DNA from: a virus
Lineage: Duplodnaviria; Caudoviricetes
DNA length: 64,000 nucleotides
Reading direction: 5' to 3' (one strand)
IMG/VR virus record: IMGVR_UViG_3300037067_026010
Coordinates: 96,001 to 160,000 of that record
In this document: one piece after another, positions 1-64,000 of the stretch
Layout of the letters: each line of letters opens with the position of its first letter
How positions within the stretch are numbered: position 1 is the stretch's first letter
Made by a program: the position numbers and the translations under genes
The notes under the pieces: generated by a model
Database searches by the model: none
What the model saw: the letters and a program-made list of their open reading frames with translations, nothing else
Told to the model about the DNA's origin: nothing

Positions 1-1815
1 TGTCGGATACCACTTGGAATCGTAATAATCATAGCGAAAACGAATCAGTTGCCCGACAACACCGGTTACCGCTACTCCGATATTTCCGCTAGTGCCAAAC
101 GCACAAGGAATGCCCGGAATCACTTCGATAGAGCCAGAAAACCCAGTGTCCCCAGAGATCGGCTGATTGATCGTGGCGGTAACGTTATCGACCGCAACCG
201 CCGATGTGCCGGCGGGATAGGCGTCTCCCGTGCCGCTCGCCGCAGTAACCGTGATCGTTTTTGCGGCAACATCATAGGCTGTCACCGTCATTCCGACACG
301 ACTCTTTGGTGCGCCATCGTTCCAGTAGATCGTCGGCGTCGAAGAAGTCGTGAAAGCATGGTCCCGATTGTTCAGCGTGATGACTGCCGTGCCTGCGGTG
401 TTCACGCTCGTACCGTTCCAACCGATATGGAAACACGGAGCCGATGGAGTAATTGTCGCGGCACTTGTTACAGGCGAACCGATTGGTTGCTCGATATAGC
501 CGGAGATAAACGGATTCGATCCACCAGTGCTTGTCCATGCTAAGCGTTTGACGGATATCTCACCCACGTCGAGAGTAAACGTTCCAGTCATCGACGATGG
601 TATAATACGAATCCGATGCCCGCTGGTCGTGGCTACGCATTTCGCCGTGAAAGTAAAAGTTTCACCACCGGCAGGCAGCGTGTTAGCGAGAATATCCAGA
701 TTAAACTGAGTGCCAAATCCGTACACCAAAATATGATCGGTAGCGACGGTGGAAGTAAACGCTTTGATTTTTACCGTCACTAAATACGCCTCGCCTGGAA
801 GAAGTGGACGGTCCATGCTCGCGATAGTCTGCGAAAGCTCGAACGTGGCATTCGTGGTCCTCACCGTCCCTGATTCGACCCATGTGAAATTAGTGGCGGT
901 CCAGTTAGCCAGGTCAGTATCAGCTGTCCAGCTTGGCGTTTTCAAACATTCGTTGGAGATGACGCTCAGTCCGCGAAATAGTGGCCGCAATCCTCTGACA
1001 GTGACATAACCCGTATTGGAGTTTGCTCTAAATGAAATACCACTATACTCGCCCTGTAGCGAGATTTCCTGCGGGGAGCCCGAAACGATATTGTTGCCAA
1101 TCAGGATAGGTCCAGGCGTACTTACATCTGTTGACGGCCTGCAATAATCCCGCAGTTCAGTCCCTATTTTATAGCCTTTAGTCGTATGGCTTGGGCGTAT
1201 ATTCTGCTGGGGTAGATTCGGAACCGTGCTAGTCCCATCGCCGCGAACTAAGATGTCAAGATCGGCGTCATACACCCATTCGCCAGCAAGTGGAACTACG
1301 TTGGCAAGCGCTGCTGTCGTGCCATAACGCTGCACGATAGAACCGGCTAACGCCGCGTCCGCGTTGAGTATCGCCGCCTTGTTCGCCTGTGGCACGGCGA
1401 TATCGTCCGGCACGATCGCCGCCGCCGCGTCGAGTTGCGCAGGGGTAGCCGTACCAGCATCCTGCTTGGCTGCCAGCGCCGCATCCAGATTTTGCACCTC
1501 GTACAGCTGCTCCGAGGACAGTTCCACTGCGCTGTCTTCGATAAACTGCAAGAGGCCCGCCGCGGTCAGAACTTGAGAAACCGCGCTGCCTACGGCGTGT
1601 GTCGCGGGCGTGGTGCCTTCAATGCCCCTGGTTACGGTAAACGTGTTGGTCGCGGCATCCACCGCAGTTACCAGCAACAGCTCGTCGTCGATGAGAATCC
1701 TGAAGTCGCCTGCAGCCGGGAACAACGCGACACTTGCAACATACACGGTAGTCGCATAGGTTGTCGTAATCGGCAGACTTAGCGTGGTAACTGCATTATT
1801 GGCAAGCCGTTCCAT
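1..1815 (-). CDS. Tail-fibre/virion appendage-like protein (3' end runs off window)
   Basis: ATG at 1815 (MERLANNAVTTL...); frame read by eye to position 1 (...FRYDYYDSKWYPT); Thr/Gly/Val beta-rich; N-terminus RILIDDELLLVTAVD..TFTVTRGIEGT typical of phage fibre anchors; absent from ORF track because no stop lies in the window. Confidence 0.65.
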   Translation of the reverse strand, partial: MERLANNAVTTLSLPITTTYATTVYVASVALFPAAGDFRILIDDELLLVTAVDAATNTFTVTRGIEGTTPATHAVGSAVSQVLTAAGLLQFIEDSAVELSSEQLYEVQNLDAALAAKQDAGTATPAQLDAAAAIVPDDIAVPQANKAAILNADAALAGSIVQRYGTTAALANVVPLAGEWVYDADLDILVRGDGTSTVPNLPQQNIRPSHTTKGYKIGTELRDYCRPSTDVSTPGPILIGNNIVSGSPQEISLQGEYSGISFRANSNTGYVTVRGLRPLFRGLSVISNECLKTPSWTADTDLANWTATNFTWVESGTVRTTNATFELSQTIASMDRPLLPGEAYLVTVKIKAFTSTVATDHILVYGFGTQFNLDILANTLPAGGETFTFTAKCVATTSGHRIRIIPSSMTGTFTLDVGEISVKRLAWTSTGGSNPFISGYIEQPIGSPVTSAATITPSAPCFHIGWNGTSVNTAGTAVITLNNRDHAFTTSSTPTIYWNDGAPKSRVGMTVTAYDVAAKTITVTAASGTGDAYPAGTSAVAVDNVTATINQPISGDTGFSGSIEVIPGIPCAFGTSGNIGVAVTGVVGQLIRFRYDYYDSKWYPT

Positions 1816-1831
1816 ATTTCTACCCTTCGGA

Positions 1832-2131
1832 TTATTCGCCCATTACCCGTAAAATAAACGCTCGAAGTCCTTCCACCGTCAGCACTTGCGACACGAAGGC
1901 GTCGATCTCGTGCGTCGTCGGCGTCGTCTCCTCGATGCCGCGCGTCACGGTAAAAGCGTTTTCGCCGGCGTCGACCTCCGTCACCAACATCAGTTCGTTG
2001 TCGATCCGGATGCGGAAATTGCCTTGTTCCGGAAACAAAAAGACGGAATCCACGTAGATAATTTGCTCGAAGTCGTTGGGGATGGCTTGAGCAAGATACG
2101 AGACTGCATCGTTAGCAAGTTCTTCAGCCAT
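1832..2131 (-). CDS. Stand-alone copy of the fibre N-terminal domain
   Basis: FRIRIDNELMLVTEVD..FTVTRGIEETTPTTH..VSQVLT aligns with the first ~95 aa of the 1..1815 protein. Confidence 0.75.
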   Translation of the reverse strand: MAEELANDAVSYLAQAIPNDFEQIIYVDSVFLFPEQGNFRIRIDNELMLVTEVDAGENAFTVTRGIEETTPTTHEIDAFVSQVLTVEGLRAFILRVMGE

Positions 2132-2256
2132 GGCAACTCTTCTTTTTAATAGGTCAAAAATTCACTCAGGTCGGCAATGCCAAGCTAACAAACGTGGGAC
2201 TGCAACCCGCAGCGCTACCGAAAGTCCCTCCGCGCCAATATCCACCATCTTAGTGT

Positions 2257-3216
2257 TTAGGGCACAGGCTTTAAGCTGCCTACCGCCGCGCCCCGCGAAC
2301 CCTTTCGACAACCCGGCCCGCATTTGGAGCCCATACGCTGCGGTTTTGCGCAGGCTTCGCCGCCCTTTGAGCCGATGGCGATGATACGCGAAATAGCCGT
2401 GCCGGTCCGCTTCGGCCCGCCGTCGCCCGGCCCGAAGCCGTGCTCCTTGCGGAGTTTTTCCCAGTCGGGGGCGGCCGCCCCTTTACCCCATAACGGCAAT
2501 GGCCGTCCCTGTGCATCTGTCGCAGGGTTATATAGCGTGCTAAAATCGGGAAAACGCTTGATGGCCGGCATGTGTAACCGCGAGATTGCCCCCGCGCCCT
2601 GGTCGATGGCGGATCCGAGACCGGCACCGAACGCTTCAGGTGGCGCTTTTCCCTTCATAGCACTGCCAATTTGTCTGACGGCATCCTGTAAACCGGATGC
2701 AGCCCGCGATAATGTCGTCGTCCTACCGGCATACTGCGCACGTCCTGCGGCAGCTGGGGCAGCCCGAGGAGCCGCAGCTTCTTTCTCCTCCTCTTCATCG
2801 CTACGCCGCCGCTTGCCGAGCAGCCGTTGCAAGGCCAGCAGCCCTAAAGCGCCTCCGCCCGCGCCAAGCCCTACCTTGCCCGCTGTCGGCATGGCACCCC
2901 AGGCTTGGCCGAGATTGCCGCCTAGGAGTTTATTCCAAGCTTCGCCATAACCTGCCGGCTCCGCCGCAGGAGCGGGAACAGGCGCAGGGGCGGCTGCACC
3001 AGCTGCCGCCGGGGGCGACAATCTGTCCATCGGTGATTCCGGCAAAGCCGGCACGGGGCTGGGTACTTTCGGCACGGACGCCTGAAAAGCCCTCGCTGGA
3101 GCCTCCTCCAGGGTCTGCCGCGCTTGATTAAGCATATTCGGCTGCGCGGCCGCCGGTTGTCGTAAGGCCGCTTTAACGCGAACCTGGGCGGCTTTAAAGA
3201 GTTTGCTGTCGATCAT
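2257..3216 (-). CDS. Ala/Pro-rich putative virion protein with a hydrophobic Gly-rich segment
   Basis: 319-aa ORF; K-x-A motifs; GLGAGGGALGLLALQRLL followed by RRR/EEEE. Confidence 0.55.
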   Translation of the reverse strand: MIDSKLFKAAQVRVKAALRQPAAAQPNMLNQARQTLEEAPARAFQASVPKVPSPVPALPESPMDRLSPPAAAGAAAPAPVPAPAAEPAGYGEAWNKLLGGNLGQAWGAMPTAGKVGLGAGGGALGLLALQRLLGKRRRSDEEEEKEAAAPRAAPAAAGRAQYAGRTTTLSRAASGLQDAVRQIGSAMKGKAPPEAFGAGLGSAIDQGAGAISRLHMPAIKRFPDFSTLYNPATDAQGRPLPLWGKGAAAPDWEKLRKEHGFGPGDGGPKRTGTAISRIIAIGSKGGEACAKPQRMGSKCGPGCRKGSRGAAVGSLKPVP

Positions 3217-3255
3217 GGTTCAACCTTCCGTGGCTGGTTGTGATAGCTAAAAAAA

Positions 3256-3825
3256 TCACCTGCAGAGGCCGGCGCCGAAGTCTGCAGCCTTTGGCATCGT
3301 CGGGAGCTGCTTCTCTTGGGGCTTGGCCTTGCGGCGTTGGGCGTTATGCCTGATGGCCAGCGTAATCTTGGCTTGGCGATCGATATCGGGCGTGTCGTCT
3401 TCGACGGCTAACGCGGATTTGGCATGCTCGGGAAGGCCGGTGCGCTTTGTTTCGGCAAAATCCTCGGCAGAGCTCGGCGAGATATCGCCGGCTATCTCCT
3501 GCACCTTCTTAGAGGGGGCTGTCATTTCGCCCTTCTGGACGGCATGCACCATGCCGAAAAGACGCTGCTGCGCCTTAGAAGTGCTTTTGGCAGTCTTTGC
3601 CAGCAGCTCTGTGGCTACGGCTGCGCCGAATTGCGCGGCCTTCATCGGTTGCACCGGCGCGGCTGCCGTCAAGATGCCGGTAGCTGCCTGCCCGGCCCGT
3701 TGCGCCGCCTGGGCCATCGTAGGCTTCTTGGGACCCTTGCTGTGCTCGCGAAGGGCCATCGCGGGTGTCATACGCACATCAGCCTGCTTGTTGTGCATAG
3801 GACGCAGTAAATCGAGAACGGTCAT
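3256..3825 (-). CDS. Phage protein with DUF3008-like motif
   Basis: SKAQQRLFGMVHAVQKGE...SKKV..IA..IS...AEDFAETK..GLP; GGAGG SD before ATG 3825. Confidence 0.65.
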   Translation of the reverse strand: MTVLDLLRPMHNKQADVRMTPAMALREHSKGPKKPTMAQAAQRAGQAATGILTAAAPVQPMKAAQFGAAVATELLAKTAKSTSKAQQRLFGMVHAVQKGEMTAPSKKVQEIAGDISPSSAEDFAETKRTGLPEHAKSALAVEDDTPDIDRQAKITLAIRHNAQRRKAKPQEKQLPTMPKAADFGAGLCR

Positions 3826-4040
3826 GGCAAACCCTCCATGGTTGTACGTACCCGATTCTACCACAGGAAGGAAATCCGCACTAGGCGAAGATAAAAAAGA
3901 GCGCCCCGGCAAGAAGCGAAGCTTCCGCCGGGACGTCTTCACCCAATCAAGGTAAACGAAAAAAGTGCCGCAACGCGCAGAATCCATGAAAAACTGCGCA
4001 TTGCGACACCAAACAAGGCAAAATAACCTTAACCGGCAAT

Positions 4041-4058
4041 GCGGTAATTAAGCACCGC
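4041..4058. repeat. 18-bp dispersed quasi-palindrome, copy 1
   Basis: GCGGTAATTAAGCACCGC, flanked by extra arms ACCGGCA/TGCCGGT; just downstream of stop at 4082. Confidence 0.9.
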
Positions 4059-4081
4059 TGCCGGTATGCCGGGAGGCGCGA

Positions 4082-4582
4082 TCAGTCGCGGACCCGTTGC
4101 TCCCGCTCCTCGGCGTCGAGGTTGCGTTGGTAAACGCAGGCAATCGTCATATCGCCCTCGAAATGCTGATCGCCGTGCTCGGGATGCGGCAAAGATGCCA
4201 CGCCGTCGCGGGTCTTGAATACCGGTCCGACGTACTGTGCCGGGATGTCCTCCGTGCCTGGGCAAACCGCACGGATTGCCGCAACCACTTTCTCGGCATC
4301 GCAATCGAACGCGTCGCCGCGTTCCAGGATATGCCGGGCGCCTTGGGTGCTGCCGATGGCCATCTGCCGGTTGAGGCGTGGCTTCGCGCCGGCTGGCAAC
4401 TCCCGAATGCGCACCAGAATCACGTCGCCCTGATGCGACACGGTGCCGATTTCGAAATCCGCGTCCGTGAACGTGCGCGGAGCGTCGTTGACCATCCGCT
4501 CGGGAACCGCTTGCTTGGAGGCCGATTTCTTGGTTTGCTGCTTGGTTTGTTTGGATGCCTTGCTCGCTAAAACTTCCGTCAT
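4082..4582 (-). CDS. Conserved partner of DUF6745 proteins (QGDV...H...HxEH family)
   Basis: HQGDV, ARHIL, HPEH, YQR motifs; directly downstream of the DUF6745 gene. Confidence 0.75.
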   Translation of the reverse strand: MTEVLASKASKQTKQQTKKSASKQAVPERMVNDAPRTFTDADFEIGTVSHQGDVILVRIRELPAGAKPRLNRQMAIGSTQGARHILERGDAFDCDAEKVVAAIRAVCPGTEDIPAQYVGPVFKTRDGVASLPHPEHGDQHFEGDMTIACVYQRNLDAEEREQRVRD

Positions 4583-4733
4583 TTGTCAACTCCTTAACTT
4601 CCGTGGGCGTACGTTTGGCAAACTGCAGAGTATCAGCAGTATGCTTTGCGTACCAGTTTCACTCCAACTAGGACAATTACACCATACCGTAGACCGCCAA
4701 AACGGTCAATCGCGCCGCACTATTGCGGACTAA

Positions 4734-5672
4734 TCAACTTCGGTGGATTGCGTACCGGTCGAGCAGATGGGACATCCACATCTGGGCCTGTTCGCAATTC
4801 TGTATCTCACGCGGAACCCCTAAGGCGTAACGGCGGCCCGTCGACGGGTCGACGAACGCGAAACGCTGCGTACCATCACGCAGCCGGTACAATACCTCAT
4901 CCTGGGCATCCCGATCGTTATGCCGCTGGTCTACGACGGCCGCCCCCGAATCCTTCAAGTAACGCTCCCAGCCGAATCTTTCGATGCGCACGCGCTTGCT
5001 TTCCGCATTGCCGTCCGCTTCGATTTCTTCGAGGGTTTGCTTTTCCGGTGCCATGACGACATTCTTCGGCACCCGTACGCCGTGAATCGCGTACACTTCG
5101 AAGCCGTCGGCATAAGCCGTCGCCGGGCCGTCGTCGCAGTGAAGACGCCCTTCCTCCATGTGCAAGCTTGTCTGCCGCTCCGAAATGACGCAGAACTTCT
5201 CGAGCGGGTAGATCAGGCACGCCTCGTCCAGGCTCTTGAACAAATCCCAAGTTTCCGGATAAGGTTTTACGCCCAATACTTCGCGCATGTACTCGTAGTA
5301 GCTGATGTATCCAGCCCAGAACTGCATATCGGAATAAGGCCACACCAGGGACAACATCGTATCCCCGGCGCGCTTTTGCATTTCCGGCCAGCCAAGATCT
5401 TGCACTCCCAGCGCCCTGGTCCGGAACTCTTCCGCCGGCGTCTCGTCCACGAAAGAGGCCAGCCAGCATACCGCCGCCCATGCGGCTACCGGCGAGGGCA
5501 TAAAAATCGTAACGATCGGCTTCTCGCGGGAAAGGATTTCCGTGTAAAATCGATCGATTTTGCCCAAGAACGTATCGCGTTTGATGCGTTCGCAACTCAT
5601 GCCGCGGGCCAATCCCGCGTCTCGGTACTTATCCAATGCAGCTACCTGTTCCTCGGTAAGTGAGGTAATCAT
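4734..5672 (-). CDS. DUF6745-family protein
   Basis: LTEEQ N-terminus, SP motif, CVISER, GRLHCDDGPA..YADGF.VYAIHGVRVP, N.E.KRV.IERFGWERY, DPSTGRRY.L.VP. Confidence 0.85.
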   Translation of the reverse strand: MITSLTEEQVAALDKYRDAGLARGMSCERIKRDTFLGKIDRFYTEILSREKPIVTIFMPSPVAAWAAVCWLASFVDETPAEEFRTRALGVQDLGWPEMQKRAGDTMLSLVWPYSDMQFWAGYISYYEYMREVLGVKPYPETWDLFKSLDEACLIYPLEKFCVISERQTSLHMEEGRLHCDDGPATAYADGFEVYAIHGVRVPKNVVMAPEKQTLEEIEADGNAESKRVRIERFGWERYLKDSGAAVVDQRHNDRDAQDEVLYRLRDGTQRFAFVDPSTGRRYALGVPREIQNCEQAQMWMSHLLDRYAIHRS

Positions 5673-5712
5673 CGTCGTTCGCTCCTTGTTTGATGGTCCG
5701 TCCTAACACAAC

Positions 5713-5740
5713 TTTATAGCCTATTTTATAGGTTAAGCAA
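5713..5740 (-). promoter_or_regulatory. Sigma70-like promoter for the DUF6745 operon
   Basis: TTGCTT-16bp-TATAAA with palindrome CCTATtttATAGG (5720-5732) in the spacer. Confidence 0.45.
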
Positions 5741-5768
5741 GGGATCCGTATCCTTGAACATCCGGTTA

Positions 5769-6020
5769 CTACCCGCGCGCCGGCGCGCGGCCTCTACTTG
5801 GCGAGAACCTGCGTTCCCCTGATCTTAGCTCGCGCCGGGTGGTCTCCCAAATATCGCCGCATACGTCCAGCAAATCACTGCCAATCAGGCAAGTCGAGAC
5901 GTACGCCGCAATTGTTCGCGCAGTTTGTTTATCGATCTGCCCCATGATCTCGTTTAGCAGGCATTGTTCTGCGGCCTGGCTTGCTGCCTGCAATTGCCGA
6001 AGCACGCCCGAGTTATTCAT
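5769..6020 (-). CDS. Small helical protein resembling array members
   Basis: 83 aa, ATGA-coupled to upstream gene. Confidence 0.6.
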   Translation of the reverse strand: MNNSGVLRQLQAASQAAEQCLLNEIMGQIDKQTARTIAAYVSTCLIGSDLLDVCGDIWETTRRELRSGERRFSPSRGRAPARG

Positions 6021-7081
6021 CGCCCGAACTGCTCCTCCAGGGCCGCCGTTGCAGCGTGCATGGCCTTAGGCAACGGAATGTGCAGCGCAACGCGGAGAAG
6101 CTCGTACAAGCTCCATATTTCCCCCAGCAATCGTGGCGTCCCCGCGGGCAATGCCGTGTCCGGTGCACAGCGGTGCAGGGCGCCGTATAGGCGCTCCGTC
6201 TCCGCCAATAGCTGTTCTGTGACATCCGACAGTGCCCACGCATCCTTGACAGGTGCCACGACTTTCGGCAGATCGCGCAGTTGGAGCCCGCACATCGCCA
6301 CGGTCCAGCAATACGCGACGGCTGTTTTGCCAAACAGATCCGTCTGAGTGCTTATATCGGCCTCGCGTGCCGGCGGCGTCGACTGCTGTAGCAACCCGAG
6401 CCAGATATTGCCAACATGTTCACGCAAACGCATGGTCCAGTATTGCACGGGGAAAGTCTGGGCGCAGCGCCCGTCTTTGTCCTTGGCGTTACGTGCATGC
6501 AGCTTCCGGATCATGGCATACAACATTTCCCACGAATTGGCCGATACCGTGTCATCCGCCGCCAGTCGCCCCAAGCACACGCCGTCGTATGCTTTTCGCA
6601 AATCAAGCACCGTTTGGTAGGCCCGACTCCAACCGTAGTCGCCTTGGACCGCTGGCTGATGCGTGGCTCCCTCCGCTGCCGTTAGACAGGCAGCTAATTG
6701 CACCCGCAGTTGCTCTATCTCCTGTGCTTGCGCCGACTCCTCTGCCCGCGCGGGTGTGCAGGCGACAGTGCAACACCGGAACACCTCGTCGAGCGGTTTG
6801 CCACTAGCCAATGCGTCGGCCAGCTCTTTGAGGCTGTCCGCTATGCGGGCAGAGACGGGAGGCGAGGCTTCCGCGGCCTCTGTGCACGATGCAGCCGCTT
6901 CGACCGGCGGGCACGTGCAAACGCGCAGCTGCTCCAACGCGGTAACGCGCGTGGCCAACGCTGCCACGTCGTCCCGCAATTGCAGCAACAGTACCTCGGA
7001 TTCTTTTACGATAACAGTTTTCGTATGTGCTGCATTTGCCACAGCTTTGGCCACTTGCGCGGCGGGTGCTTCTTGGGACAT
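6017..7081 (-). CDS. Hypothetical phage protein
   Basis: Long ORF, AGGAG SD; internal QLRVQLAACLTAA..GDYGWS..YQ.V..LR segment. Confidence 0.65.
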   Translation of the reverse strand: MSQEAPAAQVAKAVANAAHTKTVIVKESEVLLLQLRDDVAALATRVTALEQLRVCTCPPVEAAASCTEAAEASPPVSARIADSLKELADALASGKPLDEVFRCCTVACTPARAEESAQAQEIEQLRVQLAACLTAAEGATHQPAVQGDYGWSRAYQTVLDLRKAYDGVCLGRLAADDTVSANSWEMLYAMIRKLHARNAKDKDGRCAQTFPVQYWTMRLREHVGNIWLGLLQQSTPPAREADISTQTDLFGKTAVAYCWTVAMCGLQLRDLPKVVAPVKDAWALSDVTEQLLAETERLYGALHRCAPDTALPAGTPRLLGEIWSLYELLRVALHIPLPKAMHAATAALEEQFGR

Positions 7082-7137
7082 AATGTACTCCTGCAAATAA
7101 CGGGGATTAAGGTAATAAGTTTACGTTTTACAGTACG

Positions 7138-7884
7138 TTAAGAAACAGCTGTCGGTTTATGAACGCCGAATCCGCGGAAGCTATCGCAACTGCGACTCTC
7201 GTCCACCCAGCAGGCGGCCACCGGCAGTATAGCACCGGCAATAAGTGCGCTATTGAGTAAGCCCAAGGCGGTAATCGTTCCTGCACGCTCCCAGGACACG
7301 CCCCTAAGTTCACCGCACACGTGGGGTACATCCAACGCTGCCTTGGTAATAGTCACCCGCTGTGTTATCAGGTGCCAAATCGCGGCTTTGTCCTCGCGCG
7401 TAACATCATTCAACACACTAATGATGGCATGGTGCTGGAGGTCTACAAAACCCTCCAGGAGAGTGCGCAACACGTCACGCTCCGCTCCCGAAATCTCCAG
7501 GTGGTTCGCAGAGATGTACAAGTCCAAGGCCCGTTCGATAATAGGGGCAGCTTCAGATTTTTTCTCCACGGTGGGCGTGGACGCCTCTGCCTGTGCCGGG
7601 GCCGGGGCCGGGGCCGGGGCTGGAGTCGCAGCAGGCACTGCAGGTGCCGCGAGCCTATCGATTAACGGCGCGGGCGGTTCCGGAATCGTGCCGCGGATCG
7701 CGTCGTAACACAGTATGGCGTATTCGCGTGCCGTCAGCTCTATCTCTTGCGCTCCACCCCAGCTATGTTTGATCGGTTGGCCGGCGAAATAGAAACATTC
7801 CCATCGCTGGGTGTCGCGAGCGCGGCCTTGATACCAGCCAGGCTCCTGTGGGATAAACGTATCGTGTGGAATCAGATTACGCAT
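7138..7884 (-). CDS. Hypothetical protein with Pro/Ala linker
   Basis: 248-aa ORF, AGGAG SD. Confidence 0.65.
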   Translation of the reverse strand: MRNLIPHDTFIPQEPGWYQGRARDTQRWECFYFAGQPIKHSWGGAQEIELTAREYAILCYDAIRGTIPEPPAPLIDRLAAPAVPAATPAPAPAPAPAQAEASTPTVEKKSEAAPIIERALDLYISANHLEISGAERDVLRTLLEGFVDLQHHAIISVLNDVTREDKAAIWHLITQRVTITKAALDVPHVCGELRGVSWERAGTITALGLLNSALIAGAILPVAACWVDESRSCDSFRGFGVHKPTAVS

Positions 7885-7889
7885 TTTTT

Positions 7890-8417
7890 TTACTCTCCTA
7901 AAGTTAGAAGTTCAGGGTATTTGTCGGGCAATAGGATACATCCGATTTTGTCCGTACTTACGGAACACGCCTGGCGTACATCACGTCCCGCCAGGCGCCA
8001 CAGGCCCTCGACGACAACGCAACCGGTACCCAATCCGACAACATCGCCACGCACCCAACACGGTGGCCACGGATCCGAACCGATCGTCGTGCGAACAAGC
8101 ACTGTCTCTCCGACGGCAGGCAGCCAACCTGCCGGCACGACAGGTCTCACGGCGTATCCGAAGTCCGGCAGAATGTACCAGGCCCTCCGTGGCGCGGCCG
8201 TATAATACCCCGGTTCGCGGTAAACCGCGACTCTGAAGCCGGTTGGCGACAGTTGGTCGATTTCGCCGTAGTCTGCCTGCTGGTCCGGCCAATAATGCCG
8301 GATGCGGACAACCTCGCCGATGCGCGGCACCCGCTTGGCCTGCACGACCTGCGCAATCGGCTTATCCCACAACATGCGTTCTTCAGGCTGTACCTGCGGT
8401 CTGGGTCGCTTTGCCAT
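7890..8417 (-). CDS. Hypothetical protein
   Basis: Start MAKRPRPQ after GGAGG SD. Confidence 0.55.
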   Translation of the reverse strand: MAKRPRPQVQPEERMLWDKPIAQVVQAKRVPRIGEVVRIRHYWPDQQADYGEIDQLSPTGFRVAVYREPGYYTAAPRRAWYILPDFGYAVRPVVPAGWLPAVGETVLVRTTIGSDPWPPCWVRGDVVGLGTGCVVVEGLWRLAGRDVRQACSVSTDKIGCILLPDKYPELLTLGE

Positions 8418-8853
8418 CACCCACCTCCTCGGCCGGTGCCTCTTCTGAAAGCGGCGGCATGCCGACGGCCAGACCCCGCCGCCGCAGTTCGCCGAGCAAC
8501 GCTTCGGTGCTATAACGCTCCAGCGATCTTGGCACGGCTGTCCGCAATTCCTGCGCCTTCCGCCAGGCCATGAATGCTTCCGCCTTGTCGGCGAAGCTGT
8601 GCAGAGAGCCATCCGCGGCCACACTGAAGTACAGAATGCTATTTCGCTCTCCCTGCTCGGTAAATTCTCTCTGCCCGGCTGCAACGATATCGCCTCGCTC
8701 GGCCTGCACCGTCAACAATCCGCAATATTCGCCTCCCGCGAAGGTGCCGTAATGCCACGCGTCCGCCCCGCTCTCCGCGAACTCTACGCGGGCGATCCAC
8801 GGCTGGCCATAACGCTTTGCGCTGTAGGCGCTGGTACTGAGTTCTATTTGCAC
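8383..8853 (-). CDS. Hypothetical phage protein
   Basis: GTG start; Y..KRYGQPWIARV, GDIVAAGQR motifs. Confidence 0.6.
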   Translation of the reverse strand: MQIELSTSAYSAKRYGQPWIARVEFAESGADAWHYGTFAGGEYCGLLTVQAERGDIVAAGQREFTEQGERNSILYFSVAADGSLHSFADKAEAFMAWRKAQELRTAVPRSLERYSTEALLGELRRRGLAVGMPPLSEEAPAEEVGDGKATQTAGTA

Positions 8854-8857
8854 TTGT

Positions 8858-9412
8858 CTACCCTTTCTGTGGTTTACCGTTCGTTTTTTCGGCGTACGGC
8901 AGTTTCTGCGCGATGATGGTGTTCCCCTTGCGGACATTGCAGGCCTTGCAGGCCAACTGCAGATTCAATACGCTGTTCGACCCGCCGCGATGGATCGGGA
9001 TAATATGATCCAACGTCGCTATAGGTAGAGTCTTGTCTGCCCCGGCTTGGTTAGCCAACCGTAGCTTGCAGCCGCAGAGGCTGCAATAGGGGTGTTTATC
9101 GAAAAGCTTGCGCTTGATCCGATAATAGTGATCCTGCGATTCAAGCCGCGCCCCGCGCTTCGTGCCGCCCTGCCCGACCTGCGCCGCCAGGATTGCCGTG
9201 CGCATGCCTCCATTGTGGGAGCCGTGTGTGCCTTGCACATGATACTTCGGCCCGTCCTTGGCATAAGGCCAGAAGTTCACGGTAAACGGCCCGTCGAGAA
9301 TCTGCCAATGAAAGTCCGTGCAGCGGTACGCCCGAAGCTTCGCCCCCTCCACGAGTTTCTGGAATTGTGCGAAGGTCGGACGCCGCTGGAACTCCTCGTA
9401 AGTGATGTGCAT
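8858..9412 (-). CDS. HNH endonuclease
   Basis: CSLC...ATLDHIIPIHRGGSNSVLNLQLACKACNVRKG. Confidence 0.85.
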   Translation of the reverse strand: MHITYEEFQRRPTFAQFQKLVEGAKLRAYRCTDFHWQILDGPFTVNFWPYAKDGPKYHVQGTHGSHNGGMRTAILAAQVGQGGTKRGARLESQDHYYRIKRKLFDKHPYCSLCGCKLRLANQAGADKTLPIATLDHIIPIHRGGSNSVLNLQLACKACNVRKGNTIIAQKLPYAEKTNGKPQKG

Positions 9413-9419
9413 GACACCC

Positions 9420-9842
9420 TCACGTTCCGCTGCTTGTCGACAGCCGTTTGAGGCAATCGGGGCAGTATAGGTTACCCTTGTACATCCGCCATCCGGTGGC
9501 ATTAAGCACGACGCGCAAAGCGCAGCGCGCGGATGCTTCGCCAACACCTTCCACGTTGCGCCGGCACGCGCAATCGTGGCATAGGACAAATACCTGAGAC
9601 TGCATGGCCGCGTCCAGCGCATCGGCCACGGGGGTCGCAGGTGCCGAAGTTGTCACGGTCGGCACGTGGGGCACAGGCAACGGTTGCGGCGCTGCCTCCG
9701 GCTCTTGCAGCGTTTGCAGTATTTCGCCGTAGGCTTTAAGTCGCCACTGGATCAGTTCGTGCTGCGCCGTTTCGGCAGCTTGGAGCCCAGCCAGGCCTTG
9801 CCGTACGCGGTCGAGGGTCTCCCGTCGTTCTGTTGTCGTCAT
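9420..9842 (-). CDS. Coiled-coil plus C-terminal Zn-finger protein
   Basis: CHDC...GW.....YCPDC. Confidence 0.6.
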   Translation of the reverse strand: MTTTERRETLDRVRQGLAGLQAAETAQHELIQWRLKAYGEILQTLQEPEAAPQPLPVPHVPTVTTSAPATPVADALDAAMQSQVFVLCHDCACRRNVEGVGEASARCALRVVLNATGWRMYKGNLYCPDCLKRLSTSSGT

Positions 9843-9851
9843 GTTTGCACC

Positions 9852-10238
9852 TTATACCTTGTCTATGTGAGTGCCGTCGTCTTCGGCGGCAAAGTATTGT
9901 TTAGGATGTACTGGCACGGTAAATTCCACCAGCGCGATATTGGCGATGTCGACGAGGTGTTCCGCATTGCCGGTCTCGCGATAAGCGTCCAGGTGCTTTT
10001 GCATCCCGGAAATGTTGTCGTAACGCCGAGTCTTTTGCACTTCAAGGGGGCCGTAACGGTAGGCCCCCACGATCAGTCTGTTGCGCATTAGCCGCTCGAA
10101 CTCGGCGTTCCACTGCGTTTGAATAAGCTTCTCGTGGTCCGCATCGCTGACGTGCTCCGGGACCGGCGGGTCCGGCAGGCCGCATTTCCAGCACCAGGCC
10201 GCTGCGAAGAATTCGGAGAGTAACTGCGGTCCGTCCAT
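9852..10238 (-). CDS. Conserved phage protein, possibly MazG-like NTP pyrophosphohydrolase fold
   Basis: LMRNRL..GAYRYG, Y..TGNAEHLVDIANIA..EF. Confidence 0.55.
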   Translation of the reverse strand: MDGPQLLSEFFAAAWCWKCGLPDPPVPEHVSDADHEKLIQTQWNAEFERLMRNRLIVGAYRYGPLEVQKTRRYDNISGMQKHLDAYRETGNAEHLVDIANIALVEFTVPVHPKQYFAAEDDGTHIDKV

Positions 10239-10489
10239 AGCTGGCCTCGTCTCGTCGAGATAGCTGCTTCCTGTATTAGATTACCCAGGGCTTCGAGGTG
10301 CTTACCCTTAGTGCCGCCGGACTAGGCAAGTGCCGACGATGCTGCCGAAAAGAAACTATAGCAAACTGCCTGGCAAATTGCCAGCATGTACTTCGCAATA
10401 AAAAACGCGCCCCGGCGCCGGGATGCGTTCGCGGGGCAGGACGAACGCACAAGAACCGGTCACCGGGGCGCACAGTAAGACACGCCGCG

Positions 10490-10517
10490 ATTATAACACA
10501 AGCTATTTTGGGGGCAA
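10490..10517 (-). promoter_or_regulatory. Sigma70 promoter abutting repeat copy 2
   Basis: TTGCCC-16bp-TATAAT with extended -10 TGn. Confidence 0.6.
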
Positions 10518-10535
10518 GCGGTGTTTAATTACCGC
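10518..10535. repeat. 18-bp repeat copy 2 (reverse orientation)
   Basis: GCGGTGTTTAATTACCGC; just downstream of ParB stop at 10552. Confidence 0.85.
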
Positions 10536-10551
10536 GTGCTGTCGCGCCGGA

Positions 10552-11424
10552 TTACTCAGCAAACGAGTCCAGCAGCTGGATCAGGTCGCTGATGGTGGCA
10601 TCCACCGATGCTGCGATCGCTTCACGGTCTTTTTTCGCACAACCTTTGTAAAGTCGATCGAATTCCTGCGCGGGCATATCCAGGTATTCTCCTACGCGCG
10701 CCCTGATTTGCTTCATAAAACCCAACAAGCGCACGACATGGTCCTTGGGAGATTGTATGGCACCCACCCTTACTGAGGCGGTTCGCGACGCGCCCATGAT
10801 GAATCGGCGTGCCTCCGACATGCCCATTTTGGCGGCGGTAATGCGCTTTGCCAGCTCCAGTTGCATTTCCTGCGGCAGCGGCACGAGCAATTGCGCCAGG
10901 GAGAACGTCAGCCTACCGCTGCCGCCGGCGCGCTCCCGCTTCTTGTCGCACGGCGCCACCAGCATCGGCCGGATTTCCGGATGCAATCTGCAGAGGTTCG
11001 CGTGCTGCATGACGTAGCACGTCGATTTGCCGAATATCTCGGCGATCTCTTTGACGGTTTTGCCGTGCGCCGAAAGCCGGTTTACCGCTGCGGCGATCTC
11101 CAGGCAGTTGTGTTTCTGCGCGTGAAAATTCGCCATGACGGCGACGGCAAAGCGATCCTCGGGCTCGGGTCGCACGATAACTTCGATAGGTATATTGGCA
11201 TGCAGACAGGCCTGCAGTCTGCGCTCGCCGTCGATCAGCTCGTAGTCGTAGCCCTCCAAGTCGCACGTAGTGACCTCGATCGGCTGACGCTGGCCGAAGG
11301 TCTTGATGCTTCGGGCCAGCTGCGCAATGTTGCGAAAATCGCTTCGCGGTTGCCCGACAAATGGTTTGACGCGCGCAGGGTCTACTGTCGCCAGGCGCGA
11401 TTGCGCCTGCTTTATCTTTTCCAT
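10552..11424 (-). CDS. ParB/Spo0J-like partition protein
   Basis: QPR..F, LARSI...GQ.QPI.V, YELIDGERRLQA, N-(AQK)H, HTH TVKEIAEIFGKS. Confidence 0.85.
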   Translation of the reverse strand: MEKIKQAQSRLATVDPARVKPFVGQPRSDFRNIAQLARSIKTFGQRQPIEVTTCDLEGYDYELIDGERRLQACLHANIPIEVIVRPEPEDRFAVAVMANFHAQKHNCLEIAAAVNRLSAHGKTVKEIAEIFGKSTCYVMQHANLCRLHPEIRPMLVAPCDKKRERAGGSGRLTFSLAQLLVPLPQEMQLELAKRITAAKMGMSEARRFIMGASRTASVRVGAIQSPKDHVVRLLGFMKQIRARVGEYLDMPAQEFDRLYKGCAKKDREAIAASVDATISDLIQLLDSFAE

Positions 11425-11522
11425 CGGCTTCCTTCCTCGCATAAGTCCGCAGTACGCCGAGTTTTCCATACTCACGTTCGTAGGTGGCATTTCGCGCCCT
11501 TTGTACCTGTTCCTGGTAATTC

Positions 11523-11540
11523 GCGGTGCTTAACTACCGC
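11523..11540. repeat. 18-bp repeat copy 3 (reverse orientation)
   Basis: GCGGTGCTTAACTACCGC; supplies the stop of ORF 11530-11709. Confidence 0.85.
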
Positions 11541-11709
11541 CGATCTCCTCGCACACTTCCGCCACGTCGTCTTCGTCGATTTTGAAACTGAGCGTTTGCA
11601 TAAGCTTGCGCGCTGCCTCGTCCGCGCTGACGCCCAAACGCTGCGCCTCGCTATTCACACAGCACCGAAACAGCTCCATTTCACGGTTCGTCAATAAACT
11701 CGCCGCCAT
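11530..11709 (-). CDS. Small hypothetical protein
   Basis: GGAGAGG SD, 59 aa. Confidence 0.55.
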   Translation of the reverse strand: MAASLLTNREMELFRCCVNSEAQRLGVSADEAARKLMQTLSFKIDEDDVAEVCEEIGGS

Positions 11710-11762
11710 GATACCTCTCCTTTCTTGGAAAATAAACACCGATTAGTCGCGCTGCAGCTGCA

Positions 11763-12026
11763 TCACCGTTCACCGCGGGCTTGATATCGGGCCTGTGCTA
11801 TGTACATTCGCGTCTCCGCGCGAATTACGTCACCTACGCGACTATGATCGTCGTTGGCAACGCCCGTCCGTATTTGGGACCCGACCGCCTGATCAGCCTC
11901 GTACAGCTCTGCACTGCCGTCGTACGCTTCCCAAATGGCATCTTCGGCAATAGCGGGCTCCGTACAGACGTGTAAATAAATGATTGTTAGCGATTGGCCG
12001 GCACGCCGTGTGCATTCGGGCAACAT
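11763..12026 (-). CDS. Small protein, array-like
   Basis: AGGAG SD, 87 aa. Confidence 0.55.
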   Translation of the reverse strand: MLPECTRRAGQSLTIIYLHVCTEPAIAEDAIWEAYDGSAELYEADQAVGSQIRTGVANDDHSRVGDVIRAETRMYIAQARYQARGER

Positions 12027-12050
12027 CGCGATTTCTCCTTTTGTGGCGCA

Positions 12051-12248
12051 TCAGACCTGAGCAGCGTCGCTGGTCTCCAGTGTCGAGCGCAGTTCTTCGC
12101 AGAATATCTGTATGGGTTCCCAAATGTGCTCCACGACCATCTCCTGGACGTGTATTACAACCGCGGCGTGCACGCTATTCATGCCGGTCTGTCGCTGCAG
12201 GCAATGTACCACTTCGTGCAATTGGCCCGCAAGGTCGGCACGCGTCAT
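12051..12248 (-). CDS. Small protein, array-like
   Basis: ATGA-coupled, GGAGG SD. Confidence 0.6.
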   Translation of the reverse strand: MTRADLAGQLHEVVHCLQRQTGMNSVHAAVVIHVQEMVVEHIWEPIQIFCEELRSTLETSDAAQV

Positions 12249-12451
12249 GATACTGCCTCCTCTTTTGTGGCCGTGGCCTGCGTTTCGACAGGGTCCCCAA
12301 TCGCGGTAAGCGTCAGCCAGCAGGAATAACTTATACCGCGCCAAATCGTATATTCAACAGCCTGATGCACGAAGTTCGGCCATGGTAACGCCAGCCGCAT
12401 AGCTGTCTCGGCTACACGCAGTTGCCAGGGAATGGCATGTTCGGAGGTCAT
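12245..12451 (-). CDS. Small protein, array-like
   Basis: ATGA-coupled; paralogue of 12448-12651 (QAV..TIW...CW...QA.A). Confidence 0.65.
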   Translation of the reverse strand: MTSEHAIPWQLRVAETAMRLALPWPNFVHQAVEYTIWRGISYSCWLTLTAIGDPVETQATATKEEAVS

Positions 12452-12651
12452 GGGGCCACCTCCGCCGTCGCAGCCTCGGCCTGAGCGTCAATAGACCTCT
12501 TAATTGCAAACTGCAGCACCCTCCAGCAGGGGACGGCAGCACTACCCCAAATCGTATGATCGACGGCCTGCGAAACGTGCCGGCCCGCAATCGGCACTAC
12601 TGCATACCGGGCCACGTCCAGTTGTGCTTGGATGCTGTCCTTGTGTGTCAT
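12448..12651 (-). CDS. Small protein, array-like
   Basis: AGGAG SD; paralogue of 12245-12451. Confidence 0.65.
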   Translation of the reverse strand: MTHKDSIQAQLDVARYAVVPIAGRHVSQAVDHTIWGSAAVPCWRVLQFAIKRSIDAQAEAATAEVAP

Positions 12652-12666
12652 AAATACCGCACTCCT

Positions 12667-12969
12667 TTAGTCCGCGGGAACATCCAGGTCGACATAAGCG
12701 AGGCACACGAGCCGACATATCGCGCCCCAGAATTCCTGCGTAATTGTCAGGCCGCCCGCCCCGCCTTCGATGAAGCCGTGTTCACGCCACGATCGCAACA
12801 CCTCGCGCTCCTCTTTAGAGATGTGCGCCGGCTCTAGTTTCTGCGAATTCATCATCACATGCATAACGTACGGCATCAAACGCAATTCCGTCACGCTGGT
12901 CGCGTAACCGAGCAGCTTTTCCGCCTCTCTTTGCACGCGCGGGGTCAACGCCCCTCGTTTTTGATCCAT
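12667..12969 (-). CDS. Conserved phage hypothetical protein
   Basis: RG.LT....ELRLMPY...VMMN.Q......I..EER..L..W. Confidence 0.7.
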   Translation of the reverse strand: MDQKRGALTPRVQREAEKLLGYATSVTELRLMPYVMHVMMNSQKLEPAHISKEEREVLRSWREHGFIEGGAGGLTITQEFWGAICRLVCLAYVDLDVPAD

Positions 12970-12992
12970 GATTTGCTCCTGTTGTCGCAGGG

Positions 12993-13259
12993 TTAGCCCA
13001 GTTCAGGCCGCCGTAGCATTTCGCATATCTGCATTGCAACGCCCACCCGGATGACGTCCTGCATATCTGCGTAGTCGCCCGACACCGGATAATAAGCAAG
13101 ACCCATGACGTCTTCTCTTGTTCGTATGATGCGCCGCGCGCATAGGAACTGAATAGCTTCAGGGACCTGCATATAAACGTACATCAGCCCCGGTTCTACC
13201 ACGCGCTCCAGGCAGAGGTCGCCTACCTGGTACCGGACCTCCTCAAGAATTTGTGTCAT
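12993..13259 (-). CDS. Small protein, array-like
   Basis: GGAGG SD. Confidence 0.55.
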   Translation of the reverse strand: MTQILEEVRYQVGDLCLERVVEPGLMYVYMQVPEAIQFLCARRIIRTREDVMGLAYYPVSGDYADMQDVIRVGVAMQICEMLRRPELG

Positions 13260-13473
13260 CGCCTGCCTCCATGCTTTCACGGGTACTCGCCCGACTTTGC
13301 TCCGCGAGTTGCCTAACGACGCCAGTCCACATCGAAAATAGCTGGCGGGAGCACTGCGCTTGTACGTCGTAACTGGTAACACCGGCGAGCCTAGGCAAAT
13401 ACCTTAGCAGTTCGTTCTCGCTCTGCCGCAACCCGCGCAGGCGCTTATTTACTTTTTTACGTTTGGTCGCCAT
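13243..13473 (-). CDS. Small protein, array-like
   Basis: GGAGG SD, coupled. Confidence 0.55.
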   Translation of the reverse strand: MATKRKKVNKRLRGLRQSENELLRYLPRLAGVTSYDVQAQCSRQLFSMWTGVVRQLAEQSRASTRESMEAGDDTNS

Positions 13474-13717
13474 TTAATTCCTCCAGTATGCAGTCATCCA
13501 TTTGATCCCGTACTGCCCTGGCGATATTGTCCGGATCGTGCGTCGCGTCGAACCGGTCGCGTATTGTGGCACGGACTGCCGCACAGACAGCGTCGCGTGT
13601 GGCAGCCACTAAGGGCGTATCCACGTCGATACGTATAGCTTCGGGAACATGCCCCGCAAACAGCGCCCGCAGGCTGGTGCAAAACCGGTCCTGACACAGG
13701 AATGTGGCTAGGTTCAT
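13457..13717 (-). CDS. Small protein, array-like
   Basis: GGAGG SD; AVCAAVRATIRD/AVRDQ helical repeat. Confidence 0.6.
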   Translation of the reverse strand: MNLATFLCQDRFCTSLRALFAGHVPEAIRIDVDTPLVAATRDAVCAAVRATIRDRFDATHDPDNIARAVRDQMDDCILEELNGDQT

Positions 13718-13727
13718 GTTGCCTCCA

Positions 13728-14207
13728 TTATTGTTTTTCTTCGCGGTGGTCTTCCGCTAATTTCTGGTGCAACTCGTTGATCTGCGCATTCTTTTTGTGC
13801 AGTATCTTGTACAAGCGCGTCAGCTCTGCGCGAGACGCTTTCACGATCCTATTCAACAAAGCAACTGTCTTCTTCGGCAAAGTCAGCATTTCCGTAGCTG
13901 CCACGCCCGCCACAGGTGGATTTGTTGCCAGCCTTGATGCCAGCTGTTCGCGGTATCGATACACAAGCTCCCGCAATTCCGCGGCCATCTTTGCCAAATG
14001 TGGATGCTCCTCCGCGCATTTGCAATAGGTCAGTGCCGCCAGCTGACAGGCGGCAATATGCGCCGGGTCGTCCGCGCTGGCGTTTCCGTCGATTCTGAGC
14101 ACGAAATACATTGCGTCGGGATCCACGGGGCCGCCATCGACTTTAGTGATATTGTAGCGCTGGTGTAACCCGGTCGGGTTGTCTTGGCTTGTAGGCAACA
14201 TATGCAA
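13728..14207 (-). CDS. Conserved phage hypothetical protein
   Basis: GL..RY.I.K.DG.PVDP.A.YFVLR.D....DP.H..AC. Confidence 0.7.
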   Translation of the reverse strand: MHMLPTSQDNPTGLHQRYNITKVDGGPVDPDAMYFVLRIDGNASADDPAHIAACQLAALTYCKCAEEHPHLAKMAAELRELVYRYREQLASRLATNPPVAGVAATEMLTLPKKTVALLNRIVKASRAELTRLYKILHKKNAQINELHQKLAEDHREEKQ

Positions 14208-14224
14208 TCTCCTTCAAATTTAAT

Positions 14225-14416
14225 TCAACAGGGCGCATCCACGGCTTCAGGCCTCGGCAACCTATATATCTTGTCGCCTACGATTCGATGCGTCGGTGTT
14301 TCGAACGGTTCGCACGTACGATATTCGCACCCGGCGTCGTCGCTCAGGCGTATCACGCTATCGCTTTGGCACTGGTAGTAGCGCACAACGCGGTTTATCG
14401 GATCGTTTCCGGCCAT
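14225..14416 (-). CDS. Small hypothetical protein
   Basis: In-line with operon. Confidence 0.5.
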   Translation of the reverse strand: MAGNDPINRVVRYYQCQSDSVIRLSDDAGCEYRTCEPFETPTHRIVGDKIYRLPRPEAVDAPC

Positions 14417-14632
14417 CTAGCCCCCCTTCCGCTTAATCTGCGCGTGCAATCGTTTGAATTGCCGAATGTTGGCGCGCGTGTGTTTAACTACATCCTTGAA
14501 ATCCTTCGGGATCTCCTGTTTGAGTTTGGCTCCTCGGTAAACCTCGAAGGTGTTCGCGTCGATATAGGACTCTTCATACTCGATGGCCAGCCGTAGAGCA
14601 TGCAGCATTATCTGGCAGTCACGTTGGTTCAT
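14417..14632 (-). CDS. Small hypothetical protein
   Basis: GAGG SD, in-line. Confidence 0.55.
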   Translation of the reverse strand: MNQRDCQIMLHALRLAIEYEESYIDANTFEVYRGAKLKQEIPKDFKDVVKHTRANIRQFKRLHAQIKRKGG

Positions 14633-14636
14633 TTTG

Positions 14637-14936
14637 TTACCTCAGGTCCTCCTCGTCGAATTCTATTGCACTGGCGAAGGCTGGCGAGTACGCGATCATA
14701 TACGCCAGCCGCACTTTCGTTTGCTTTTCAAACCATTCTTCCAAGGTTATTGCGAAGTTGTTCGATGCGCAGATCAACCAGTCGTTTCTGTCGCCGCCTA
14801 AAGCAACGGGACAGTCCGCAGCGCCGCTTAGCAGTTCAGACATAGCGTCACACTGCTCGTAACAACAATGATACATCGCTCCGCATTTCAATATTGCTTT
14901 TGCCAATAGGTAGGCTGCATTGCTGACGATTAACAT
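14637..14936 (-). CDS. Hypothetical protein
   Basis: AGGAG SD before MLIVSN. Confidence 0.55.
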   Translation of the reverse strand: MLIVSNAAYLLAKAILKCGAMYHCCYEQCDAMSELLSGAADCPVALGGDRNDWLICASNNFAITLEEWFEKQTKVRLAYMIAYSPAFASAIEFDEEDLR

Positions 14937-14959
14937 GCTTCTCTCCTTTTTTCTTTTTT

Positions 14960-15391
14960 TTAGGTTGTGGGGCGATGCCCTGCGGATATAACGGCCCCTG
15001 CCTGTGCCCTGATCAACCGATAGCCAGGCACCCACGCCTTGATGTGTCCCTCGATCTCGTGTATCGTCCGCATCCCGACGCTTGCCCTGGCACTATCGGC
15101 CAGTTCATCCAGCACACTATGCTCAGCCGCTCTCGGCACTTGGCTCACCAGCAGGTGCATCAAACGGCGGCAGGCATACGAGGCCTTTTGAGCTTGCACG
15201 GCTGCGCGGGCGGTATCGTAAAGCGGCTGCTGCAACTCGAAACCTGCGCTGATCCTGCCTAGTATGAAGGACTTTTGGCGGGGGCCGATACGGCCCGCTG
15301 CTGCCGTACCCACGGCACCGAAATAGTTGTACCATGCCGCCGCCAAGTCATTCCAAAGCGCGTTTAACAACTCCTCTTCCGTTCGGCACAT
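14960..15391 (-). CDS. Hypothetical protein
   Basis: AGGAGG SD before MCRTEE. Confidence 0.55.
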   Translation of the reverse strand: MCRTEEELLNALWNDLAAAWYNYFGAVGTAAAGRIGPRQKSFILGRISAGFELQQPLYDTARAAVQAQKASYACRRLMHLLVSQVPRAAEHSVLDELADSARASVGMRTIHEIEGHIKAWVPGYRLIRAQAGAVISAGHRPTT

Positions 15392-15858
15392 ACATCCTCC
15401 TTTACGGTTTCGCGCGTGGCAGTGCCGCAACAAACACTCCACGAGTCCGGCGACTCTCCACGCTCGCATCGAGCCAAGGCGGCTTGAACAAAAACCAGTG
15501 GCTCGTCCAGCAACGCTTTTCCCTCCGCGGATCGCGCCGGCGTGTTCTTGAAATACTGCAGAATCTTTTCCGCATGCTTCAGCCCCGGAATGTACTGCCG
15601 AAACACGTGCTGGCCCCACACTTCGTCTGCGGCCGCCGCTTTTAATGCGCTGACGGGCGTATCCCCGGGGCACAATACGTGGGCTTCATAGCGAGCGTAT
15701 TCCTCGAAACAATTCGGCTCGACCAGAGCGATAAGACACACTCCTACCGCCAGCGCATGGTACACTAAGTGCGTGCCGTCCGGCATCTGTGCAGCCAGCA
15801 AAGCCCCGCTGACGAGCAACATACCGCGGCACAACAGCACCAGGTAAATTTTAAACAT
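15364..15858 (-). CDS. Membrane protein; N-terminal paralogue of 18992-19615
   Basis: MFKIYLVLLCRGMLLVSG, two hydrophobic segments. Confidence 0.6.
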   Translation of the reverse strand: MFKIYLVLLCRGMLLVSGALLAAQMPDGTHLVYHALAVGVCLIALVEPNCFEEYARYEAHVLCPGDTPVSALKAAAADEVWGQHVFRQYIPGLKHAEKILQYFKNTPARSAEGKALLDEPLVFVQAALARCERGESPDSWSVCCGTATRETVKEDVCAERKRSC

Positions 15859-16039
15859 GTGATTTCCCTTCGTACAAATCATGGTTTTCGGTATTGGGTC
15901 AGGAATGTGTTGCCGGAATCCTTCTTGAAATGTTTTTTCTTTTTTGCAATCCACCCGAAAGAGTAATAGGCGCATCGGATTCCATTGGGATACATTGAAT
16001 CCAGCTTGGATTCCAAATGGCATTTCTAAGGGAAAAACT

Positions 16040-16693
16040 ATGATAGAACTCGAAAATTTGCGGGTTTCGCTCACAAAGAACGGGTATCTCAAGATCGCCA
16101 CGATTGTAGCAGAGCATCCCGGCCATGAAATGCTGGACCATGTTTCCGGCAGTCATGCGGGGGTCAACTTGGTCCGCTCACAAGTGGCGAACATTCTTTG
16201 CGCCGATCCGATAACCGGCACACTGCCAACGCTGTGGGATGATTTGCGGGATTACAATCTGCCGACGATCAGGGCATTTACACTTGTAGCGGTCATCTTC
16301 TCCCATGAACGATTGATCCGCGCATTTCTACGGGCTGGGCGCGGAACACCGTTTGGTACACTTCTTCGCAACGAAATGACCGAGAAGGAGTTTACGAATC
16401 TGCAATTTGCCATGTCGTCAGTGGGACTATGCGATTACCAACGCGGATCCGATCAAATCACTTATGATATGTCGGTTCTTACGGAGCAACTCAGCCGCGT
16501 CGGCGACTTGGTGCGCGAATTGTTGCGAGTCAAATTACAACGTTGTGGCTGGAGAGACCCTGATGTCTTCCGCATCGCGGCGGATCCTCCGGTTGAGGAA
16601 CAATGTATCCAAGAAGGCTTCCACGAAGTTTTTGGCATGACGGAGCATGCGTTCAGACAATGGCTTAGCGGCCGACCGAGACAGCCGCGCTAA
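16040..16693 (+). CDS. Unknown passenger protein, convergent with the MTase
   Basis: AAGGGA SD then MIELENLRVSLTKNGY; stop overlaps MTase stop. Confidence 0.7.
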   Translation: MIELENLRVSLTKNGYLKIATIVAEHPGHEMLDHVSGSHAGVNLVRSQVANILCADPITGTLPTLWDDLRDYNLPTIRAFTLVAVIFSHERLIRAFLRAGRGTPFGTLLRNEMTEKEFTNLQFAMSSVGLCDYQRGSDQITYDMSVLTEQLSRVGDLVRELLRVKLQRCGWRDPDVFRIAADPPVEEQCIQEGFHEVFGMTEHAFRQWLSGRPRQPR

Positions 16694-17310
16694 GCACCGA
16701 CCGCACTTGCCATCCGTTCGGATCGTGAGTAGCCACGAATAAATGGGCGACTTTGCAAATAGGTTTCCGCTTCGTCGCCCCATGATTTCCATCGTGGGCG
16801 CGGCGCACGCGCAAAGAGTTCGAGATATGGCCCGGGGCTGCAAGCCTCGATTACGTCGTACAATTCGTCCGGTTTTCGGGAATGTTCGCGCTTGCGAGAT
16901 TCGACGATGTTGACTTGCCGCCGTCCAGGCGCAAGGGTTCGCATTGAACCACGAACGCCGAAAAGAACAACTTCCGTCACGTTTCGGAAATAGAAACCGA
17001 CGCCACGGCCATCCGGTCCGCCGTCCTTTCGTATTTTGTACCAGATTATATTCGTTTTGTAGGTAAAGCCCCAAGCATCCAGAACATCAAGCCCCTCTTT
17101 TAAGAGAGCGTTCGGAACCCATAGATACAAGTGGCTCCGTTCGGCGCAATGTGATGCTATCGGCATATCGCAGATTTCATCCAGCGACATTGTCTGGTAT
17201 CGGCGAAGCCGTTGATGCTCCGGCGCAACCTTTCCAGTGCGATTATCGAACCTCCAGGGGGGGTCTGCTAAAATGGTGCCAAAATGCCCAACAAGGCCGG
17301 GAAGCGTCAT
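16690..17310 (-). CDS. MT-A70 family adenine methyltransferase
   Basis: ILADPPW, HLYLWVPN, WGF.YKTN..W.K, G.GFYFRN.TE, REHSRKP, YLELFAR, WGDE. Confidence 0.92.
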   Translation of the reverse strand: MTLPGLVGHFGTILADPPWRFDNRTGKVAPEHQRLRRYQTMSLDEICDMPIASHCAERSHLYLWVPNALLKEGLDVLDAWGFTYKTNIIWYKIRKDGGPDGRGVGFYFRNVTEVVLFGVRGSMRTLAPGRRQVNIVESRKREHSRKPDELYDVIEACSPGPYLELFARAPRPRWKSWGDEAETYLQSRPFIRGYSRSERMASAVGA

Positions 17311-17380
17311 ATTTCACCTGTAGCTTTTAATGGTTGTTTCGGTTATATCGGCTAAAAGACCGCCGATATTCAATTTTTCC

Positions 17381-17434
17381 GTCCACCCAAATTATACACA
17401 AATAAAAAACATTTGCAAGAGTTTTTGGGTGTAC
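17381..17434. promoter_or_regulatory. Inverted operator pair 1 over the MTase promoter
   Basis: GTCCACCCAAA (17381-91) ... TTTGGGTGTAC (17424-34); minus-strand TTGCAA-16-TATAAT (17418-17391). Confidence 0.65.
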
Positions 17435-17489
17435 AAAAAAGATCCATGCCGGATCTCAATCAGAGAGGAGAAAATAGTACTAGAAATGC

Positions 17490-17581
17490 GGCGGGTGTAC
17501 CGCGTCTTGGTCGGCGCAGCAGCCTTATAAACTGCCGTAGGTCTCGGCTATGCCGAAGGGGTTCAACTCCCACACCCGCCG
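17490..17581 (+). tRNA. Non-canonical (9/3) long-V-arm tRNA, anticodon UAU (allo-tRNA-like)
   Basis: 9-bp acceptor GGCGGGTGT/ACACCCGCC; 5-bp D-stem with GG loop; anticodon loop CTTATAA; V-stem TCGGC/GCCGA; 3-bp T-stem GGG/CCC with TTCAACT loop; discriminator G; no encoded CCA; followed by T7. Confidence 0.8.
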
Positions 17582-17799
17582 TTTTTTTCTTCAAGAATGT
17601 CGCTATTTTTCTTAAGAATTCGGTTTGAAACACGCAATAGCACATCGCGGACAAACTCGGAGGTATTTTTTGCTTTCTTTAATTTAGCGGCTTGTTTAAC
17701 GAGGGCATACTCCGCTTTAGGCATCCGAAAATATTGTTTGGGAGTCTCGCCTGTGCGGGGACGACCTCTACTACGGAGGGATTTAGCTTTCTTTTTCAT
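17563..17799 (-). CDS. Ribbon-helix-helix regulator
   Basis: GRPRTG..PKQYFRMP..EY.LVKQAA......SEFVRDVL. Confidence 0.7.
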   Translation of the reverse strand: MKKKAKSLRSRGRPRTGETPKQYFRMPKAEYALVKQAAKLKKAKNTSEFVRDVLLRVSNRILKKNSDILEEKNGGCGS

Positions 17800-17805
17800 A
17801 CCCTT

Positions 17806-17880
17806 AGTTTACGTCCACCCAAAATTTTTGTCAATTCAAATAATATTTGGGTGGACAAATAATCGATGACTGTGTATAAT
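17806..17880. promoter_or_regulatory. Divergent promoters (RHH / transposase) with operator pair 2
   Basis: Minus TTGACA-17-TAAACT (17834-17806); plus TGGACA-17-TATAAT (17852-17880); GTCCACCCAAA 17813-23 and TTTGGGTGGAC 17846-56. Confidence 0.75.
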
Positions 17881-17890
17881 ATGAATATCA

Positions 17891-17926
17891 ACAAAAAACC
17901 CCGGTCAGACTGGCATCCGGCCGGGG
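17891..17926 (-). terminator. Hairpin with U-tract upstream of the transposase
   Basis: CCCCGG...CCGGGG stem followed by T6 on minus strand. Confidence 0.45.
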
Positions 17927-18010
17927 CAATCACAACCAAGCGGTTAAGCCTGATAGCGACTAGACACCCCTATTTTAGGCTTGCCCGCTGCAAAATGCAA
18001 AGGGTAATCC

Positions 18011-19009
18011 GTGATAGCTTTCGCCTGCAAGCATGAACAAGTTAAGAAACAAGGCCATGATAGGAATGGCAATCAACGCTTCCGATGCACCGTTTGCGGT
18101 AAGACCTGGATTGCTTCTAGGGTTAAGCCGTTTGGAGAAATGAGGATCGACCCGAAGAAAGCCCTTCAAGTGATTGAAATGCTCATGGAAGGCGTATCCA
18201 TCCGTTCGGCCGTCAGGCTGACCGGCATCGCCAAGGGGACGATTTTGCGACTTTTGGAACTTGTCGGGGACCGTGCCCAATACTACTGGACAATGGCGAT
18301 GAAGAATCTACCGGCAGCCAACGTACAAGTGGATGAGACCTGGGGGTTCGTTTACGCCAAGGAAAAAACTTGCTTGCGAAAACACCTTGGCACTGATTGT
18401 GGGGATGCCTACACCTTTTTGGCAATCGAGCGCGACAGCAAGTTAATCCTCGCTTGGCATGTAGGGCGGCGAGACCCGCAAGACACCGCTTGGTTTTCCG
18501 AGAAGCTACGAAACAACACGATGGGTCGATTCCAATTGACCACCGATGGATTCAAGCCATATTGTACGGCAATCCCGGAAGCATTCATGGGTAAGATCGA
18601 CTTTGCCCAATTGATTAAGACCTACGGAAAGCCGACCGGAGAGAGAAAGGCGGAAGCCCGCTATAGCCCCGCCGAAATAACCGGCATACGCAAACGGGAA
18701 ATGTGGGGCAATCCCGATATGAACGCCGTCAGCACTTCGCACATCGAAAGGCAAAACTTGAATATCCGCATGGGCGTTCGGCGCATGACTCGGCTAACGA
18801 ACGCATTCAGCAAGAAGTGGGAGAACCACGAAGCCCACTTGGCCTTGTGGTTTCTCTACTACAATTTCTGCCGACCCCATGCTACATTATCCAAGGGAGA
18901 GAAAAAGGGCGAAAGAGGAACGCCGAAAACGCCGGGCATGGAAGCCGGATTGACCGATCATGTTTGGAGTCTCGAAGAATTGCTCAATACTTTAGCAACA
19001 CATTATTGA
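18011..19009 (+). CDS. IS1-family DDE transposase (single ORF)
   Basis: N-terminal Zn motif (C.H...QRFRCTVC), HTH EGVSIRS..RLTG, QVDETWGFV, TTDG, STSHIERQNLNIR...RRMTRLTNAFSKK, YNFCRPH, TPGMEAGLTDHVW. Confidence 0.93.
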   Translation: MIAFACKHEQVKKQGHDRNGNQRFRCTVCGKTWIASRVKPFGEMRIDPKKALQVIEMLMEGVSIRSAVRLTGIAKGTILRLLELVGDRAQYYWTMAMKNLPAANVQVDETWGFVYAKEKTCLRKHLGTDCGDAYTFLAIERDSKLILAWHVGRRDPQDTAWFSEKLRNNTMGRFQLTTDGFKPYCTAIPEAFMGKIDFAQLIKTYGKPTGERKAEARYSPAEITGIRKREMWGNPDMNAVSTSHIERQNLNIRMGVRRMTRLTNAFSKKWENHEAHLALWFLYYNFCRPHATLSKGEKKGERGTPKTPGMEAGLTDHVWSLEELLNTLATHY

Positions 19010-19615
19010 CCCAATACCTGGTTTTCGCATTTTCTTGTTTTTCTTCCGGGCTGCCCGTTTTGCCTCGATAAGTTCGGAGCACTTCGCCGTCAACGCCTCC
19101 GCGCAGGCTTGCTGTTGCTCGTCGTAGTCCTCCGCGTCCTGTTCGATGCCCAAGTGGTGGCATGCCGCGCGCGCTAATTCCTCGCCGAGACACTCCACGA
19201 CGTCGCCCACGGGGAGGCTGCTGTCGAACATTATGACCGCCCGCTTGCTTCGGTCGCTAGGGTATGTAGCATACCCTACTGCGCCGGCCTCCTCTTGCGC
19301 CAAATCCGGCTCCACCCACCAAACGAGCGGACAGGGCAAATTCGGCCACAACGCCATGTAAGCCCGCGCCAGCATGTCGAACGGATCGATGCTGAAGAAC
19401 CTGCAGCCCGTGTTGGTCCGCGCGACGCGCTTTGCAACGCCGGCAGTTCGGCACTCTTTCGTGAAGCTCGGGATGATCACCACGCTGAGGCATATTCCGG
19501 CAACCAGCATCCGGTGTAGATGCGGCGCCTCCGCCGGCAGTCCGAGGGCCAGCACGAGCCCCGCTATAAGCAGAAAGACGCGGCACGCCAGGAGCACGTA
19601 GACCTTAAACATCAT
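18992..19615 (-). CDS. Membrane-anchored protein with degenerate HExxH-like helix; C-terminus altered by IS
   Basis: Two TM segments; LGEELARAA; pre-insertion end would be MRKP-TGA. Confidence 0.65.
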   Translation of the reverse strand: MMFKVYVLLACRVFLLIAGLVLALGLPAEAPHLHRMLVAGICLSVVIIPSFTKECRTAGVAKRVARTNTGCRFFSIDPFDMLARAYMALWPNLPCPLVWWVEPDLAQEEAGAVGYATYPSDRSKRAVIMFDSSLPVGDVVECLGEELARAACHHLGIEQDAEDYDEQQQACAEALTAKCSELIEAKRAARKKNKKMRKPGIGSIMCC

Positions 19616-19838
19616 TTTTTCGTCCTTTCCGGCGTTTAACGCCTTTCGCTTGTTTCCCGGGCCGGCCTTCGGCGTTCAACATCACGACTTTGGCGAAATC
19701 GGCTTTCATCGCCTCGTGCCCTCGGTGCAATATTTGCGCGAGGAGCATGTCCTGGTTGTCGCCGCCGGCCAGCGCGATACGCGTTTGCTGCAGCATAGAT
19801 AATAGATCAGCGGCTTTCTTTATTCCGCTTTGACTCAT
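19605..19838 (-). CDS. Small hypothetical protein
   Basis: AAGGA SD, coupled. Confidence 0.55.
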   Translation of the reverse strand: MSQSGIKKAADLLSMLQQTRIALAGGDNQDMLLAQILHRGHEAMKADFAKVVMLNAEGRPGKQAKGVKRRKGRKNDV

Positions 19839-19905
19839 AGTACACGTCCTTTCTTATCACGACGGCTAAGTCCTATACTTATTATGCCAGTATTTTGCCG
19901 CTTTT

Positions 19906-20391
19906 TTACTTCACGATCGAAACCGCCAAGATACGGCCGTTTTTGAACTGCACGATCCTCTTGCGGGTAATGCCGCGCTCCACGAGGCTGGTGTAATGGA
20001 TACTCAGCTCCTTCGCGTACTCCTGCAGCAGCTTTGCCACCGTCAGGTCCCTGGCGAGTTTCGCCGCTTCGCGCCGCGACTCGAAAAATTGCACAGGAAA
20101 GTCGTCTCCCTCGCAACACGCTACGACGAGATAACCGTTCATGCTTGCTCCTTCTTGCGTTGTTCGTTTTTTGCAATCTTCCAACGTCGCTTCAGCCTCC
20201 CGGGCGATAGGGTCACAAAGCGTGTCCCAAAATGCCCCGATGCCCTGCGCTGCCTGGGGCCACCCGTCGCTATAAGGCAAACACGCCTCCTGCACAAGCT
20301 GCAAAAGCCTCTGATGGACAATTTCCAAATTTTTTCGCATTGCCTGCATAAGCCCATGCCGCCGTGCCTGGGCGCGCCGTGCGTTTAGCAT
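19906..20391 (-). CDS. Array-like unit fused in frame to a 78-aa domain (own SD/ATG at 20142)
   Basis: C-terminal MNGYLVV...DDFPV..F..R..A...VQFKNG is a paralogue of 53193-53429. Confidence 0.6.
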   Translation of the reverse strand: MLNARRAQARRHGLMQAMRKNLEIVHQRLLQLVQEACLPYSDGWPQAAQGIGAFWDTLCDPIAREAEATLEDCKKRTTQEGASMNGYLVVACCEGDDFPVQFFESRREAAKLARDLTVAKLLQEYAKELSIHYTSLVERGITRKRIVQFKNGRILAVSIVK

Positions 20392-20406
20392 AAATAACTC
20401 CTCTTT

Positions 20407-20595
20407 TCATGCCAGCTCCTGGGCTTGCTCACGAATCGCTCGCGCGATAGGTGTAATGATGCGGCCACTGGACCGAATTATGGTTTGCCCCAAGATCCAC
20501 GAGTCCGCAAAAGGCTCTACAAACCCCGCCTGGCACTCGGAGGCCAGACGGCTCGTGCTGCTGCCTAATTGATCGATAATGTCTTTTTCTTGCAT
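20407..20595 (-). CDS. Array small protein
   Basis: Coupled; ends IREQAQELA. Confidence 0.6.
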   Translation of the reverse strand: MQEKDIIDQLGSSTSRLASECQAGFVEPFADSWILGQTIIRSSGRIITPIARAIREQAQELA

Positions 20596-20849
20596 AGACG
20601 CTCCTTTATCTCGGCTACGGCTTGCCCAGCAATTACCTCGCGGACCACATCATGCAGGTCGTTCACCGTGAATTCCACTGCAAGGGCGCGCGATGCAACC
20701 TCTGCAGCTACCTGGCACTGGCCCAGGTTGTGCAGCGATGTCAGCAACCTCCTTCGCAAAACCGTGTGAACGGCGATCTGCTCGTACAAGGTAGTTGCCG
20801 GATTGGCTTTATCGGCGAAATTCACCGTACGGTTAGTCCTGCGCGTCAT
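20565..20849 (-). CDS. Array small protein
   Basis: QAVAEIKER as in 22363-22611. Confidence 0.6.
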   Translation of the reverse strand: MTRRTNRTVNFADKANPATTLYEQIAVHTVLRRRLLTSLHNLGQCQVAAEVASRALAVEFTVNDLHDVVREVIAGQAVAEIKERLCKKKTLSIN

Positions 20850-21054
20850 GGTTTATCTCCCTAACCGCTGCAAACGCCTGCTCTACGACGGCAGTGCGCA
20901 ATCCATGTTGGTTACGACCGACTAATTCAAGGATCTGTGTCCGTACTGCGGGATTTATAGGTTCCGCGGCATCGAATATATGTATCCAGACCGTTTCGTT
21001 GACCTGGTCTTCGTGGGTATCCAGCTGGCCCGCTACGCTCTCCATGTAGCTCAT
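20833..21054 (-). CDS. Array small protein
   Basis: Paralogue of 22148-22366. Confidence 0.7.
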   Translation of the reverse strand: MSYMESVAGQLDTHEDQVNETVWIHIFDAAEPINPAVRTQILELVGRNQHGLRTAVVEQAFAAVREINHDAQD

Positions 21055-21278
21055 GGTCTATGCGCCCTCTTCTCTACGGTGTGCCTGGCCTGCTCGCGGA
21101 GGGCTCGCCATATGTCTTCTCGCGCCTGGGTAACCGCTGCATCCTGCAGTACACGGAGACGCACGTCGGTGCTCACGCATCGCCCGATCCCGGCCCTCAG
21201 CGTGTTATCGAGGTACGTTACCAGCATATTCTCAGCCGCCAACAGGGGCCGGGCCACTACGTCCTGTTTATTCAACAT
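21051..21278 (-). CDS. Array small protein
   Basis: SD; IWRALREQAR. Confidence 0.6.
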   Translation of the reverse strand: MLNKQDVVARPLLAAENMLVTYLDNTLRAGIGRCVSTDVRLRVLQDAAVTQAREDIWRALREQARHTVEKRAHRP

Positions 21279-21280
21279 GC

Positions 21281-21559
21281 TTACCTCCCCTCTATGGTGG
21301 CGATAAGGGCAGCGCGCAGTGCCGTGAGTACGTCGAAGCCTGGTACTACTACCTCGTCCCACGCGCGCGCCCGCATCCTAGGCGATACGTGCCGATACGT
21401 AGCCTCATTCAGGCCGACCCTAAGCGGCGACACAAACCGCCATTGCCCCGGCACTTGTACCTGCTCCGCAATAGCGCGCACTGTTCGATCATGTTGGGTA
21501 CTTGGAGGGATTTTCATGGTTTGTATTTCGGAAAGTTTTCTGTTAGAGATCATCCTCAT
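21281..21559 (-). CDS. Array small protein
   Basis: Coupled; ends TIEGR. Confidence 0.55.
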   Translation of the reverse strand: MRMISNRKLSEIQTMKIPPSTQHDRTVRAIAEQVQVPGQWRFVSPLRVGLNEATYRHVSPRMRARAWDEVVVPGFDVLTALRAALIATIEGR

Positions 21560-21752
21560 TTTGTACGACGAGCCCGCTTTGTTGGCGTGCTTGCTCGCGA
21601 ATTACTGTCCTGATCTCCCGCAGGGCAGCAGCTGGAATCAGCAATGCATCGGCTGCTGCGAGGCAACCACGCTTGGTCATTGCGTTCCCCATCTTCGCAC
21701 CGTACTCCTCGACAGCCTTCAGGATTTGTACGGAGATTTCATGGTACGTCAT
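21543..21752 (-). CDS. Array small protein
   Basis: ATGA; VIREQAR. Confidence 0.65.
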   Translation of the reverse strand: MTYHEISVQILKAVEEYGAKMGNAMTKRGCLAAADALLIPAAALREIRTVIREQARQQSGLVVQNEDDL

Positions 21753-21949
21753 AGGCGCTCCTCATCTCGACATTGGTCGTACGCAGCTTGCCCTACCGGC
21801 AGCAAAACGTTACTGATGGTGTCTTCTATCACCGCTGCTATGCCGGCACGTTCCCTGCCCGGAGGCAACGCGGCTTGGCAGGCGTGTCGCAGCTCCTGGT
21901 GCAACTCGTCGGCAAGCATACGCCACAGCACGGCATTACGCTGTGTCAT
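21749..21949 (-). CDS. Array small protein
   Basis: ATGA. Confidence 0.65.
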   Translation of the reverse strand: MTQRNAVLWRMLADELHQELRHACQAALPPGRERAGIAAVIEDTISNVLLPVGQAAYDQCRDEERL

Positions 21950-22158
21950 AGCCGCTCCTTTGCGCGTTTGCGCAGATGTGGTGCCAGCTGCTCACGGAGC
22001 TGTTCAAGTATAAGTGCCCCGGCCGTATTGCTACGGCGAACTATTCTACCTAATTGCGCGTGCACCTCGCCGCTAACGCTTGCGCACAGCATCCGACTTA
22101 TTTCCTCTACCGCAGGCGCAACCCGGCGTAACTGGTCAATTATGTCATCACGCGTCAT
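21946..22158 (-). CDS. Array small protein
   Basis: Coupled. Confidence 0.6.
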   Translation of the reverse strand: MTRDDIIDQLRRVAPAVEEISRMLCASVSGEVHAQLGRIVRRSNTAGALILEQLREQLAPHLRKRAKERL

Positions 22159-22366
22159 GGCTTCTCTCCCTGACCGCTGCAATCACCTGCTCTATAATAA
22201 CAATTCGCAATCCACGTTGGTTACGACCGACTAATCCAAGGATCTGTGTCCGTACTTGTGCCGTAAGCTGCGCGCGGAGACCTGCCTCGCAAACAATCCA
22301 CATGCTGTCGCGCATGCGCTTATACGGCGTATCGCGTGTCTGCTCGCTAATATCAGGCAAGATCAT
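22148..22366 (-). CDS. Array small protein
   Basis: Paralogue of 20833-21054. Confidence 0.7.
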   Translation of the reverse strand: MILPDISEQTRDTPYKRMRDSMWIVCEAGLRAQLTAQVRTQILGLVGRNQRGLRIVIIEQVIAAVRERSHDA

Positions 22367-22611
22367 TGCCGCTCCTTTATCTCGACTATCGCCTGCGCAC
22401 GGATGAGGTCTGTTATACGCTGGCACACGACCTGCCGCACAATTCCCGCACGGCGTATAACCGTGGGTAGATTGCGCGACACATGAGCGTCAAACACGTC
22501 CATGGCTTTTACAACTTCCCAACGAAAACTGAAGATTTTCTGCGTCATAAAATCTATATGCCGCGCGACAGCGTCGTCCTGATGCACGGCTGCATTTCTT
22601 TTGATACGCAT
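22363..22611 (-). CDS. Array small protein
   Basis: Ends QAIVEIKERQ. Confidence 0.6.
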   Translation of the reverse strand: MRIKRNAAVHQDDAVARHIDFMTQKIFSFRWEVVKAMDVFDAHVSRNLPTVIRRAGIVRQVVCQRITDLIRAQAIVEIKERQ

Positions 22612-22674
22612 GTTTAGTTCACCCTTTCTACAGGAAAGCGTGGGGCGCAGGCCCGGTATGCCTCGCACAAGCTT

Positions 22675-22992
22675 TTAGTCTTGAACTGCGACCACTTGTA
22701 GGGAAACGTCGGCGCCCGCGATACTGCCGCTGACGACCGCGTCAAGCAACCGCGCCGCCGCCTTCACATTGTTGATCGGGCCCTCGGATTCCGGACAAGC
22801 AATCTCGATCACGACTTTCATCGTGTTCTTGGGCTTGTAAGGAGCAGAAAATTCGCGTTCGATGCCATCCTGCAGTTCTGCTGCCTTCGCGCGCACGCTT
22901 TTGATGCCTTGTTGCGCTTGTTTTTTGGTATCGTACGGCCCGTAGATGTCCTTGCCGTATGCTATGCTCGTTACATTGAAATACCAAGTCAT
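22675..22992 (-). CDS. Unrelated hypothetical protein inside the array
   Basis: YGPYDTKKQA motif; not coupled to neighbours. Confidence 0.6.
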   Translation of the reverse strand: MTWYFNVTSIAYGKDIYGPYDTKKQAQQGIKSVRAKAAELQDGIEREFSAPYKPKNTMKVVIEIACPESEGPINNVKAAARLLDAVVSGSIAGADVSLQVVAVQD

Positions 22993-23021
22993 GCTGTGTA
23001 CCTTTTTTTAATAATTTTCAA

Positions 23022-23267
23022 TTATGTCCCTGTACCCGCTGCCGCAGCGGCCTGCTCGCGGAGGCCACGCCGCACTTCTTCTTGGGCCTGGGCAATCGTA
23101 GTACCTCGGAACTCCGAGGGCGCATGGCCCCAACGCTCCCGCACAGCCCGCCTGACCGCGAACCTGACCTCGGCATTAGTACGTTGCAGGGGCGCGGCCA
23201 CCACCCGTCGTGCGCCGCCCGAAGCTGCTGTGATCAATTGCTGCACAATACCCCTACGGTTTGTCAT
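23022..23267 (-). CDS. Array small protein
   Basis: AGGAG SD; GLREQA. Confidence 0.6.
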   Translation of the reverse strand: MTNRRGIVQQLITAASGGARRVVAAPLQRTNAEVRFAVRRAVRERWGHAPSEFRGTTIAQAQEEVRRGLREQAAAAAGTGT

Positions 23268-23475
23268 GGCGCGACTCCTTCCGGATCTGCTGCAACACGC
23301 CGGTGCGCAGCGGCGCAAGTCCTATGGATACCTCGTAGACAATGTCTGACTCAATGTCGTCGGCGAGGTTGCCGTCGATGCACGCGTCTTGCACCTTCAC
23401 CATCGCGTCAAACAATTTGTCCATAATTGAACACAGTCGGTCGTCTAGCTGCTTTCCGACATTAACGCGTGCCAT
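23254..23475 (-). CDS. Array small protein
   Basis: AGGAG SD. Confidence 0.6.
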   Translation of the reverse strand: MARVNVGKQLDDRLCSIMDKLFDAMVKVQDACIDGNLADDIESDIVYEVSIGLAPLRTGVLQQIRKESRHDKP

Positions 23476-23552
23476 GGCACAACTCCTTTCTGTGCGAAAG
23501 CCGCTCGATTCTGCCCTGAGGGCCCATCCGGCGGTTCGCCGTACAGCGGCTG

Positions 23553-23768
23553 TTAATCGCCCGCACCCGCTGCCGCCCGGGGCAACTCGTGGGTTTGCCG
23601 CAGAATTTGCGGCCACAGTTGCCGTAGGACTGGCTGCTGTGCTTGTTCCCAGACCTGTTCTTGGATTTGCCTGCAGACTTGTCCACGGACTTGCTCCTGG
23701 ACTCGCTGCCGAATGTGCCATTCGAACATCTTGGGAACTTGCGATAGCTGTGAACTTTGTATCTTCAT
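23553..23768 (-). CDS. Gln-rich array protein
   Basis: RVQEQVRGQVCRQIQEQVWEQ. Confidence 0.75.
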   Translation of the reverse strand: MKIQSSQLSQVPKMFEWHIRQRVQEQVRGQVCRQIQEQVWEQAQQPVLRQLWPQILRQTHELPRAAAGAGD

Positions 23769-24049
23769 AAGTCACCCTCCGCATCAAACTTGGCCTGCTC
23801 CTCCATGCGGAGTTGCCAAATTTGCGACTCGATCTGCTGACGACACTGTTGATGCACTGGCGGCACGGTTTGCTGCCGAACTTGCTGCTCGATTGGTCGC
23901 CGGATTTGCCGATGGATCTTGTCTATGCCCGCCGGCCAGATCTGTTCTAGGCCCTGCAACAACCCTTGTATTTGCCGCCGAACTCGCCACCCAACCTGTT
24001 CGTCCGCTTGCCGACGAATCTGCTGCAAACTCGAGTTTCTTAGCTTCAT
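23765..24049 (-). CDS. Gln-rich array protein
   Basis: IEQQVRQQ..QIESQIWQ; ends AEGDL. Confidence 0.75.
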   Translation of the reverse strand: MKLRNSSLQQIRRQADEQVGWRVRRQIQGLLQGLEQIWPAGIDKIHRQIRRPIEQQVRQQTVPPVHQQCRQQIESQIWQLRMEEQAKFDAEGDL

Positions 24050-24125
24050 ATATCGCCCTCCCTAGTAAGACTAGTTTGCCGCCGGTAGACCTCCGCGAAT
24101 ATAATACTTACGAACTTTATGCCCG

Positions 24126-24143
24126 GCGGTGCTTAATTACCGC
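24126..24143. repeat. 18-bp repeat copy 4 (reverse orientation)
   Basis: GCGGTGCTTAATTACCGC; supplies the stop of 24137-24352. Confidence 0.9.
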
Positions 24144-24352
24144 GGCCCGTACACGACAGCACTGCGTGCTTGCTCGGCTACTGCATCCCTAAGATGGTCG
24201 TACACGACATCCGTACCTATAAGTGTGCGTCTATCGACCACGCGAAGAACGGCCTGGCTGCACCACGAGCAGGTATGCACAGCCGACAACAGCCCTTTGC
24301 AGCGCTCGCGCACATCATCCCAACTTTGCCAAAGTATCTCACCTTCGCCCAT
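24137..24352 (-). CDS. Array small protein
   Basis: AGGAG SD; VAEQAR. Confidence 0.6.
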   Translation of the reverse strand: MGEGEILWQSWDDVRERCKGLLSAVHTCSWCSQAVLRVVDRRTLIGTDVVYDHLRDAVAEQARSAVVYGPR

Positions 24353-24596
24353 GCTTGACTCCTTGCGTAGCCTCGACCTGTTCCGCACATTCCATAAAAA
24401 TTGGGAGCAATTGTCGGCTGCGTATAGATAACATATTGGTGGGTGCCACCGTCAGCTCCGTATCGCCTGTCAGGCTCCGCATGTCGCACCACAAATTGCT
24501 CATTCCCAGCACGCCGTCACCGATAATACCTACCTGGCGCGATATATGCTCCGAGCGACACCTCACAGCCTCGCGCGCCGGTTCTCTATTGGCCAT
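24339..24596 (-). CDS. Array small protein
   Basis: AGGAGG SD. Confidence 0.6.
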   Translation of the reverse strand: MANREPAREAVRCRSEHISRQVGIIGDGVLGMSNLWCDMRSLTGDTELTVAPTNMLSIRSRQLLPIFMECAEQVEATQGVKHGRR

Positions 24597-24804
24597 GAGC
24601 ACCTCCTATAATTGCGACAGCTTCGTGCTGCACGGCAATCATATCCTGCAACCCATACTGGGCGGGCGCGACGCACCTAAAACAATAAAGCCTGACAGGC
24701 TGCAACACACGGTCGCTAACTTGGGCGATGACGGTGCGCTCCAGCTGCTGCAGGCTGTCGAGTTCGTCGGCCAGCGTTCTGAGTATATATTTATCTTGCT
24801 GCAC
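24586..24804 (-). CDS. Array small protein
   Basis: GTG start after previous stop. Confidence 0.55.
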   Translation of the reverse strand: MQQDKYILRTLADELDSLQQLERTVIAQVSDRVLQPVRLYCFRCVAPAQYGLQDMIAVQHEAVAIIGGAHGQ

Positions 24805-24805
24805 G

Positions 24806-25030
24806 TTACGGCCCCCCTTCCGCTGTTGCCGTTGCCTGGGTGGCAATCTCCGCAGTAATCTCCAAGATAACTGCATTGTCTATTCCGAGCTGCTCCACGG
24901 GGATCTTGACCGCTTGGTGCACTGTGCGCTGCAGTCTCCGCCGCACGGCAGCACTCACTAGCGCCGGGCCGGTCCAGCACAGCGGGGTATGCCGGTCAAG
25001 TTGTTCATGCAGTATTTCGTAGCGCGTCAT
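24806..25030 (-). CDS. Array small protein
   Basis: Ends QATATAEGGP. Confidence 0.6.
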   Translation of the reverse strand: MTRYEILHEQLDRHTPLCWTGPALVSAAVRRRLQRTVHQAVKIPVEQLGIDNAVILEITAEIATQATATAEGGP

Positions 25031-25235
25031 GGCACTTTCCCCCTGTAGTACATTGCTCCACGGCGGCCGCATGAATAATATCGCTTACGTTCACTATGAC
25101 ATCTAGCGGCTGCCAAATCGTGTCCAGCGCTAAAATCCGCACTGCTTTGGTCGAGCCGGATGGCGGGTTCACTATTTGCATGGCGGCTGTGCCGAGCTGG
25201 CGGCATAATTCCTGGCGTATCGGGCCTTTCGTCAT
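25005..25235 (-). CDS. Array small protein
   Basis: ATGA. Confidence 0.6.
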   Translation of the reverse strand: MTKGPIRQELCRQLGTAAMQIVNPPSGSTKAVRILALDTIWQPLDVIVNVSDIIHAAAVEQCTTGGKCHDALRNTA

Positions 25236-25645
25236 GGTTCTATCTCCTGCTCTATTGCCTTGATCAACATCAACCTAAGCACGGCATCCCGCATATCCAC
25301 CGTGTCGGTAACCTCGTCAACTTGCCGGCGTATCGTCACGTCCACCATACGCTTGACCGCATTGTCTTTAGTGCAATACTGCTGCGTCAGGGCCGGGTCG
25401 ACGGCCTTTTGGGTTTGCCGGATGATCTTCGCGCGTCGGGCAGCTGGAATTACCTCATCGGCTACCTGGGCACAAATCACGCTCCGGACGTGCTGTGATA
25501 TGGCGACGCTCACGCCGTCGTAAACTACGTCACATACTCTCCCGGATATGTTGTCCAGTGTCAGCCCGCCGACACCCATCCTGTGCGGCCAATACTCCAG
25601 CTGCTGATGAAGCTGGTCGATCGTAATATGCTTTTTATCGATCAT
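25232..25645 (-). CDS. Array protein, double length
   Basis: 137 aa, same helical pattern. Confidence 0.65.
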   Translation of the reverse strand: MIDKKHITIDQLHQQLEYWPHRMGVGGLTLDNISGRVCDVVYDGVSVAISQHVRSVICAQVADEVIPAARRAKIIRQTQKAVDPALTQQYCTKDNAVKRMVDVTIRRQVDEVTDTVDMRDAVLRLMLIKAIEQEIEP

Positions 25646-25862
25646 GGTCGATTATCGCCTCCTGCACGCAATCTTGAGCGCTGCCGCGCAGCGTCGGTTT
25701 AAGCACGAGGTCTAGAGGCGTATCAAGTCTCTGCAAGACGCGCACGAAGACGTTTTCCGACACATGTACCGTCGGAAGGGCATACCGCGCCAACAGATTG
25801 ACGACGCTGTCCTGGCTTTGCCAGGCAATTTGACTACGGGACATTTTAGATTTGCCGGACAT
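25635..25862 (-). CDS. Array small protein
   Basis: GGAGG SD. Confidence 0.6.
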   Translation of the reverse strand: MSGKSKMSRSQIAWQSQDSVVNLLARYALPTVHVSENVFVRVLQRLDTPLDLVLKPTLRGSAQDCVQEAIIDHDR

Positions 25863-26070
25863 GGGCTGCTACCTCCTCGTGAACCTGGCCTCGTATAACT
25901 CCGCGCAGCACCGTGCTCGAACCGTCCACACGATTCCATATCACCAGCGTTGCCATATGCCTAACACCGCCTGCGACACGTTGGTCCAGGTTTAACGCGG
26001 ACGTTGCCCGTATAATATCTTCCAGAACTTCGTGGACTGCTCGCCGCAGAATATCGCTACGGTTCGTCAT
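25846..26070 (-). CDS. Array small protein
   Basis: Coupled. Confidence 0.65.
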   Translation of the reverse strand: MTNRSDILRRAVHEVLEDIIRATSALNLDQRVAGGVRHMATLVIWNRVDGSSTVLRGVIRGQVHEEVAAHVRQI

Positions 26071-26281
26071 GAGTCAGATCCTTTCTGGCCTGCTCCCTTA
26101 CAACGCTATGCAGCGGTGCAAGCCCTCGTGATACTTGCCCGGTTATAGCATTCCAAATGATGCTGTCATCGAGGTCCCCGGCCACTCGCGCACTAATTGT
26201 AGCGTGGATTTGCTTGTACATAAGATCCACGCCCTGATATGCTCTGCCGCTGATTCGTACTCCGATGTTTGGCTGCTTCAT
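26057..26281 (-). CDS. Array small protein
   Basis: ATGA; VVREQAR. Confidence 0.65.
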   Translation of the reverse strand: MKQPNIGVRISGRAYQGVDLMYKQIHATISARVAGDLDDSIIWNAITGQVSRGLAPLHSVVREQARKDLTHDEP

Positions 26282-26604
26282 GGCGCGCCCGCGTCTATTA
26301 TGTGGGCAGTGCTACGGAACTCACCGGGCTGCAGAACATCGGGCGGGTGGTCGAGCACGAGCCAGCGTCTCATCTCGCGAAGCAGGCGCCATGCTGCTTG
26401 CTCTTGTACGTAGTCAGCCGTGGTCTCGTCGATGTTCGGCCTCGGCGGGCCGATGCCCCAGAGCCTGGTAAACACCTGCGTATTGATCAAGCCGCTGATA
26501 TACCCGCACTCGGCGATGCGCGCATTGCATACCAGCAAAATTTGCTCTGTTATTCGCTTGCCGGCGGCACTCCAGGCTTGTTGCATAATATCATCTTGGC
26601 ACAT
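26278..26604 (-). CDS. Array small protein
   Basis: GGAGGAG SD. Confidence 0.65.
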   Translation of the reverse strand: MCQDDIMQQAWSAAGKRITEQILLVCNARIAECGYISGLINTQVFTRLWGIGPPRPNIDETTADYVQEQAAWRLLREMRRWLVLDHPPDVLQPGEFRSTAHIIDAGAP

Positions 26605-26606
26605 AT

Positions 26607-26834
26607 TTACTCCTCCACGGTAAGCTGGACGTGTTCTTTGAGCTGGGCCCGCAGTAACCGCCGCAGGTTGCCCTGCGGTGCGTTGACGCCTATACGCATG
26701 TCCGAGCGCACGCTGCGTATGAGCTTGCCGGATGCACGCGCCCGCACATTCTCGCTTACCTGTTGACCGGTACTACTCCAGATACGGGCCCAAAGTTGTC
26801 CGAGCACCTGGTCCGTAATGTGGCCTCTTTTCAT
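26607..26834 (-). CDS. Array small protein
   Basis: Ends QLTVEE with the core junction repeat. Confidence 0.7.
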   Translation of the reverse strand: MKRGHITDQVLGQLWARIWSSTGQQVSENVRARASGKLIRSVRSDMRIGVNAPQGNLRRLLRAQLKEHVQLTVEE

Positions 26835-27055
26835 TTTCGTAGGATCTCCTCGCAAAGCTGGTCCGCCTGGTCGTGCACACTCGTGCCCGTCGCCCCCAGC
26901 ACAGTGAATGCGCTCTCTGCATTGCTAAACCGCCCCAACACGCTGGCAAGGCTCACAGCCTCGATATACCCTATCTGGGGCATCTTGAGGATCTGGTTGA
27001 GTACCACCTGACTTTGGATCACGAACAACTGCTGTTCGATGCTATGCGTCTTCAT
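26831..27055 (-). CDS. Array small protein
   Basis: Paralogue of 27334-27564. Confidence 0.65.
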   Translation of the reverse strand: MKTHSIEQQLFVIQSQVVLNQILKMPQIGYIEAVSLASVLGRFSNAESAFTVLGATGTSVHDQADQLCEEILRK

Positions 27056-27311
27056 CGAATACTCCCGGAGGCCCCCCTAACGGCATACCCAACACCTCCA
27101 GCACGGCATCGACAATTGGCAGCCGCATACTACCGGATATGTCGGGCGAAAATGGTGCGTTCCATATTAGGGTGCCGGCCTGCCATCGCACAGCGTCAGC
27201 ACATGCGATCTTCACCGTCTTTTGCGTCGCGTACTCGACGGTCAGTCCTACGGCAGTGCTGGGCTGCCTGCCCACCTGCGTAAAAATTTGGTCGCGTGTG
27301 GATTTAGCCAT
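27042..27311 (-). CDS. Array small protein
   Basis: Paralogue of 27551-27817 (GPPGVFDED). Confidence 0.65.
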   Translation of the reverse strand: MAKSTRDQIFTQVGRQPSTAVGLTVEYATQKTVKIACADAVRWQAGTLIWNAPFSPDISGSMRLPIVDAVLEVLGMPLGGPPGVFDEDA

Positions 27312-27333
27312 AATGCACTTCCTCAGTTTTTTA

Positions 27334-27564
27334 TCATGCGCTCCTGTAGACAAACGGTGTAACTTCGTCATGGGCCTGCCTCAATACGATCCCGCGCATA
27401 CGCATCAGCGCGAAAGACGCACTGCCTACACCGAGAAGGCGCGGATGCGCAAGGTTACCGAGTGCAATTTTGCTGCACCTTGTCCACGGCATCATCACAA
27501 CCACGTCGTGTTGCAACGTTTTTTCTACCACAAGTATTTGCTGCTCAATATTACTCGTCTTCAT
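27334..27564 (-). CDS. Array small protein
   Basis: MKTSNIEQQ; QAHDEV.PFV.RS as in 29227. Confidence 0.65.
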   Translation of the reverse strand: MKTSNIEQQILVVEKTLQHDVVVMMPWTRCSKIALGNLAHPRLLGVGSASFALMRMRGIVLRQAHDEVTPFVYRSA

Positions 27565-27817
27565 CGAATACTCCCGGCGGCCCTAAGACCCGTATGCCCA
27601 ATGTCTCCGCCATGGCCTGTGCAAGCAGCTCGCAAGCACTGTTATTTCCGTGAGTAAACGCCCCGGCATGCACTAGGGGCCAGGTTGCCTGCCAGGCCTC
27701 GATGCCGACTGCGACTCTTACCATCCCGTGCAGTACATGAATGCCGTCCAACCACATACTGTCGCGGGGTTGCGTAACGACCTGCGCGAAAATTCGATCA
27801 CGCCGTGGATTACTCAT
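27551..27817 (-). CDS. Array small protein
   Basis: Paralogue of 27042-27311. Confidence 0.65.
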   Translation of the reverse strand: MSNPRRDRIFAQVVTQPRDSMWLDGIHVLHGMVRVAVGIEAWQATWPLVHAGAFTHGNNSACELLAQAMAETLGIRVLGPPGVFDEDE

Positions 27818-28076
27818 AAGGCAGCTCCTTGGATTTCTCGGCACGTCTCCACAGGGTCAGGGGTCCGGAAGGGAGGAGCACTACCGCCTGCGCGATTATC
27901 GAATCCTCGACTCTGGGCATGAGCCGCATCCGCATGTGCTCGCCTATAAGTCCACGTACCGGCGCCGACACCTGCATCCAGCAAAGCTCCACCGGCTCGA
28001 AATGACCGACCGTCTGGGCCATTACCTGCTTCGTAATTTGTTTCGCAATGTCGTGTTTAGCATCAATCGGGTTCAT
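27810..28076 (-). CDS. Array small protein
   Basis: Coupled. Confidence 0.6.
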   Translation of the reverse strand: MNPIDAKHDIAKQITKQVMAQTVGHFEPVELCWMQVSAPVRGLIGEHMRMRLMPRVEDSIIAQAVVLLPSGPLTLWRRAEKSKELPYE

Positions 28077-28287
28077 GGGCGCCTTTCGTATATGACAGGG
28101 CCGCCTCCCCTAGCAAGCGACGAAGCGGACGCCCTGCGGCGTTCGTAGGAAACCGCTCGATGAGCCACCGGGCAATCTGGCGCTCTAATTGTCGGTAAAG
28201 CGGCCGAGTAATGGCCAACAGTATTGCATCGTAAGGCCGCACGTAGCACTGCATGTGCATGTCGCACCAGCGATCTGTTTTATTCAT
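28063..28287 (-). CDS. Array small protein
   Basis: GGAGG SD. Confidence 0.6.
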   Translation of the reverse strand: MNKTDRWCDMHMQCYVRPYDAILLAITRPLYRQLERQIARWLIERFPTNAAGRPLRRLLGEAALSYTKGAHEPD

Positions 28288-28561
28288 GTGACCTCCAGGA
28301 GCCGTCCTCGATTTGCCCGACTATTTGTCCGCCGATGGCATCAATCATAGCAAGGCTTAGCGCCCTCCCCACGTTGCCGCGCCGCGACGCGAACGGGTTG
28401 CCGAACAGCAGCACCTCCCGCACATGCCAGGAGGGCACGAGGCCGACCGATGCTGGTATGCGACTCTCGATCTGCGCCCGGACTCGGTACTCCGTGTCCG
28501 TGCCCACGTCGATGCGCAACAGCGGCAGAGCGCCGTCGCCGCGAAGATCCATGATCCTCAT
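28280..28561 (-). CDS. Array small protein
   Basis: ATGA, GGAGG SD. Confidence 0.6.
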   Translation of the reverse strand: MRIMDLRGDGALPLLRIDVGTDTEYRVRAQIESRIPASVGLVPSWHVREVLLFGNPFASRRGNVGRALSLAMIDAIGGQIVGQIEDGSWRSHE

Positions 28562-28770
28562 CTTTTTGCCTCCGTTTCCTGCTGGGCCTGCGCTAACATG
28601 CACCGCTGAATTTGCCGCAAGACGACGTTGTTGACACGCGCCTTCAGCAGACGTTCTACGATAGTCTGCACCCGATGGCCCACTTCATAGCGTACTTGCC
28701 TTTCGTGATCGGGTTCCAAAGGCCAAGTCCAGAACACTATATGCGGCCGAGATCGGGTAGCTTGCTTCAC
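28558..28770 (-). CDS. Array small protein
   Basis: GTGA overlap. Confidence 0.6.
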   Translation of the reverse strand: MKQATRSRPHIVFWTWPLEPDHERQVRYEVGHRVQTIVERLLKARVNNVVLRQIQRCMLAQAQQETEAKR

Positions 28771-28982
28771 GGGTACAGCTCCTTCGCGGTGTGCGCGCGG
28801 ACTACGGCACGGGCCTGTTCAATAATGAGCGGGCGGAACCGCACGCGAATAACTGCGCGCACCCTGTCCATCGTAGCCGCCCTGGACTCGGAACTGATGC
28901 CTAGGTCGGCGCTATGCGAATCTGCCGAGAAGGGGCTGACAGGGGATCCCTGCACTTGGCGTAGTATCTGTGCGTACGTCAT
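28767..28982 (-). CDS. Array small protein
   Basis: ATGA; IIEQAR. Confidence 0.65.
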   Translation of the reverse strand: MTYAQILRQVQGSPVSPFSADSHSADLGISSESRAATMDRVRAVIRVRFRPLIIEQARAVVRAHTAKELYP

Positions 28983-29230
28983 CGTCCCACCTCCGCCAGT
29001 TCGTGTGCCGCGCTGCTCACTATATCTTGCATATCTAGGGTAGGTACGTCATACCATTCCCAGAAATCTCGGTCACGCATATTGCATAGGACTTCCGCGG
29101 CGACTTGTCGGTGAATCGTGCCGTCCGCAGGCGCCGTACTGCCCATAATGACTGCCAGTAGCTGGCCGGCGACGCATTCGTGAATACAGCATGCTCGCGT
29201 GATTTGTAATGCGCGCTCGTCAGGTGTCAT
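28979..29230 (-). CDS. Array small protein
   Basis: ATGA. Confidence 0.65.
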   Translation of the reverse strand: MTPDERALQITRACCIHECVAGQLLAVIMGSTAPADGTIHRQVAAEVLCNMRDRDFWEWYDVPTLDMQDIVSSAAHELAEVGR

Positions 29231-29472
29231 GATACGCTCCTACGGACAAATGGTTTGACGTCGTCATGGGCCTGGCCAAGCACGACGTGACGCACCGGCT
29301 GCAGCACCTGTCGCGATACCGCCGCCAATATCTGTTCTGCAACGCGGACTTGTAGCGTTAGTGCCACCCGGCCGTCGAAAGCTGCGCCCTTGAGCCCGCA
29401 GATAGCCCGGTACAGCTCCGGGTTGCACAGCTGTCGCAGTAGTCTCGAATGCAACGCGTGTTTGGGTGTCAT
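29227..29472 (-). CDS. Array small protein
   Basis: ATGA. Confidence 0.65.
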   Translation of the reverse strand: MTPKHALHSRLLRQLCNPELYRAICGLKGAAFDGRVALTLQVRVAEQILAAVSRQVLQPVRHVVLGQAHDDVKPFVRRSVS

Positions 29473-29702
29473 GGCGCGCGCCTTTCTATTTCGATACGCG
29501 CCTGGTCCTCTACTAAATCGTAGATGCCCCCGAACTCGGTGCCGTCACGCGTAAACTGTTGCGTATCCAAAATGGGAAGATGTGGCATCGAGGCGCAGGT
29601 TGCGGAGATAGCGTCGATTACCTTGGTATAGAGGCAATCGGAGACGATCCGCTGCCGCTCGTGCATCAGGGATAGCCGCATTTTTCTGGTTTTTGCTTTC
29701 AT
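29469..29702 (-). CDS. Array small protein
   Basis: Paralogue of 29699-29947. Confidence 0.7.
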   Translation of the reverse strand: MKAKTRKMRLSLMHERQRIVSDCLYTKVIDAISATCASMPHLPILDTQQFTRDGTEFGGIYDLVEDQARIEIERRAP

Positions 29703-29947
29703 AGCGCGTACCTTTCCATTTCGATGCGCGCCTGTGCCGTCACCAAGTCGCAGATGCCGCCAAACCTGGTGCCGGTGCGCCCAAACCGTTGTGCATCCAC
29801 ATCGGGAAGCGGCGGTACTGCACCGTAAACTTTCCCGTGGACAAGAGACAGTATCCTGCCGTAGACGCAGTCCTCGATAGTTCGCTGCTGCACGTGAATC
29901 GTGACCAGACGCTGCATTAGGTTTTTGCGCCGCGCGGGGCTCAGCAT
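29699..29947 (-). CDS. Array small protein
   Basis: GT.FGGI.DLV..QARIE.ER. Confidence 0.7.
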   Translation of the reverse strand: MLSPARRKNLMQRLVTIHVQQRTIEDCVYGRILSLVHGKVYGAVPPLPDVDAQRFGRTGTRFGGICDLVTAQARIEMERYAL

Positions 29948-29949
29948 TT

Positions 29950-30192
29950 TTAGATCTCCTGAATCCATGCGCCCCTCGCTATCTCGATATGGACCTGTGC
30001 CCCTGTCTCCACCAAACCGCAGAGGCTGCCAGCCGCCCTATCGGACTGAAATGGCCGGCCGCGGGCATCCAGCGGCCGCTGCACTGCAGCAGTAACTCGG
30101 CCACTGACATGGCGTAGCACCTGGTCATAGATACAGCTAAAGATATGCCGACCTAGACTGTCCGGCCACCGCGGCATGATATTGTTATTCAT
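29950..30192 (-). CDS. Array small protein
   Basis: TAATG overlap; distant paralogue of the two downstream genes. Confidence 0.65.
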   Translation of the reverse strand: MNNNIMPRWPDSLGRHIFSCIYDQVLRHVSGRVTAAVQRPLDARGRPFQSDRAAGSLCGLVETGAQVHIEIARGAWIQEI

Positions 30193-30446
30193 TAGCGCTG
30201 TACCCTCTGGCCTGTGGCGGTTGCTTGTGCTTCAATTGCCTGGCTTGCAGCCTGTTTAATTAGCCAAACGGCGCCATGATATCGGCTAAGGCCTCCACCG
30301 CCGTGAAGGATACCGACCATTTGCCGCGGAATGGTATCGATGTCAGCAAGGTAGACTCGGTCTTGCATCGGTCCGAGGCCGGCGGCCAATACCTCGCTCT
30401 GGCGCATAAACGCTCGTACTACAGCCGCCTGGCTCTTGTGATTCAT
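30192..30446 (-). CDS. Array small protein
   Basis: ATGA; QATAT. Confidence 0.65.
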   Translation of the reverse strand: MNHKSQAAVVRAFMRQSEVLAAGLGPMQDRVYLADIDTIPRQMVGILHGGGGLSRYHGAVWLIKQAASQAIEAQATATGQRVQR

Positions 30447-30715
30447 AGCAATTCGCCCTCCGGGAATATATGAAATACACCGCCTGCCCTGGTCGAGTGT
30501 ACCGTTTCGTGTTTACCTACGGTCTCATCGACAGCCCGGCAGAGCAGCCGTTGCACGGCACCTTCCCTCGCAAGGCCTGTACCGTGCAGGATGCCGTCCG
30601 ACACCGACGGATTATACAGGTTATTGTTAAACATCGGCAACAAGACGCGCGCCGCCACGTCCATGGTGCACCGCTGCCACATCTGTTGCCATTCCGCTAG
30701 TACTTTACGACTCAT
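30443..30715 (-). CDS. Array small protein
   Basis: GGAGG SD; ends PEGELL. Confidence 0.6.
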   Translation of the reverse strand: MSRKVLAEWQQMWQRCTMDVAARVLLPMFNNNLYNPSVSDGILHGTGLAREGAVQRLLCRAVDETVGKHETVHSTRAGGVFHIFPEGELL

Positions 30716-30923
30716 GCTGACCCTCCACAACTTCCTTTGCTTGATCCACCACGCAACGGAGTATGGCCGATGGTACTTCCTCCGCGGTGATTGCACGCTC
30801 CGCCCTGCCGCGCGTAGGTAGGTCTACCCTGAGGCGGACCGCGCCGTCCCAGTGCAGGAACAACACGGATTTCATGGGTGCCCAGATTTTATTGTGAACG
30901 CAGTAAGCAAGATGCTCCGCCAT
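30705..30923 (-). CDS. Array small protein
   Basis: Ends QAKEVVEG. Confidence 0.6.
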   Translation of the reverse strand: MAEHLAYCVHNKIWAPMKSVLFLHWDGAVRLRVDLPTRGRAERAITAEEVPSAILRCVVDQAKEVVEGQHES

Positions 30924-30964
30924 ATTACCGCCCTTTCATATAACGTGCTTTCGATACCGCAGCC

Positions 30965-30982
30965 GCGGTAATTAAGCACCGG
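30965..30982. repeat. 18-bp repeat copy 5
   Basis: GCGGTAATTAAGCACCGG; supplies the stop of 30972-31175. Confidence 0.88.
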
Positions 30983-31175
30983 GCCTTTTGTCTGTTTCTG
31001 CACGGGCTTGGCCTCCTACGAGATGCCTTACTTGCCCAACGCCGGCATCCCATATTCGATGCGTAAGCTGGTCCATGACCTCGTACATGGTCGCGTTATC
31101 CACGAAAGCCGGGTCCACCACACAGCACTGAATCGATTGGTGCCGCAGGTATTTATACAAGTCCTCCCCGCTCAT
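30972..31175 (-). CDS. Array small protein
   Basis: AGGAGG SD; RIWD...QVR..V..QAR. Confidence 0.6.
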   Translation of the reverse strand: MSGEDLYKYLRHQSIQCCVVDPAFVDNATMYEVMDQLTHRIWDAGVGQVRHLVGGQARAETDKRPGA

Positions 31176-31437
31176 CGGTAGCCTCCTGCGTACCTCGTGT
31201 TTGCGGCGTATCCGCCGGTAAGCGAGGCACTGTAACCACGTTAATATGCGACCATGCTGCGCCGCACACATTATCGTGCAACGGCCCTATGACCAGCGAC
31301 CACACACGCGCTCTAATCGCACGACTGCACTTGGCGGACACAAGCCGCTGACCCAGCACTATCTCAGCCAGCCGTTTCGCATCAATACGGTGTAAAGGTT
31401 CGTCCACCACTTGCCGTTCAATTTTGCTACGAGTCAT
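31153..31437 (-). CDS. Array small protein
   Basis: ATGA. Confidence 0.6.
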   Translation of the reverse strand: MTRSKIERQVVDEPLHRIDAKRLAEIVLGQRLVSAKCSRAIRARVWSLVIGPLHDNVCGAAWSHINVVTVPRLPADTPQTRGTQEATDERGGLV

Positions 31438-31682
31438 CTGCTCCCTCTGTCGTACGGCAATGGCCGATATTCCGTGTCTGCTGCAATATGCTCCTGCACC
31501 GCGCTACTCACGCTATCGTTAAACCGCTCGATTTCAGGCAGCCACGGGGCCGCATAAATCTCTTGGCGACCCTTCTCGTACACATCCAGCAGGCAGGTAT
31601 GCGCTACGGGATGCTGTAGAGCCACCATAATACGATTTGCCGGTTCTTCGTGTAATTGCCGGAATGCTCTGTTTCCAGTCAT
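31434..31682 (-). CDS. Array small protein
   Basis: GGAG SD. Confidence 0.6.
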   Translation of the reverse strand: MTGNRAFRQLHEEPANRIMVALQHPVAHTCLLDVYEKGRQEIYAAPWLPEIERFNDSVSSAVQEHIAADTEYRPLPYDRGSR

Positions 31683-31698
31683 TTGCGTGCTCCGGTAT

Positions 31699-32592
31699 TT
31701 AGACCTTGTAGGTCCTCGCCGCGTCGATGCAATCCTTGAGCCACCGTATCGCCGCGTGATACTCCTCGCGGTACTGCGGGTTGGCGGCGCTGCTGTCGGC
31801 ATAAACTATATCGATGGTCTCCGCGAACGCCTTGAGCGTGCAAAAGCGCTTGCATCCGCAGAAAATATGGAGGCACGTCCGCAGTACGACTACCGTAGTG
31901 CTGCGCCCTGCTGATCCAATGCCGCCGAACTGCAGAATACGCAGAATCGGCTTGCCGTTGTACGTGGCACCGTACAGGTCGGCAGAAGCAAAGTTGGTGC
32001 CGCTAAGCGTACTGCCGCTATTGAACGACGCCCCGGACAGATCCGCCGAGGCAAAATTCGCGCCGTCGAGTTTGGCGCCGTTAAAGCACGCATTTTGCAG
32101 ATCGGCGTACTGAAACTGGGCACGGCAGGTGGCTGACGTAAAATCGGCGCCGCGCAGCTGGGCGAGGTCGAAATGCGTCCAACTGCAATGCGCTCCGCGG
32201 AAGTTGGCCCGATTGAGCCTGGCTGTCGCAAAGTTGACGTGATGGCAATGCGTATAGGAGAAATCCGCCCTATAGCCGTCAGCTGCAGTAAAATTGCTAT
32301 GGTCCAGCATCGCATCCCTGAGCTGGGCCCTCGAAAAGTTGGCCCCGGTGCAATCCGCTCCGTCCAGTACGGCTTCTGCCATATTCGCCGAACGAAAATC
32401 CGTTCCGACGAGATCGGCGTAAGACAGCTCGATTTTTCGTAAATCGGCCTTCGGTAGGTTGCGATGGCGGAGTACGACATCCTCGTGCACCGTCCCTGCG
32501 GCGGCAACCTCCTCCAAAGCTTTCCGCAGTCCGCCCGTATACTCGAATAACAGCTTACCGTTGCGATTATGAATTTGCGATATTTTAGACAT
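31699..32592 (-). CDS. Pentapeptide-repeat protein
   Basis: Long run of A(D/N)(L/F)xx repeats; C-terminal GIGS..R.T...I.CGC..F.....F....Y..EY...I domain. Confidence 0.88.
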   Translation of the reverse strand: MSKISQIHNRNGKLLFEYTGGLRKALEEVAAAGTVHEDVVLRHRNLPKADLRKIELSYADLVGTDFRSANMAEAVLDGADCTGANFSRAQLRDAMLDHSNFTAADGYRADFSYTHCHHVNFATARLNRANFRGAHCSWTHFDLAQLRGADFTSATCRAQFQYADLQNACFNGAKLDGANFASADLSGASFNSGSTLSGTNFASADLYGATYNGKPILRILQFGGIGSAGRSTTVVVLRTCLHIFCGCKRFCTLKAFAETIDIVYADSSAANPQYREEYHAAIRWLKDCIDAARTYKV

Positions 32593-32633
32593 TTCATGCT
32601 TCCTTTCGTATATAATGCCAAGAAAAAATGGGT

Positions 32634-32894
32634 TTATTGCAAGATTTGCTGGGCTGCTTGCTGCTGGACGAGCCACTGTAGTTGCCCCCTAAGCTGCAGA
32701 GTGACTTGCCAACAGACTCGCTGCCAGATTTGCTGGTCAAGTTGTTGGTGGATTTGCCGGTTGATTTGCCGGCTGATTTGTTGCTTGAAGTTGCACGGGT
32801 CTTGGTAACCGATGTAATCATTGACTTGCTGCACTATTTGCTGCCGGCGTTGCCGGGCAAGTTGCCGCGGGCTTCGTGGTCTTCTTGCCTTCAT
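32634..32894 (-). CDS. Gln-rich core array protein 18
   Basis: QISRQINRQIHQQLDQQIWQ. Confidence 0.75.
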   Translation of the reverse strand: MKARRPRSPRQLARQRRQQIVQQVNDYIGYQDPCNFKQQISRQINRQIHQQLDQQIWQRVCWQVTLQLRGQLQWLVQQQAAQQILQ

Positions 32895-33124
32895 GGTTTG
32901 CCCTTCACGGTAAACACAGTCTGCTGCTCGATTGGATTTGCAATTCGCCTGAAGAGTTCAGGTACGATGCTCCAGCCGACGTGATCTGCAATTTCCGGAC
33001 TGACCTGCCGCTCGATTTGCGCCGAGATGTGTACGCTAATCGGTACCGCGACGTGCCAAAATTGCTGCATCGTTTGCCGGCGGAGTTGCTTCTTGAACCG
33101 ACGCTTTTGGCTTTTTGTCTTCAT
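32891..33124 (-). CDS. Core array protein 17
   Basis: ATGA; ends FTVKGKP. Confidence 0.75.
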   Translation of the reverse strand: MKTKSQKRRFKKQLRRQTMQQFWHVAVPISVHISAQIERQVSPEIADHVGWSIVPELFRRIANPIEQQTVFTVKGKP

Positions 33125-33339
33125 AACTCGCCCTCCACGGTAAGGTCGGCTTGCCGTTGAATCCGCCGTGCCGTTTGCACCCCAATTTGCTGGTCAATTC
33201 GCTGATGGATTTGCTGCCGAACTGTCTCTCCGACTTGCTGTGCGACCGGCTGCCGGATCTGTCGCCAGAGCGGCGTATCGGTTAGTGGCCAGGCTTGCTG
33301 CTGCGCGAGCCGCCGGCGCCTCGCATTTTTTGTCTTCAT
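33121..33339 (-). CDS. Core array protein 16
   Basis: Ends QADLTVEGEL. Confidence 0.75.
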   Translation of the reverse strand: MKTKNARRRRLAQQQAWPLTDTPLWRQIRQPVAQQVGETVRQQIHQRIDQQIGVQTARRIQRQADLTVEGEL

Positions 33340-33542
33340 GCCTTTACCTCCAAGGTAAGTGCGGCTTGCTGCCGGAGCAGCGACTCAAACTGCTGCCGGA
33401 ACTGCTCGATTTGCGGATGCATTTGCTCGATATGCTGCCGGATTTGTCGCCAGACCTGCGGATCGACTGGTGGCCCGGCGTACGGCAACATTTGCTGTAT
33501 GGCCTGCATGACTTGCCGGTCCATTAAATCTACTGTCTTCAT
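33336..33542 (-). CDS. Core array protein 15
   Basis: Ends QAALTLEVKA. Confidence 0.75.
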   Translation of the reverse strand: MKTVDLMDRQVMQAIQQMLPYAGPPVDPQVWRQIRQHIEQMHPQIEQFRQQFESLLRQQAALTLEVKA

Positions 33543-33742
33543 GATTTAGCCGCCGTGATGCGCCAGGCCTGTTGCCGGACTTCCTGGTAGATTGACCCCA
33601 GGCATTGCTGTTCGATTTGCTGCAGAACCTGCTGCTCAACTCGCAGTTCAGCTGGTGGGCTGACTTGCTGCTCTACTTGCTGCCAGAGTTGCTGCCCGTA
33701 TTGCCGGCCACGTAGCTGCCGAGTTAAATCTGTCGTCGTCAT
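33539..33742 (-). CDS. Core array protein 14
   Basis: TAATG; QQLWQQVEQQV. Confidence 0.75.
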   Translation of the reverse strand: MTTTDLTRQLRGRQYGQQLWQQVEQQVSPPAELRVEQQVLQQIEQQCLGSIYQEVRQQAWRITAAKS

Positions 33743-33936
33743 TACCTATCCTCCACGGTAAGTTCCCCTTGGCAGCAAAGGTGCTCAGCAATTTGCCAAT
33801 GGGCTCGCTCCAACGGTATCTGGATATGCCGCCACACCCGCTGCCCGAGGTCCCGGTCGACTTGCTGACGGACTTGCAGGCCGGCGTGCTCCACCAGCCG
33901 CTGCAGTTGCCACTCTATTTCAGCTTTTGTTTTCAT
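33742..33936 (-). CDS. Core array protein 13
   Basis: Ends ELTVEDR. Confidence 0.75.
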   Translation of the reverse strand: MKTKAEIEWQLQRLVEHAGLQVRQQVDRDLGQRVWRHIQIPLERAHWQIAEHLCCQGELTVEDR

Positions 33937-34166
33937 AACTTGTCCTCCACGTTAAACTGGGCTTGCTGATAGACTTGCCACGCAACTCGTCGCCAAACGT
34001 GTTGCTCGGCTTGCCGTTGGAGGTGCTGCCATGCCCGTTGCCTAATTGCCGTATCGACCTGCTGCCGAACTTGCAAATTGATACACTGCTCGAGATTCCC
34101 AAGCTCCGCCAGCTGCGGCAGTTGCACAGTCTGCCCGTTTGGCGGCTGTAGTTGTCTTGCTTTCAT
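33933..34166 (-). CDS. Core array protein 12
   Basis: Ends QFNVEDKL. Confidence 0.75.
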   Translation of the reverse strand: MKARQLQPPNGQTVQLPQLAELGNLEQCINLQVRQQVDTAIRQRAWQHLQRQAEQHVWRRVAWQVYQQAQFNVEDKL

Positions 34167-34387
34167 AAACGGTACTCCACGGTAAGCTCGGCCTGACGCT
34201 GTACGGGTCCCCGGATTTGCTGGATTTGCTGCAAGATATTCTGCTCGATGTGCAACTGCACTTGGGGTTGGTCGAGCACAGTCCTGATGAATGTTTCGGA
34301 CAAGTGAATGGCGGGCGTTATGGTCTGGGCAAGATCCCAATGCAGGGCCTGTTGAAGTTGCCAATGCCTATCAGCTTTTATTTGCAT
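34163..34387 (-). CDS. Core array protein 11
   Basis: Ends QAELTVEYRL. Confidence 0.75.
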   Translation of the reverse strand: MQIKADRHWQLQQALHWDLAQTITPAIHLSETFIRTVLDQPQVQLHIEQNILQQIQQIRGPVQRQAELTVEYRL

Positions 34388-34602
34388 AACGTGTCCTCCA
34401 CGACAAGGCCGGCTTGCTGCTGCACAGGGCGTCGGAACGGCCACCGGAGCAGCCAGGTCTGCGGCGCGACCTGCTGCTCGATCTGGTCTTGAACGTGCCC
34501 TGCCACTCGCCGATCGGCCGCACGCCCGACCTGCCCCAGCAACCCTTGCACCATCCCCCAGGGTTGCAGAATTTGCTGTACAGGGGTATTCGCTATCTTC
34601 AT
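34378..34602 (-). CDS. Core array protein 10
   Basis: Ends QAGLVVEDTLCK. Confidence 0.75.
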   Translation of the reverse strand: MKIANTPVQQILQPWGMVQGLLGQVGRAADRRVAGHVQDQIEQQVAPQTWLLRWPFRRPVQQQAGLVVEDTLCK

Positions 34603-34826
34603 GATTTGCCCTCCAGAACGCGCTGTGTTTGTTGCAGGATGGGTTGTCGGAGGTCCCGCATAGCTTGCCAGTCGAACTGCTGGGCAATCTGGCGCTGGAC
34701 CTGCTGCTGAACCTGTTGCTCGGCACGAGCAGCCGGGTCCCAAATTTGCTGACTGATGGGCAGTTCGACCTGCTGCCAGACTTGTTGCGCGATTCGCCGG
34801 GCAACGTGGCGTGCTACTGGCTTCAT
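34599..34826 (-). CDS. Core array protein 9
   Basis: Ends VLEGKS. Confidence 0.75.
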   Translation of the reverse strand: MKPVARHVARRIAQQVWQQVELPISQQIWDPAARAEQQVQQQVQRQIAQQFDWQAMRDLRQPILQQTQRVLEGKS

Positions 34827-35044
34827 AGCTTGTCCTCCACGGTAAGTTTGACTTGCTGGCAGACCTGCCACGAGGCTTGCCGCCATACCGGCGGCACGAC
34901 ATGCGGGGAGGATCGCGCACGATCCCGGACTAGGACGTGTTGTATCATCTGCTCGTCCATGTATTCGCCCCCCAGCGGTTGTGCCAGGACACGTTCCCAA
35001 ATCTGCTGACATACCTGCTCCCAGATCTGCTCAGCTGTCGTCAT
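34823..35044 (-). CDS. Core array protein 8
   Basis: Ends KLTVEDKL. Confidence 0.75.
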   Translation of the reverse strand: MTTAEQIWEQVCQQIWERVLAQPLGGEYMDEQMIQHVLVRDRARSSPHVVPPVWRQASWQVCQQVKLTVEDKL

Positions 35045-35271
35045 GGCTTGCCCTCCGTGGTGAGTATAATTTGCGGTTGGACGACCGGCTTAATCCGCCG
35101 GGCAATCTGCCGTTCGTATAGCTGCACAGCGATGTGCGTGCGCAACGTCGCCTGGACTTGTTGCTCCACTGGATGGTACGTACGGCACCCAACCTGCTCA
35201 AACACTTGTGCCTGGGTATACTCCCAGATTTGCTCCCATATCCGTTGCTCAAGCCCCTCTGCCGTCTTCAT
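35041..35271 (-). CDS. Core array protein 7
   Basis: Ends LTTEGKP. Confidence 0.75.
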   Translation of the reverse strand: MKTAEGLEQRIWEQIWEYTQAQVFEQVGCRTYHPVEQQVQATLRTHIAVQLYERQIARRIKPVVQPQIILTTEGKP

Positions 35272-35495
35272 GGCTTGTCCCCCACGATAAGTGTAATGTG
35301 CTCGTGCATCGCCGCCCGGATTTGTTGTACCGCTCGCAGGGTAGCTTGGTTCCTGACCTGCCACAGCACTTGTGCCGGGAGCTGCTTACAGATCTGCCTC
35401 CAGATTGGATCCCAGATCTGCGGCGTGATCCGCAGCGAGCCGTGTTCCCAGGTTTGCTTCAGTATCTGCTGCTTGCGTATCTTTGTTGGCTTCAT
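35268..35495 (-). CDS. Core array protein 6
   Basis: Ends LIVGDKP. Confidence 0.75.
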   Translation of the reverse strand: MKPTKIRKQQILKQTWEHGSLRITPQIWDPIWRQICKQLPAQVLWQVRNQATLRAVQQIRAAMHEHITLIVGDKP

Positions 35496-35701
35496 GGCTT
35501 GTCCTCCACGGTAAGTTCAACTTGCAGACGGAGTGGCAGTTGGTATAGCCGCTTCACTTGCGCGTTAATCGGCCAACAGGTTTGCTGCAGGATTTGTACC
35601 CGGACCCGCTGATGCACTTGTAGCTCGTCCGCCGGCTTGATCGGTATCCTAAAGTCCCGCCAGGTTTGCCAGATCTGCTGCCGGAGCTGATCTTTTGTCA
35701 T
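35492..35701 (-). CDS. Core array protein 5
   Basis: Ends ELTVEDKP. Confidence 0.75.
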   Translation of the reverse strand: MTKDQLRQQIWQTWRDFRIPIKPADELQVHQRVRVQILQQTCWPINAQVKRLYQLPLRLQVELTVEDKP

Positions 35702-35916
35702 GATTTATCCTCCACGGCAAGCTGGCTTTGTCGTTCGGTGTGCTGCATGAATTCCCGCATAACTTGCCACCAGTTTGGCCATTCGACCTGCCGTAGGGCC
35801 TGCCCGCGAATTGCCTGGTTAACTTGTTGCTCGATGGACCCCGAACACTGCTCCCAGATCCGCTGACAGATCTGCGGCTCAACCTGCAGCTGCTGTTGGA
35901 GCTGATCTTTTGTCAT
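35698..35916 (-). CDS. Core array protein 4
   Basis: Ends QSQLAVEDKS. Confidence 0.75.
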   Translation of the reverse strand: MTKDQLQQQLQVEPQICQRIWEQCSGSIEQQVNQAIRGQALRQVEWPNWWQVMREFMQHTERQSQLAVEDKS

Positions 35917-36152
35917 CCCTTGTCCTCCGCAGTAAGCCTGGCTTGCTGCCGGACGGGTGCCCGGATTTGCCCTGTAATTTGCCACCAGATCAGCGACTCG
36001 ATTTGCTCATAGATTTGCTCCCGCACCTGCTCCGGGACTTGCTGGTGCACTTGCCAGGCGGGTTGCCGCCCGATCTGCATCACCAGTTGCCTCTCAACAT
36101 GACCCCAGGCCTGCTGCCGTATTTCCCACTCAATGTGTCTTGTTGTCCTCAT
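35913..36152 (-). CDS. Core array protein 3
   Basis: Ends QQARLTAEDKG. Confidence 0.75.
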   Translation of the reverse strand: MRTTRHIEWEIRQQAWGHVERQLVMQIGRQPAWQVHQQVPEQVREQIYEQIESLIWWQITGQIRAPVRQQARLTAEDKG

Positions 36153-36355
36153 GGTTTGCCCTCCACGGCAAGCTGGCTTTGTTGCTCGATGTGCTGCTGT
36201 AATTCCCGCATAGATCGCCACCAGATTGGCCGTTCGATCTGCCCTAGGATCTGCTGGCGGGTTGTATAGTCAACTTGTTTCTTGACGGACCCACCGGCCT
36301 GCTCCAGTAGTTGCCATTCGAGTATTTGCCATTCAAGTGTCTCTACTGGCGTCAT
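36149..36355 (-). CDS. Core array protein 2
   Basis: TGATG; ends QSQLAVEGKP. Confidence 0.75.
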   Translation of the reverse strand: MTPVETLEWQILEWQLLEQAGGSVKKQVDYTTRQQILGQIERPIWWRSMRELQQHIEQQSQLAVEGKP

Positions 36356-36582
36356 CACTTGCCCTCCACCGTAAGCCTGGCTTGCTGCTGGACGGGTGAT
36401 CGAATTTGCCCTGCAATTTGTCCCCAGACCGACAGAGCGATTTGCGCATCGATTTGCTCCAGCACCTGCTCCTGGACTCGTTGGTGCGCTTGTTGCCGCC
36501 CGATCTGCACCGCCAGTTGTATTGCCTCGCAAGGCTGCGCACAGCACTGTGCGTATATGCCCAACCATCGACCTGTCTTCAT
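36355..36582 (-). CDS. Core array protein 1
   Basis: Ends QQARLTVEGK. Confidence 0.75.
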   Translation of the reverse strand: MKTGRWLGIYAQCCAQPCEAIQLAVQIGRQQAHQRVQEQVLEQIDAQIALSVWGQIAGQIRSPVQQQARLTVEGK

Positions 36583-36617
36583 AATTCGCCCTCCGCAGTA
36601 ATCCCTGGTTTGCAGCC

Positions 36618-36623
36618 ATTATA
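36618..36623 (-). promoter_or_regulatory. -10 box (TATAAT) ahead of the array
   Basis: Plus-strand ATTATA, 35 bp upstream of first ATG; no clear -35. Confidence 0.5.
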
Positions 36624-36655
36624 CCCAGCATTTTGCCTACGAAACTGCTGATTTG

Positions 36656-36673
36656 GCGGTGCTTAATTACCGC
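36656..36673. repeat. 18-bp repeat copy 6 (reverse orientation)
   Basis: GCGGTGCTTAATTACCGC between stop 36708 and the array promoter. Confidence 0.9.
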
Positions 36674-36707
36674 AATCCCGCTGTATTTGGCTAAGAGATA
36701 TCGTGGC

Positions 36708-37448
36708 TTAAACCACGTTGTTTTTTACGCCAAAAGATGCGTTTCCGTTGATATTTCCGGTCGTAGAAATGCCGCCGTAAGACTGAATAGGATGCTGATT
36801 CGGCGATTGATTTGCCTTCCCAGTCGGACCAGGAGCCATCGTCGTACTCGCTGCCAGAACCGCAGGCTGTGGCCTACGAGCCAGCAGGTCCATAACACTC
36901 GCTGTATCAGCTCCTACAGCCGACCCTCCCGGCTGCGGCGCCATAGGGCTCGCCACACCGCCTAATCCGGCTGTAGCAGGCGCTACGGCTCCTAAGCCAG
37001 ACGGCTGCGCTGTATTAGGTAATACAGCCGCCTTCTTTGCTGTATCAGCTGCTACAGCCGTACAAGGAGCTACAGCCATATGCCGCTGTACGGCTGCTGC
37101 CAGCAACTGCGCAGCCTTGATTGCTTGTAAATCAAACGGATCGGAGACAGGAGCTGCTGTAGGTGTTGATGTGCCACAGAGCATGGCGCCATCCTCGATA
37201 TTTGCGTATCCTGCCTCTTTTAACAATCGATAGGGTACGTAATCGTCCAGAACCGACGCCGACTTGGGATGCACGGGGATTCGCAGAAGTTGCAAGAGCT
37301 GCTCTGCGGGGTTTTTCGTTATTTTCGCGGCAGCTTGCTTGGAAAACCCGGAGTTGCCGTAACGAAGCAAGTCAAAAGGGCACAAGGCGGCCGTCGGCTT
37401 CGTGCCGGATGCCTGATCGCAATGCGTAAGTGGTAAAACTGTCGGCAT
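36708..37448 (-). CDS. Ala/Pro-rich putative virion protein
   Basis: K-x-A motifs; C-terminal PI..YGG....G.INGNA.FG.KN; start uncertain. Confidence 0.55.
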   Translation of the reverse strand: MPTVLPLTHCDQASGTKPTAALCPFDLLRYGNSGFSKQAAAKITKNPAEQLLQLLRIPVHPKSASVLDDYVPYRLLKEAGYANIEDGAMLCGTSTPTAAPVSDPFDLQAIKAAQLLAAAVQRHMAVAPCTAVAADTAKKAAVLPNTAQPSGLGAVAPATAGLGGVASPMAPQPGGSAVGADTASVMDLLARRPQPAVLAASTTMAPGPTGKANQSPNQHPIQSYGGISTTGNINGNASFGVKNNVV

Positions 37449-38023
37449 GTCGACCGCTTGTGCCTTTTGTTTTCTGGGTCTTCGGAGTAGGAACGCTCTT
37501 TTGAGGTATTCTTGCTTCGTGATGACGCTGCGCCGGTAAGCACATGCATTATCCAGGGGCAAACCGGAAAGGGCGTTCCAGCTTTTCACAGTATGGCGAT
37601 CGGTTCCGCCTGCGTCAAGGCAGGCACTCGAATAGAGCGCGGATAGTACTGGGGCGGTTGGGTAGGTGGCTGGGGCCGAGGCGGGCTTCGGCAGTGATGC
37701 CGGATGGGCTGCGGCAGTGGGTGGGGTATAGTTCGCCGTTTTCTTTAGCTATGGCGCTTTTGCCTGTTTTTACGCGAACTACGAGGGGAGATTGACGCTC
37801 TACTCCTATAGGCTGGCCGTACCACTCTGCGGGCAGTCGCCCTGGCAGGTGGGTATTTACAACCATGCCACCTTAGGGTATAGTTACAGGGAGAGGCAAG
37901 CGTGCTACGGCGGTTATCGACCCCTACGAGGCCCTACAGCGCGTCGATTCTCCGTCAGAACGCTTTCGGGGCCTTAGCATGGCCCATGACGATTGCCTCC
38001 TACGATAAGGAAGGAGGGTTATT

Positions 38024-38236
38024 ATGCAAAGCCAAATGCTCGTGGAAGACCTGATCCGACACCTCCAGCAGCACCACCCGAAGTGCCCCGTCGTCATTGA
38101 AGGCGAGGCGACCTGCAGGCCGCAGTTCATCCTGGCCGGCACGGAGCAGGTATACGTCGGACCAGTTCCCACCGATCTGTCCAATCCCGAATACTTCCGA
38201 GAGGTGGATGTCGTGCGCATCGTCCCCGGTAATTAA
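38024..38236 (+). CDS. Small hypothetical protein
   Basis: AAGGAGG SD; V.DLI..LQ..HP..PVVI. Confidence 0.65.
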   Translation: MQSQMLVEDLIRHLQQHHPKCPVVIEGEATCRPQFILAGTEQVYVGPVPTDLSNPEYFREVDVVRIVPGN

Positions 38237-38243
38237 GCACCGC
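38226..38243. repeat. 18-bp repeat copy 7
   Basis: CCGGTAATTAAGCACCGC between convergent genes; supplies the stop of 38024-38236. Confidence 0.88.
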
Positions 38244-38281
38244 GGCATGCGCTTACATACCACTCTGCCGGGGAGTGCCGG

Positions 38282-38602
38282 CTAAACAGGCTGGCCTCCC
38301 CGAATGAGGGCGCTATTCTTCGCGGAAACCCGGCCCCGAGGTATGTGCTGGATGTACAACCGCGCCCCGTAAATATTCCGCCATGCCGCCACCGTTCGGC
38401 AGAGGACGCGAAACGACGCGAACTCGACCAGGAAGGTTTCGCCGTCCTGGAACTGCAGCCGCAGTCTGCCCCCTCCGTTCGCCATTCGCGAAAGGAAAAC
38501 GTTCCGGCAATTATGCTTGCCGGCGTAAGCGCGCACGCCGCGCAAGTTCCTCGATCGGGACACCACCTTTCCGGCAGCATCGCGTATCTGCAAAGACTTC
38601 AT
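38282..38602 (-). CDS. Hypothetical phage protein
   Basis: AAGGAG SD; SRNLRG....G.L...F.DG....FAS..V....W. Confidence 0.65.
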   Translation of the reverse strand: MKSLQIRDAAGKVVSRSRNLRGVRAYAGKHNCRNVFLSRMANGGGRLRLQFQDGETFLVEFASFRVLCRTVAAWRNIYGARLYIQHIPRGRVSAKNSALIRGGQPV

Positions 38603-38617
38603 GGTCGCTCCTTTCTT

Positions 38618-39691
38618 TTAAGTTCCAAGACTTGCCGCCTCCTGCTTGATACGCTCTTGAATGCACCAGGCGACCGCCGCGCACACCCGCTCCTCGTCAT
38701 TGCGAAAACCTCGATAAAACCGCGTCTCCTCGTTCCCGAAGCGCGGCAGGACGCGGTGAACTTGCGCCGAGCCGCCGCCCGTGCGCAGGATCAGGTAACA
38801 CCTGAACGACACCCCGCCGCGCTTTTCGTAATCGCCGGCATAGCTGCGTTTGCCGTAAGAACAAAAATCGCGCATAGTCAACAGCATCGCCCGCCATCCG
38901 GCGCTGATTTGCACGGAATGCACCACGCTGCCCGTCAGCTTATGGTTCTTGCCGGGCCTTCCGGAAAAATCGCAATGCGCATGAAAAAAGGGTGTAGTCT
39001 CCGGGAGATTGACCCTGCCTACCACGCGAAGGAGGCACTTTACCGCGCCGTCGCTGTCCGGGTGTTCTTCCCCGATCTTGCCGAGCCGGCGCAGCGTGCC
39101 GTCCTTCCAGGCCTTGCGCGTCGGCGCGATGCCCAGCTTGCCGGAACGGATGCGCTTGAGCAGAGCCTCTTCCTTCTCGGCAACGCGTTGCTCGGCGAGG
39201 TGCCGCGCCATTTCGAGAAACCGGCCCGGTTCGCCGCGCCGCGCCTTCTCGGCCATGCCGCGATTCGACCGGCGTATATGCCGCTGCCGGAGTATTTCCA
39301 GGGCCTCCTTGACGGCACGGCGCTCGGCGAAGTCCGTTTCGTAGTATTTTGCGCACTGCCCGAGTTTTTGCCAGGCCCGCCTGCGCTCCGGCGCAAAAGC
39401 GAGTAATTCCCGCGCCGTCGTTTTGGCCTTCAGGCGTTCGCGCATCGGCATAATCAGCGCGGCTTCGATCTCCCGATGCCGGCGGGCGTCCGACCGCTGC
39501 AACAACTCGCATGCGGCAACCGCTTCGGCCTGCCTGACGAGCGCGTCATAATCTTCGAAATCTCTCCAGCGGTACGAGCACCGATAAAAGACGCTGGCCG
39601 ACGAGCCTTCCAAGTACGCCTGTATGCCCGCATCGGAGCTTCTTAGGACGATCGTACCTAAAGCACACGGTTCATGAATTTCCACGCTCAT
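38618..39691 (-). CDS. Basic hypothetical protein
   Basis: AGGAG SD, long ORF. Confidence 0.6.
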   Translation of the reverse strand: MSVEIHEPCALGTIVLRSSDAGIQAYLEGSSASVFYRCSYRWRDFEDYDALVRQAEAVAACELLQRSDARRHREIEAALIMPMRERLKAKTTARELLAFAPERRRAWQKLGQCAKYYETDFAERRAVKEALEILRQRHIRRSNRGMAEKARRGEPGRFLEMARHLAEQRVAEKEEALLKRIRSGKLGIAPTRKAWKDGTLRRLGKIGEEHPDSDGAVKCLLRVVGRVNLPETTPFFHAHCDFSGRPGKNHKLTGSVVHSVQISAGWRAMLLTMRDFCSYGKRSYAGDYEKRGGVSFRCYLILRTGGGSAQVHRVLPRFGNEETRFYRGFRNDEERVCAAVAWCIQERIKQEAASLGT

Positions 39692-39798
39692 GCGATTCTC
39701 CTTTCCTGATTTCCCGCGCCGTCTCGAATGCCCTTGTCTACGCGCTAGCCGCCTTGTTATCATTGAGTCGGTATCGCCGACTATTCAGGAGACCATTT

Positions 39799-40413
39799 AT
39801 GCCCCCGTTCCAACGCCGCATCACCATTCCCGGAGCACCGTCTGCACCGAATACTGAAGGCACCTATTCCCTCTATGCGAGTTGCACCAATTGCAACTGG
39901 GCGGGGCGCGTCGACGTCCCCAAAGGCATGCCTTTCAGAGAAGGAGAGGGCTTCGGCGACTATGCCCTCTGCCCGCATTGCGCTTGCAGCACCCTCTTGC
40001 GCTGCGCCGATCCGGAGAAAACCGAGGAAGCGACGGAACCCCCCGTGCAAGAACGCCAAGGCCCTATCGGGCCGCAGGGCATACCAGGACCGATAGGCCC
40101 GCCGGGGCCGGCAGGCGTAGCGCCGAGACCCGTTGTATGGCCACCGGTGCCGGCAGAACGGCCTGAACGCACCTGGCAGCCTACAACGCCAATCCCCTAT
40201 GCGCCTGATCCTACGCGCATCATGCACCCGAATTGGCAGCTATACGTGTCCCACCGCCAACAGACTGAGCAACTGACCACCGAACAGGCGCGAGGGTCGG
40301 ATGCAGACCTGCATACGCCCCAGAATGCCAACGGCTTGCGCATCGGCTGTCCCTACGGTTGCGTCGGCACCGCCCACGATTTTGCCAAGGTCACCGCTAC
40401 CCCTGCCGTATAA
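39799..40413 (+). CDS. Zn-ribbon plus short collagen-like protein
   Basis: CTNC/CPHC; GPIGPQGIPGPIGPPGPAG. Confidence 0.65.
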   Translation: MPPFQRRITIPGAPSAPNTEGTYSLYASCTNCNWAGRVDVPKGMPFREGEGFGDYALCPHCACSTLLRCADPEKTEEATEPPVQERQGPIGPQGIPGPIGPPGPAGVAPRPVVWPPVPAERPERTWQPTTPIPYAPDPTRIMHPNWQLYVSHRQQTEQLTTEQARGSDADLHTPQNANGLRIGCPYGCVGTAHDFAKVTATPAV

Positions 40414-40416
40414 ACC

Positions 40417-40875
40417 ATGCTCGCTTCCATTGTCCGCTGGCCCGACGAATCCTGGACCGTCACCCTCGGTGTAACGCATCGCGATCTCGACAGCTGCGAG
40501 CCCGATGACGCCCTGATCTGGCAACTCAAACGCCTGCCGGTCATTGCCGAGCCGTTAGTTGTCGTGCTCGCCGACAGCGGGCATTTCGGGACGGCGCGGC
40601 GCCGTAGAAAACTCTTTGACGTGCTCCAGCTGCATTACCCCGACGATAACTTCTTTCTGCCCATTCTTCTGACCCAGACCAGTCGCGCGCAATTGCGCCG
40701 CGGGCGCGACCTCGCATTCGGCAATCCGCTCGCTAAATCGACGGCGGCGGGCTGGCAGTTCTGCAGGGAAATAAGCGTCAGATGCCGCGCGACCCGCAGA
40801 GCCCTGCGCGACGCTTGGAGAGTCGACGCGCGAGGCGGGCCGCACGACGTATATCCGGAAGATACCGCGGAATAG
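40417..40875 (+). CDS. Hypothetical protein
   Basis: Directly follows previous gene. Confidence 0.55.
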   Translation: MLASIVRWPDESWTVTLGVTHRDLDSCEPDDALIWQLKRLPVIAEPLVVVLADSGHFGTARRRRKLFDVLQLHYPDDNFFLPILLTQTSRAQLRRGRDLAFGNPLAKSTAAGWQFCREISVRCRATRRALRDAWRVDARGGPHDVYPEDTAE

Positions 40876-40879
40876 ATTG

Positions 40880-41467
40880 CTACGGCGCCGTTCTGTCGGG
40901 CAGCCGGATCACCCGCGTGCGCTCTTGGGGAGGCGGGCGTTGCGCCGTTTCGGCCTTTGCACTGGAAGACAGGCCCTGCTCGGAAGCAACGCGCAGGACA
41001 GCCACATGCAACTCGCGGAAAGGCACGCCCTCGTCGATCAACCAGTAGAGGAAGTAGTAAAGTATCTCCGACAGCGCAGCACGGGATATGGAACGGCACA
41101 GCGCGTGCAAGAGCGCCCCCGCGCGGGACAACACCCTTGGCACGTCGTCGCGATGATACCAACGGCGCGCAGTATCGATGAAGGTACGCGCCTGAGTCTG
41201 CGTAAATCGCCGCTGGCTTTCGCTACTTGAGGCACGCTGCTGGCTTTCGTCACCGGGTACAGTATATCGGATATACTGTTCGACCGGGACATCTGGGGTA
41301 TATAACGCCTGGAGTTCCTCAAACGTCGGTCTATTTAACGGTCCGTGCTGGCGTGCATCCGCGGCAAGGGCGTTAGCCATGTCTTCGTTGTGCGGCACGT
41401 TAATGTTAAACCAACCATGTGCGCCACCTATACGAGGACGCTGCGCGGGCGTTGCTGGATCGCTCAT
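40880..41467 (-). CDS. Hypothetical protein
   Basis: ATGA-coupled to 41464-41814. Confidence 0.55.
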   Translation of the reverse strand: MSDPATPAQRPRIGGAHGWFNINVPHNEDMANALAADARQHGPLNRPTFEELQALYTPDVPVEQYIRYTVPGDESQQRASSSESQRRFTQTQARTFIDTARRWYHRDDVPRVLSRAGALLHALCRSISRAALSEILYYFLYWLIDEGVPFRELHVAVLRVASEQGLSSSAKAETAQRPPPQERTRVIRLPDRTAP

Positions 41468-41814
41468 TTCGGTGCCTCGCCGCGTGTTATGGGAAAACTC
41501 ACACTTGGGACCACGCCGTGCTGGCACACACCGCTTTTGCCCTCGGTAATGGGCAAGGACCGGCCTTGCCCGGCGGTCATGCTCGGCATTGGCGCATTCG
41601 ACCACCGCAGCACCGTGCCGTCCTGCAGACACAGGCCTATGCCCGCGTCCAAATAGTCCACGCGGATCGGCTGCATCCCGCCAAGAATTGCTTGGCCGCA
41701 TTGCACGAAGCGATACATGGCCGCTAAATCCGCCTTCGGTGTGTCCTCCGGCAGCGTTTTGCACACTTCGGCATACACCCACGCCAATAAGTCTTGGGGA
41801 TTTTGCTCTGCCAT
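41464..41814 (-). CDS. Hypothetical protein
   Basis: AAGGA SD. Confidence 0.6.
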   Translation of the reverse strand: MAEQNPQDLLAWVYAEVCKTLPEDTPKADLAAMYRFVQCGQAILGGMQPIRVDYLDAGIGLCLQDGTVLRWSNAPMPSMTAGQGRSLPITEGKSGVCQHGVVPSVSFPITRGEAPK

Positions 41815-41854
41815 TTCAAGGTTCCTTTTTTTTTATGAAAATTTTGGTAACGGT

Positions 41855-42202
41855 TTACTTGGGCTCAACCTGGGACGGCCACGGTTCGTTTTGGAGAATC
41901 TGGAATCCGATCAATTCGAGCCAATCTCCTACCGTTTCTTTAGGGTCTGAAAATTTAGCGGCGATCGGGCCATATCCTTTTTTGGGGCCAGATTCGTAAG
42001 TGCCGCAGAGCCCGTTGAGAAGCCCGAGCAATCCCACGTGCCATCCCCCATGTTGTGTTATAACCTGGCAACTCGGATGGTCCGCAAGTTTCTCATTGCA
42101 CGGAACGCGATTGGCAAGCAATGCCCCGATGGCTGGCCGATCTAGTTCGCATAAATCATTCAAATACGCGACAATTTTTTCTGCGAGTTTTAAATCAACC
42201 AT
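41855..42202 (-). CDS. Conserved phage hypothetical protein
   Basis: LN....LD..AI..L...RVPCN..LADHP..QV....VGLLGLLNGL.G. Confidence 0.7.
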   Translation of the reverse strand: MVDLKLAEKIVAYLNDLCELDRPAIGALLANRVPCNEKLADHPSCQVITQHGGWHVGLLGLLNGLCGTYESGPKKGYGPIAAKFSDPKETVGDWLELIGFQILQNEPWPSQVEPK

Positions 42203-42246
42203 TTTTCCTCCCGTTATAGTGCCCCAGGTAAATACCTGCCAAAATT

Positions 42247-42960
42247 TTACTCACAGCCTGCGAGTTCGTTTTTCATGGCTTCGCGCACCGGCACCAGAGC
42301 GATCGCATTACAGGGCACGGCATGGCCCCTTGCCCGCAGGTTGTCCACCAACCCCACGTATTTCCGCCAGCGGTCTATTGCCCGCAGCAACCCTTCGCAT
42401 AACGCTCTTGCGTCGTTCCAGGCTTGCCGCGTCGTCGTATGCTGCCCCAGCTGCCGCATGGCCGCAAGGTATTTCTGGTATTCAGGCAATATGGCCGCCA
42501 GGCTGTGTCGATACCGATCGGGTGCCGCCAAGAGATGGCTTCTGGCAGTATGCAGCGATGCACGCAGTTGCACGAGCCGCACGATCTGTGCGCACGGCGA
42601 GGCCTGCCCCAAAACGCCCGTATGCATAAGAATCCGCTTAGGCAGCGGAAGCCGCGTGTCAACGGTCAGCGCCACTACGATATCCGCGACCTCCAGATTC
42701 GTAAGACTCGCGAGGTCCTCGTAGACGCAACCGTAATGGTCGAAAGCCCCTGCCAGCAACATGGCGTGCCACGCTGCGGCCGAACTGCTGTGCATGGCCG
42801 CCGATACGAAGCCGTTCGCTTCCAGATACCACGCCATCGCCAGCTTCTCGGCAATTTGGCCCAGTCGCATTCGCTGCCGCAGCACCGGACACATCCCACC
42901 GAACCAAGCCTCTTGCACCCAACTGATCGTACGCCCCTTATCGAGCATGTCCGTAGTCAT
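42247..42960 (-). CDS. RelA/SpoT-hydrolase (Mesh1/HD_4)-like protein lacking the HD dyad
   Basis: AMLLAGAFD..G..YEDL......EVADIV.ALT.D.RLP...A..CAQIVRL. Confidence 0.5.
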   Translation of the reverse strand: MTTDMLDKGRTISWVQEAWFGGMCPVLRQRMRLGQIAEKLAMAWYLEANGFVSAAMHSSSAAAWHAMLLAGAFDHYGCVYEDLASLTNLEVADIVVALTVDTRLPLPKRILMHTGVLGQASPCAQIVRLVQLRASLHTARSHLLAAPDRYRHSLAAILPEYQKYLAAMRQLGQHTTTRQAWNDARALCEGLLRAIDRWRKYVGLVDNLRARGHAVPCNAIALVPVREAMKNELAGCE

Positions 42961-42994
42961 GAGCAGGATCCTTCCGAAACGGGGTCAGAAACGC

Positions 42995-43318
42995 TTATTC
43001 TGCGGCGTCGCCGACCGGTGATTCGTCGTCCATTGGTTTCGCGATCGGTGACAAGACCGGCTTCGGCGTCTCGGCGGACGGTGCCGCGGCCTTCTGCGGT
43101 ACATTCTTGTACGTCTCTGCCATATCCGGTGCCTGCACTGGCGCCGGTTGCTCGCTCGGATTGGCTTGCGGAGGCACGATTGGTGCCACGGTAAGTGCTG
43201 GAGCGGGCACTGGCACGCTGTCCGGATCAGGAGCGCCTGCGGAAGCCGAAGGGTAGAACGTTCTGGTGCCAGGCGCTGCGCGCTTGGCTAGGCGTCGGCG
43301 GTATTCGATTTGGCTCAT
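42995..43318 (-). CDS. Pro-rich hypothetical protein
   Basis: AAGGAG SD. Confidence 0.55.
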   Translation of the reverse strand: MSQIEYRRRLAKRAAPGTRTFYPSASAGAPDPDSVPVPAPALTVAPIVPPQANPSEQPAPVQAPDMAETYKNVPQKAAAPSAETPKPVLSPIAKPMDDESPVGDAAE

Positions 43319-43393
43319 CGTACGCTCCTTTTCGATAATTAGCCCGCTTTAAACTGCCTCTGTGGATAATGTATCGCGCCGCTCCCTTTTTGG

Positions 43394-44416
43394 CTAGAGG
43401 TTGAAAGCTTGCAATAATCCGTCAGAAAAAGCGCGCTCCCGCGCAGACGCGTTGTACGGCGTGTGTCCGTACATCTCTTCCACCTTTTCCGGGTTATCCA
43501 GCAGTGCTCTGCAGCAGGCCTCGATTGCTGCGTAATTTGGCACGGGTTTTGGCACTCCCGCAGCAGTTAAACGACATCGGCAAGGTATGGTCAGACTGTT
43601 GTTCGGATGCAGGAATTCGAGCACCGATGTCATGTTGTAAGCAATCACAGGCGAACCGGCGTACAGCGATAACAAGCCGGGCAGCCCGGCACCTGCATCG
43701 CGTGTCGGCCAGAACGTCCAGTCCGCCTCCAGAAAGCTTTGAACAGACCAACGCCGCTGTGGATCCGGCACAAGCTGCACGCGTTCGCCGTAAGCTCTGC
43801 GCAACTGCCGCAGCCAACGGTAAGCGAACGGTGCAAGTGTTGCAGGTGTGTAGCCCACAATCAGCTGCATGTCGCCGTACCGCTGCAACAGCCTATGCAG
43901 CACGCTCAAGATCGTACCTTCGACGCTCTGTGCCATATCATCCCATAACGGGAGAAATACGCAGCGTCCGGACTGCGATTTTTTGCGATAAAATACGGGG
44001 ACTCCCGGATCCAACGGTACGTACCGCGTGCCCACTTGCCACCGAGTACTTAAAAACTGCATGGCATTGCGCGCGGGGCAAAGCACCTCATCCGCTGCCC
44101 TATAGGCCTCGGCATCTGCAGGTTCCAAGTCGCCCCATAGACAGTAAATTATCGCCCTGGCCGATGTATGGCACTTCACCCACGCTACCTGCCCGGCACT
44201 CGGCTGTTTCAGCCAAAGAATGTAATCCTGACCTTTGGACCAGTCCGTAAACCGGCCGCGCCCTATGCTGCATAGATCCGGCAATAGCCGTTGGGAAGTC
44301 GTGGCCGTACGCCACAACGAGCTGGATAGCCCCTGCTGCGCGGCCCAGCGTGCAACGCGCAGCGCAATTTGTGTGGCTTCGCCGTGATATGGAGGAGGTA
44401 CGAGGCCAAGACGCAT
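43394..44416 (-). CDS. GT-B (GT4-like) glycosyltransferase
   Basis: AD..F.PT...GAGLPGL.SL..GSPVI.Y......EFL C-terminal signature. Confidence 0.65.
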   Translation of the reverse strand: MRLGLVPPPYHGEATQIALRVARWAAQQGLSSSLWRTATTSQRLLPDLCSIGRGRFTDWSKGQDYILWLKQPSAGQVAWVKCHTSARAIIYCLWGDLEPADAEAYRAADEVLCPARNAMQFLSTRWQVGTRYVPLDPGVPVFYRKKSQSGRCVFLPLWDDMAQSVEGTILSVLHRLLQRYGDMQLIVGYTPATLAPFAYRWLRQLRRAYGERVQLVPDPQRRWSVQSFLEADWTFWPTRDAGAGLPGLLSLYAGSPVIAYNMTSVLEFLHPNNSLTIPCRCRLTAAGVPKPVPNYAAIEACCRALLDNPEKVEEMYGHTPYNASARERAFSDGLLQAFNL

Positions 44417-44441
44417 GATGACTTTGCAGGTCGGCCCATCC

Positions 44442-46439
44442 TTAGGCTGTTTCCTGGCGAGCGTCCTTGTCGCCTAGAGATATTACTCGCAAATGTCGTC
44501 CGTACCGCATTAAGTGCAGCATGTCGGCCGCTTGCTTCGGGTATTGCTGCTCCAGTAACTGGGATCCGGCGGCTTGCCGTGCTTGCTGCCGTTGGTCGTC
44601 CATAATGCTGCGCACCAGTGCCGCCAGTGCCGGCGCATCCTTCTTCAACCGAATCAGGAACGAATCCTTCTGCGATTCCGGCATGGACAGTGCCTGTGCA
44701 GCCAACGTTTGGGCCTTGCTCGTGAGTTCTTGCGGCGTCGTCGGTGCGGTCTCGCTATAATTCTGCGCCGCGAAGGCTTGCGCCGCTCCGGCCGGGCCTT
44801 GAGGCATGCCCATAGCCCCCATGGGGGCGCCGGCAGGTTGGCCAGCCCCTGGCATACCGCCGGGTATACCGCCTGGCATACCACCTGGCATGGCCGCGGC
44901 CGGCTGTGCCATTTGGTCGCCCTGTGCCGCTGCCTCCATCTCCTCCTGCTGCTTTTGTGCGGATTCGGCAGCGATGCGTTCTTCTTCCAGCTTGGTTCGC
45001 TCCTCGTCCAGGAAATCGAGCCCGACGCTGGTAAGACCGGTGCTTCTGGAAATCTGACCGCCCATCATCAACTGGAGTTTGGCCATCTGACGATTGAGGT
45101 CGTCGGCATGCGTAACGCGCACTAATCGGCAACTGACAGGTTCCCAGCTCATAATCTGCGATATACGGTCGACAAGTTGCCCAAGGAACCTATTCAGGTT
45201 ATGCACGAGGTGGCTCCAGTTCGCTTCGAAAAGTCGGAGCGCGGATGGTGCAGCCTGGGCCGACAAATTGCCCTTGTAAAGCTCTACGGGCACGTCACAA
45301 GCGTTTAATAGCATGTCCACGCCCAACTCCAGTAGATCTTTCGGCGCCAGCTGCGTCGCATCGCCACCCAGGGCCTTGTAATCGATCGGAAACGGCAGCA
45401 CGTTCCAGCGAGCAGGGTCGCGTCTGCGGGCCCGCAGCATGCCGTTTACCCGTGAGGTAAAGTTACCCATGTTCACGGACAGCACGGGATCGTTAATTTC
45501 ACCGCCTTGTCCCGGCCTCGGCATGGGTGTGAGGACACGGAACGGTATAACGTAGTCCAGGGCAATTGCCTCGTTGTAGCGATGCAATACCTGCACGTAC
45601 CACGCTTGCCGGAAATTCGTAAGGATACGCGAATATCCCCAACCACGGCTCCGAAGCCCGGCTGGCGGCTCCTCGCGCATGTGGTACACCACCTCTTTGT
45701 CGAATAGAAGATGCTGGTTCTGCCTTACCGCCTGTACGACGTCCCAGCTCGCGCGTTCGATATGATACAAATGCCCCTTCTTGAGCAATTGTCGATAGTC
45801 ATCCGGTATTTTCCAGATGTAGGCATTATCGTCCGTGTACGGATCATTGAGGATATCGATTTCGTGCGGTGACCATCTTTTGACTTTGATAGCGTTTTGC
45901 TCGCTGCTGCGCCGATCCACGTGCCGCCATATGCCTTGATAACCGCAGTTTAAACACCGGGCATTGAACTCGAAGTTCGACCAGGAAAAATGCATATGGG
46001 GATTGTTGAATATCCGTGACAAGGGCATCTCTACGCCGCAGTTTTTACAAGCCAAATGCCGCCTGAAGGGCAGTAGCACGCTGGTAAAAGAATTACCGTA
46101 GATCAGTAGGTCCAGGGCGACGATATGCAAAACGTTGCGAATGCCCAGTGTGTTGTCCAAGAAGTCTTTATACTTGTCGCGCTCCTCGCGGCCTACCTTG
46201 TCTACGCCGTTCGGCGCAGTAATTTCCACGTCAGTTAAAAAATAAGAGATGACGCGGCTCAGGGCAGCCCGGTACGGGCCCATCGCCATGGCGATATACT
46301 GGCACCATTGGAGGGCGTCCTGGTTGGTCTTCGGCATCGCGAGCGACGCCATATCCGCGAACGGACAAGGGAATAGCTCCGAATTACGTCCTGTAGTCCA
46401 AGCCGGGCTAATGCCCAGGGAATTGTCGGAGAGCGCCAA
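44442..46439 (-). CDS. Probable portal protein with Zn-ribbon insertion
   Basis: 665 aa, AGGAGG SD and TTG start; helical clip/stem pattern, VYHMR..P.G...WG, NEAIA.DY..P.RV, acidic/QPG-rich tail; CKNC/CLNC. Confidence 0.6.
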   Translation of the reverse strand: MALSDNSLGISPAWTTGRNSELFPCPFADMASLAMPKTNQDALQWCQYIAMAMGPYRAALSRVISYFLTDVEITAPNGVDKVGREERDKYKDFLDNTLGIRNVLHIVALDLLIYGNSFTSVLLPFRRHLACKNCGVEMPLSRIFNNPHMHFSWSNFEFNARCLNCGYQGIWRHVDRRSSEQNAIKVKRWSPHEIDILNDPYTDDNAYIWKIPDDYRQLLKKGHLYHIERASWDVVQAVRQNQHLLFDKEVVYHMREEPPAGLRSRGWGYSRILTNFRQAWYVQVLHRYNEAIALDYVIPFRVLTPMPRPGQGGEINDPVLSVNMGNFTSRVNGMLRARRRDPARWNVLPFPIDYKALGGDATQLAPKDLLELGVDMLLNACDVPVELYKGNLSAQAAPSALRLFEANWSHLVHNLNRFLGQLVDRISQIMSWEPVSCRLVRVTHADDLNRQMAKLQLMMGGQISRSTGLTSVGLDFLDEERTKLEEERIAAESAQKQQEEMEAAAQGDQMAQPAAAMPGGMPGGIPGGMPGAGQPAGAPMGAMGMPQGPAGAAQAFAAQNYSETAPTTPQELTSKAQTLAAQALSMPESQKDSFLIRLKKDAPALAALVRSIMDDQRQQARQAAGSQLLEQQYPKQAADMLHLMRYGRHLRVISLGDKDARQETA

Positions 46440-46459
46440 CGCGGATCCTCCTATGCCCG

Positions 46460-46477
46460 GTGGTAATTAAGCACCGC
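46460..46477. repeat. 18-bp repeat copy 8
   Basis: GTGGTAATTAAGCACCGC; supplies the stop of 46467-46640. Confidence 0.85.
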
Positions 46478-46640
46478 AGCGATTTTTCACAAGCTTTTGC
46501 TCCACGCCGTCCGCCAGCCGCTTTGTCGTATCGTCGTCGAGTGCACGTATCTGCTGCGTTTCTCCTGCAGCCTTTACGCCTGGCTCGATCTTGTGTTCCA
46601 CATCCGGAGTTTGCGGTGTTATGGCGCCGTTTTTTTCCAT
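46467..46640 (-). CDS. 57-aa protein upstream of portal (below ORF-track cutoff)
   Basis: MEKNGAITPQTP...VKNRCGA*; AAAGG SD. Confidence 0.55.
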   Translation of the reverse strand: MEKNGAITPQTPDVEHKIEPGVKAAGETQQIRALDDDTTKRLADGVEQKLVKNRCGA

Positions 46641-46659
46641 CGTCGCGGCCTTTTCGCAG

Positions 46660-47529
46660 TTAATCGCCGACCTCGGCAGTTACTTGCCTCTCGACAAGAA
46701 GTACACAGAATTCGTACTCCTTATAAATGTACTGGATTCCCGTCGTCTGCACTAGGTAGATTTCAGAACCCCCCTTAATATGCAAGGCCAGCTGCGGGAC
46801 TTTCTCACCCGTCTGGACTTCAGGAAAGTACCGGTTGGCGTTACGGCAGCGCGTATCGTAAACAAGCACCATGAAGCCTGGCGAAACAACAATATCGTGA
46901 TAATACGCTGTAAGCGTCCCGAAATGCTCTATCTCGAACAGGGCCTCGCACGTAGGTGCTTGTACCGGGTCACTCGCTACCAAATGCCCGTTGGCAGCTG
47001 CCGCGACTGGCGCCGTGGCGGCGTGCAGCGCTTGCAACGGGCTGACTACCCGGTTCCGAGGCGTTGGTTGCATCGGGGCTGTGGACACCGGCTTATTGGC
47101 CCCCTGGTCATCGAGCAAATGCATGGCAACCGCGTCATGAAAACGCTGAACCGCCATATCCCCGGATAGCGGCACGGCGGCATCGGCTGCCTGTACAGCT
47201 TTAAGCATGTGTTGTGCAGTGATATCCCCCAAGCGCAGTGTTTTACTCTGTCCGGGGATCGTCGGGTCGATCGTGACGGATAGATTGGCCACATCGTGGG
47301 GACGACTCCCAGCCGGCACTCCACCGGGCGTGGCGCGTGGTATCAATGTGCCTACAAGCCCGAAGGAACTAGGCGCCAGCCTCTGCGGCGTTGTACCGCT
47401 GCTTTCGTCGCGTACGCTCCGGTAGTTTACTGCTGCAGCGCCAGCCTGCGGTCCGACCTGTGCCGGCGGTGTGGCTGGTGCCGCCACGCCGTCATGAAGT
47501 AAATCCATGTGCAATGGTAATTGTGCCAT
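46660..47529 (-). CDS. Hypothetical protein
   Basis: C-terminal FG...AYYH.I.V....MVLVYDTR beta domain. Confidence 0.6.
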   Translation of the reverse strand: MAQLPLHMDLLHDGVAAPATPPAQVGPQAGAAAVNYRSVRDESSGTTPQRLAPSSFGLVGTLIPRATPGGVPAGSRPHDVANLSVTIDPTIPGQSKTLRLGDITAQHMLKAVQAADAAVPLSGDMAVQRFHDAVAMHLLDDQGANKPVSTAPMQPTPRNRVVSPLQALHAATAPVAAAANGHLVASDPVQAPTCEALFEIEHFGTLTAYYHDIVVSPGFMVLVYDTRCRNANRYFPEVQTGEKVPQLALHIKGGSEIYLVQTTGIQYIYKEYEFCVLLVERQVTAEVGD

Positions 47530-47675
47530 GTACTTTCCCTTTTTCCTAAAAAAAAAAATCGATTGCCGGCAAAACTCACACCAACATAGCACACCTAATT
47601 CCAAACGACAATCGAGAAGCACAAGGTGGATAAAAGCGGGACCCCCGGGCAACGGGGATCCCGCGTCACAATCCA

Positions 47676-47972
47676 TCAGGCGTCTACTGACTCCGGGAAC
47701 ACCTCTGCATATCGCGGGCACACGCCCGGCCTACGAAGTATATCCCGAGGCACGACAAAAAATAGAACGGCACACGGCCGACCCATCATGTCGTTGAGGT
47801 CCTCGCCCGTACCGAGAAGGTACCCCGCAGTTTGTCGATCTTCGTTTTCGTAAACGGCGACAACCGCGACATGCTGGGATTTTGGCCAATCGGGAAGCAG
47901 CGTAGGTGCCGCAAAGCGATTTAACCAACCCTCTGGTATTTCGTCATCGGGAGGGAAAATCTCCGTGATCAT
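47676..47972 (-). CDS. Hypothetical protein
   Basis: ATGA-coupled. Confidence 0.55.
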   Translation of the reverse strand: MITEIFPPDDEIPEGWLNRFAAPTLLPDWPKSQHVAVVAVYENEDRQTAGYLLGTGEDLNDMMGRPCAVLFFVVPRDILRRPGVCPRYAEVFPESVDA

Positions 47973-49270
47973 TTGCTGCTCCAGGTCTGGGTCGACCAAA
48001 AATCAACGGTGGCACCCGCTCGGCGGAATTGGAACGCCGAGGACAAATACGGCGCTGCGCAAAGTTGCACGCGTGCCAAGCCGGCTGCCCATAATCGCTG
48101 GGTGGGATTTCGGGCGGCTTTGACCAGGTCCTCGTCTTCGCAACATTCCGCGTATCTCGGCTCCAAGACGTTTCGCATAGCCTTCGCCAACAAAGCGTCC
48201 GGAAAAATATCGGGGTTTACCGGTCCGGTAAAGTGGATAGGCTGCCGTGGCCTGCCTAGAATATCCAAGATCTGGTCATCCGTCAAAATGTCGGACAACG
48301 AGGCACCGAGGGCCTCGCGCATACCTCGCACAAGCCTCTCCACGTCGCTCGCGTCCGTAACCTCGAGCAAATTCAGCTGCAAGGCCCTGGCAACGCTGTA
48401 GGCGGGATTAGGCAAGTCCGTCTCGCCGTGCACCGGGAAAGCCCGTCTTACCGGATTGTATATCTCAGCCCCGATCAGCCGCGATACGTTTTCGAAATTT
48501 CCGCAACTGCTATCGCTGCGGCTGCAGAATTTAGTAGAGATAAGCCATCGCCCGGTACGATTTGTCGGATCGCCACTTGCCGGGTCCTCCTCCGTACCCG
48601 CCTGATACGGCGCGGAAAAACAGTTGTGCCAAGCCTCTTCGATCACTGCGGGAGCCATGTCCGAAAGAAGCAGCTTGCGCCGGGCTTCATCGTACTCGGC
48701 ATAGTCCTCCGGGACTACCCGTCCGTTGTCCGTAAGCACTTTTTGCACGAACGCCGCAGAATACTCCGGCGGAGGCAGGTGGCCTTCGGCAAAGCCGAGC
48801 TCCACGTCCGGCAGATCTGCTTGGTGCAATGCCGGCAGGCAGTAGCCGCCGGATAACGCACGCATGCGGCACCGATCCATTTCCAGAAGCAGTTGCAACA
48901 GGCGCTGCCGACCTTCGCTGGCATAGGGGTCAAAACATCTACCTCGTGCTCCCGCGAACACCGGATAGCCCAAATCATAACAAAACCGGTTTTCCGCGTC
49001 GCCGCCCAGATATACCTGCGCGCCAGTTTGAGTAATCGCCGCACGATAACCGCGACACGGCACGGCGACACGTTCTCGATTTCTGCGATCTTCCGTTAAT
49101 ACGCTGGTCTGCACGATGTGGCAAGGCCCGCGCAGCGGAAGTCGCCACTTCCGCAAACAGGTGTTGGTATGGTCGCCGGGCGAAATACAGTACGCCACCA
49201 CACCGAACGGCTCACACTTTCGTGCGCGGGATAGGATCTGCTTCTTGTGCTTACGTACGAGCTGCGTCAT
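47969..49270 (-). CDS. Hypothetical protein
   Basis: AAGGAG SD, 433 aa. Confidence 0.65.
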   Translation of the reverse strand: MTQLVRKHKKQILSRARKCEPFGVVAYCISPGDHTNTCLRKWRLPLRGPCHIVQTSVLTEDRRNRERVAVPCRGYRAAITQTGAQVYLGGDAENRFCYDLGYPVFAGARGRCFDPYASEGRQRLLQLLLEMDRCRMRALSGGYCLPALHQADLPDVELGFAEGHLPPPEYSAAFVQKVLTDNGRVVPEDYAEYDEARRKLLLSDMAPAVIEEAWHNCFSAPYQAGTEEDPASGDPTNRTGRWLISTKFCSRSDSSCGNFENVSRLIGAEIYNPVRRAFPVHGETDLPNPAYSVARALQLNLLEVTDASDVERLVRGMREALGASLSDILTDDQILDILGRPRQPIHFTGPVNPDIFPDALLAKAMRNVLEPRYAECCEDEDLVKAARNPTQRLWAAGLARVQLCAAPYLSSAFQFRRAGATVDFWSTQTWSSK

Positions 49271-49399
49271 CTCAGACTCCTTCTGCGGTCGTTGCCGCCA
49301 TAAGTGTAACTCGGTTAGCTCCAATAGAAAAAGGAAGCTACCAGTAGCTTCCTTGCTAACAGAGTGATCACTTAGATATGCCCGGTTTGCATCGCGAAT

Positions 49400-50065
49400 T
49401 TAGCCGACGGGCATCACTGGAGTGTCCTCGTCTTCCACGGGCAATGGCAGCTCGATGGAATCCTCGTCGGCTGCCGCATCGACCGGCGGCGGCCGTACAA
49501 TAGTCGTGATCGGGCTCTCGCGGCCAACCCAGCCGTGCGCTTCCACTTCAACCTGGTCCGGCTGCGGCAATTGAAACAACGGCAACATTCCGAAAGGCGT
49601 CAAGAGGTGCCGCATCTCGCCCTTAGTAATCTGCAACCAATAGCCCATAAACGGAAATAGGGCTGTTTCCGTACCGACCAAGGCCGTAATTCGCTCGCAC
49701 AGCTGCTCGACGCGATCAAACACTTCCACGCTGGGCATCTCGTCCTCGGGAAGCCGCACCAGGTAAAATTTCTGGTCCTGCGCCATCCGTGACTGGAGTA
49801 ACTGGTGCAGCATGTATTGCGCTGGCGGCGCATGCCGAAACTTCTCGACCTCCGGTGCCAAGTCGGACTTGGCCTGGGCCACTTGTGCCAACACTTCGTT
49901 AAGCTGCCGGGTAGCTTCCACCACCTGGGCCGAGAGATCCTCGTAGCGGCCCGGTTGTGGCGGGCTGATCGGTTGCAGCAATGGCGCATCCTGCGCCTGG
50001 TTCGCTGCGGTTTCCGGCGTCTCCGGCGTCTGTCGCAACGGCATCGTTCGGTTTGTATTGCTCAT
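49400..50065 (-). CDS. Hypothetical protein
   Basis: GGAGG SD. Confidence 0.65.
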   Translation of the reverse strand: MSNTNRTMPLRQTPETPETAANQAQDAPLLQPISPPQPGRYEDLSAQVVEATRQLNEVLAQVAQAKSDLAPEVEKFRHAPPAQYMLHQLLQSRMAQDQKFYLVRLPEDEMPSVEVFDRVEQLCERITALVGTETALFPFMGYWLQITKGEMRHLLTPFGMLPLFQLPQPDQVEVEAHGWVGRESPITTIVRPPPVDAAADEDSIELPLPVEDEDTPVMPVG

Positions 50066-50315
50066 CGTCTACCTCCGCAGGCACATATAACACGGCCAAT
50101 CCAATTACGACGCATTTTACAGTCAGATCTTCGGTACACCAATGGGTATGCATCCCCAACTGTCCGGGATGCGTGATGGTTGCCGCTGTCTGCTGCAACC
50201 ACTCCGCCACCTGGACATCGATAGCCTTCTCTTCGGCAAGCACGCTCCAGGTTTCGGGAGTTTCCCGTTTGTAATGGATTTGCTGCAAAAATGTTTTTAT
50301 AAGCTGTCTTGTCAT
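49899..50315 (-). CDS. Hypothetical protein (3' overlap with next gene)
   Basis: In-line after 50318. Confidence 0.5.
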   Translation of the reverse strand: MTRQLIKTFLQQIHYKRETPETWSVLAEEKAIDVQVAEWLQQTAATITHPGQLGMHTHWCTEDLTVKCVVIGLAVLYVPAEVDDEQYKPNDAVATDAGDAGNRSEPGAGCAIAATDQPATTGPLRGSLGPGGGSYPAA

Positions 50316-50317
50316 AT

Positions 50318-50662
50318 TCAGGAGTCCTGTTCCTCGGCCAGCGAGCGACTTTTTGCTTCCTGCATGGCCTTTGCACGCTCCCGTCTCTGCTCGCGCCGAC
50401 GATTGTATTCTGCCGGCGGAAGATCGAAGTTATGCCGCACGCTGGCGAGCTTGTCCAGATCGCTTATTTCCAGCGCGCCGTTATGCACGCTGACCCGCAC
50501 CAAATAACGCCGCTGCATTCCGCCGTCGCCTGTTATGGTGATATACCCGGCACCGGCCAGCACTTGACGCGTCGGAACGCGCACGGTCCATTCGCACCCG
50601 TCCTCTGTGGCCTTTAAGCCCTCCATTTCCATGGAAAGCGGCGCTTGAAACGATATTTTCAT
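50318..50662 (-). CDS. Hypothetical protein
   Basis: ATGA-coupled. Confidence 0.6.
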   Translation of the reverse strand: MKISFQAPLSMEMEGLKATEDGCEWTVRVPTRQVLAGAGYITITGDGGMQRRYLVRVSVHNGALEISDLDKLASVRHNFDLPPAEYNRRREQRRERAKAMQEAKSRSLAEEQDS

Positions 50663-51336
50663 ACGATGTCCTTATTAGGGTAGATACGATCAGCTAGTGC
50701 TTGTGGGTCTGGGGGAGGTCCCAACACGGCCTCTGCCTCGCGCACGATGGCTTCATCCGGTTCCCGCAACGCCACGTGTGGCAGAGTACGCGGTGGATCC
50801 ACCGCAGGTGCCAGATATACCAGGTTACGATTTGTCGAAACTCCGAAAACTGTAATAGCTAAAATAGGCAGATCCCGTAACATCCGCAATTGCCCTAAGG
50901 CAGTCGAATCCACAATGCGTAATTCGTAATGAACGGCCCTCGCATAATGGTAACACTTCGTGTCGTACATGGCTACAGAGCCAAGATATCGCAGACACTC
51001 CGGCCAGCGCTCTCGACAAATGCCGTAAAGGCGGTAGTCCCAACGGATCGTTTCGCCGTCGAATGCTGTTTCGCCAAGACCTGTAAAAAATGGCGCGCCG
51101 GAGGAATCCACCGCGAAGGGCGCTGCTTCCGGCACAGATGCTGGAAGCAGCGCGTTAAACTCCCGCATCGGATCCCGGTCCAACCTGCCGTGTGTCACCA
51201 ACAGCGCCGGCGTGAAAAAGACACACTCCTCCGACATCTCGCCGAGGGTGTGAATTTTTGCCGGTTCCGGAGGCCTATCGTCAGCTTGGGCCAAGGCCGG
51301 GGCCACCACGAGCGGTTTGCCTTCGATCGGTTTCAT
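50659..51336 (-). CDS. Hypothetical protein
   Basis: In-line ORF. Confidence 0.6.
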   Translation of the reverse strand: MKPIEGKPLVVAPALAQADDRPPEPAKIHTLGEMSEECVFFTPALLVTHGRLDRDPMREFNALLPASVPEAAPFAVDSSGAPFFTGLGETAFDGETIRWDYRLYGICRERWPECLRYLGSVAMYDTKCYHYARAVHYELRIVDSTALGQLRMLRDLPILAITVFGVSTNRNLVYLAPAVDPPRTLPHVALREPDEAIVREAEAVLGPPPDPQALADRIYPNKDIV

Positions 51337-51343
51337 TAGTCAC

Positions 51344-52012
51344 CTACGCAGTTGCGGTCAGGCCTGCACGGAAGGCAAGCCCGTACGCAACCGTGGCCTG
51401 GCTACGTGCGTTAATTGTCAAATCATTCGGGCAGCTCACGCCCAGGAAATCACATAAACCGTAAATATCGATATCGCGATTACGGCATTCGCTGGGGACA
51501 ATCAGTTCAAAGGGGTCGCCCCACGGCGCCGGCGCCCATGTAGGATGCCGCCAAAGCCGCAGCCGGTTGCCCGGTCCAGCAAGTTGCTCGGTGATCTCGG
51601 CACGCACAGCATCCAGATGCATGATCTGCATCGTCGTACTGATATCGAGACCGTATAGGCTGATACCGAAATCATTCGCCGTCATTACCGGCGTCGGCAG
51701 TCCTTCGGGAAACACTGTAGCCAGCCAGTTTAATGTTCGCACCGAAACGGCGCCGGGGCTGTCGCCGGCTATGGCGACTGTCTCGAACGCGGGCTGTCCG
51801 GTCCGATCCAAGACACAGACACTGGTCAATGTGCCCGATACCGGGTAATTATGGCACTCCGCTTCCTGCTTCGCCCGCTTCTCCTGTTCCTCCTTCCTCA
51901 CCGAGTCCGGCAGCTTGCTGCGCGTCGCTACCGGGAGCATCAGAAACTGCCCCCAATCCGGCCGCCGCTGCCGTGTCGCCCCCAGGAAGTACTGCGCTCT
52001 CTGATTCGTCAT
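51344..52012 (-). CDS. Hypothetical protein
   Basis: GGAGGAG SD. Confidence 0.6.
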   Translation of the reverse strand: MTNQRAQYFLGATRQRRPDWGQFLMLPVATRSKLPDSVRKEEQEKRAKQEAECHNYPVSGTLTSVCVLDRTGQPAFETVAIAGDSPGAVSVRTLNWLATVFPEGLPTPVMTANDFGISLYGLDISTTMQIMHLDAVRAEITEQLAGPGNRLRLWRHPTWAPAPWGDPFELIVPSECRNRDIDIYGLCDFLGVSCPNDLTINARSQATVAYGLAFRAGLTATA

Positions 52013-52373
52013 CACGCTCCTCCGTTCGATTTGCATCGGTCTGTTGTTTGACTATTGCCAAAACCGGAATGACGTGGCTCAACAGAGCCTGCTGCAACTC
52101 CTCGATGGCGAACGGCCGCACAGCTTTCTGCTCGGCTGACGCGACGAATGTTCGCGCGACAAGCTGTGGATTATCCACCTCCCAGCCGTGCAACAGCTCG
52201 TTGTCCAACATCGTCCGATAAACCATGTAAAGCTGCCGTGCGGAAACCATTCCCGCTACGGCCGCTTGTAAAATTTTGCTCTGCTGCAAAAGCGTACGGG
52301 CGTCTTCCGCCGCGTGTTCCAGTTCCTCGCGCGTTGGTCCCGATCTGTTCGGCCCTGGTGCGGGTTTTGCCAT
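51849..52373 (-). CDS. Hypothetical protein (3' overlap with next gene)
   Basis: AAGGA SD. Confidence 0.5.
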   Translation of the reverse strand: MAKPAPGPNRSGPTREELEHAAEDARTLLQQSKILQAAVAGMVSARQLYMVYRTMLDNELLHGWEVDNPQLVARTFVASAEQKAVRPFAIEELQQALLSHVIPVLAIVKQQTDANRTEERDDESESAVLPGGDTAAAAGLGAVSDAPGSDAQQAAGLGEEGGTGEAGEAGSGVP

Positions 52374-52388
52374 GGCATCTGTCCTTTC

Positions 52389-52406
52389 TCGGTAATTAAG
52401 CACCGC
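52389..52406. repeat. 18-bp repeat copy 9
   Basis: TCGGTAATTAAGCACCGC; downstream of RuvC stop at 52445. Confidence 0.85.
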
Positions 52407-52444
52407 CTAATCTAAGCAATTCTGCCACGGCAGACAAGTGTTGT

Positions 52445-53170
52445 CTACGCTGTGGTATTCCCGGGCTGCGCCACGGCACCCTCCGAGTACAGCGTCACAG
52501 CGTAAGCGCAGAGCATCGCGGCATCCGCGATGTTATCCACGCCCGTCTGTTTGTAGGTTGCCGGATCCAGTTGAAAACCGAATGCAGCATTTGCCGCTGC
52601 GATCATGTCTTCTTTGCTGGCATTGCCGCGATGCGTGGCAAAAGACTTCAATTGGCTGCTGCTGATACCGTGGCACGGCACGCCCTGCTCCTCGCACCAG
52701 GTCGACACCGTAGCTTTAAGCGAGCCTAGAAACTCCGCGCCGCTCACCGCGCGCGACAGGATCATCGTCATGCTCTGCGTGCCTTTAGTCGGCAGGACGC
52801 TGCCGAAACGCGCGTCCTCGAGCATCACGAGATCGGGCTGCAATACCGCTAAGTATTGCCTGAGGCGCACGAGCCTTAACGGCCCGGAGTCGTAATCGCC
52901 GGAGCAACCGAGGTACCACTGTCCTGATGTAATCGTCGCCGCCGTCACGGGTTGACCCGGCACGATATCGCAAAAAGCAACGCCCGCGTGCGTCGCCAAA
53001 TCGAGACCTACGAAGCGCACGTGCGGGCGAATCACCCGCGGCAGCGTAAGCTCGTAAACTCGCGGATCCTTGGCAAGCGCCACTTTGCCTGTGGCCAGCT
53101 GTGTCACAAGCGCCGCCGCCAATTCCTCTATCGTAGCCTTCGGTTTAGCCGATTTTTTATCCGCTGCCAT
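52445..53170 (-). CDS. ruvC: RuvC-like Holliday junction resolvase
   Basis: VGLDL...G, V.LED, QLK.FAT..GNASKEDM, DNIADA. Confidence 0.82.
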   Translation of the reverse strand: MAADKKSAKPKATIEELAAALVTQLATGKVALAKDPRVYELTLPRVIRPHVRFVGLDLATHAGVAFCDIVPGQPVTAATITSGQWYLGCSGDYDSGPLRLVRLRQYLAVLQPDLVMLEDARFGSVLPTKGTQSMTMILSRAVSGAEFLGSLKATVSTWCEEQGVPCHGISSSQLKSFATHRGNASKEDMIAAANAAFGFQLDPATYKQTGVDNIADAAMLCAYAVTLYSEGAVAQPGNTTA

Positions 53171-53192
53171 ACTGCCTTGCACCTTGTCCGAT

Positions 53193-53429
53193 TTAATCCT
53201 TGTCGAAATCGACGGCTACTTCCACCTTTACCGGTTCGCCGTTCTGAAATTGCACCAGCTTTGTGCAGATTGCCGGCGTGCCGATATCACGGTGCCACAA
53301 CACCAGTATGTCGTCCGGCGGCTGATCGCCGAGCGTATTTGCAAAATCCAACGCAGCTTGCCGGTCGGCAAACAATTTGATCGGCAAATCGTCCATGAGG
53401 AACGTTTGCACTACTAAATATCCGTCCAT
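53193..53429 (-). CDS. 78-aa hypothetical protein; paralogue of 19906-20142
   Basis: MDGYLVV...DDLPI.LF..R.AA...VQFQNG. Confidence 0.65.
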   Translation of the reverse strand: MDGYLVVQTFLMDDLPIKLFADRQAALDFANTLGDQPPDDILVLWHRDIGTPAICTKLVQFQNGEPVKVEVAVDFDKD

Positions 53430-53436
53430 TTTCTCC

Positions 53437-54285
53437 TCAATCCTTTCCTGCGGCAGACAATGCCGAGATAAGCTGTCTATAGGTCTCAAGCAAATGCGAT
53501 GTACACACACAGTCGAACGCGGCCTGATGTGCGTGGGCCATATCCAGATGGTAACGCTCCGCTAAAGCATACTTCTGCGTGCAGTGCCGATCAAGTGACC
53601 AAGTCACACCGCGTATGCGCTGGGCGTTTATTCTGGCAAACCAGTCGTCCAGCGTTTCCGCCGCATACGGCGGATAATTCAACCCGGCCGCCTTCTCCAT
53701 GAGGCCGGTGTCCAGTACGGAGTTCGGACGCCACGGCAAACGGTAGCCGTCCATAAAGCGATCCATGTAACCGTTAAGCATCGCACGGTCAAACCTCCAA
53801 AGGTTATGGCCGACGATGCACACGCCGTTTTCTATGCAATTAAATAATCGATGCACGAGTTCCCCCAAGCCCTGCCAGGCCGCTACGCCCTCTTGGCAGA
53901 GCATGTCCCACGTAAAGCGATAATCCTTGCCCTGGCTCACCATGCCGTTTCGCGCCTTCTCCAGGCGCCGGCAGAAATCCTCCTTGCTTACGGGCATAGC
54001 CGACCAGTCCAGCAATTGATAACCGGAATCGGTAATCCGGCGCTGCCGTATCTCGGCCCAGCCGATTTCCACGATATAATCGCTATTCGGGTCGAATCCC
54101 GTCGTTTCAAAATCGACGACGAGATAGTCTTCCGGCAGCACCTGACGGCTGGCGAAGCCTCGCAGCATTTCAGAGGTGCCGCAGAACCACTCCGGCATCG
54201 GACGCTCCGCGTCATAACGCTGCCACGCCGATGCCAGGGCGTCGGCTAGGGTCACGGATCCCGATTCAACAACCGCTTCCACCAT
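53437..54285 (-). CDS. DEDDh 3'-5' exonuclease (DnaQ-like)
   Basis: VVDFETTG..IVEIG, VGHN..RFD, LDT, AHQA.FD. Confidence 0.88.
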   Translation of the reverse strand: MVEAVVESGSVTLADALASAWQRYDAERPMPEWFCGTSEMLRGFASRQVLPEDYLVVDFETTGFDPNSDYIVEIGWAEIRQRRITDSGYQLLDWSAMPVSKEDFCRRLEKARNGMVSQGKDYRFTWDMLCQEGVAAWQGLGELVHRLFNCIENGVCIVGHNLWRFDRAMLNGYMDRFMDGYRLPWRPNSVLDTGLMEKAAGLNYPPYAAETLDDWFARINAQRIRGVTWSLDRHCTQKYALAERYHLDMAHAHQAAFDCVCTSHLLETYRQLISALSAAGKD

Positions 54286-54956
54286 GGTCGTTTCCTCCAC
54301 GCGCGTTTGAAGTCTTCCATGGCCGCCTGCTGCCTTGTTATCACAGCGTGTCGAAATTCTACGAATTCCGCAGACTTTCGTGAGATCGCGTGTTTGCATT
54401 GCGCCAGCTCGGCCTTCGTGGTTTCCAGTTCGGCTTTCAGCCCGTCGGCAATCACAGGATCGTCCTCGTTGCAGCCTTGGCACCACGCTGCCAAAGCCCG
54501 GCCGGAGCCAAGCATCTGTGCCAGCTCCACTTCCGGGGGCACGCCCGCAAAGAACGGCGTCACGTCGCGCAACGCCACGAAAAAGCCGCCCGTCATCGTG
54601 GCGCCGATACGGCTATAGATCAGTAATTGCGCCAGCTGCGGCATATCCAAAAATCCGCTGCGCCGTAAAGCGTCTTCCGGCGAAGAGATTTCGGGATCGT
54701 GCACAAAAGACTCGTGCGCGGCTACAAAGCGCTCCACGGCCAAACCGAGCGTTTCGAAGTCCAAACCTTGCTGCTGCATCAGGTCTTTGGCGTACGGGCC
54801 TATATGCTCCGGTTGCAGACCAAAAAACGCCTCGCGAACGGCGGGGGCATAAATATAGGCAAGATCGCGCTGCGGCGCGTACATCGGCGCGCTCGGATCG
54901 CCCTTGGGTCGGAACTGCGCAATATTGCGCTTTGGGGGTTGTATAGATTCCGTCAT
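54252..54956 (-). CDS. Hypothetical protein with C-terminal coiled coil
   Basis: ATGA-coupled; ends RPWWKRL. Confidence 0.6.
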   Translation of the reverse strand: MTESIQPPKRNIAQFRPKGDPSAPMYAPQRDLAYIYAPAVREAFFGLQPEHIGPYAKDLMQQQGLDFETLGLAVERFVAAHESFVHDPEISSPEDALRRSGFLDMPQLAQLLIYSRIGATMTGGFFVALRDVTPFFAGVPPEVELAQMLGSGRALAAWCQGCNEDDPVIADGLKAELETTKAELAQCKHAISRKSAEFVEFRHAVITRQQAAMEDFKRAWRKRPWWKRLLNRDP

Positions 54957-55201
54957 GACGTTTCTTCCTTCCTACCGGTTTCGACGATGCGGAATACCAG
55001 TGCTTCCGCCGTCACGGTCAAAACGGCATCATACGGTGCATGCAACGACACGGATACGCCAAAAACTTCAGCCAGCCGGAGCAGCGAGCGCATCAGCGCC
55101 CGCACGTACTCCAGCTTCGCAAGCTGCTCCGACTCCATTTTTCTGCGCCGCTTCTTCGTTGGTTTCGCTGCCCGTTTGGTCGCTTTGCGTTGTTTGCTCA
55201 T
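54953..55201 (-). CDS. Small basic protein
   Basis: MSKQRKATKR start. Confidence 0.5.
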   Translation of the reverse strand: MSKQRKATKRAAKPTKKRRRKMESEQLAKLEYVRALMRSLLRLAEVFGVSVSLHAPYDAVLTVTAEALVFRIVETGRKEETS

Positions 55202-55595
55202 GGCCTTCGCACCTTTCCGCCCGCAGTTGGTGATATTCTTGGATCGCCGCATCCCATCCCGCCTGCACCGGCACAGCATATGCTTGCCGGTTTTCTTCGG
55301 TGATGAGCAACCCTGTTTTGCAATACGCATAAACATATTCGGGGCGCATGCCGCTGCGCAACATGGCTTTCGCCGCCTCGCGGCGTGGGCCAAGTATGTC
55401 GTTTGCTACCGGTTGCGGCAGCGCTGCCTCCTGCCGTAAGCGCCGCGGGGCGCCGACTTTGCGCCGGCCGCGCGCAAGACAGCATGCTTTGAATTTCCGC
55501 TTGCTGCCGCAGGGGCAGGGGTCGTTTCTTTTTACGCGCGGCGGCCGACGATACGGTTCCGCGCCTTGGCGACGTACGCTATTCTGCATGTACAT
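55068..55595 (-). CDS. SEC-C motif protein
   Basis: RNDPCPCGS.RKFK.CC. Confidence 0.75.
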   Translation of the reverse strand: MYMQNSVRRQGAEPYRRPPRVKRNDPCPCGSKRKFKACCLARGRRKVGAPRRLRQEAALPQPVANDILGPRREAAKAMLRSGMRPEYVYAYCKTGLLITEENRQAYAVPVQAGWDAAIQEYHQLRAERCEGHEQTTQSDQTGSETNEEAAQKNGVGAACEAGVRAGADALAAPAG

Positions 55596-56937
55596 GTTGT
55601 CCTCCGGTATCCGAACTTAAAACAATTATGGATTGCTCCCAAAATCTTTGAAGGGCGTACGTAGCACAACGGCTCTGAAACTGCGCGCCGGTTTCACCTT
55701 CGCCCTGTTGCACCAAACTGTCCCAGTCCTCGGGCCAGTCTTGCACGATGCGCTTGCACAGCTGATAGCGTCCTGCACTATCCAAACATTCCATTTTTAC
55801 AATACGGTCGATGCGTCCCGGTCTAGTTGTTGTACCATTATCCGCAATGCTGCCAAGTGCCGAGTCCAAGGCGTCAGGATTGTTCGTCGTCAGCATGAGC
55901 AAAATACCGGCAGTCGCCTCCACACCGTCTATACAATTCAGAAGGCAATCAAACGTCAGATGCCCTCCTGCGATGTTTTTACGCTGATGGAAAACAGCAT
56001 CAATATCCTCTATTAACGCCAAACAGGGCGTGTCGTGGCACATAGCCTGCCACTCCCGCTGTAGCTCACTATCGTAAAGCGTCGCCAAATGAAACACGTA
56101 GACCGGCAAATCCGTATCTTCCGCGATCGCCCGCACCACCGAGGTCTTGCCTGTGCCAGGCGGCCCGTGCCAGACACAACCGAAGCGCCACGGGATACCC
56201 CGTGCCCTATACCACTCCGCATTTTTGACCCAGTGGCGTATCTCATCATTTACGTTTTTCGCTTCTTCTGATAGGGCCAAATTATTTATGGCACAGCCCT
56301 GCGAGACGGGCACACCCAGTTCCGACGGCGACCATGCCAGCACGCGCAACCATTCCCACGGAGACAGGCCAGCCGATGGCCCCTCCCTATTATACAGCAC
56401 ACTAGGGTTCTGCATTTGGGTCTTGCCGTCGGTGCCGAATATCTGGCGCACTGTAAAGCGGCGACAAGTCGCCTGCACGGCAAAGCGGCTATTGTACATG
56501 CGCACCGCCTCGTTGACAAAACCATCCATAGACCATGTGCCACGTAGAAATCGCACGGTCAGCGCCGAGTCACTGCTAAATTGCGCAGTTGGTTTTTCGT
56601 TAGTATTTCCGCTTTGCAATGTGCCCAGCCATATAGGGCGCCAACCTTTCCAAAATAACTTGCCGCCACGTCCAACACCCTCGGACGCGATTAGCTGAAC
56701 GCGCTCTAATGGCCGCACCCAGACATACCACCCCATATATGACCGTTGACCGAGCGTGGATGCCAGGAGATGCCGCCAGCAATAGTGCTGCACGGCGGTA
56801 CTAACAGCCGGATCCAGCTCAAAAGATACTACCAACACACTGGACACGTATCCCCAGAAACCCCTGAAGTATCCCCATACGACAGCCAGTCCGCCTGCCA
56901 AGGTTGCTACGCCTGCCATAAGCCACGCTGTTCCCAT
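55579..56937 (-). CDS. Membrane-anchored BCS1-like AAA ATPase
   Basis: N-terminal TM; WY..RGIPWR.G...HGPPGTGKTS, LIEDID, LLNCIDG, TTN..LD.AL..RPGRID. Confidence 0.88.
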   Translation of the reverse strand: MGTAWLMAGVATLAGGLAVVWGYFRGFWGYVSSVLVVSFELDPAVSTAVQHYCWRHLLASTLGQRSYMGWYVWVRPLERVQLIASEGVGRGGKLFWKGWRPIWLGTLQSGNTNEKPTAQFSSDSALTVRFLRGTWSMDGFVNEAVRMYNSRFAVQATCRRFTVRQIFGTDGKTQMQNPSVLYNREGPSAGLSPWEWLRVLAWSPSELGVPVSQGCAINNLALSEEAKNVNDEIRHWVKNAEWYRARGIPWRFGCVWHGPPGTGKTSVVRAIAEDTDLPVYVFHLATLYDSELQREWQAMCHDTPCLALIEDIDAVFHQRKNIAGGHLTFDCLLNCIDGVEATAGILLMLTTNNPDALDSALGSIADNGTTTRPGRIDRIVKMECLDSAGRYQLCKRIVQDWPEDWDSLVQQGEGETGAQFQSRCATYALQRFWEQSIIVLSSDTGGQHVHAE

Positions 56938-56946
56938 TTCGTACTC

Positions 56947-57810
56947 CTATCCTACCTGCTGCGGCTGCAGCCGGCAGCGTTCCCTGTTGTCACACTCCAC
57001 GCAACGCACGGCACGCCGTTCCGGATCGAAATACTGTATCTGACCGCAACCGTCGCACTGCTGCTGTACATACGTGTCCCGGTGGCACCCGGCCGGGCAC
57101 TCGGCATAGCCTACGGCGCACACATCGCAGCTGTGCGTGAACCCATGCGGGCACTCGGCGCCGGCTCGACAACGTAAGCGCAAGACTTGCTCGCGATTCC
57201 AGCGCTTCACCGACGCAGGACACTGCACTTGGAAAAAGCGCGGTGTCCGGGTGCTCCGCAATTGCTCTATTAAGGCCGTCAGCCGCAAGCCGACTAGCTG
57301 CAAACTCCGCCGGTACGGATAACTGCGCCACGGCGCCGAGAACCCTGCATTTCGTGCAATGATACTGGCAGCGCCTTCGGTCCAAAAAGTCTCCAGGGTC
57401 ATCGGACAGCACGTGCCCGACAGCGCCCGAAACATGAAATAATGACCGAATTTGCCCCGCATCGTGCGCCCCGGCAGCGCCCCTACAACTTGAAGCGGGA
57501 CCCATTCGTCGGCAAGCTGCGCCTGCCAAGGTCGTACCGGCGTATGCGTCTGCAGCAGTCGCACATTGCCGGCCAGCCGCCACGCCAGCACTAAACAGTC
57601 CTCGCCCGTCAATGTGCGTCCGATCAAATGCCGCAGTGACTCGTACAGCGTATCCAACCGCACGCCGGGCATGCACTGATGCAGCCTACGCAACAGTTGT
57701 TCCAGCGCATCCGCACTCAACGGCTGGCCGGCAGCCATATCGAACTGCACGCGCAGGCGATCCCGCATTTGAAAAATACGTGTAAGCGGAAAAATCGGAG
57801 CCTCGTCCAT
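56947..57810 (-). CDS. Hypothetical protein with Cys-rich C-terminus
   Basis: CP..F...C..C..G...C.AGCH...C..C...C..C. Confidence 0.65.
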   Translation of the reverse strand: MDEAPIFPLTRIFQMRDRLRVQFDMAAGQPLSADALEQLLRRLHQCMPGVRLDTLYESLRHLIGRTLTGEDCLVLAWRLAGNVRLLQTHTPVRPWQAQLADEWVPLQVVGALPGRTMRGKFGHYFMFRALSGTCCPMTLETFWTEGAASIIARNAGFSAPWRSYPYRRSLQLVGLRLTALIEQLRSTRTPRFFQVQCPASVKRWNREQVLRLRCRAGAECPHGFTHSCDVCAVGYAECPAGCHRDTYVQQQCDGCGQIQYFDPERRAVRCVECDNRERCRLQPQQVG

Positions 57811-57813
57811 AAA

Positions 57814-57966
57814 TCACCGCCGCTCCAGCCCCTGCGGGCCTCGCGCCACGAGACGGGGGCAACTTCCGCACGTTTCAGGGGCCTTTTCCGTTTCCTGTGG
57901 CTTTGCCGCTTTGGTTGCCCGCTTCGCTTTCTTCGCTGCGCGTTTTTTCGCTGATTTCTTTGCCAT
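57814..57966 (-). CDS. Small Lys/Ala-rich protein
   Basis: MAKKSAKKRAAKKAKR. Confidence 0.45.
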   Translation of the reverse strand: MAKKSAKKRAAKKAKRATKAAKPQETEKAPETCGSCPRLVARGPQGLERR

Positions 57967-57971
57967 GATTT

Positions 57972-58376
57972 TCACGGAGTAGTTTCTTGTGCCTGTTCGC
58001 CAGTTACGCAACCCCTGGAAGCGGCTCCCGCCCTATCCGCGGCTGCCTGCTGCGCGTCGTTGCAAAGCTGTACTCCGGCCGATGCAATAGTCTGCAATCG
58101 TTCCCATAGCCGGATAATGTGGCCGCCCAAACGGCCGTCCAGTAGATTGCGCACTTCTTCCAGGTACGCATCGGGGGTATCGTCCAACGATAGCCGACTC
58201 TCCAACGGACCTAGACGAAGCACCAACGCCGCCCGCCCGCCAGGCGGTACCTCTGCTGCTTCCGCAAGCTGCTCGCGTAATTCGCGAAAAAGCCGCGTGG
58301 CGTTCACCAGCTCTACGGCGGTATTACAGGCGTCTTCGCTCGCTCGTTCCAATCGTGTTTTCTCGCAGGTACTCAT
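57972..58376 (-). CDS. Hypothetical protein
   Basis: In-line ORF. Confidence 0.6.
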   Translation of the reverse strand: MSTCEKTRLERASEDACNTAVELVNATRLFRELREQLAEAAEVPPGGRAALVLRLGPLESRLSLDDTPDAYLEEVRNLLDGRLGGHIIRLWERLQTIASAGVQLCNDAQQAAADRAGAASRGCVTGEQAQETTP

Positions 58377-58385
58377 TTTTTTTTC

Positions 58386-58790
58386 TCACTTGAAAAGCAG
58401 GCCGACGCCTGCCCAGAATTGCCAATAGGTTTCATCGCCGTCGCACACCTGCTGCACCGGCTGGCCGATTGCCAAATGCAAGCGTTGCACCTGTTCCGGT
58501 GCTATGGAGAGCCCGCAGCGCAGTCCGAGCTGCAGCATATAACCGAGAGCCGCCTCCGGTACGGCGGCCAGCCGATATGGAAATAGTGGAATCATGACGT
58601 GCGTACCTTGTATGCAGTAACGCCAGTCAATCGGCTTGTCCATGGCTATAGGACTGTACGCACTGTGCCATTTTGCCGCTGCATCCTTCGCAAATAGATC
58701 CTTCGGCAGCTCCTCGATATACCCCGGCCGAGCTCCGGACAGCGCCTTCGGATATTTCGCCAAATCCACAAAATGATACGTCGTCTCCAT
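58386..58790 (-). CDS. Hypothetical protein
   Basis: GGAG SD. Confidence 0.6.
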   Translation of the reverse strand: METTYHFVDLAKYPKALSGARPGYIEELPKDLFAKDAAAKWHSAYSPIAMDKPIDWRYCIQGTHVMIPLFPYRLAAVPEAALGYMLQLGLRCGLSIAPEQVQRLHLAIGQPVQQVCDGDETYWQFWAGVGLLFK

Positions 58791-58801
58791 AGTCGCTCCG
58801 A

Positions 58802-59527
58802 TCACGGTTCATAAAAATAACCCAGCGGCTTATTGTTCGGGCCGCGCCGCTGTGCGCTGGATTCTCGCCCATTCGCGTCGGCGTTGATCGCCAGACCTTC
58901 GCGGAATGCTCCGATACGGTAGCCCTGCTGCAAACATAACGCGCCCAGAATAACATCCTCGCCGCAGGTCCCGTAATTCATATCCAAAAATGGAAAATCG
59001 TGCCGCTTCAAAATCTCGGTACGAATGGTCCACCATCCCCCGGTAGGAAAGAATATGAACTGCCTCGGCTGTACCGGCACGCCTTTGTACCACGGCTGGT
59101 CGCGCAGCCACAAGTGCTGGTTTCCCGCCAGCCTACAGCGATACATGGCACCGATCAGGTCTGCAGTGCGCATGGCATCCAGGACCATGCCCAGCCAGTT
59201 TTCGTAGACCCCGATACGATAAGAATCGTCGTCGAACCACATAACGTAGGGCGTCGTCACCGGTGCCGCGCCATGAAACATCTGCCGCATCATCGGACAT
59301 TTGTAAATGTTCGTTTCCGACGGGTAAAGCAGCACGGTGCCATTCGCCGCCTGCCAATCCCGGCAGAAAGCGTCCACGATGTCTCGGGTGGCCGCGCTTA
59401 CCGCGTTCAGCCCGATACGCAGCTCGCACGGCTCCTTTGGCAAAGACCGCAAGGAATCCAGGCATCTGCTGGCCAGTTGTGGATAGTCTCCGTAAAGCAA
59501 CGCACAAATCGTAACATCCTTATTCAT
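58802..59527 (-). CDS. GT-A (GT2-like) glycosyltransferase
   Basis: VTIC.L.Y, YVMWFDDDS (DxD), GG.W.IR, GEDV..G. Confidence 0.75.
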   Translation of the reverse strand: MNKDVTICALLYGDYPQLASRCLDSLRSLPKEPCELRIGLNAVSAATRDIVDAFCRDWQAANGTVLLYPSETNIYKCPMMRQMFHGAAPVTTPYVMWFDDDSYRIGVYENWLGMVLDAMRTADLIGAMYRCRLAGNQHLWLRDQPWYKGVPVQPRQFIFFPTGGWWTIRTEILKRHDFPFLDMNYGTCGEDVILGALCLQQGYRIGAFREGLAINADANGRESSAQRRGPNNKPLGYFYEP

Positions 59528-60005
59528 GGCATGTATCTCGCAGGGGTGATCGCACCTCCATCAGGCGCACTCGCTCTTGCAACCAGTCCTCCAGCGTATC
59601 CGGCGGCATGTCGCGCAAAGCCCGCAGGAATTTGTTGCGCCTGGCTTTGTCTTTAAAAACGAGCCTGGCGCTTGGAAACACTGCTCCGGCATTGTTTCCT
59701 TCATTATCCACGTCGACGAGCGTCCAACGCCGATCGTCGCATACGCCGCAATACCTGAGCAGGCCGCTCTGGTCGTACACCAGCAGCGCTTGGCAATCCT
59801 CCAGTTTCGCGGCATCTCCAAAAATATGCGTAAGCCCGCACGGCAATGCCAGCGTTTGCCAGGTTTTCGCAGACAGCCGCCGGAAACGGCAGTGCTTATA
59901 TACCCCCGGACGAGCCTCCGCGAATTCGAGCTCGCATTCGAGCACCTGCACCGTCGGATCGATGACCGGCGGATAATCATAAAAAATGATGTGTGCCAAC
60001 GTCAT
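59520..60005 (-). CDS. Hypothetical protein
   Basis: AAGGA SD. Confidence 0.6.
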   Translation of the reverse strand: MTLAHIIFYDYPPVIDPTVQVLECELEFAEARPGVYKHCRFRRLSAKTWQTLALPCGLTHIFGDAAKLEDCQALLVYDQSGLLRYCGVCDDRRWTLVDVDNEGNNAGAVFPSARLVFKDKARRNKFLRALRDMPPDTLEDWLQERVRLMEVRSPLRDTCHE

Positions 60006-60012
60006 TATCCTT

Positions 60013-60906
60013 TTAAACGGGATCGGCGGAAGGCATGCGAATACTCCGAGTATGCCGGCGTCCCGCGCCGGTCGCAGCTGCCTCGGCCTCTCGCCGTTGC
60101 AGCGTCGCCTCGTAACAGCTCGACGCGTGCGTGATCAGCTCGTCCAGCCGCCGCATATTTTCCGTGGCCTCATCGCGCATGCCCTCCATAGCAGCCCGCG
60201 CCACGCGCAGGTCTTCGATCATTTCCGGCGTCCACGTCTCGGGCGGCGCCGACATAATATCGTGGAACGCATTGATCTCCGTGCCATTCCAGGCTTGCCG
60301 CTGTTTTGCCAGCCACTTTTCGGTGTCGTCCCGAATTTGCCGTATTTTGCTCGGTACGGTGGGTGGTAATTTGAATGTGGGGCCATGCGGGGAAGTCACC
60401 GCCGGTCCGTAATGTTCCTTGATGCGCCGATGCAGCTCCGGCGGTGCCCATAATCCGCGAACCGCGCGTTTGGCCCACATACGCCGTTTGTCCGGCGTTT
60501 TGAGAATCAGCAGATAAGAGACGTGCCCCCAGTGCAACTGAAAGCCGGTCTTGTCGCAATGCAACTCCAGGAGTTCTTGCAGGGCTTCTTTCGTGTAGGC
60601 CTGCGTAAATGACGCCGCTTTACGCAACTGCCGCGCGTGTATTGCCAAGGCCTGCTCCAACAGCCGCATGGCACTTTCGCCGTATTTGTCGGGGTCATCC
60701 TGCACTTCCGTGCACAGCTTGCCTAGGTCGTAGTAAAACCGCAGCGTCGTTTGCCGCCCTTCGTCCAATTGCCGCTGGATGATGTTGAACTTCTTGCGAA
60801 GCTCCTTGTTCATCATCTGCAGCGCCTCCTCGCGGGCTTGCACGATTTGCGCGGCATCCAAGGTGGCGCGGCGCTGCGCCTGCGCAGCGGGCGATATACG
60901 TACCAT
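60013..60906 (-). CDS. Helical hypothetical protein, possibly DNA-binding
   Basis: YDLG..YG..A..LL, LHWGHV..L pattern. Confidence 0.6.
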   Translation of the reverse strand: MVRISPAAQAQRRATLDAAQIVQAREEALQMMNKELRKKFNIIQRQLDEGRQTTLRFYYDLGKLCTEVQDDPDKYGESAMRLLEQALAIHARQLRKAASFTQAYTKEALQELLELHCDKTGFQLHWGHVSYLLILKTPDKRRMWAKRAVRGLWAPPELHRRIKEHYGPAVTSPHGPTFKLPPTVPSKIRQIRDDTEKWLAKQRQAWNGTEINAFHDIMSAPPETWTPEMIEDLRVARAAMEGMRDEATENMRRLDELITHASSCYEATLQRREAEAAATGAGRRHTRSIRMPSADPV

Positions 60907-60918
60907 GATCTTCGTTCC

Positions 60919-62049
60919 TTATGAAAAACGGTCTTGTAATAAAAGTGAAAACGCGGCCTGCTCCGTGTGAACACGCCGTCTGGGGTCGAGTTTCCTTGCC
61001 AAGCGCACAAGGACGGCATACAAATCGAGCTGCGTTCGCATTCCCCAAACGGACTCGGGACGTTGCAATCGTTGCTCGGAGGCGTCCGCGCGGCTGCCCA
61101 GAAACAGCGTATGCTCCACGGCGTCTCGCGCAATACTCGCCTGCACGCCCAAATGCACCAGCATTCGCACCAAGCATGCCATCCTGGCCTTGCGTTCCAC
61201 ATCCCCCAACCCCGCAAAGCCCAATGGCGTCGACGCCAAACGGTCGGCGCCTTGCTGCAATTGCGTCACGGTAGGATTTTTACCGAGCATCCTGCTTATC
61301 ATGCCGCGAAGCCGAGGTCCGAACGAGTTGCCGGTGTGGTTAAGGCGCCATCCGGCGCGTTTATAGCTGTCCAAGCTCACGCCGTGTCTGCAGTAAAGCG
61401 CGGCGGTGCCGTGCACGGCTGTACCGCATGCTTCGCCGTTTCCGAAATAGTAGCCGAGGTAAAATGGCCAGGCGTCCGCTTGCTGCAACCGGAAACACGG
61501 CTCATGGCTACGATACCATACGGCCATACGGCGACCCAGGATGGCCGCAGCGTAGAATTGCATATCCGACCTGGTTTCGGCAATAATTTGCTCCAGAATC
61601 TCAAAATATGCGCAGTTGTCCAGAAATCGCTGCTGTGCCCCGACGAGCCCTTCAATAAGCTTGTCGTCGTGGTTCAACAACAGCCGGTACGGCGCCACAA
61701 GCGCATAGCGCAGCCGCAATACGTCTTTAAACATCTGCACGGCCGTCGGGCCATCGCAACTGCGTTCCTGCTCGCGTTGACGTCGGGTGTAGCCGGCAAT
61801 GTCTGTCAGCGTACGTCCGAGACCATTGCTCAACACGTTCGTCAACTGCAGAAATGCCGTACGCGTGTACCGGTAGCCGGCTGCCGTCTCCCCCGAGCTC
61901 CTTAACTCCAGCTGGTACGGCGAACTTATGGTCGCAATATCACTAACGCGCACGAGCCGCCGCAGCCGCTCCAGCAGCAATTCCCGCTGCGTACGGTCAA
62001 ATACGTAGCTGGAGGGGCGCACGAACAGCGTTGACAGCGCATCAGTCAT
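60919..62049 (-). CDS. Hypothetical protein, possibly DUF932-like
   Basis: Y.YT..AF.QL, I.GLVG...FLDN, G..F.NGE pattern; next to RecA. Confidence 0.5.
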   Translation of the reverse strand: MTDALSTLFVRPSSYVFDRTQRELLLERLRRLVRVSDIATISSPYQLELRSSGETAAGYRYTRTAFLQLTNVLSNGLGRTLTDIAGYTRRQREQERSCDGPTAVQMFKDVLRLRYALVAPYRLLLNHDDKLIEGLVGAQQRFLDNCAYFEILEQIIAETRSDMQFYAAAILGRRMAVWYRSHEPCFRLQQADAWPFYLGYYFGNGEACGTAVHGTAALYCRHGVSLDSYKRAGWRLNHTGNSFGPRLRGMISRMLGKNPTVTQLQQGADRLASTPLGFAGLGDVERKARMACLVRMLVHLGVQASIARDAVEHTLFLGSRADASEQRLQRPESVWGMRTQLDLYAVLVRLARKLDPRRRVHTEQAAFSLLLQDRFS

Positions 62050-62062
62050 AAGTGTTCTGCCG

Positions 62063-62632
62063 TTACAATTCAGCCCAGTCCGTACCAATGCTAAAAAGGA
62101 ATTCTTTTAGCGGGTCAATAACGTAAACCACCGGCGGATTGCCGTAAGGTCGAACGATACGCGTGTTGCGTTCGTACCGTAACGAAGGGTCCGGTACTTC
62201 CGCCACCTCGATCGGATAGTTATGCAGCACCATCGTACCCGCCGTGGGGATATGCGGCCATGCGAACACCAGGCCGATGCGCTCGTCCGCGTCACTCGCG
62301 TCCATGTCCACCTGTAGGTCCACATAGGCCCGCATCATCGGCGTTTTCATAAAGCCTGGGCCGAACAACTCGCCCAGCTGCACTTTGTGTATATTCGCCA
62401 ACTTGCGGGCACCAAGACGCACCGGGAAGCGCGGAAAACGCTGATTGAACCAGGGTAGGGTCAATTTAGCCCCGCGCTGAACTTCCGACGATTCTTGCCG
62501 CAATCGCCCAATCTGCGCGCCCAGGCCGCCGGTACGCAACAGCTGCGCCACCACGGCATCCTCGAAGGTGTCCTGCCGCTGCGTCTCGCGTTGGCTCCAT
62601 TGCTCCTGCGTATCACCAAATAAACCGCCCAT
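62063..62632 (-). CDS. Hypothetical protein
   Basis: In-line ORF. Confidence 0.6.
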   Translation of the reverse strand: MGGLFGDTQEQWSQRETQRQDTFEDAVVAQLLRTGGLGAQIGRLRQESSEVQRGAKLTLPWFNQRFPRFPVRLGARKLANIHKVQLGELFGPGFMKTPMMRAYVDLQVDMDASDADERIGLVFAWPHIPTAGTMVLHNYPIEVAEVPDPSLRYERNTRIVRPYGNPPVVYVIDPLKEFLFSIGTDWAEL

Positions 62633-62655
62633 GAACTTTTCCGATGTTTAATTGT

Positions 62656-64000
62656 TTATGGCACAACATCTTCAGGATCGACGTCCTGCTCCGCCGGTCC
62701 TGCTACATCCGGCACTTCGGGAACTTCACATTCGTCGGTGCCGGTCGGTTGCAACTGCGGCATATTTTCTACACGCTCGTACAGATCAACGCCGGCTGTG
62801 CCTTCGGAAACCACCGCCTCGGCCAATAGCCGCCGGAAGTCCATGCCGGGCTGAAACGGAATACGCGGGGTTATACCGAGCAGCGGGTACATCGCCTGCA
62901 ACAGGTCGGGCCGCTGCTCCAGTTTGCTGCCCAGCACGCGAAATTCCTGCGGGTCGCTCTCTGGTACCCCTAGCGCCCGGCTCCAGCCTGTGCGATTACC
63001 CTTGTTTGCCACGCGAATATCGCAAACGTCCATCAAGTGATTATAGATCGTTCGCTTACCCTTCATATTTTCAAATGACAATAGCAGCTCAATCGATGCC
63101 GTATCCCAGTCCCAGGCCGTCTGTTGTCTGAAGCCCTGACGACCCTCCGCGTCCTGATACTCCGTTAACCACCACAGCAATTCTGCGGTTATGCGCTTCC
63201 GCGACGGACCTAAGCTATTCTTGCGCAGGATAATGCTCAAACGCAGGCCGCCATACTCCAACCGATCGATGTCACAGCCGGGCGCTTTGTGCATCTCTAC
63301 CTCGAATACTTCCATGAATTTTACCGATTTCCCGCCACCGATATTGTTTACCGGCCGGCCCATATAATCGGTAGACGGCTTCAAGTGATTCGTACCGAGC
63401 ACGGAAAACGGGTAAGTTTTGATGGCATTCGGCATTGTTCTCATATACTGCGATATCAGCAAAGCGGCCAGCGCGAAGTCCCGCGAAGCATGCCCGGCTT
63501 CGAGGATCTTCTCCAACTGTGCCCTGGGCGCCGTACCCATGATCGAATCGATGCCGAAAGCAATAGGAATAGTCCGGCCTGGCCCGTCCGGGGAATCCTG
63601 ATACCGAGCTGCAATCTGCGTAAACGCCGTTAGGGCGTCCATCCAATCCTCCAACGTGTGCGTATAGACAACTTCTACACGGTTTAACCAGGACTGGTTC
63701 CAGCCCAGAAGGGAGCCGCGCAGCTCGGGGGCATCCTTCCCTTCGTTTTCGACAAATACCGCGCCGCCACCGTAGACGAGGTGCCATCGGAAAACTTCAT
63801 TCATGAAAGCCGTTTTGCAACAGCCCTCCTCCCCAGTGATCTGCGCGATCGTGCCCAGCGGATACATCGTAGATTGAAATAAATAACGTAATGCCAATGC
63901 CGGCAGCGGCAAGCCGACGCGCGGGCCGCTCGCCGAAGCCACGCTTACCGACAAACCCGTAGCGCGTTTTCCCTCGTCGCTCATGGCGAGAAACATCCCA
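62656..64000 (-). CDS. RecA/UvsX-like recombinase (5' end probably outside window)
   Basis: P.G.I.QITGEEGCCKT (Walker A), FVENE, FGIDS (Walker B), A.LIS..MR, TNH, GGGKSVKF, KNS.G. Confidence 0.85.
   Translation of the reverse strand, partial: GMFLAMSDEGKRATGLSVSVASASGPRVGLPLPALALRYLFQSTMYPLGTIAQITGEEGCCKTAFMNEVFRWHLVYGGGAVFVENEGKDAPELRGSLLGWNQSWLNRVEVVYTHTLEDWMDALTAFTQIAARYQDSPDGPGRTIPIAFGIDSIMGTAPRAQLEKILEAGHASRDFALAALLISQYMRTMPNAIKTYPFSVLGTNHLKPSTDYMGRPVNNIGGGKSVKFMEVFEVEMHKAPGCDIDRLEYGGLRLSIILRKNSLGPSRKRITAELLWWLTEYQDAEGRQGFRQQTAWDWDTASIELLLSFENMKGKRTIYNHLMDVCDIRVANKGNRTGWSRALGVPESDPQEFRVLGSKLEQRPDLLQAMYPLLGITPRIPFQPGMDFRRLLAEAVVSEGTAGVDLYERVENMPQLQPTGTDECEVPEVPDVAGPAEQDVDPEDVVP

Follow-up and report, generated by a model that had tools for sequence, protein, structure and literature searches.

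What is a short, near-palindromic sequence doing at the ends of genes, in either orientation, along the genome of a large phage? Little is understood about large uncultured phages that encode their own transcription machinery, and next to nothing of their regulatory signals has been mapped. The DNA considered here is a 64,000-nt stretch (the window), which corresponds to contig positions 96001–160000 of a complete 210,569-bp record of an uncultured jumbo phage. An initial annotation had described nine copies of an 18-bp motif in it. A scan of the whole window with the 18-mer recovered all nine, with 0–1 mismatch each, whereas 100 dinucleotide-preserving shuffles of the window gave zero matches (chance expectation 0). 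The copies, together with the one gene in the window that encodes a candidate binder, are as follows.

4041–4058, plus strand: exact 18-mer, reading GCGGTGCTTAATTACCGC on the coding (minus) strand; 23 nt past the stop of the gene at 4082–4582 and 55 nt ahead of the start of the gene at 3256–3987; palindrome prolonged by the flanking bases
10518–10535, minus strand: G12A variant, 16 nt past the ParB-like gene's stop; immediately downstream begins a sigma70-like promoter (TTGCCC-16-TATAAT)
10552–11490, minus strand: ParB-type gene, with a ParB_N CTPase domain carrying a GERRLQA motif and a ParB HTH domain; candidate binder
11523–11540, minus strand: A6G variant, providing the TAA of a 69-aa gene (..GGS*), 34 nt upstream of the ATG of the ParB-like gene
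24126–24143, minus strand: exact copy, providing a TAA in the GG-TAA register (..GPR*); next gene start 78 nt downstream
30965–30982, plus strand: one mismatch, at the outermost base; TAA of a minus-strand ORF (..PGA*)
36656–36673, minus strand: exact copy, 34 nt past a stop, heading a tandem array of small paralogous genes
38226–38243, plus strand: one mismatch, at the outermost base; palindrome prolonged by the flanks; its TAA ends a 121-codon minus-strand ORF (..RGA*), a doubtful plus-strand ORF of 70 aa (..PGN*), or both
46460–46477, plus strand: TAA of a 57-aa gene (..CGA*); portal gene start 22 nt downstream
52389–52406, plus strand: one mismatch, at the outermost base; 38 nt past the stop of the gene at 52445–53182

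The motif extends well beyond the window. A scan of the whole 210.6-kb record, proposed as a check in the initial annotation, located 22 copies, with at most one mismatch, of the 14-mer GGTAATTAAGCACC, which is the invariant part of the 18-bp motif and the top over-represented word of the record among 10- to 16-mers. Comparison of the flanks showed that they differ from copy to copy and that sequence conservation stops at 18 bp. Fourteen of the 18 positions are symmetric, while positions 6–7 and 12–13 are fixed and asymmetric. This asymmetric centre is nearly invariant inside each of three genomes, namely this phage and its relatives G001 and G002; a variant search of the motif genomes found no AA/TT-symmetric centre and at most two one-mismatch matches to the GC/GC-symmetric form, one of them located at contig 165376. 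The outermost base pair, on the other hand, is broken in 9 of the 11 copies of this phage that vary there. The motif is a 22-copy family of 18-bp near-palindromes in one phage, and it is not private to that phage. In base composition, it forms an A/T-rich island flanked by G/C clamps.

The motif had been described as lying always at gene ends. This is correct for all nine window copies but not for the whole genome, where 19 of 22 copies (~86%) are at junctions and three are internal to ORFs, none of them within the window (contig 10722, 49200 and 190159). Crude gene calls count 75% of the contig as gene interior, which puts the chance of three or fewer gene-interior copies at 2e-9. Through its central TAA, the motif provides the stop codon of the upstream gene in about half of the 22 genome copies. 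Five window copies had been credited with this role, which is clear for 11523, 24126, 30965 and 46460 and ambiguous as to the ORF closed (minus-strand and/or doubtful plus-strand) for 38226. The other four follow a stop at a measured distance of 16–38 nt, and the IS at 15890–19018 contains no copy, both in agreement with the initial annotation. Its view that the constraint acts on nucleic acid rather than on protein is likewise supported. Some copies fill the entire stop-to-ATG spacer (contig 177967 in this phage; 26959, 49798 and 65732 in G001; 57009 in G002), a placement also in keeping with a signal at the level of mRNA or translation, and one that counts against a site read on DNA.

Orientation provides a further constraint. 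Crude gene calls place 179 of 186 genes (~96%) on the minus strand of the phage record, and genes are ~95% one-directional in all three motif genomes, yet both orientations of the motif occur in each: 14:8 in this phage, 6:3 in G002 and 4:3 in G001 (pooled 24:14, p=0.14). A directional promoter, either sigma-dependent or T7-like, was rejected, as the initial annotation had argued, for want of a fixed orientation in any of the three genomes. The related claim that some copies precede sigma70 boxes holds for the 10518 copy, which alone adjoins a good sigma70-like promoter; one such case among 22 copies genome-wide is not above chance. The phage encodes its own RNA polymerase as well as a sigma70-family factor, and the motif could instead be a promoter or initiation element for that polymerase, compact, pseudo-symmetric and either bidirectional or independent of orientation. 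High conservation, multiple copies and lineage specificity are typical of phage polymerase promoters, many of the copies are found 0–60 nt ahead of a start codon (~22 nt from the portal start in four of six phages), and the A/T-rich island within G/C clamps would suit such an element. We nevertheless consider it very unlikely, since one third of the copies would yield antisense RNA in a one-strand genome, the sigma70-family factor implies directional -35/-10 promoters, one copy lies within the loop of a strong terminator, and leader space is absent at some copies (contig 177967).

Could the motif act as RNA? Copies of this phage fold in both orientations into stems of 5–6 bp with energies of -6 to -7 kcal/mol, but a U-rich tract follows only 4 of 22 (contig 38536, 57085, 160135 and 208842), which agrees with the earlier judgement that this is no ordinary intrinsic terminator. 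On folding, the versions found in relatives gave 3-bp stems of -2 to -3 kcal/mol, and their structure was inconsistent. These versions are unable to form a stable hairpin, so the hairpin is not a feature of the family. Intrinsic (Rho-independent) termination was rejected for lack of a stable hairpin with a U-tract; canonical terminators exist separately in these phages, with ordinary strong hairpin-plus-U structures both next to the contig-208842 copy and at the G002 counterpart of the 160135 junction. A broader proposal places the motif, as a short RNA hairpin, either 3'-terminally in the upstream message or 5'-terminally in the following one, where it would serve as a terminator, 3'-end stabiliser, processing site or translational operator. 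Either orientation would be workable, since both the stem and the UUAA at the centre read as palindromes, and the position on or just past a stop codon, 0–80 nt ahead of the next start, would be apt. Four copies of this phage are terminator-like, the one at contig 160135 capping a hairpin of -38 kcal/mol that carries a U-tract, and stems are extended at contig 160135, 100043, 82046 and 134228. However, the relatives' versions do not share the fold, the outer pair is not kept, strong hairpin-plus-U terminators are already in use elsewhere, and an Rfam search gave no match. Furthermore, the four asymmetric loop bases are conserved although each orientation would present a different RNA; a core that is both asymmetric and conserved, in a motif indifferent to orientation, weakens the RNA-processing option of the initial annotation. 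We regard an RNA role as unlikely. The same object is visible in both orientations with a nearly invariant asymmetric centre, and only a reader of duplex DNA fits this pattern.

Relatives of the phage revealed how the motif is inherited. In the closest subclade, whose portal proteins are 63–72% identical to that of this phage, the motif occurs as GGTTYCTAAGTACC (7–9 copies in 112 kb) or GGTTCCTATTTACC (7 copies in 155 kb), so that copy number ranges from 7 to 22; six near-complete, more distant relatives contain zero copies. The relatives' versions are symmetric only at GGT..TA..ACC. The variable bases differ by lineage (GCT-TAAT, TYC-TAAG, TCC-TATT) and have changed at all copies of a lineage together. 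Such a lineage-wide change is what sites that co-evolve with a trans factor would show. In stoperators, the site consensus reportedly varies by lineage together with its binder.

Individual sites are also retained at orthologous junctions. Upstream of the portal gene, L098, L099, L101, L102/G001 and L105/G002 carry their own versions, making six phages with the present one. The junction ahead of an SbcD/Mre11-like gene carries the motif in this phage, G001 and G002. Sites shared by G001 and G002 have the same orientation at orthologous positions: G001 1913 corresponds to G002 3365, and G001 65732 falls close to where G002 has 72873. No indel separates the in-gene copy at contig 49200 from its G001 homologue, the YKE and APF anchors enclosing 22 residues in each. 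In L099/L101, an in-gene copy codes for the conserved R[YF]LITP via the A/T-rich codons CTA and ATT, in DNA of 59–65% GC. These comparisons show that sites arise in place, without insertion.

This bears on the idea that the motif is a selfish or recombination sequence, either a REP-like mobile palindrome or a boundary for gene-cassette swaps. The REP/BIME elements of enterobacteria are likewise extragenic palindromes just past stop codons, found in both orientations, and can serve as weak terminators or mRNA stabilisers. Short boundary sequences for cassette swapping are known from T4-type phages as PeSL elements. The spread in copy number among relatives, the many copies of this phage inside a 62-kb lineage-specific region and the accessory ParB gene between two direct copies would all agree with mobility. 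REPs, however, are 20–40 nt long, clustered and spread by RAYT, whereas the motif occurs as single 18-bp units whose versions in relatives do not fold, and a PF01797 search of the phage for a Y1 (RAYT) transposase gave no match at E<=0.1. No homology beyond 18 bp was found at the ParB flanks, orthologous sites are retained, and synteny breaks, suggested as a check by the initial annotation, are not enriched at the motif (variability at 7 of 8 motif junctions, with a background of 75%). A REP/RAYT palindrome was rejected for want of a RAYT transposase and of any sign of gain by insertion at contig 49200 or at the L099/L101 copy, which lies within a conserved peptide. A search of 185,579 species genomes for the 18-mer returned four single matches, in unrelated MAGs, and metagenome contigs returned three, all unrelated to the phage; with no bacterial genome searched rich in the motif, a host DNA uptake sequence or host genomic repeat was rejected too. 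The mobile option of the initial annotation is weakened by the missing transposase, the indel-free copy and the lack of an enriched host, and we hold any mobile or recombination role to be very unlikely.

Along the genome, sites are kept at junctions about every 10 kb in this phage. The spacing is more even than random in this phage (CV 0.64, P=0.019), G001 (CV 0.39, P=0.026) and G002 (CV 0.53, P=0.059), these P values being modest and the site sets having been picked after the data had been inspected.

Our preferred reading, held tentatively, is that the motif may be a dispersed, orientation-free recognition site on double-stranded DNA for a putative sequence-specific DNA-binding protein, which would probably be encoded by the phage. 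Among the three options of the initial annotation, a protein-bound DNA site fits best. The extreme over-representation without flank conservation points to such a site, as do the occurrence of both orientations with a near-invariant asymmetric centre in three genomes, the hairpin that the family does not share and whose outermost pair is often broken, and the orthologous junctions, in-place origin and even spacing. The protein would read GGT and ACC one helical turn apart, plus the asymmetric A/T-rich centre. Two 3-bp half-sites 11 bp apart, as in GGT-N8-ACC, are the usual geometry of an HTH dimer. A symmetric dimer does not explain the strict asymmetric centre, and a monomer, heterodimer or shape readout must be assumed. 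Its action would be independent of site orientation, with sites retained at gene junctions roughly every 10 kb. Likely roles would be to block or insulate read-through transcription between gene blocks, as a stoperator- or KorB-like roadblock, and to organise the genome into domains.

Known phage repeats offer two close parallels. Cluster O mycobacteriophages carry 17-bp dyad repeats, TGTTCGGNNNCCGAACA, with 7-bp arms and 3 variable bases (PMC4351075), and the motif falls within the dispersed dyad repeats described there, taken as a descriptive class. In both, short inverted-repeat sites that hardly vary number in the tens and are spread through the genome; many occupy small intergenic gaps and some lie within genes. 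The centre is asymmetric but shows no orientation bias relative to transcription, and most sites are untied to promoters. Cluster O phages, like this phage, are not obviously temperate and encode a ParB-domain protein; for both, a dimeric DNA-binding protein is predicted. In contrast, the motif is unrelated in sequence, has 3–5-bp arms around an 8-bp, strictly conserved asymmetric centre, supplies a stop codon in about half of its copies, has lineage-specific versions at orthologous junctions and resides in a 210-kb phage that encodes an RNA polymerase and a sigma factor of its own.

The stoperators of Cluster A phages, bound by an L5 gp71-type repressor, are asymmetric 13–14-bp sites in at least 20 copies in short intergenic spaces, often at stop or start codons, and as an asymmetric, multi-copy intergenic site the motif resembles them. 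Their mechanism, in which bound protein halts elongation, is proven and would fit the placement of the motif. Stoperators are strictly co-oriented with transcription and lose function on reversal (PMC9283540), unlike the mixed orientation of the motif pooled over three genomes, and no integrase or sign of lysogeny was found in the motif phage, nor a repressor homologue by Pfam or PHROG matches among its conserved unannotated proteins.

A specific sub-case of the dispersed-site explanation is a parS/OB/NBS-like loading site for the phage's own ParB-type CTPase. ParB-family members bind 13–16-bp palindromes, often beside their own gene, and Noc and KorB use dispersed sites. The KorB OB sites of RK2, the Noc NBS and parS are inverted repeats dispersed along a replicon, from which a bound HTH-CTPase spreads, and they often lie beside the protein's gene and promoters; the motif similarly brackets a ParB-family gene (10518 and 11523, as direct copies), with one copy adjoining a strong promoter. 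The encoded protein scores above the Pfam cut-offs for ParB_N (34 bits) and HTH_ParB (28 bits), contains the GERRLQA CTP motif, and has ParB/Spo0J, Noc and KorB as its best PDB sequence matches. ParB clamps spread across kilobases (BisD; PMC12409273). Clamps loaded at ~10-kb intervals would slide along and coat the genome, silencing or organising it, and the even spacing is compatible with this. Against this, we estimate that ~1.8 genes flanked on both sides would be expected by chance (19 sites, ~200 junctions). The only homologues found belong to Mu-like transposable phages or come from tiny contigs, and their vicinity lacks the motif; none was found on the relatives' large contigs, such as the 228-kb record of L098. 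A ParB_N search gave no match in three complete distant relatives, nor in G001 and G002, whose records lack the corresponding genome region. The fixed asymmetric centre also differs from the true palindromes of parS, OB and NBS, to which the motif bears no sequence likeness. The comparative data do not support the ParB-type protein as the motif binder; it is a candidate only, and we rate this assignment as improbable.

Were the binder a ParB-type CTPase, CTP-clamp biology would extend to lytic phage genomes. A wider scheme, which we view as distinctly improbable, would give the subclade of 200-kb phages with their own RNA polymerase an even grid of orientation-free sites (one per ~10–20 kb) that loads or anchors a genome-wide DNA-binding system, here a captured ParB-type CTP clamp sliding from 22 parS-like sites and coating the whole genome. 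Such a clamp would insulate transcription blocks or organise or protect phage DNA; it would be the phage-wide equivalent of KorB/Noc and would put the ParB switch to a new use.

With 18 bp, 22 copies, lineage versions at orthologous junctions, even spacing and a candidate binder, the motif offers a concrete and testable handle. The identity of the binder would show how such phages divide a 200-kb one-strand genome into units, and could also explain the long-unexplained Cluster O-type repeats. Seven unannotated proteins are common to this phage, G001 and G002 and missing from G004. None of the seven has a Pfam or PHROG match; in an Atlas look-up, one had no match above 0.78 and another is RNase H-like.

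The initial annotation had reported nine copies of an 18-bp near-palindrome in the window, and a search with GCGGTAATTAAGCACCGC allowing up to two mismatches returned exactly nine, each with zero or one mismatch, compared with none in 100 shuffles of the window. In an oriented alignment of the copies the flanks were not conserved, and within the 18 bp the outermost two bases on each side vary; the hard core of the motif is GGTAATTAAGCACC. The whole record, a single contig of 210,569 bp classed as a complete virus record, carries 22 copies of this 14-mer with at most one mismatch, approximately one per 9.6 kb, and among the genome's 10- to 16-mers none is more over-represented than the motif and its sub-words. 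Portal, tail, DNA polymerase and UvsX-like recombinase genes mark the phage as a large tailed one, only distant kin of cultured phages. Contig 165376, inside a 1454-aa gene outside the window, has a GC/GC form of the motif that is close to symmetric, GGTGCCTAAGCACC, and the count of the symmetric form implies a second such locus.

The copies are concentrated at gene junctions. Genes were predicted with a crude codon-usage caller, which placed 179 of 186 on the minus strand of the contig; relative to this coding strand, 14 copies read GGTGCTTAATTACC and eight read GGTAATTAAGCACC, and no replichore-like switch of orientation was seen along the contig. Nineteen of the 22 copies fall at junctions and three inside open reading frames (contig 10722, 49200 and 190159), so that the original description of the motif as always located at gene ends stands for the nine window copies and for most, not all, of the copies genome-wide. 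Given that 75% of the contig is gene interior, so few interior copies (three at most) would arise by chance with a probability of 2e-9. The central TAA serves as the stop codon of the upstream reading frame in about half of the copies, nearly always in the register GGT-NNT-TAA; the remaining copies begin 2−38 nt past a stop, and 0−80 nt separate the motif from the next start codon. The gene ends described for the window (GGS, GPR, PGA, CGA and PGN before the stop) were confirmed, as was the freedom of its IS from motif copies.

Portal homologues are numerous, and in loci of the closest ones (63−72% identical) a related 14-mer occupies the corresponding position: it overlaps or closely follows the stop of a small pre-portal gene, some 22 nt ahead of the portal start. 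The motif at this junction is common to all six phages of the subclade. The nearest relative by portal is P0002 (71% identical, 227-kb contig). At portal identities of 60% or less, the small gene runs directly into the portal ribosome-binding site and the element is absent.

Portal-junction 14-mers in related phages
L098, L101 and L102: GGTTCCTAATTACC
L105: GGTTCCTAAGTACC
L099: GGTATCTAAGTACC

More specifically, G001, the record of L102 (156 kb, 75% complete), contains six copies of GGTTCCTATTTACC in addition to the portal copy, and G002, the record of L105 (112 kb, 54% complete), contains GGTTYCTAAGTACC in seven exact-pattern and two near copies. In both, about 95% of the genes are on one strand and the copies face either way. 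Every copy in a genome has that genome's own version of the motif, as expected if many sites track the specificity of one trans-acting reader. Six near-complete distant relatives gave zero or one pattern match each, the same as a reversed-pattern control, and a scan of IMG/VR with GGTTCCTAATTACC identified no multi-copy relative besides G001.

Individual sites are also shared. The motif directly precedes an SbcD/Mre11-like gene in all three genomes (own contig 177967, G002 57009, G001 49798), with homology of the downstream gene confirmed; G001 1913 is the counterpart of G002 3365, and G001 65732 lies near the position of G002 72873. Orientation at shared sites is the same in G001 and G002 and is flipped in our phage at the SbcD-like junction. 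Sites shared at junctions with one orientation in G001 and G002 were therefore inherited in place. In our phage, the ATG of the SbcD/Mre11-like metallophosphoesterase gene (contig 176812−177966, minus strand, outside the window) abuts the motif, which leaves no space for a separate ribosome-binding site.

The gaps between copies are evener than under nulls of random points or random gene junctions. Their coefficient of variation was 0.64 in our phage versus 0.94 for the null (P=0.019), 0.39 in G001 (P=0.026) and 0.53 in G002 (P=0.059, or P=0.002 with exact-pattern copies only). Since the site sets were chosen with the data already in view, these values are no more than suggestive. In-gene copies fill what would be wide gaps at long genes.

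These in-gene copies also bear on the reading of the motif as a mobile element, as they arose without insertion. The copy at contig 49200 matches at 17 of 18 positions (codons CGG TAT TTA AGC ACC GCA), and the protein segment around it is equal in length to that of the G001 homologue between two anchors. Another in-gene copy, common to L099 and L101, encodes a conserved R[YF]LITP with CTA and ATT codons in DNA of 59−65% G+C; other phages have RHLLTP, RFLRTP or HFLHTP at this position. Because the first copy involves no indel and the second lies within a conserved peptide, an 18-bp mobile insert is disfavoured, and at the level of sequence the in-gene copies argue for selection on the DNA word itself. 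A mobile origin is possible with lower probability. The synteny breaks that a recombination site had led one to look for were not enriched at the motif (7 of 8 motif junctions variable versus 48 of 64 in the background). A REP driven by a RAYT was rejected, as no RAYT (Y1) transposase was found in the phage, and so was a host repeat or uptake sequence, since only singletons occur outside the phage's own record. The exact 18-mer is absent from IMG/VR other than in that record; among 185,579 species genomes it has a single occurrence in each of four unrelated MAGs, and in JGI metagenomes a single occurrence in each of three contigs with nothing in common with the phage; the 14-mer occurs in IMG/VR as singletons only.

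On an RNA-level reading, the motif would act through a folded transcript. The copies of our phage could form a hairpin of 5−6 bp (−6.1 and −7.1 kcal/mol for the two orientations), a U-rich tract follows four of them, and the copy at contig 160135 lies at the apex of a long, perfect terminator hairpin. The relatives' versions form 3−4 pairs (−2.0 to −3.3 kcal/mol) with no consistent fold seen in context; in our phage, the outermost pair varies in 11 copies and is broken in 9 of these. An ordinary terminator, with no motif, occupies the G002 junction orthologous to contig 160135; at contig 208842 the motif is followed by a separate canonical terminator, and Rfam gave no match in the window. Due to this weak folding in relatives, the unmaintained outer pair, the separate terminators and the empty Rfam search, the hairpin is a local trait of one genome and not a conserved family property; an RNA-level role is a possible but less probable explanation.

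The same grade applies to a promoter reading. One of the reported sigma70 boxes was confirmed beside a window copy, and across the contig 1 of the 22 copies has a sigma70-like promoter beside it, which does not exceed the chance expectation. The mixed orientation of the copies rules out a directional promoter, and the phage's own sigma70-family factor (contig 74,711−75,196, minus strand, locus L220 outside the window; weak r4, Sigma70_r2 at 57 bits), encoded in addition to a beta/beta' polymerase, implies directional promoters. Virions of Arash, a cultured phage distantly related to ours, contain a packaged sigma factor (PMC10585845).

We tentatively regard the motif, with slightly less than even confidence, as a dispersed, orientation-independent predicted protein-binding site on duplex DNA. 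On this best-supported reading, it is kept at gene junctions with fairly regular spacing within a single subclade of large phages, and co-evolves with a putative reader. Once bound, such a reader would likely organise the genome, or else stop read-through transcription or insulate against it. Among described systems, the closest are KorB/Noc-type dispersed sites, the Cluster O mycobacteriophage dyad repeats of 17 bp, which are unexplained (PMC4351075), and stoperators (PMC9283540), from which the motif differs in having no orientation bias. A general-word search of the jumbo-phage literature returned nothing relevant on such repeats.

Members of the ParB family bind inverted repeats of 13−16 bp, with dispersed sites in the case of Noc and KorB. 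A ParB-type gene in the window (10552−11490, minus strand) is flanked by motif copies at 10518 and 11523. Its product matches ParB_N and HTH_ParB above cut-off, retains an intact CTP-binding motif (GERRLQA) and has ParB/Spo0J, Noc and KorB as its best solved relatives. It is nevertheless a weak candidate for the binder: about 1.8 doubly flanked genes are expected by chance from 19 junction copies and roughly 200 junctions, and homologues were detectable only on tiny contigs and in transposable Mu-like phages, where the motif is absent. The Mu-like homologues lie in early regions adjoining MuA, MuB and GemA, and the genes around the closest homologue show no relation to those around the gene in our phage, itself a lytic-looking jumbo phage. 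No homologue was found on the relatives' large contigs, nor in G001 and G002, whose records do not include the corresponding genome region, or the more distant G003−G005. A weak HTH match in G002 was rejected, being a generic HTH protein unrelated to the ParB-type gene. Proteins common to our phage, G001 and G002 and absent from G004 gave no Pfam or PHROG match and no DNA-binding annotation; in an Atlas look-up, one of these proteins was RNase H-like and another had no match above 0.78. A link to tubulin was dropped, as relatives have tubulin near the portal and our phage has no PF00091 match. The tubulin gene lies 3−4 genes downstream of the portal in L098, L099, L100 and the P0002 contig, and the gene at the comparable place in our phage (window 38618−39763) has no Pfam match.

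A block of about 62 kb (contig 77,000−139,000, or window 1−43,000 plus upstream sequence) consists mostly of small genes and holds 8 of the 22 copies. No homologue of this block, a very large lineage-specific region, was detected in G001, in G002 or in G004, the last a complete relative. At window ~32,900−36,400 (minus strand), about 15 small paralogous genes stand in tandem, with the motif copy at 36656 at the array head; their conserved junction, CTTACCGTGGAGGAcaagccATGA, comprises C-terminal LTVE.. codons, a ribosome-binding site and an overlapping stop/start. A different tandem array of about 28 units is present in G001 (IMGVR_UViG_3300000944_000005; L204) at 74,780−76,400 on the plus strand. 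With a conserved repeat of ~34 nt, GTCACAATGTACGAAGCCCAYTGTAGGCTGTTGAG, variable spacers of 15−25 nt and a period of ~49−60 nt, it looks CRISPR- or TIGR-like.

Follow-up and report, generated by a model that had tools for sequence, protein, structure and literature searches.

A probable lineage of IS1-family transporter insertion sequences with an allo-tRNA(UAU)-like gene and a ribbon-helix-helix gene in its backbone, found in a large phage

Between positions 15890 and 19018 of the window (the whole 64,000-nucleotide stretch of viral DNA that was analysed), a transposase gene shares the space between two inverted repeats with a DNA methyltransferase gene and its neighbour ORF217, a tRNA-like gene and a small putative repressor gene, which raises the question of which of these parts belong to the transposon itself and which are carried by it. 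Comparison with relatives indicates that this region is probably an intact, single-copy member of a large IS1-family lineage of insertion sequences with passengers (transporter IS, tIS), in which the tRNA-like gene and a ribbon-helix-helix (RHH) gene belong to the backbone and the cassette can be swapped. The parts of the element are the following:

15882-15889, left copy of the target-site duplication, 8 bp, TGGTTTTC, adjoining IRL on the outside
15890-15913, + strand, left inverted repeat (IRL), GGTATTG...TGTGTTGC, which fits the family signature GGTAGTG-N9-TGTGTTGC
16040-16693, + strand, ORF217, first passenger gene, methylase partner, possibly of BrxA-like helical fold
16690-17310, - strand, MT-A70-family DNA methyltransferase, second passenger (Pfam PF05063, E 5.6e-31)
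17381-17434, no strand, operator-like palindrome 1, GTCCACCCAAA ... TTTGGGTGTAC, in the interval that separates the methylase start from the tRNA-like gene
17489-17582 as called by ARAGORN (Ile-UAU, 94 nt), 17490-17581 as annotated here, + strand, allo-tRNA(UAU)-like gene (also matched by covariance model R1)
17563-17799, - strand, putative small RHH repressor gene, 78 aa, divergent from tnp
17813-17856, no strand, operator-like palindrome 2, GTCCACCCAAA ... TTTGGGTGGAC, lying across the back-to-back promoters of RHH and tnp
17899-18010, + strand, conserved tnp leader, with a GC hairpin and, beside the ribosome-binding site, another hairpin
18011-19009, + strand, IS1-family transposase (tnp), single ORF, 332 aa, GTG start
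18995-19018, - strand, right inverted repeat (IRR), overlapping the final codons of tnp
19019-19026, right copy of the target-site duplication, 8 bp, TGGTTTTC, identical to the left copy and adjoining IRR

The element measures 3129 bp and is present as a single copy in the virus record of 210,569 bp. Its 24-bp inverted repeats match at 22 of 24 positions, both ends begin with GGTATTG (an IS1-type GGnnnTG start), and the order within the repeats is ORF217 (+), MT-A70 (-), palindrome 1, tRNA-like gene (+), RHH (-), palindrome 2 and tnp (+). The first-pass annotation had described these repeats, the exact 8-bp duplication, the intact transposase and this gene order, and all were confirmed in the sequence; its view of an IS1-family element with passengers inside the repeats likewise holds, with ends, duplication and every gene intact.

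The transposase passed the cut-offs of Pfam DDE_Tnp_IS1 (PF03400; 26.8 bits against 24.1), NCBIfam transpos_IS1 (NF033558; 101.2 against 100) and NF050000, which describes an N-terminal IS1/IS1595-type zinc-binding motif (37 against 28), and its residues C6, H8, C26 and C29 are invariant in alignment A1. Some 8000 relatives were found, and a tblastn alignment to E. coli IS1 insAB covered 80% of the query at 25% identity (E 2e-7). ISfinder defines IS1 by GGnnnTG ends and an 8-9 bp target duplication, and includes a subgroup of the family whose members reach about 4.6 kb; classical IS1 elements are about 0.75-1.2 kb long, with overlapping insA and insB' joined by a -1 frameshift. The window element departs from this classical form, as it has a single 332-aa ORF and no insA/insB' split. 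E. coli IS1 and the single-ORF members share with the window element a DDE transposase matching IS1 models, a zinc finger, GGnnnTG ends and an 8-bp duplication, whereas the window element is 3.1 kb instead of ~0.8 kb and also contains passengers, an RHH gene and a tRNA-like gene of its own. It fits the single-ORF, passenger-carrying fringe of the IS1 family rather than classical IS1.

The end signature combined with a perfect 8-bp duplication recurred in at least 17 independent relatives of 1.97-4.85 kb, which argues that the window element is not a chance arrangement. About 20 independent relatives, mostly from Planctomycetota and metagenomes, carry a 9/3 allo-tRNA(UAU)-like RNA gene just 5' of tnp on the same strand: R1 matches lay 130-540 bp upstream of tnp at 16 distinct loci, and also in L098, L091, L104 and L105, with L002, where the gene is on the opposite strand, as an exception. 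The putative RHH gene usually stands between the tRNA-like gene and tnp, as a conserved ORF in 12 relatives, and in elements without it the tRNA-like gene is only ~130 nt from the tnp start. The passengers of other members include SDH/Clp-like proteases, NYN, HipA-like, PIN, Gp49/HTH, Panacea, HigBA-like, Schlafen/AlbA2, methylase-Mrr and thymidylate kinase genes; as expected of a tIS, unrelated passenger genes lie between the repeats of one IS and relatives hold other passengers there. The full layout of ORF217, MT-A70, tRNA-like gene, RHH and tnp, with IRL directly 5' of ORF217, was found again in L098/L099, L104 and L105/L106, and L091 has it in decayed form; its repetition at these four other loci marks an established transposon lineage. 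The first-pass annotation had named, as what would refute it, an IRL directly upstream of tnp in relatives together with no empty-site allele, or cargo genes that never co-occur elsewhere, and with this recurrence it withstands that test. As judged from sequence comparison, the backbone is made up of the two 24-bp ends, the allo-tRNA(UAU)-like gene, the divergent RHH gene and the single-ORF DDE transposase, and nothing but the DNA-methylation cassette, a pair of genes that also stands alone in Planctomycetota chromosomes, is a true passenger.

The backbone RNA gene has a 9-bp acceptor stem, a 3-bp T stem, a long variable arm and a discriminator G, and thereby shows the structural features of the 9/3 UAU allo-tRNA group, whose members have an acceptor branch of 12 bp divided 9/3, a long variable arm and UAU as anticodon (PMC5389517, PMC7609411). 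Its best Rfam match was tRNA-Sec (38 bits, under the gathering score), and R1 scored 106 bits. In an alignment of 16 sequences, 94.7% of cells were paired and 17 of 26 pairs had compensatory changes, values reached by none of 500 shuffles; pairing was 94% in the 9-bp acceptor stem and 100% in the 3-bp T stem, and the variable-arm helix also had compensatory changes. Among relatives both the UAU anticodon and the anticodon loop YUUAUAN are invariant, and half of the copies have a non-canonical T loop. About 19 nt at the 3' end of the gene are shared with the RHH reading frame, and promoter prediction returned none directly upstream of it. The allo-tRNA(UAU) class was published in 2017 by Mukai et al. 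in Nucleic Acids Research (PMC5389517; reviewed in PMC7609411), and its discoverers suspected even then that it was connected with transposable elements. That association was vague, whereas here the RNA has a fixed place within the backbone of an IS1-family element, and transposase genes tend to keep conserved AUA codons where it is present.

AUA occurs in the window tnp at codons 2, 223 and 226. Position 223 is ATA in 17 of 17 tRNA-bearing elements, plus L104 and L105, although their transposases share no more than 32-33% identity with that of the window, and ATA makes up 0-16% at 12 other conserved isoleucine columns, all of these counts being inflated by shared ancestry. Eight complete elements had no R1 match; six carry GTA, TGC, ATC, ATC, GTG and CCC at position 223, and the remaining two, L041 and L025, carry ATA, ARAGORN reporting a short UAU tRNA-like gene in L025. 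In 5 of the 17 tRNA-bearing relatives the second codon reads ATT or ATC, so the link is not absolute. The fixed AUA codon in every tRNA-bearing transposase suggests a private decoder RNA, one that probably decodes the rare tnp AUA codons at codon 2 and in the YSPxxI motif, and synthesis of the transposase would then depend on the element's own RNA. We put forward, tentatively and as slightly less than an even prospect, that the non-canonical tRNA of this IS1-family lineage acts as a private translational gate on tnp and that, in the methylase-bearing branch, one RHH protein co-regulates the transposase, the methylase module and possibly the RNA. If true, such a gate would account for the top rank of allo-tRNA(UAU) among the allo-tRNAs of soil metagenomes.

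The RNA could instead act outside translation, in a structural or regulatory role such as an RNase P/Z site, a barrier to read-through into tnp or an antisense to the RHH mRNA. Variants of allo-tRNA(UAU) were inactive in E. coli translation tests (PMC5389517, PMC7609411): six that had been converted to amber suppressors showed no activity, and two were toxic (PMC5389517). That experiment altered the anticodon, and so does not speak against charging that depends on it. The position of the gene directly 5' of the tnp leader on the same strand, the overlap of its 3' end by the RHH frame, the short distance to tnp in elements without RHH and the departures from a canonical T loop would all suit such a role. 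However, a purely structural role does not explain a UAU anticodon held invariant amid heavy stem covariation, it leaves unaccounted for that tnp keeps AUA at fixed codons only in elements that have the RNA, and the opposite-strand gene of L002 is easier to reconcile with an RNA acting in trans than with a barrier in cis. On balance we regard a role outside translation as rather unlikely.

The proposed gate would be joined by a regulatory circuit around the small ORF divergent from tnp, which sequence and predicted fold point to as an RHH protein. The window protein scored 19.6 bits against TacA1, below the cut-off of 21, and Pfam matches among 12 relatives were all weak (NikA-like in 6, best E 1.8e-6; TacA1-like in 4). 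Profile matches in the PDB were to DUF1778 and CopG proteins (E 0.004-0.07), and the AF2 model has an extended strand and two helices, with Foldseek neighbours that are nearly all RHH proteins (AtaR, TacA, Arc, NikR), none of them significant (E >= 0.26). The "operator pairs" of the first-pass annotation are real palindromes with a common arm, GTCCACCCAAA / TTTGGGTG(G/T)AC, and both overlap or abut predicted promoters: P(RHH) (TTGACA-17-TAAACT, 17834-17806) and P(tnp) (TGGACA-17-TATAAT, 17852-17880) at palindrome 2, and at palindrome 1 the minus-strand methylase promoter (-10 at 17396-17391, -35 at 17418-17413). The RHH-tnp spacer of each relative has its own element-specific palindrome over a TTGACA / TACAAT-type promoter. 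Palindrome 1, the second operator, was found only in the methylase-bearing lineage; both palindromes are kept in L098 and L104, and palindrome 1 has decayed in L091. In the tnp leader, the GC hairpin at 17899-17926 together with its A-run resembles a minus-strand terminator; the hairpin has compensatory changes in a 15-relative alignment, and there is a weak terminator-like Rfam match on the minus strand.

An RHH dimer bound to the palindrome over the divergent promoters would repress both its own gene and the transposase, and the copy at the methylase promoter, upstream of the tRNA-like gene, would let the same repressor control the passenger in this lineage, and perhaps the tRNA as well. The earlier suggestion that one repressor couples transposase and methylase expression is thus plausible from the layout of repressor and operators. 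The arrangement recalls controller-protein type II restriction-modification (R-M) systems and Tn3-family passengers expressed from res-site promoters, where a small DNA-binding protein and palindromes couple a methylase module to the regulation of an element, as would putatively be the case here. It differs in that the regulator is an RHH rather than an HTH C-protein, that the transposase would be controlled as well and that no endonuclease was identified.

The methylase of the cassette matched PADLOC MTase_II (E 6.8e-94), and its DPPW motif makes it a putative N6-adenine enzyme. ORF217 had no Pfam, NCBIfam or PADLOC match; its 47 homologues are mostly from Planctomycetota. Its AF2 model (pLDDT 92.7) is almost all helical, with only middling structural matches to BrxA (7zge, Z 7.7), 3bhw (Z 6.9) and SspB (Z 5.7). 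The predicted fold aligns near full length, over 156 residues, with BrxA of BREX (PDB 7zge), and ORF217 too sits beside a DNA methylase, but it has no sequence similarity to BrxA and no other BREX genes around it, and the match lies within the chance range for helical proteins. The two genes are convergent in every context inspected; five lie inside an IS (the window, L091, L098/99, L104, L105/106) and four have no IS part (L092, L093, L094-97 and the P0124 contig).

One reading of this pair is an unconventional R-M (addiction) system in which ORF217 would damage DNA and so put a price on losing the element. The genes are tightly packed, ORF217 never appeared without the methylase in 10 contexts, and the methylase, at 71-88% identity between the window and Planctomycetota contig copies, is more conserved than ORF217 (40-69%), as is usual for R-M pairs; the MTase_II match is also in keeping with it. 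Of the expected R-M components, however, only the methylase is recognisable: sequence and structure comparison gave ORF217 no PD-(D/E)XK, HNH or other nuclease match, and its nearest structures are DNA-binding proteins of the BrxA type. An R-M function for the pair is accordingly doubtful in our estimate. The methylase cassette is probably one of many interchangeable selfish or defence-type modules ferried by the IS family, and when a phage is the carrier, phage DNA might be methylated too.

Distinct from the backbone-and-cassette reading is that of the first-pass annotation, in which ORF217, the methylase, the tRNA and RHH were all cargo of an otherwise ordinary IS1 and together formed a defence or addiction module of a new kind. 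All four parts are indeed found side by side at the four other loci with the full layout, both operators are conserved in methylase-bearing relatives, and the methylase resembles type II enzymes in PADLOC. Against this, the tRNA and RHH accompany tnp in ~15 further relatives with quite different passengers and no methylase, the methylase pair occurs without tRNA or RHH in L092, L093 and L094, and no toxin or nuclease was recognised. We consider a four-part cargo improbable: ORF217 and MT-A70 are indeed passengers, whereas the tRNA-like gene and RHH, kept in ~20 relatives with differing passengers, belong to the backbone.

The combination had also been presented as one without a known description. 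Passenger-carrying IS are an established concept, the transporter IS of Siguier, Chandler and colleagues, in which a single IS holds passenger genes within its inverted repeats (PMC7986276, PMC9330008), and the allo-tRNA(UAU) class with its loose transposon link is likewise already known. The family described here differs from these tIS in that a non-coding RNA and a repressor stay fixed next to the transposase while the passenger module is swapped, of which our literature search found no tIS description.

The record is a metagenome-assembled virus, yet an assembly chimera or an inactive relic is very improbable, as both junctions carry the exact 8-bp duplication within one contig, in-silico removal of the element returns a TGA stop to the upstream phage gene, and the element retains four intact ORFs, an intact RNA and two intact ends. 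The insertion point is the 3' end of that phage gene, where the 8-bp duplication was made. A search for an empty-site allele, proposed by the first-pass annotation, located neither such an allele nor a close phage relative, so that its description of the insertion as recent has only the intact ends and exact duplication to speak for it. The carrier is a 210-kb contractile-tailed phage, with PHROG matches to baseplate wedge, tail sheath, UvsX-like and polymerase-exonuclease proteins; if the proposed gate and circuit are real, this giant phage now holds a whole tRNA-gated, RHH-regulated transposon unit. The tRNA-like gene of the element is the sole tRNA gene of the virus record.

The element spans positions 15890-19018 of the window (3129 bp); the description that suits it best is that of an IS1-family transporter IS, in which a fixed backbone made of an allo-tRNA(UAU) gene, a small ribbon-helix-helix-like (RHH) repressor gene and the transposase gene (tnp) carries a methylase cassette as passenger, along with a branch-specific duplicated operator. 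The single ingredients are of known kinds, and insertion sequences bearing passenger genes (tIS) are an accepted concept (PMC7986276, PMC9330008). In the literature searched, we found no description of the tRNA's fixed backbone position, of its codon match with the transposase gene, or of the dual-operator wiring, and no paper pairing an allo-tRNA with a transposase. The first-pass annotation had described the ends, target duplication, gene order, transposase and operator palindromes accurately, as re-examination of the sequence showed, and the element is both genuine and intact. Its inverted repeats of 24 bp agree at 22 positions, an 8-bp direct repeat (TGGTTTTC) abuts the outer edge of each end, and the interior holds the following features:

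16040-16693 (+), ORF217
16690-17310 (-), MT-A70 methyltransferase gene (PF05063, E 5.6e-31)
17381-17434, palindrome 1, predicted operator between the methylase start and the tRNA gene
17490-17581 (+), tRNA-like gene, 92-94 nt
17563-17799 (-), RHH-like ORF, 78 aa
17813-17856, palindrome 2, predicted operator between the RHH gene and tnp
18011-19009 (+), transposase, single ORF of 332 aa, passing the Pfam and NCBIfam IS1 models and carrying the IS1/IS1595 zinc motif

Both palindromes share an arm, GTCCACCCAAA / TTTGGGTG(G/T)AC. G+C content is ~57% in the flanks vs 46-53% in the element interior. The insertion point lies within the final codons of a minus-strand phage gene: deleting the element and one repeat copy in silico regains ...MRKP-TGA in the interrupted gene, while with the element in place the frame extends 8 codons into the right repeat. 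The flanking phage genes, at 15364-15861 (-) and 19019-19615 (-), are paralogues whose hydrophobic N-termini resemble each other (MFKIYLVLL... and MMFKVYVLL...); the insertion splits this pair by 3.1 kb and adds 8 residues to the upstream member. Searches of IMG/VR returned neither the exact 21-nt empty-site pattern nor relatives of the flanking phage protein.

Transposase relatives number in the thousands, belong to the IS1 family wherever they are named, and derive mainly from Thermoguttaceae, Gemmataceae, other Planctomycetota, Acidobacteriota, and soil or peat metagenomes. The 24-bp end signature around their genes reads GGTAGTG-N9-TGTGTTGC. Because both ends and a perfect 8-bp duplication are present in at least 17 independent relatives, with sizes of 1,971-4,850 bp, the common description of IS1 elements as free of passengers, repeated in the first-pass annotation, does not fit this branch. 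The same slot holds, in other family members, SDH/Clp-like proteases, NYN, HipA-like, PIN, Gp49/HTH (HigBA-like) or Panacea proteins, and further passengers there include Schlafen/AlbA2, a methylase-Mrr fusion, Bro-N and thymidylate kinase. In Planctomycetota and Acidobacteriota, the family seems to serve as a common carrier of toxin-antitoxin, nuclease, protease and methylase modules. One 4009-bp relative carries its passenger downstream of tnp (L018:3278-4738), a 487-aa protein in which an N6/N4 DNA methylase is fused to an Mrr-type endonuclease domain.

The tRNA-like and RHH genes had been read, with ORF217 and the methylase, as a four-part cargo; comparison across the family instead places both in the backbone. 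A covariance model built from three copies of the tRNA-like RNA locates it 130-540 bp upstream of tnp, on the same strand, in 16 distinct loci, and detects it also in the cassette-bearing loci L098/99, L091, L104 and L105/106. In a Thermoguttaceae genome (L002), where the transposase shares 71% identity with that of the window, a UAU tRNA-like gene lies on the opposite strand. The top Rfam match of the gene is tRNA-Sec, under the gathering score, and folding by hand gives stems of 9 bp (acceptor), 3 bp (T) and 5 bp (D) together with a long variable arm, a G discriminator and a UAU anticodon, the shape of the 9/3 "allo-tRNA" of Mukai et al. (PMC5389517). Over the 16 aligned sequences, pairing holds in 94.7% of cells, compensatory changes occur in 17 of 26 pairs, and the anticodon loop YUUAUAN is invariant; none of 500 shuffles came near the observed pairing, and neither did slid registers. 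On this sequence comparison, the published loose association of the RNA class with transposable elements becomes a fixed place in one IS family. Relatives also contain further odd tRNA-like genes (L085:857-951, L063:2058-2146, L031:3841-3931, L038:310-399, L006:4738-4814 (-) and L053:3087-3164), among them class-II (Ser/Leu-like) bodies whose anticodons are UUA (an ochre suppressor, its CCA encoded), UAC and GAU, as well as one resembling Ala-AGC; in L053, a pair of tRNA-like genes stands in tandem.

In relatives with ~380-450 bp between the tRNA gene and tnp, this gap is filled by a small ORF on the minus strand that bears the motif RGRP...IRL...W(A/I)R..LL.AAK (12 relatives), the position of the window's RHH gene; with a gap of ~130 bp, the ORF is absent. 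Its sequence matches are weak but consistent (NikA-like, TacA1-like, DUF1778 and CopG structures). The AF2 model displays an extended segment followed by two helices, and its Foldseek neighbours, none of them statistically significant, are nearly all RHH proteins. The RHH-tnp spacer of every relative contains an element-specific palindrome around a TTGACA / TACAAT-type promoter. In the window, the predicted tnp promoter (TGGACA-17-TATAAT, 17852-17880) and RHH promoter (TTGACA-17-TAAACT, 17834-17806) both overlap palindrome 2, and the predicted methylase promoter (-10 at 17396-17391) abuts palindrome 1. We infer that the RHH protein binds these palindromes, both of which are conserved in L098 and L104. 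When all relatives were examined for another operator upstream of the tRNA gene, only the methylase-bearing lineage proved to have one, apart from a half-site in L028; in that branch, the duplicated operator would plausibly bring the passenger under the transposon's repressor. The tnp leader (window 17885-18016) is conserved as well, also in L002, L010, L015, L018-L021, L023, L026-L028, L033, L036 and L057: an A-run followed by a GC hairpin reads as a minus-strand intrinsic terminator, and a second predicted hairpin, whose 3' arm extends to the ribosome-binding site, is likely to restrain translation.

The passenger itself has a wider distribution. ORF217 has 47 homologues, mostly in Planctomycetota, and each neighbourhood inspected has an MT-A70 gene a few bases away from it, in convergent orientation. 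This cassette occurs without IS parts in four contexts (L092, L093, L094-97 and the contig P0124) and inside an IS of the same family in five, namely the window and the following loci:

L098/99, cassette-bearing IS in a Thermoguttaceae MAG
L104, complete 3363-bp element with perfect inverted repeats and TSD AAATTGCC
L105/106, 3625-bp element with TSD TCTGCAAT
L091, decayed cassette-bearing copy with a transposase remnant

The first-pass annotation had made its reading depend on the cargo genes co-occurring elsewhere, and since the layout does recur within these four other family members, the cassette-bearing element is, as judged from these loci, an established transposon lineage. A methylase pair unique to the window copy had at first been suggested by a matchless tblastn of the cargo proteins against loci chosen by transposase similarity, and was overturned by tracing ORF217 homologues. 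The L104 and L105 transposases (L104:5963-6994, L105:5842-6861) are only 32-33% identical to the window's, vs ~68% DNA identity across the left half (methylase, tRNA, RHH), which suggests that modules are exchanged between IS1-family backbones.

The MT-A70 methylase contains a DPPW motif and matches the PADLOC models for type II methylases (E 6.8e-94). With strict pairing and the methylase the more conserved partner, the cassette resembles a restriction-modification pair and makes a candidate of that kind. The ORF217 model (pLDDT 92.7) is mostly helical, with the nuclease-like core absent; Foldseek against the PDB gave nothing significant, and scores against a protein atlas were at chance level. 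In an exhaustive structural scan, BrxA (7zge, Z 7.7), its relative 3bhw (Z 6.9) and SspB (Z 5.7) stood clearly above the rest, but at scores that helical proteins can also attain by chance. A PD-(D/E)XK nuclease built on conserved D67 and K116 was rejected, as both residues lie in helices of the model. SspB belongs to a defence system based on phosphorothioate (DNA sulphur) modification, and one naked cassette (L093:3112-4713) adjoins a DndB-family gene.

The transposase genes contain a possible counterpart to the UAU RNA. Across 70 of them, ATA makes up 13% of Ile codons overall and 0-16% in twelve other conserved Ile columns. At the Ile of YSPxxI (window residue 223), it is used in 28 of 36 genes overall and in all 17 elements where a UAU RNA was found, 12 of which also have ATA as codon 2, these counts being inflated by shared ancestry. 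Both codons are retained in the distant L104 and L105 transposases. Among eight complete elements without a match to the RNA model, six have GTA, TGC, ATC, ATC, GTG and CCC at position 223, and two (L041 and L025) have ATA; for L025, ARAGORN predicts a short tRNA-like gene with anticodon UAU. At 32-75% protein identity, synonymous positions would be expected to be randomised, which makes selection on the AUA codon the simplest reading. Relatives without the RNA show V, C, I or P at position 223 and never S, which argues for an Ile-like reading by the UAU RNA rather than serine insertion. Published negative translation tests used a changed anticodon (PMC5389517), so anticodon-dependent charging would escape them. 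If this mechanism is true, the transposon would control its own movement via a dedicated decoder RNA, a kind of control not known to have been described for DNA transposons, and the allo-tRNA(UAU) class, unexplained since 2017, would gain a function.

The window copy shows that such vehicles can land in a phage genome. The virus record (210,569 bp) contains one copy of the element, and PHROG matches to a baseplate wedge, tail sheath, UvsX-like recombinase and polymerase exonuclease favour a large contractile-tailed phage. Pfam terminase (PF03237) and capsid (PF05065) models had no match in the record, and phage identity is based on the tail-sheath, baseplate and replication PHROG matches together with the IMG/VR classification. 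The element's tRNA-like gene is the sole tRNA gene that ARAGORN calls in the whole record. The element would supply the phage with a DNA methylase and its only tRNA gene; AUA accounts for 19% of Ile codons (307/1615) in the long ORFs of this phage. Because only 12 contigs among 2.9 million in IMG/VR hold a transposase relative, and just one other of these a UAU RNA, the presence of the element in a phage is unusual but not unique. That second viral contig (L010, also L107; IMGVR_UViG_3300035688_000057) bears a related element with a 73% identical transposase, a UAU RNA and an RHH gene, as well as a thymidylate kinase gene between tnp and the right-end repeat at 7703-7726 and a further left-end-like repeat at 8110-8133.

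Follow-up and report, generated by a model that had tools for sequence, protein, structure and literature searches.

Bases 17490-17581 of the DNA analysed here very probably encode a tRNA-shaped RNA of the allo-tRNA(UAU) family that is under selection and travels as cargo of an IS1-family insertion sequence. The DNA (the window, 64,000 nt) comprises bases 96001-160000 of a 210,569-bp viral record that is rated complete. For the function of the RNA we give about an even chance to a role, predicted from comparison of sequences, as a private AUA decoder for the element's own transposase gene, controlled by a ribbon-helix-helix (RHH) protein and probably charged with serine.

The tRNA gene and its parts lie at the following positions.

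17490-17581, + strand: allo-tRNA(UAU) gene, 92 nt, recognised by its fold and by covariation in homologues
17490-17498 / 17572-17580, + strand: acceptor stem of 9 perfect pairs, GGCGGGTGT / ACACCCGCC
17499-17501 / 17540-17542, + strand: extra "stem 5" of 3 bp, enclosing the D and anticodon arms
17502-06 / 17513-17, + strand: D stem, 5 bp
17519-22 / 17532-35, + strand: anticodon stem, with a C17523.A17531 mismatch closing it
17526-28, + strand: anticodon TAT, in the loop CTTATAA
17544-48 / 17552-56, + strand: variable-arm stem, 5 bp
17559-61 / 17569-71, + strand: T arm, with a 3-bp stem (GGG / CCC) and the 7-nt loop TTCAACT
17581, + strand: discriminator G
17582-17588, + strand: run of seven T directly after the discriminator, probably the 3′ end or trailer of the tRNA transcript

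A sequence-only reading of this gene had listed the 9/3 fold, the 5-bp D stem, the long variable arm, the discriminator G, the TAT anticodon and the C.A mismatch, and all of these are present in the sequence. Stem 5 was absent from that list. The D stem itself has 5 bp and a loop of 5-6 nt, and the three further pairs of stem 5 lie outside it. Folded without constraints, the sequence adopts the 9/3 cloverleaf as its minimum-free-energy structure (z = -2.66). CCA is not encoded at the 3′ end of the gene.

The same reading had expected ARAGORN to give a weak or pseudogene call. The program called tRNA-Ile(tat) at 17489-17582, with a forced fold. In the Rfam search, the best match was tRNA-Sec (RF01852) with 38.3 bits (E 2e-6) at a gathering score of 47, and no Rfam family reached its gathering score for the window tRNA. 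No sigma-70-like promoter was found upstream of the tRNA on the + strand. The regions upstream of the tRNA vary across the family, except for a loose GCGAACC...GTGTCA pattern seen by eye in some loci. Fifteen of 21 family members have a C just before the 5′ end of the tRNA (17489 in the window), where it could form a pair with G73. Pairing of C17489 with G73 would give a 10-bp stem in the precursor and might shift RNase P cleavage; no covariation was seen for this pair.

Four routes led to about 25 tRNA homologues: a viral contig (L007) with a relative of the neighbouring transposase, one metagenome pattern scan, an anticodon-blind D-arm pattern in viral contigs, and model searches in genomes. 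In a MAFFT alignment of 18 sequences, 95.6% of the cells of the six-helix structure were paired and 14 pairs had changed on both sides. None of 500 shuffles was as good as the real alignment, and slid controls were about 50% paired. With 25 sequences, 96.0% of the cells were paired and 16 pairs had changed on both sides. Double changes occur at all five pairs of the variable-arm stem. The outer pair of stem 5 covaries as well (25 sequences), with C-G in 22, U-A in 2-3 and A-U in one, which is the window.

The alignment also decides the register of the fold. The ninth acceptor pair is standard in 15 of 18 sequences (GC in 13, UA in one, AU in one) with two double changes, so that the covariation that the sequence-only reading had asked of its 9-bp stem is found in the homologues. 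The 8/4 fold was rejected, its extra T-stem pair being standard in just 1 of 18 sequences, as was the 7/5 fold, whose two required pairs are standard in 1 and 4 of 18. The acceptor and T branch always has 12 bp. The proposal of an allo-tRNA-type 9/3 gene with UAU is supported.

Cells with G.U outnumber those with A.C by 27 to 4 in the alignment, which indicates that the + strand is the functional one and rules out a minus-strand function for the tRNA. Three sequences combine the D loop UCGCU with the T loop UUGGAGU, and the rest combine UUGG with UCG. This swap fits a compensated change in which the G19:C56 elbow pair would be kept, and it probably arose in a single evolutionary event. Two irregularities are frequent: position 31:39 is mismatched in 18 of 18 sequences, a count for which the search pattern is partly responsible, and 13 of 25 members have a C.U mismatch at acceptor pair 7. 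Clearly broken members are L045, L048, L086 and L038.

UAU is present in members that were recovered without use of the anticodon (L084, L087, the truncated L086, L042, L047 and L062). A divergent 9/3 relative in genome G004 (L046:1501-1593, - strand) has the anticodon UGU, for the Thr codon ACA, and discriminator A. Its 5-bp anticodon stem is fully paired, and its T stem is AGG/CCU, with one A-U pair in place of G-C. The UGU anticodon means that the scaffold is not restricted to UAU. Six candidates from the metagenome pattern scan (L018, L023, L024, L027, L035 and L041) were rejected as chance matches outside the family, as were eight of the 11 viral matches and L079 from the D-arm pattern.

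Among published groups, allo-tRNA(UAU) is the most abundant kind of allo-tRNA and is linked to transposons and toxin-antitoxin genes (PMC5389517). Judged by its features rather than by alignment to published sequences, the window gene is a member of this group. Both show a sub-threshold tRNA-Sec-like match with the anticodon UAU and not UCA, a 12-bp acceptor/T branch with a split other than 7/5, a long variable arm and G73. Both have mismatches that weaken stems. Stem 5 makes a five-way junction in the family described here, and a possible five-stem junction was mentioned for allo-tRNA(UAU) by Mukai et al. 2017 in Nucleic Acids Res (PMC5389517). Neighbouring transposon or toxin-antitoxin genes are also shared, and the published members come from soil and sediment metagenomes. 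There are differences as well. UAU is filed under the 8/4 type, with only Arg, Leu and UAA anticodons given for 9/3 (PMC5389517; review PMC7609411), whereas the UAU family here fits 9/3 and not 8/4. The published hosts are Acidobacteria, whereas the sequences here come from Planctomycetota genomes and viral contigs. No covariance-model match was obtained in 151 Acidobacteriota genomes, a weak test in which only 28 candidates were scored per genome.

The tRNA gene lies within an insertion sequence, whose features are as follows.

15890-19018: insertion sequence of the IS1 family, with inverted repeats, target duplication and transposase
15890-15913: left inverted repeat, 24 nt
18995-19018: right inverted repeat, 24 nt, 22/24 complementary to the left one
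15882-15889 and 19019-19026: 8-bp target duplication TGGTTTTC
15944-16693, + strand: passenger ORF of 249 aa with no family match; a 45% identical copy is in L022
16690-17310, - strand: passenger gene for an MT-A70-type methyltransferase (PF05063, E 5.6e-31)
18011-19009, + strand: IS1-family DDE transposase, 332 aa (NF033558, 101.2 bits at a cutoff of 100)

The order inside the element is the 249-aa ORF, the methyltransferase gene, the tRNA, the RHH gene on the opposite strand and the transposase gene. The transposase also matches NF050000 with 37 bits. In L022 the MT-A70 copy adjoining the tRNA is 80% identical. The tRNA is a built-in part of the IS1-family element and stands outside the phage's own translation kit. 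The target duplication is intact, so insertion into the phage was probably recent.

Between the methyltransferase and transposase genes, the tRNA is surrounded by the RHH gene and several possible control elements.

17563-17799, - strand: RHH gene, 78 aa, convergent with the tRNA, whose last 19 nt it overlaps
17439-17457, - strand: terminator-like hairpin and T run, just beyond the tRNA 5′ end
17381-91 and 17424-34: inverted pair of GTCCACCCAAA boxes with one mismatch, between the methyltransferase gene and the tRNA
17813-23 / 17846-56: second inverted pair of GTCCACCCAAA boxes, between the RHH and transposase genes

The boxes are candidate RHH operators. The minus-strand hairpin is also present in L022, with one compensatory pair, and if it terminates transcription, the RHH transcript probably includes a full antisense copy of the tRNA. 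In most homologous loci the tRNA is followed directly by the RHH stop codon, whose reverse complement forms the three bases after the discriminator. The RHH protein matches TacA1 at E 9e-4, which is below the cutoff. A TacA/TacT toxin-antitoxin pair was rejected on that sub-cutoff match and on the lack of a GNAT gene within the element.

The order of tRNA, convergent RHH gene and transposase gene recurs in eight loci (the window, L007, L021, L029, L032, L036, L062 and L087), with a transposase of the same family lying 450-510 nt after the tRNA start. The transposases of this module are only 30-76% identical. Perfect 26-nt inverted repeats enclose the whole module in L032. An exact 10-mer search found no inverted repeats around the modules of L007, L021, L036 and L062, which leaves the window and L032 as the two elements with demonstrated ends. 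The cargo upstream of the tRNA differs, being MT-A70 in the window and L022, a MazF-like gene in L029 and L042, and a helix-turn-helix (HTH) protein gene in L021. The tRNA and RHH genes occur with no transposase nearby in L033, L038 and L045-L047, and several of these tRNAs are decayed.

The module is also found in bacterial and metagenome contigs, beyond phage, and this distribution, together with the status of the tRNA as IS1 cargo, disfavours the suggestion that it is an antiviral or phage device. Relatives of the transposase occur in 25 of 401 sampled Planctomycetota genomes, few of them with the tRNA, and one genome has five tRNA copies. On one metagenome contig, two near-identical allo-tRNA(UAU) copies lie 3.6 kb apart (L029:3909-3999 and 7474-7564). 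One is followed by a transposase gene and the other follows genes for DUF6941, an unknown ORF and a MazF-like protein; the first copy has a C-G pair at 31:39 in place of C.A. ARAGORN also called tRNAs close to IS1-family transposase genes at L012:3738-3814 (- strand), L013:3257-3329 (+ strand) and L070:1095-1168 (+ strand). Two of these have unusual A34 anticodons (Ala AGC and Ile AAT), and they may be cargo or insertion targets.

To compare codon use, we placed nine transposases that have a linked UAU tRNA in one alignment with sixteen tRNA-less ones. The window transposase has ATA at 18014-16 (codon 2), 18677-79 (codon 223, a conserved column) and 18686-88 (codon 226). In clade A (the window, L007, L008, L029 and L021; 38-76% identical), all five sequences have ATA at one column, beside which the codons vary freely. 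At the four other columns with conserved Ile, every codon is ATC or ATT. In clade B (L036, L062, L087 and L032), ATA accounts for 3 of 3 and 3 of 4 Ile codons at two columns and is never used at the other conserved Ile columns. Codon 2 is ATA in the window, L007 and L008. Over the aligned core, 16 of 128 Ile codons are ATA in tRNA-linked genes, against 4 of 177 in tRNA-less genes (Fisher p = 6e-4, for related sequences). The tRNA-bearing transposases are related, so the codon p-values overstate independence, and the positional pattern is the stronger evidence. GC3 is 0.76 in tRNA-linked and 0.83 in tRNA-less transposase genes. Since ATA is kept at fixed positions in the transposase, the tRNA probably serves the element's own gene. 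Neither PMC5389517 nor the other literature found reports the fixed module of tRNA, RHH gene and IS1 transposase or the conserved ATA codons.

A sister IS1 element in a Thermoguttaceae genome (L008) has a transposase that is 71% identical, an RHH gene of the same family and the same ATA codons. In this element the allo-tRNA is replaced by a canonical 7/5 class-II tRNA of serine type, encoded on the opposite strand (L008:3424-3523, - strand), which likewise has UAU and G73. The RHH gene is upstream of it on that strand, and a hairpin precedes the tRNA. This tRNA scores 56 bits with the Rfam tRNA model, was missed by ARAGORN and has an unusually long variable arm of about 33 nt. Two serine-type scaffolds with the same UAU in sister elements indicate that the anticodon, and probably also the serine-type body, are under selection.

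Several features bear on the amino acid. The serine-type identity that had been read from the window gene is borne out by its long variable arm, G73, G1-C72 and G2-C71. G73 is present in 17 of 18 family sequences, and the acceptor of family members commonly starts with GGAGAG. The family model gives canonical tRNA-Ser genes about 37 bits, which indicates that the family derives from tRNA-Ser. SerRS ignores the anticodon. AlaRS identity was rejected, position 3:70 being C3-G70 in the window and A3-U70 in the family.

The residues found at the ATA columns in tRNA-less homologues give a mixed picture. The hydrophobic fraction has a median of 0.44 at these columns and 0.81 at other Ile columns (p = 0.06 with all columns, 0.014 with the recurrent ones). 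In many tRNA-less relatives, the main ATA column of clade A holds the first Cys of a CxGC motif. One recurrent column of clade B (column 290) is I, V or A in homologues and fits Ile better than Ser. Provided that decoding occurs, we lean towards insertion of serine, as the structure predicts.

We propose the following sequence of events for a private AUA decoder. RNA made from the element would be processed and receive CCA from host enzymes, and charging would most likely be by SerRS. The charged tRNA would then read the AUA codons kept at fixed positions in the transposase gene, so that completion of the transposase, and possibly the residue inserted, would depend on the element's own tRNA. 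The convergent RHH protein may set the level of both tRNA and transposase through the candidate operators upstream of each. The further step, that a mobile element has an altered code of its own in which a Ser-charged tRNA reads AUA at fixed transposase sites, is a tentative suggestion.

Several observations speak against the private decoder. Six published allo-tRNA(UAU) that were converted to CUA showed no amber suppression in E. coli, and two of the six were lethal (PMC5389517). The five-way junction, the mismatch at 31:39 and the C.U at acceptor pair 7 are unusual for a working tRNA. The I, V or A at column 290 speaks for Ile rather than Ser, and the relatedness of the transposases and the slightly lower GC3 of tRNA-linked genes weaken the codon statistics. 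Some loci with the tRNA and RHH genes have no transposase, and no convincing tRNA promoter was found.

Some of these observations also speak for a non-translational role. The RNA might be a tRNA-shaped regulatory RNA, such as the antisense partner or 3′-end element of the convergent RHH transcript, a processing signal, or a mimic that would bind or divert a tRNA-targeting enzyme, for example the MazF-like toxins beside some copies. Inactivity of the published UAU members in E. coli translation is what such an RNA would show, and the family conserves both its mismatches and its five-way junction. Nearly everywhere the stop codon of the RHH gene adjoins or overlaps the 3′ end of the tRNA, and the window and L022 have a minus-strand terminator beyond the tRNA 5′ end. 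L029 and L042 have a MazF/PemK-like gene directly upstream of the tRNA, and some tRNA-RHH pairs lack a transposase. This explanation leaves unexplained why UAU is kept on two scaffolds, the 9/3 allo-tRNA and the canonical 7/5 tRNA of L008, and why the linked transposases have fixed ATA codons. Moreover, selection for the translation machinery seems visible in the 12-bp acceptor/T branch, in U33 and A37, and in the elbow covariation. We consider a regulatory RNA possible, at perhaps one chance among four.

It is unlikely that the tRNA is a toxin that mistranslates the whole proteome, or the toxic half of an addiction module, by inserting Ser at AUA under restraint by the RHH repressor. Other allo-tRNAs do insert Ser at Leu codons and kill E. 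coli, two UAU variants are lethal, the family is often near toxin-antitoxin genes, and candidate RHH boxes lie upstream of the tRNA. However, such a toxin would be lost together with the element and could enforce retention only through a stabler toxin and a labile antidote, and nothing points to such a pair. The phage would also be hit hard, with ATA at 9.0 per 1000 codons (541 sites by crude gene calls). Five copies are tolerated by one genome, and the positional conservation of ATA in the transposase is left unexplained. Of the earlier suggestion of Ser at AUA with a toxin or decoy role, the decoding part remains plausible; the toxin and decoy parts are disfavoured, the conserved ATA codons of the transposase pointing to private decoding.

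A third explanation concerns the phage. The insertion may have been kept since an Ile-charged AUA decoder would benefit a phage that uses AUA far more than its GC-rich host does. The IS-borne tRNA-Ile(tat) is the sole tRNA that ARAGORN calls in the whole 210-kb phage record, and ATA makes up 21% of phage Ile codons (crude gene calls) compared with about 2% in GC-rich tRNA-less transposase genes. A tRNA-Ile with UAU is also a known route to AUA reading, that of Mycoplasma mobile (PMC3575796). If the tRNA were active, insertion of Ser would be harmful to the phage and insertion of Ile helpful. Yet the gene came as cargo of an insertion sequence with an intact target duplication, the family lies mostly outside phages, and G73, the long variable arm and the tRNA-Ser ancestry speak against charging by IleRS. 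We regard this benefit to the phage as improbable. A decaying relic with no function is the least probable of all, since the stems of the window gene are perfect and every family helix has compensatory changes, despite the four clearly broken members and the pseudogene that Mukai et al. described in Edaphobacter C40 (PMC5389517).

Two further observations were made on phage sequences. Window positions 12000-38000 are an extended series of very short ORFs, most of which are encoded by the minus strand and few of which exceed 120 aa. A pattern scan combining anticodon loop and T loop also recovered class-II 7/5 tRNA-like genes in phage tRNA clusters. These have the anticodon UAU, A73 and an encoded CCA and lie at L002:255-345 (+ strand), L003:about 2855-2978 (- strand), L004:4995-5088 (+ strand), L005:2369-2459 (+ strand) and L006:1797-1887 (- strand). 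They share a variable arm such as GCGCCAGATTAGCGC, and ARAGORN calls none of them. At L005, the one locus searched, Rfam gave no match at E 0.001. These genes are a family distinct from the allo-tRNA, and their A73 and long arm suggest a leucine-type body that reads AUA.

The private decoder can be compared with known systems. In Streptomyces, the tRNA-Leu(UAA) encoded by bldA is dedicated to the rarest codon of a GC-rich genome and gates the few genes that have TTA codons. The logic is shared, in that a dedicated tRNA for a rare codon gates genes that keep this codon. However, bldA is chromosomal, canonical and correctly charged and controls development, whereas in the present case a single mobile element holds both the tRNA and its target gene, and the tRNA body predicts a non-cognate amino acid. 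With phage-encoded tRNA genes that match codon usage, the window tRNA shares a codon often used by the phage; it differs in being cargo of an insertion sequence, in its non-canonical fold and serine-type body, and in standing outside any tRNA cluster. The tRNA-Ile(UAU) of Mycoplasma mobile and of other bacteria without tilS likewise reads AUA with a UAU anticodon (PMC3575796). Their tRNA is a canonical class-I tRNA-Ile charged by an adapted IleRS, whereas that of the window is class II, serine-like and has G73.

The link to one transposase family and to conserved AUA codons makes the role of this tRNA testable by ordinary experiments. The phage copy means that such elements, with a potentially mistranslating tRNA, move on viruses. 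If the codon link holds, this would be the first insertion sequence known to bring a decoder for its own gene, and it might be a natural case of targeted sense-codon recoding. If, in addition, the code is altered, the element's RHH-controlled tRNA, and not the tRNA pool of the host, would set the completion and possibly the sequence (Ser rather than Ile) of the transposase. The element would then possess a private translational switch for transposition, moved between cells by a jumbo phage.
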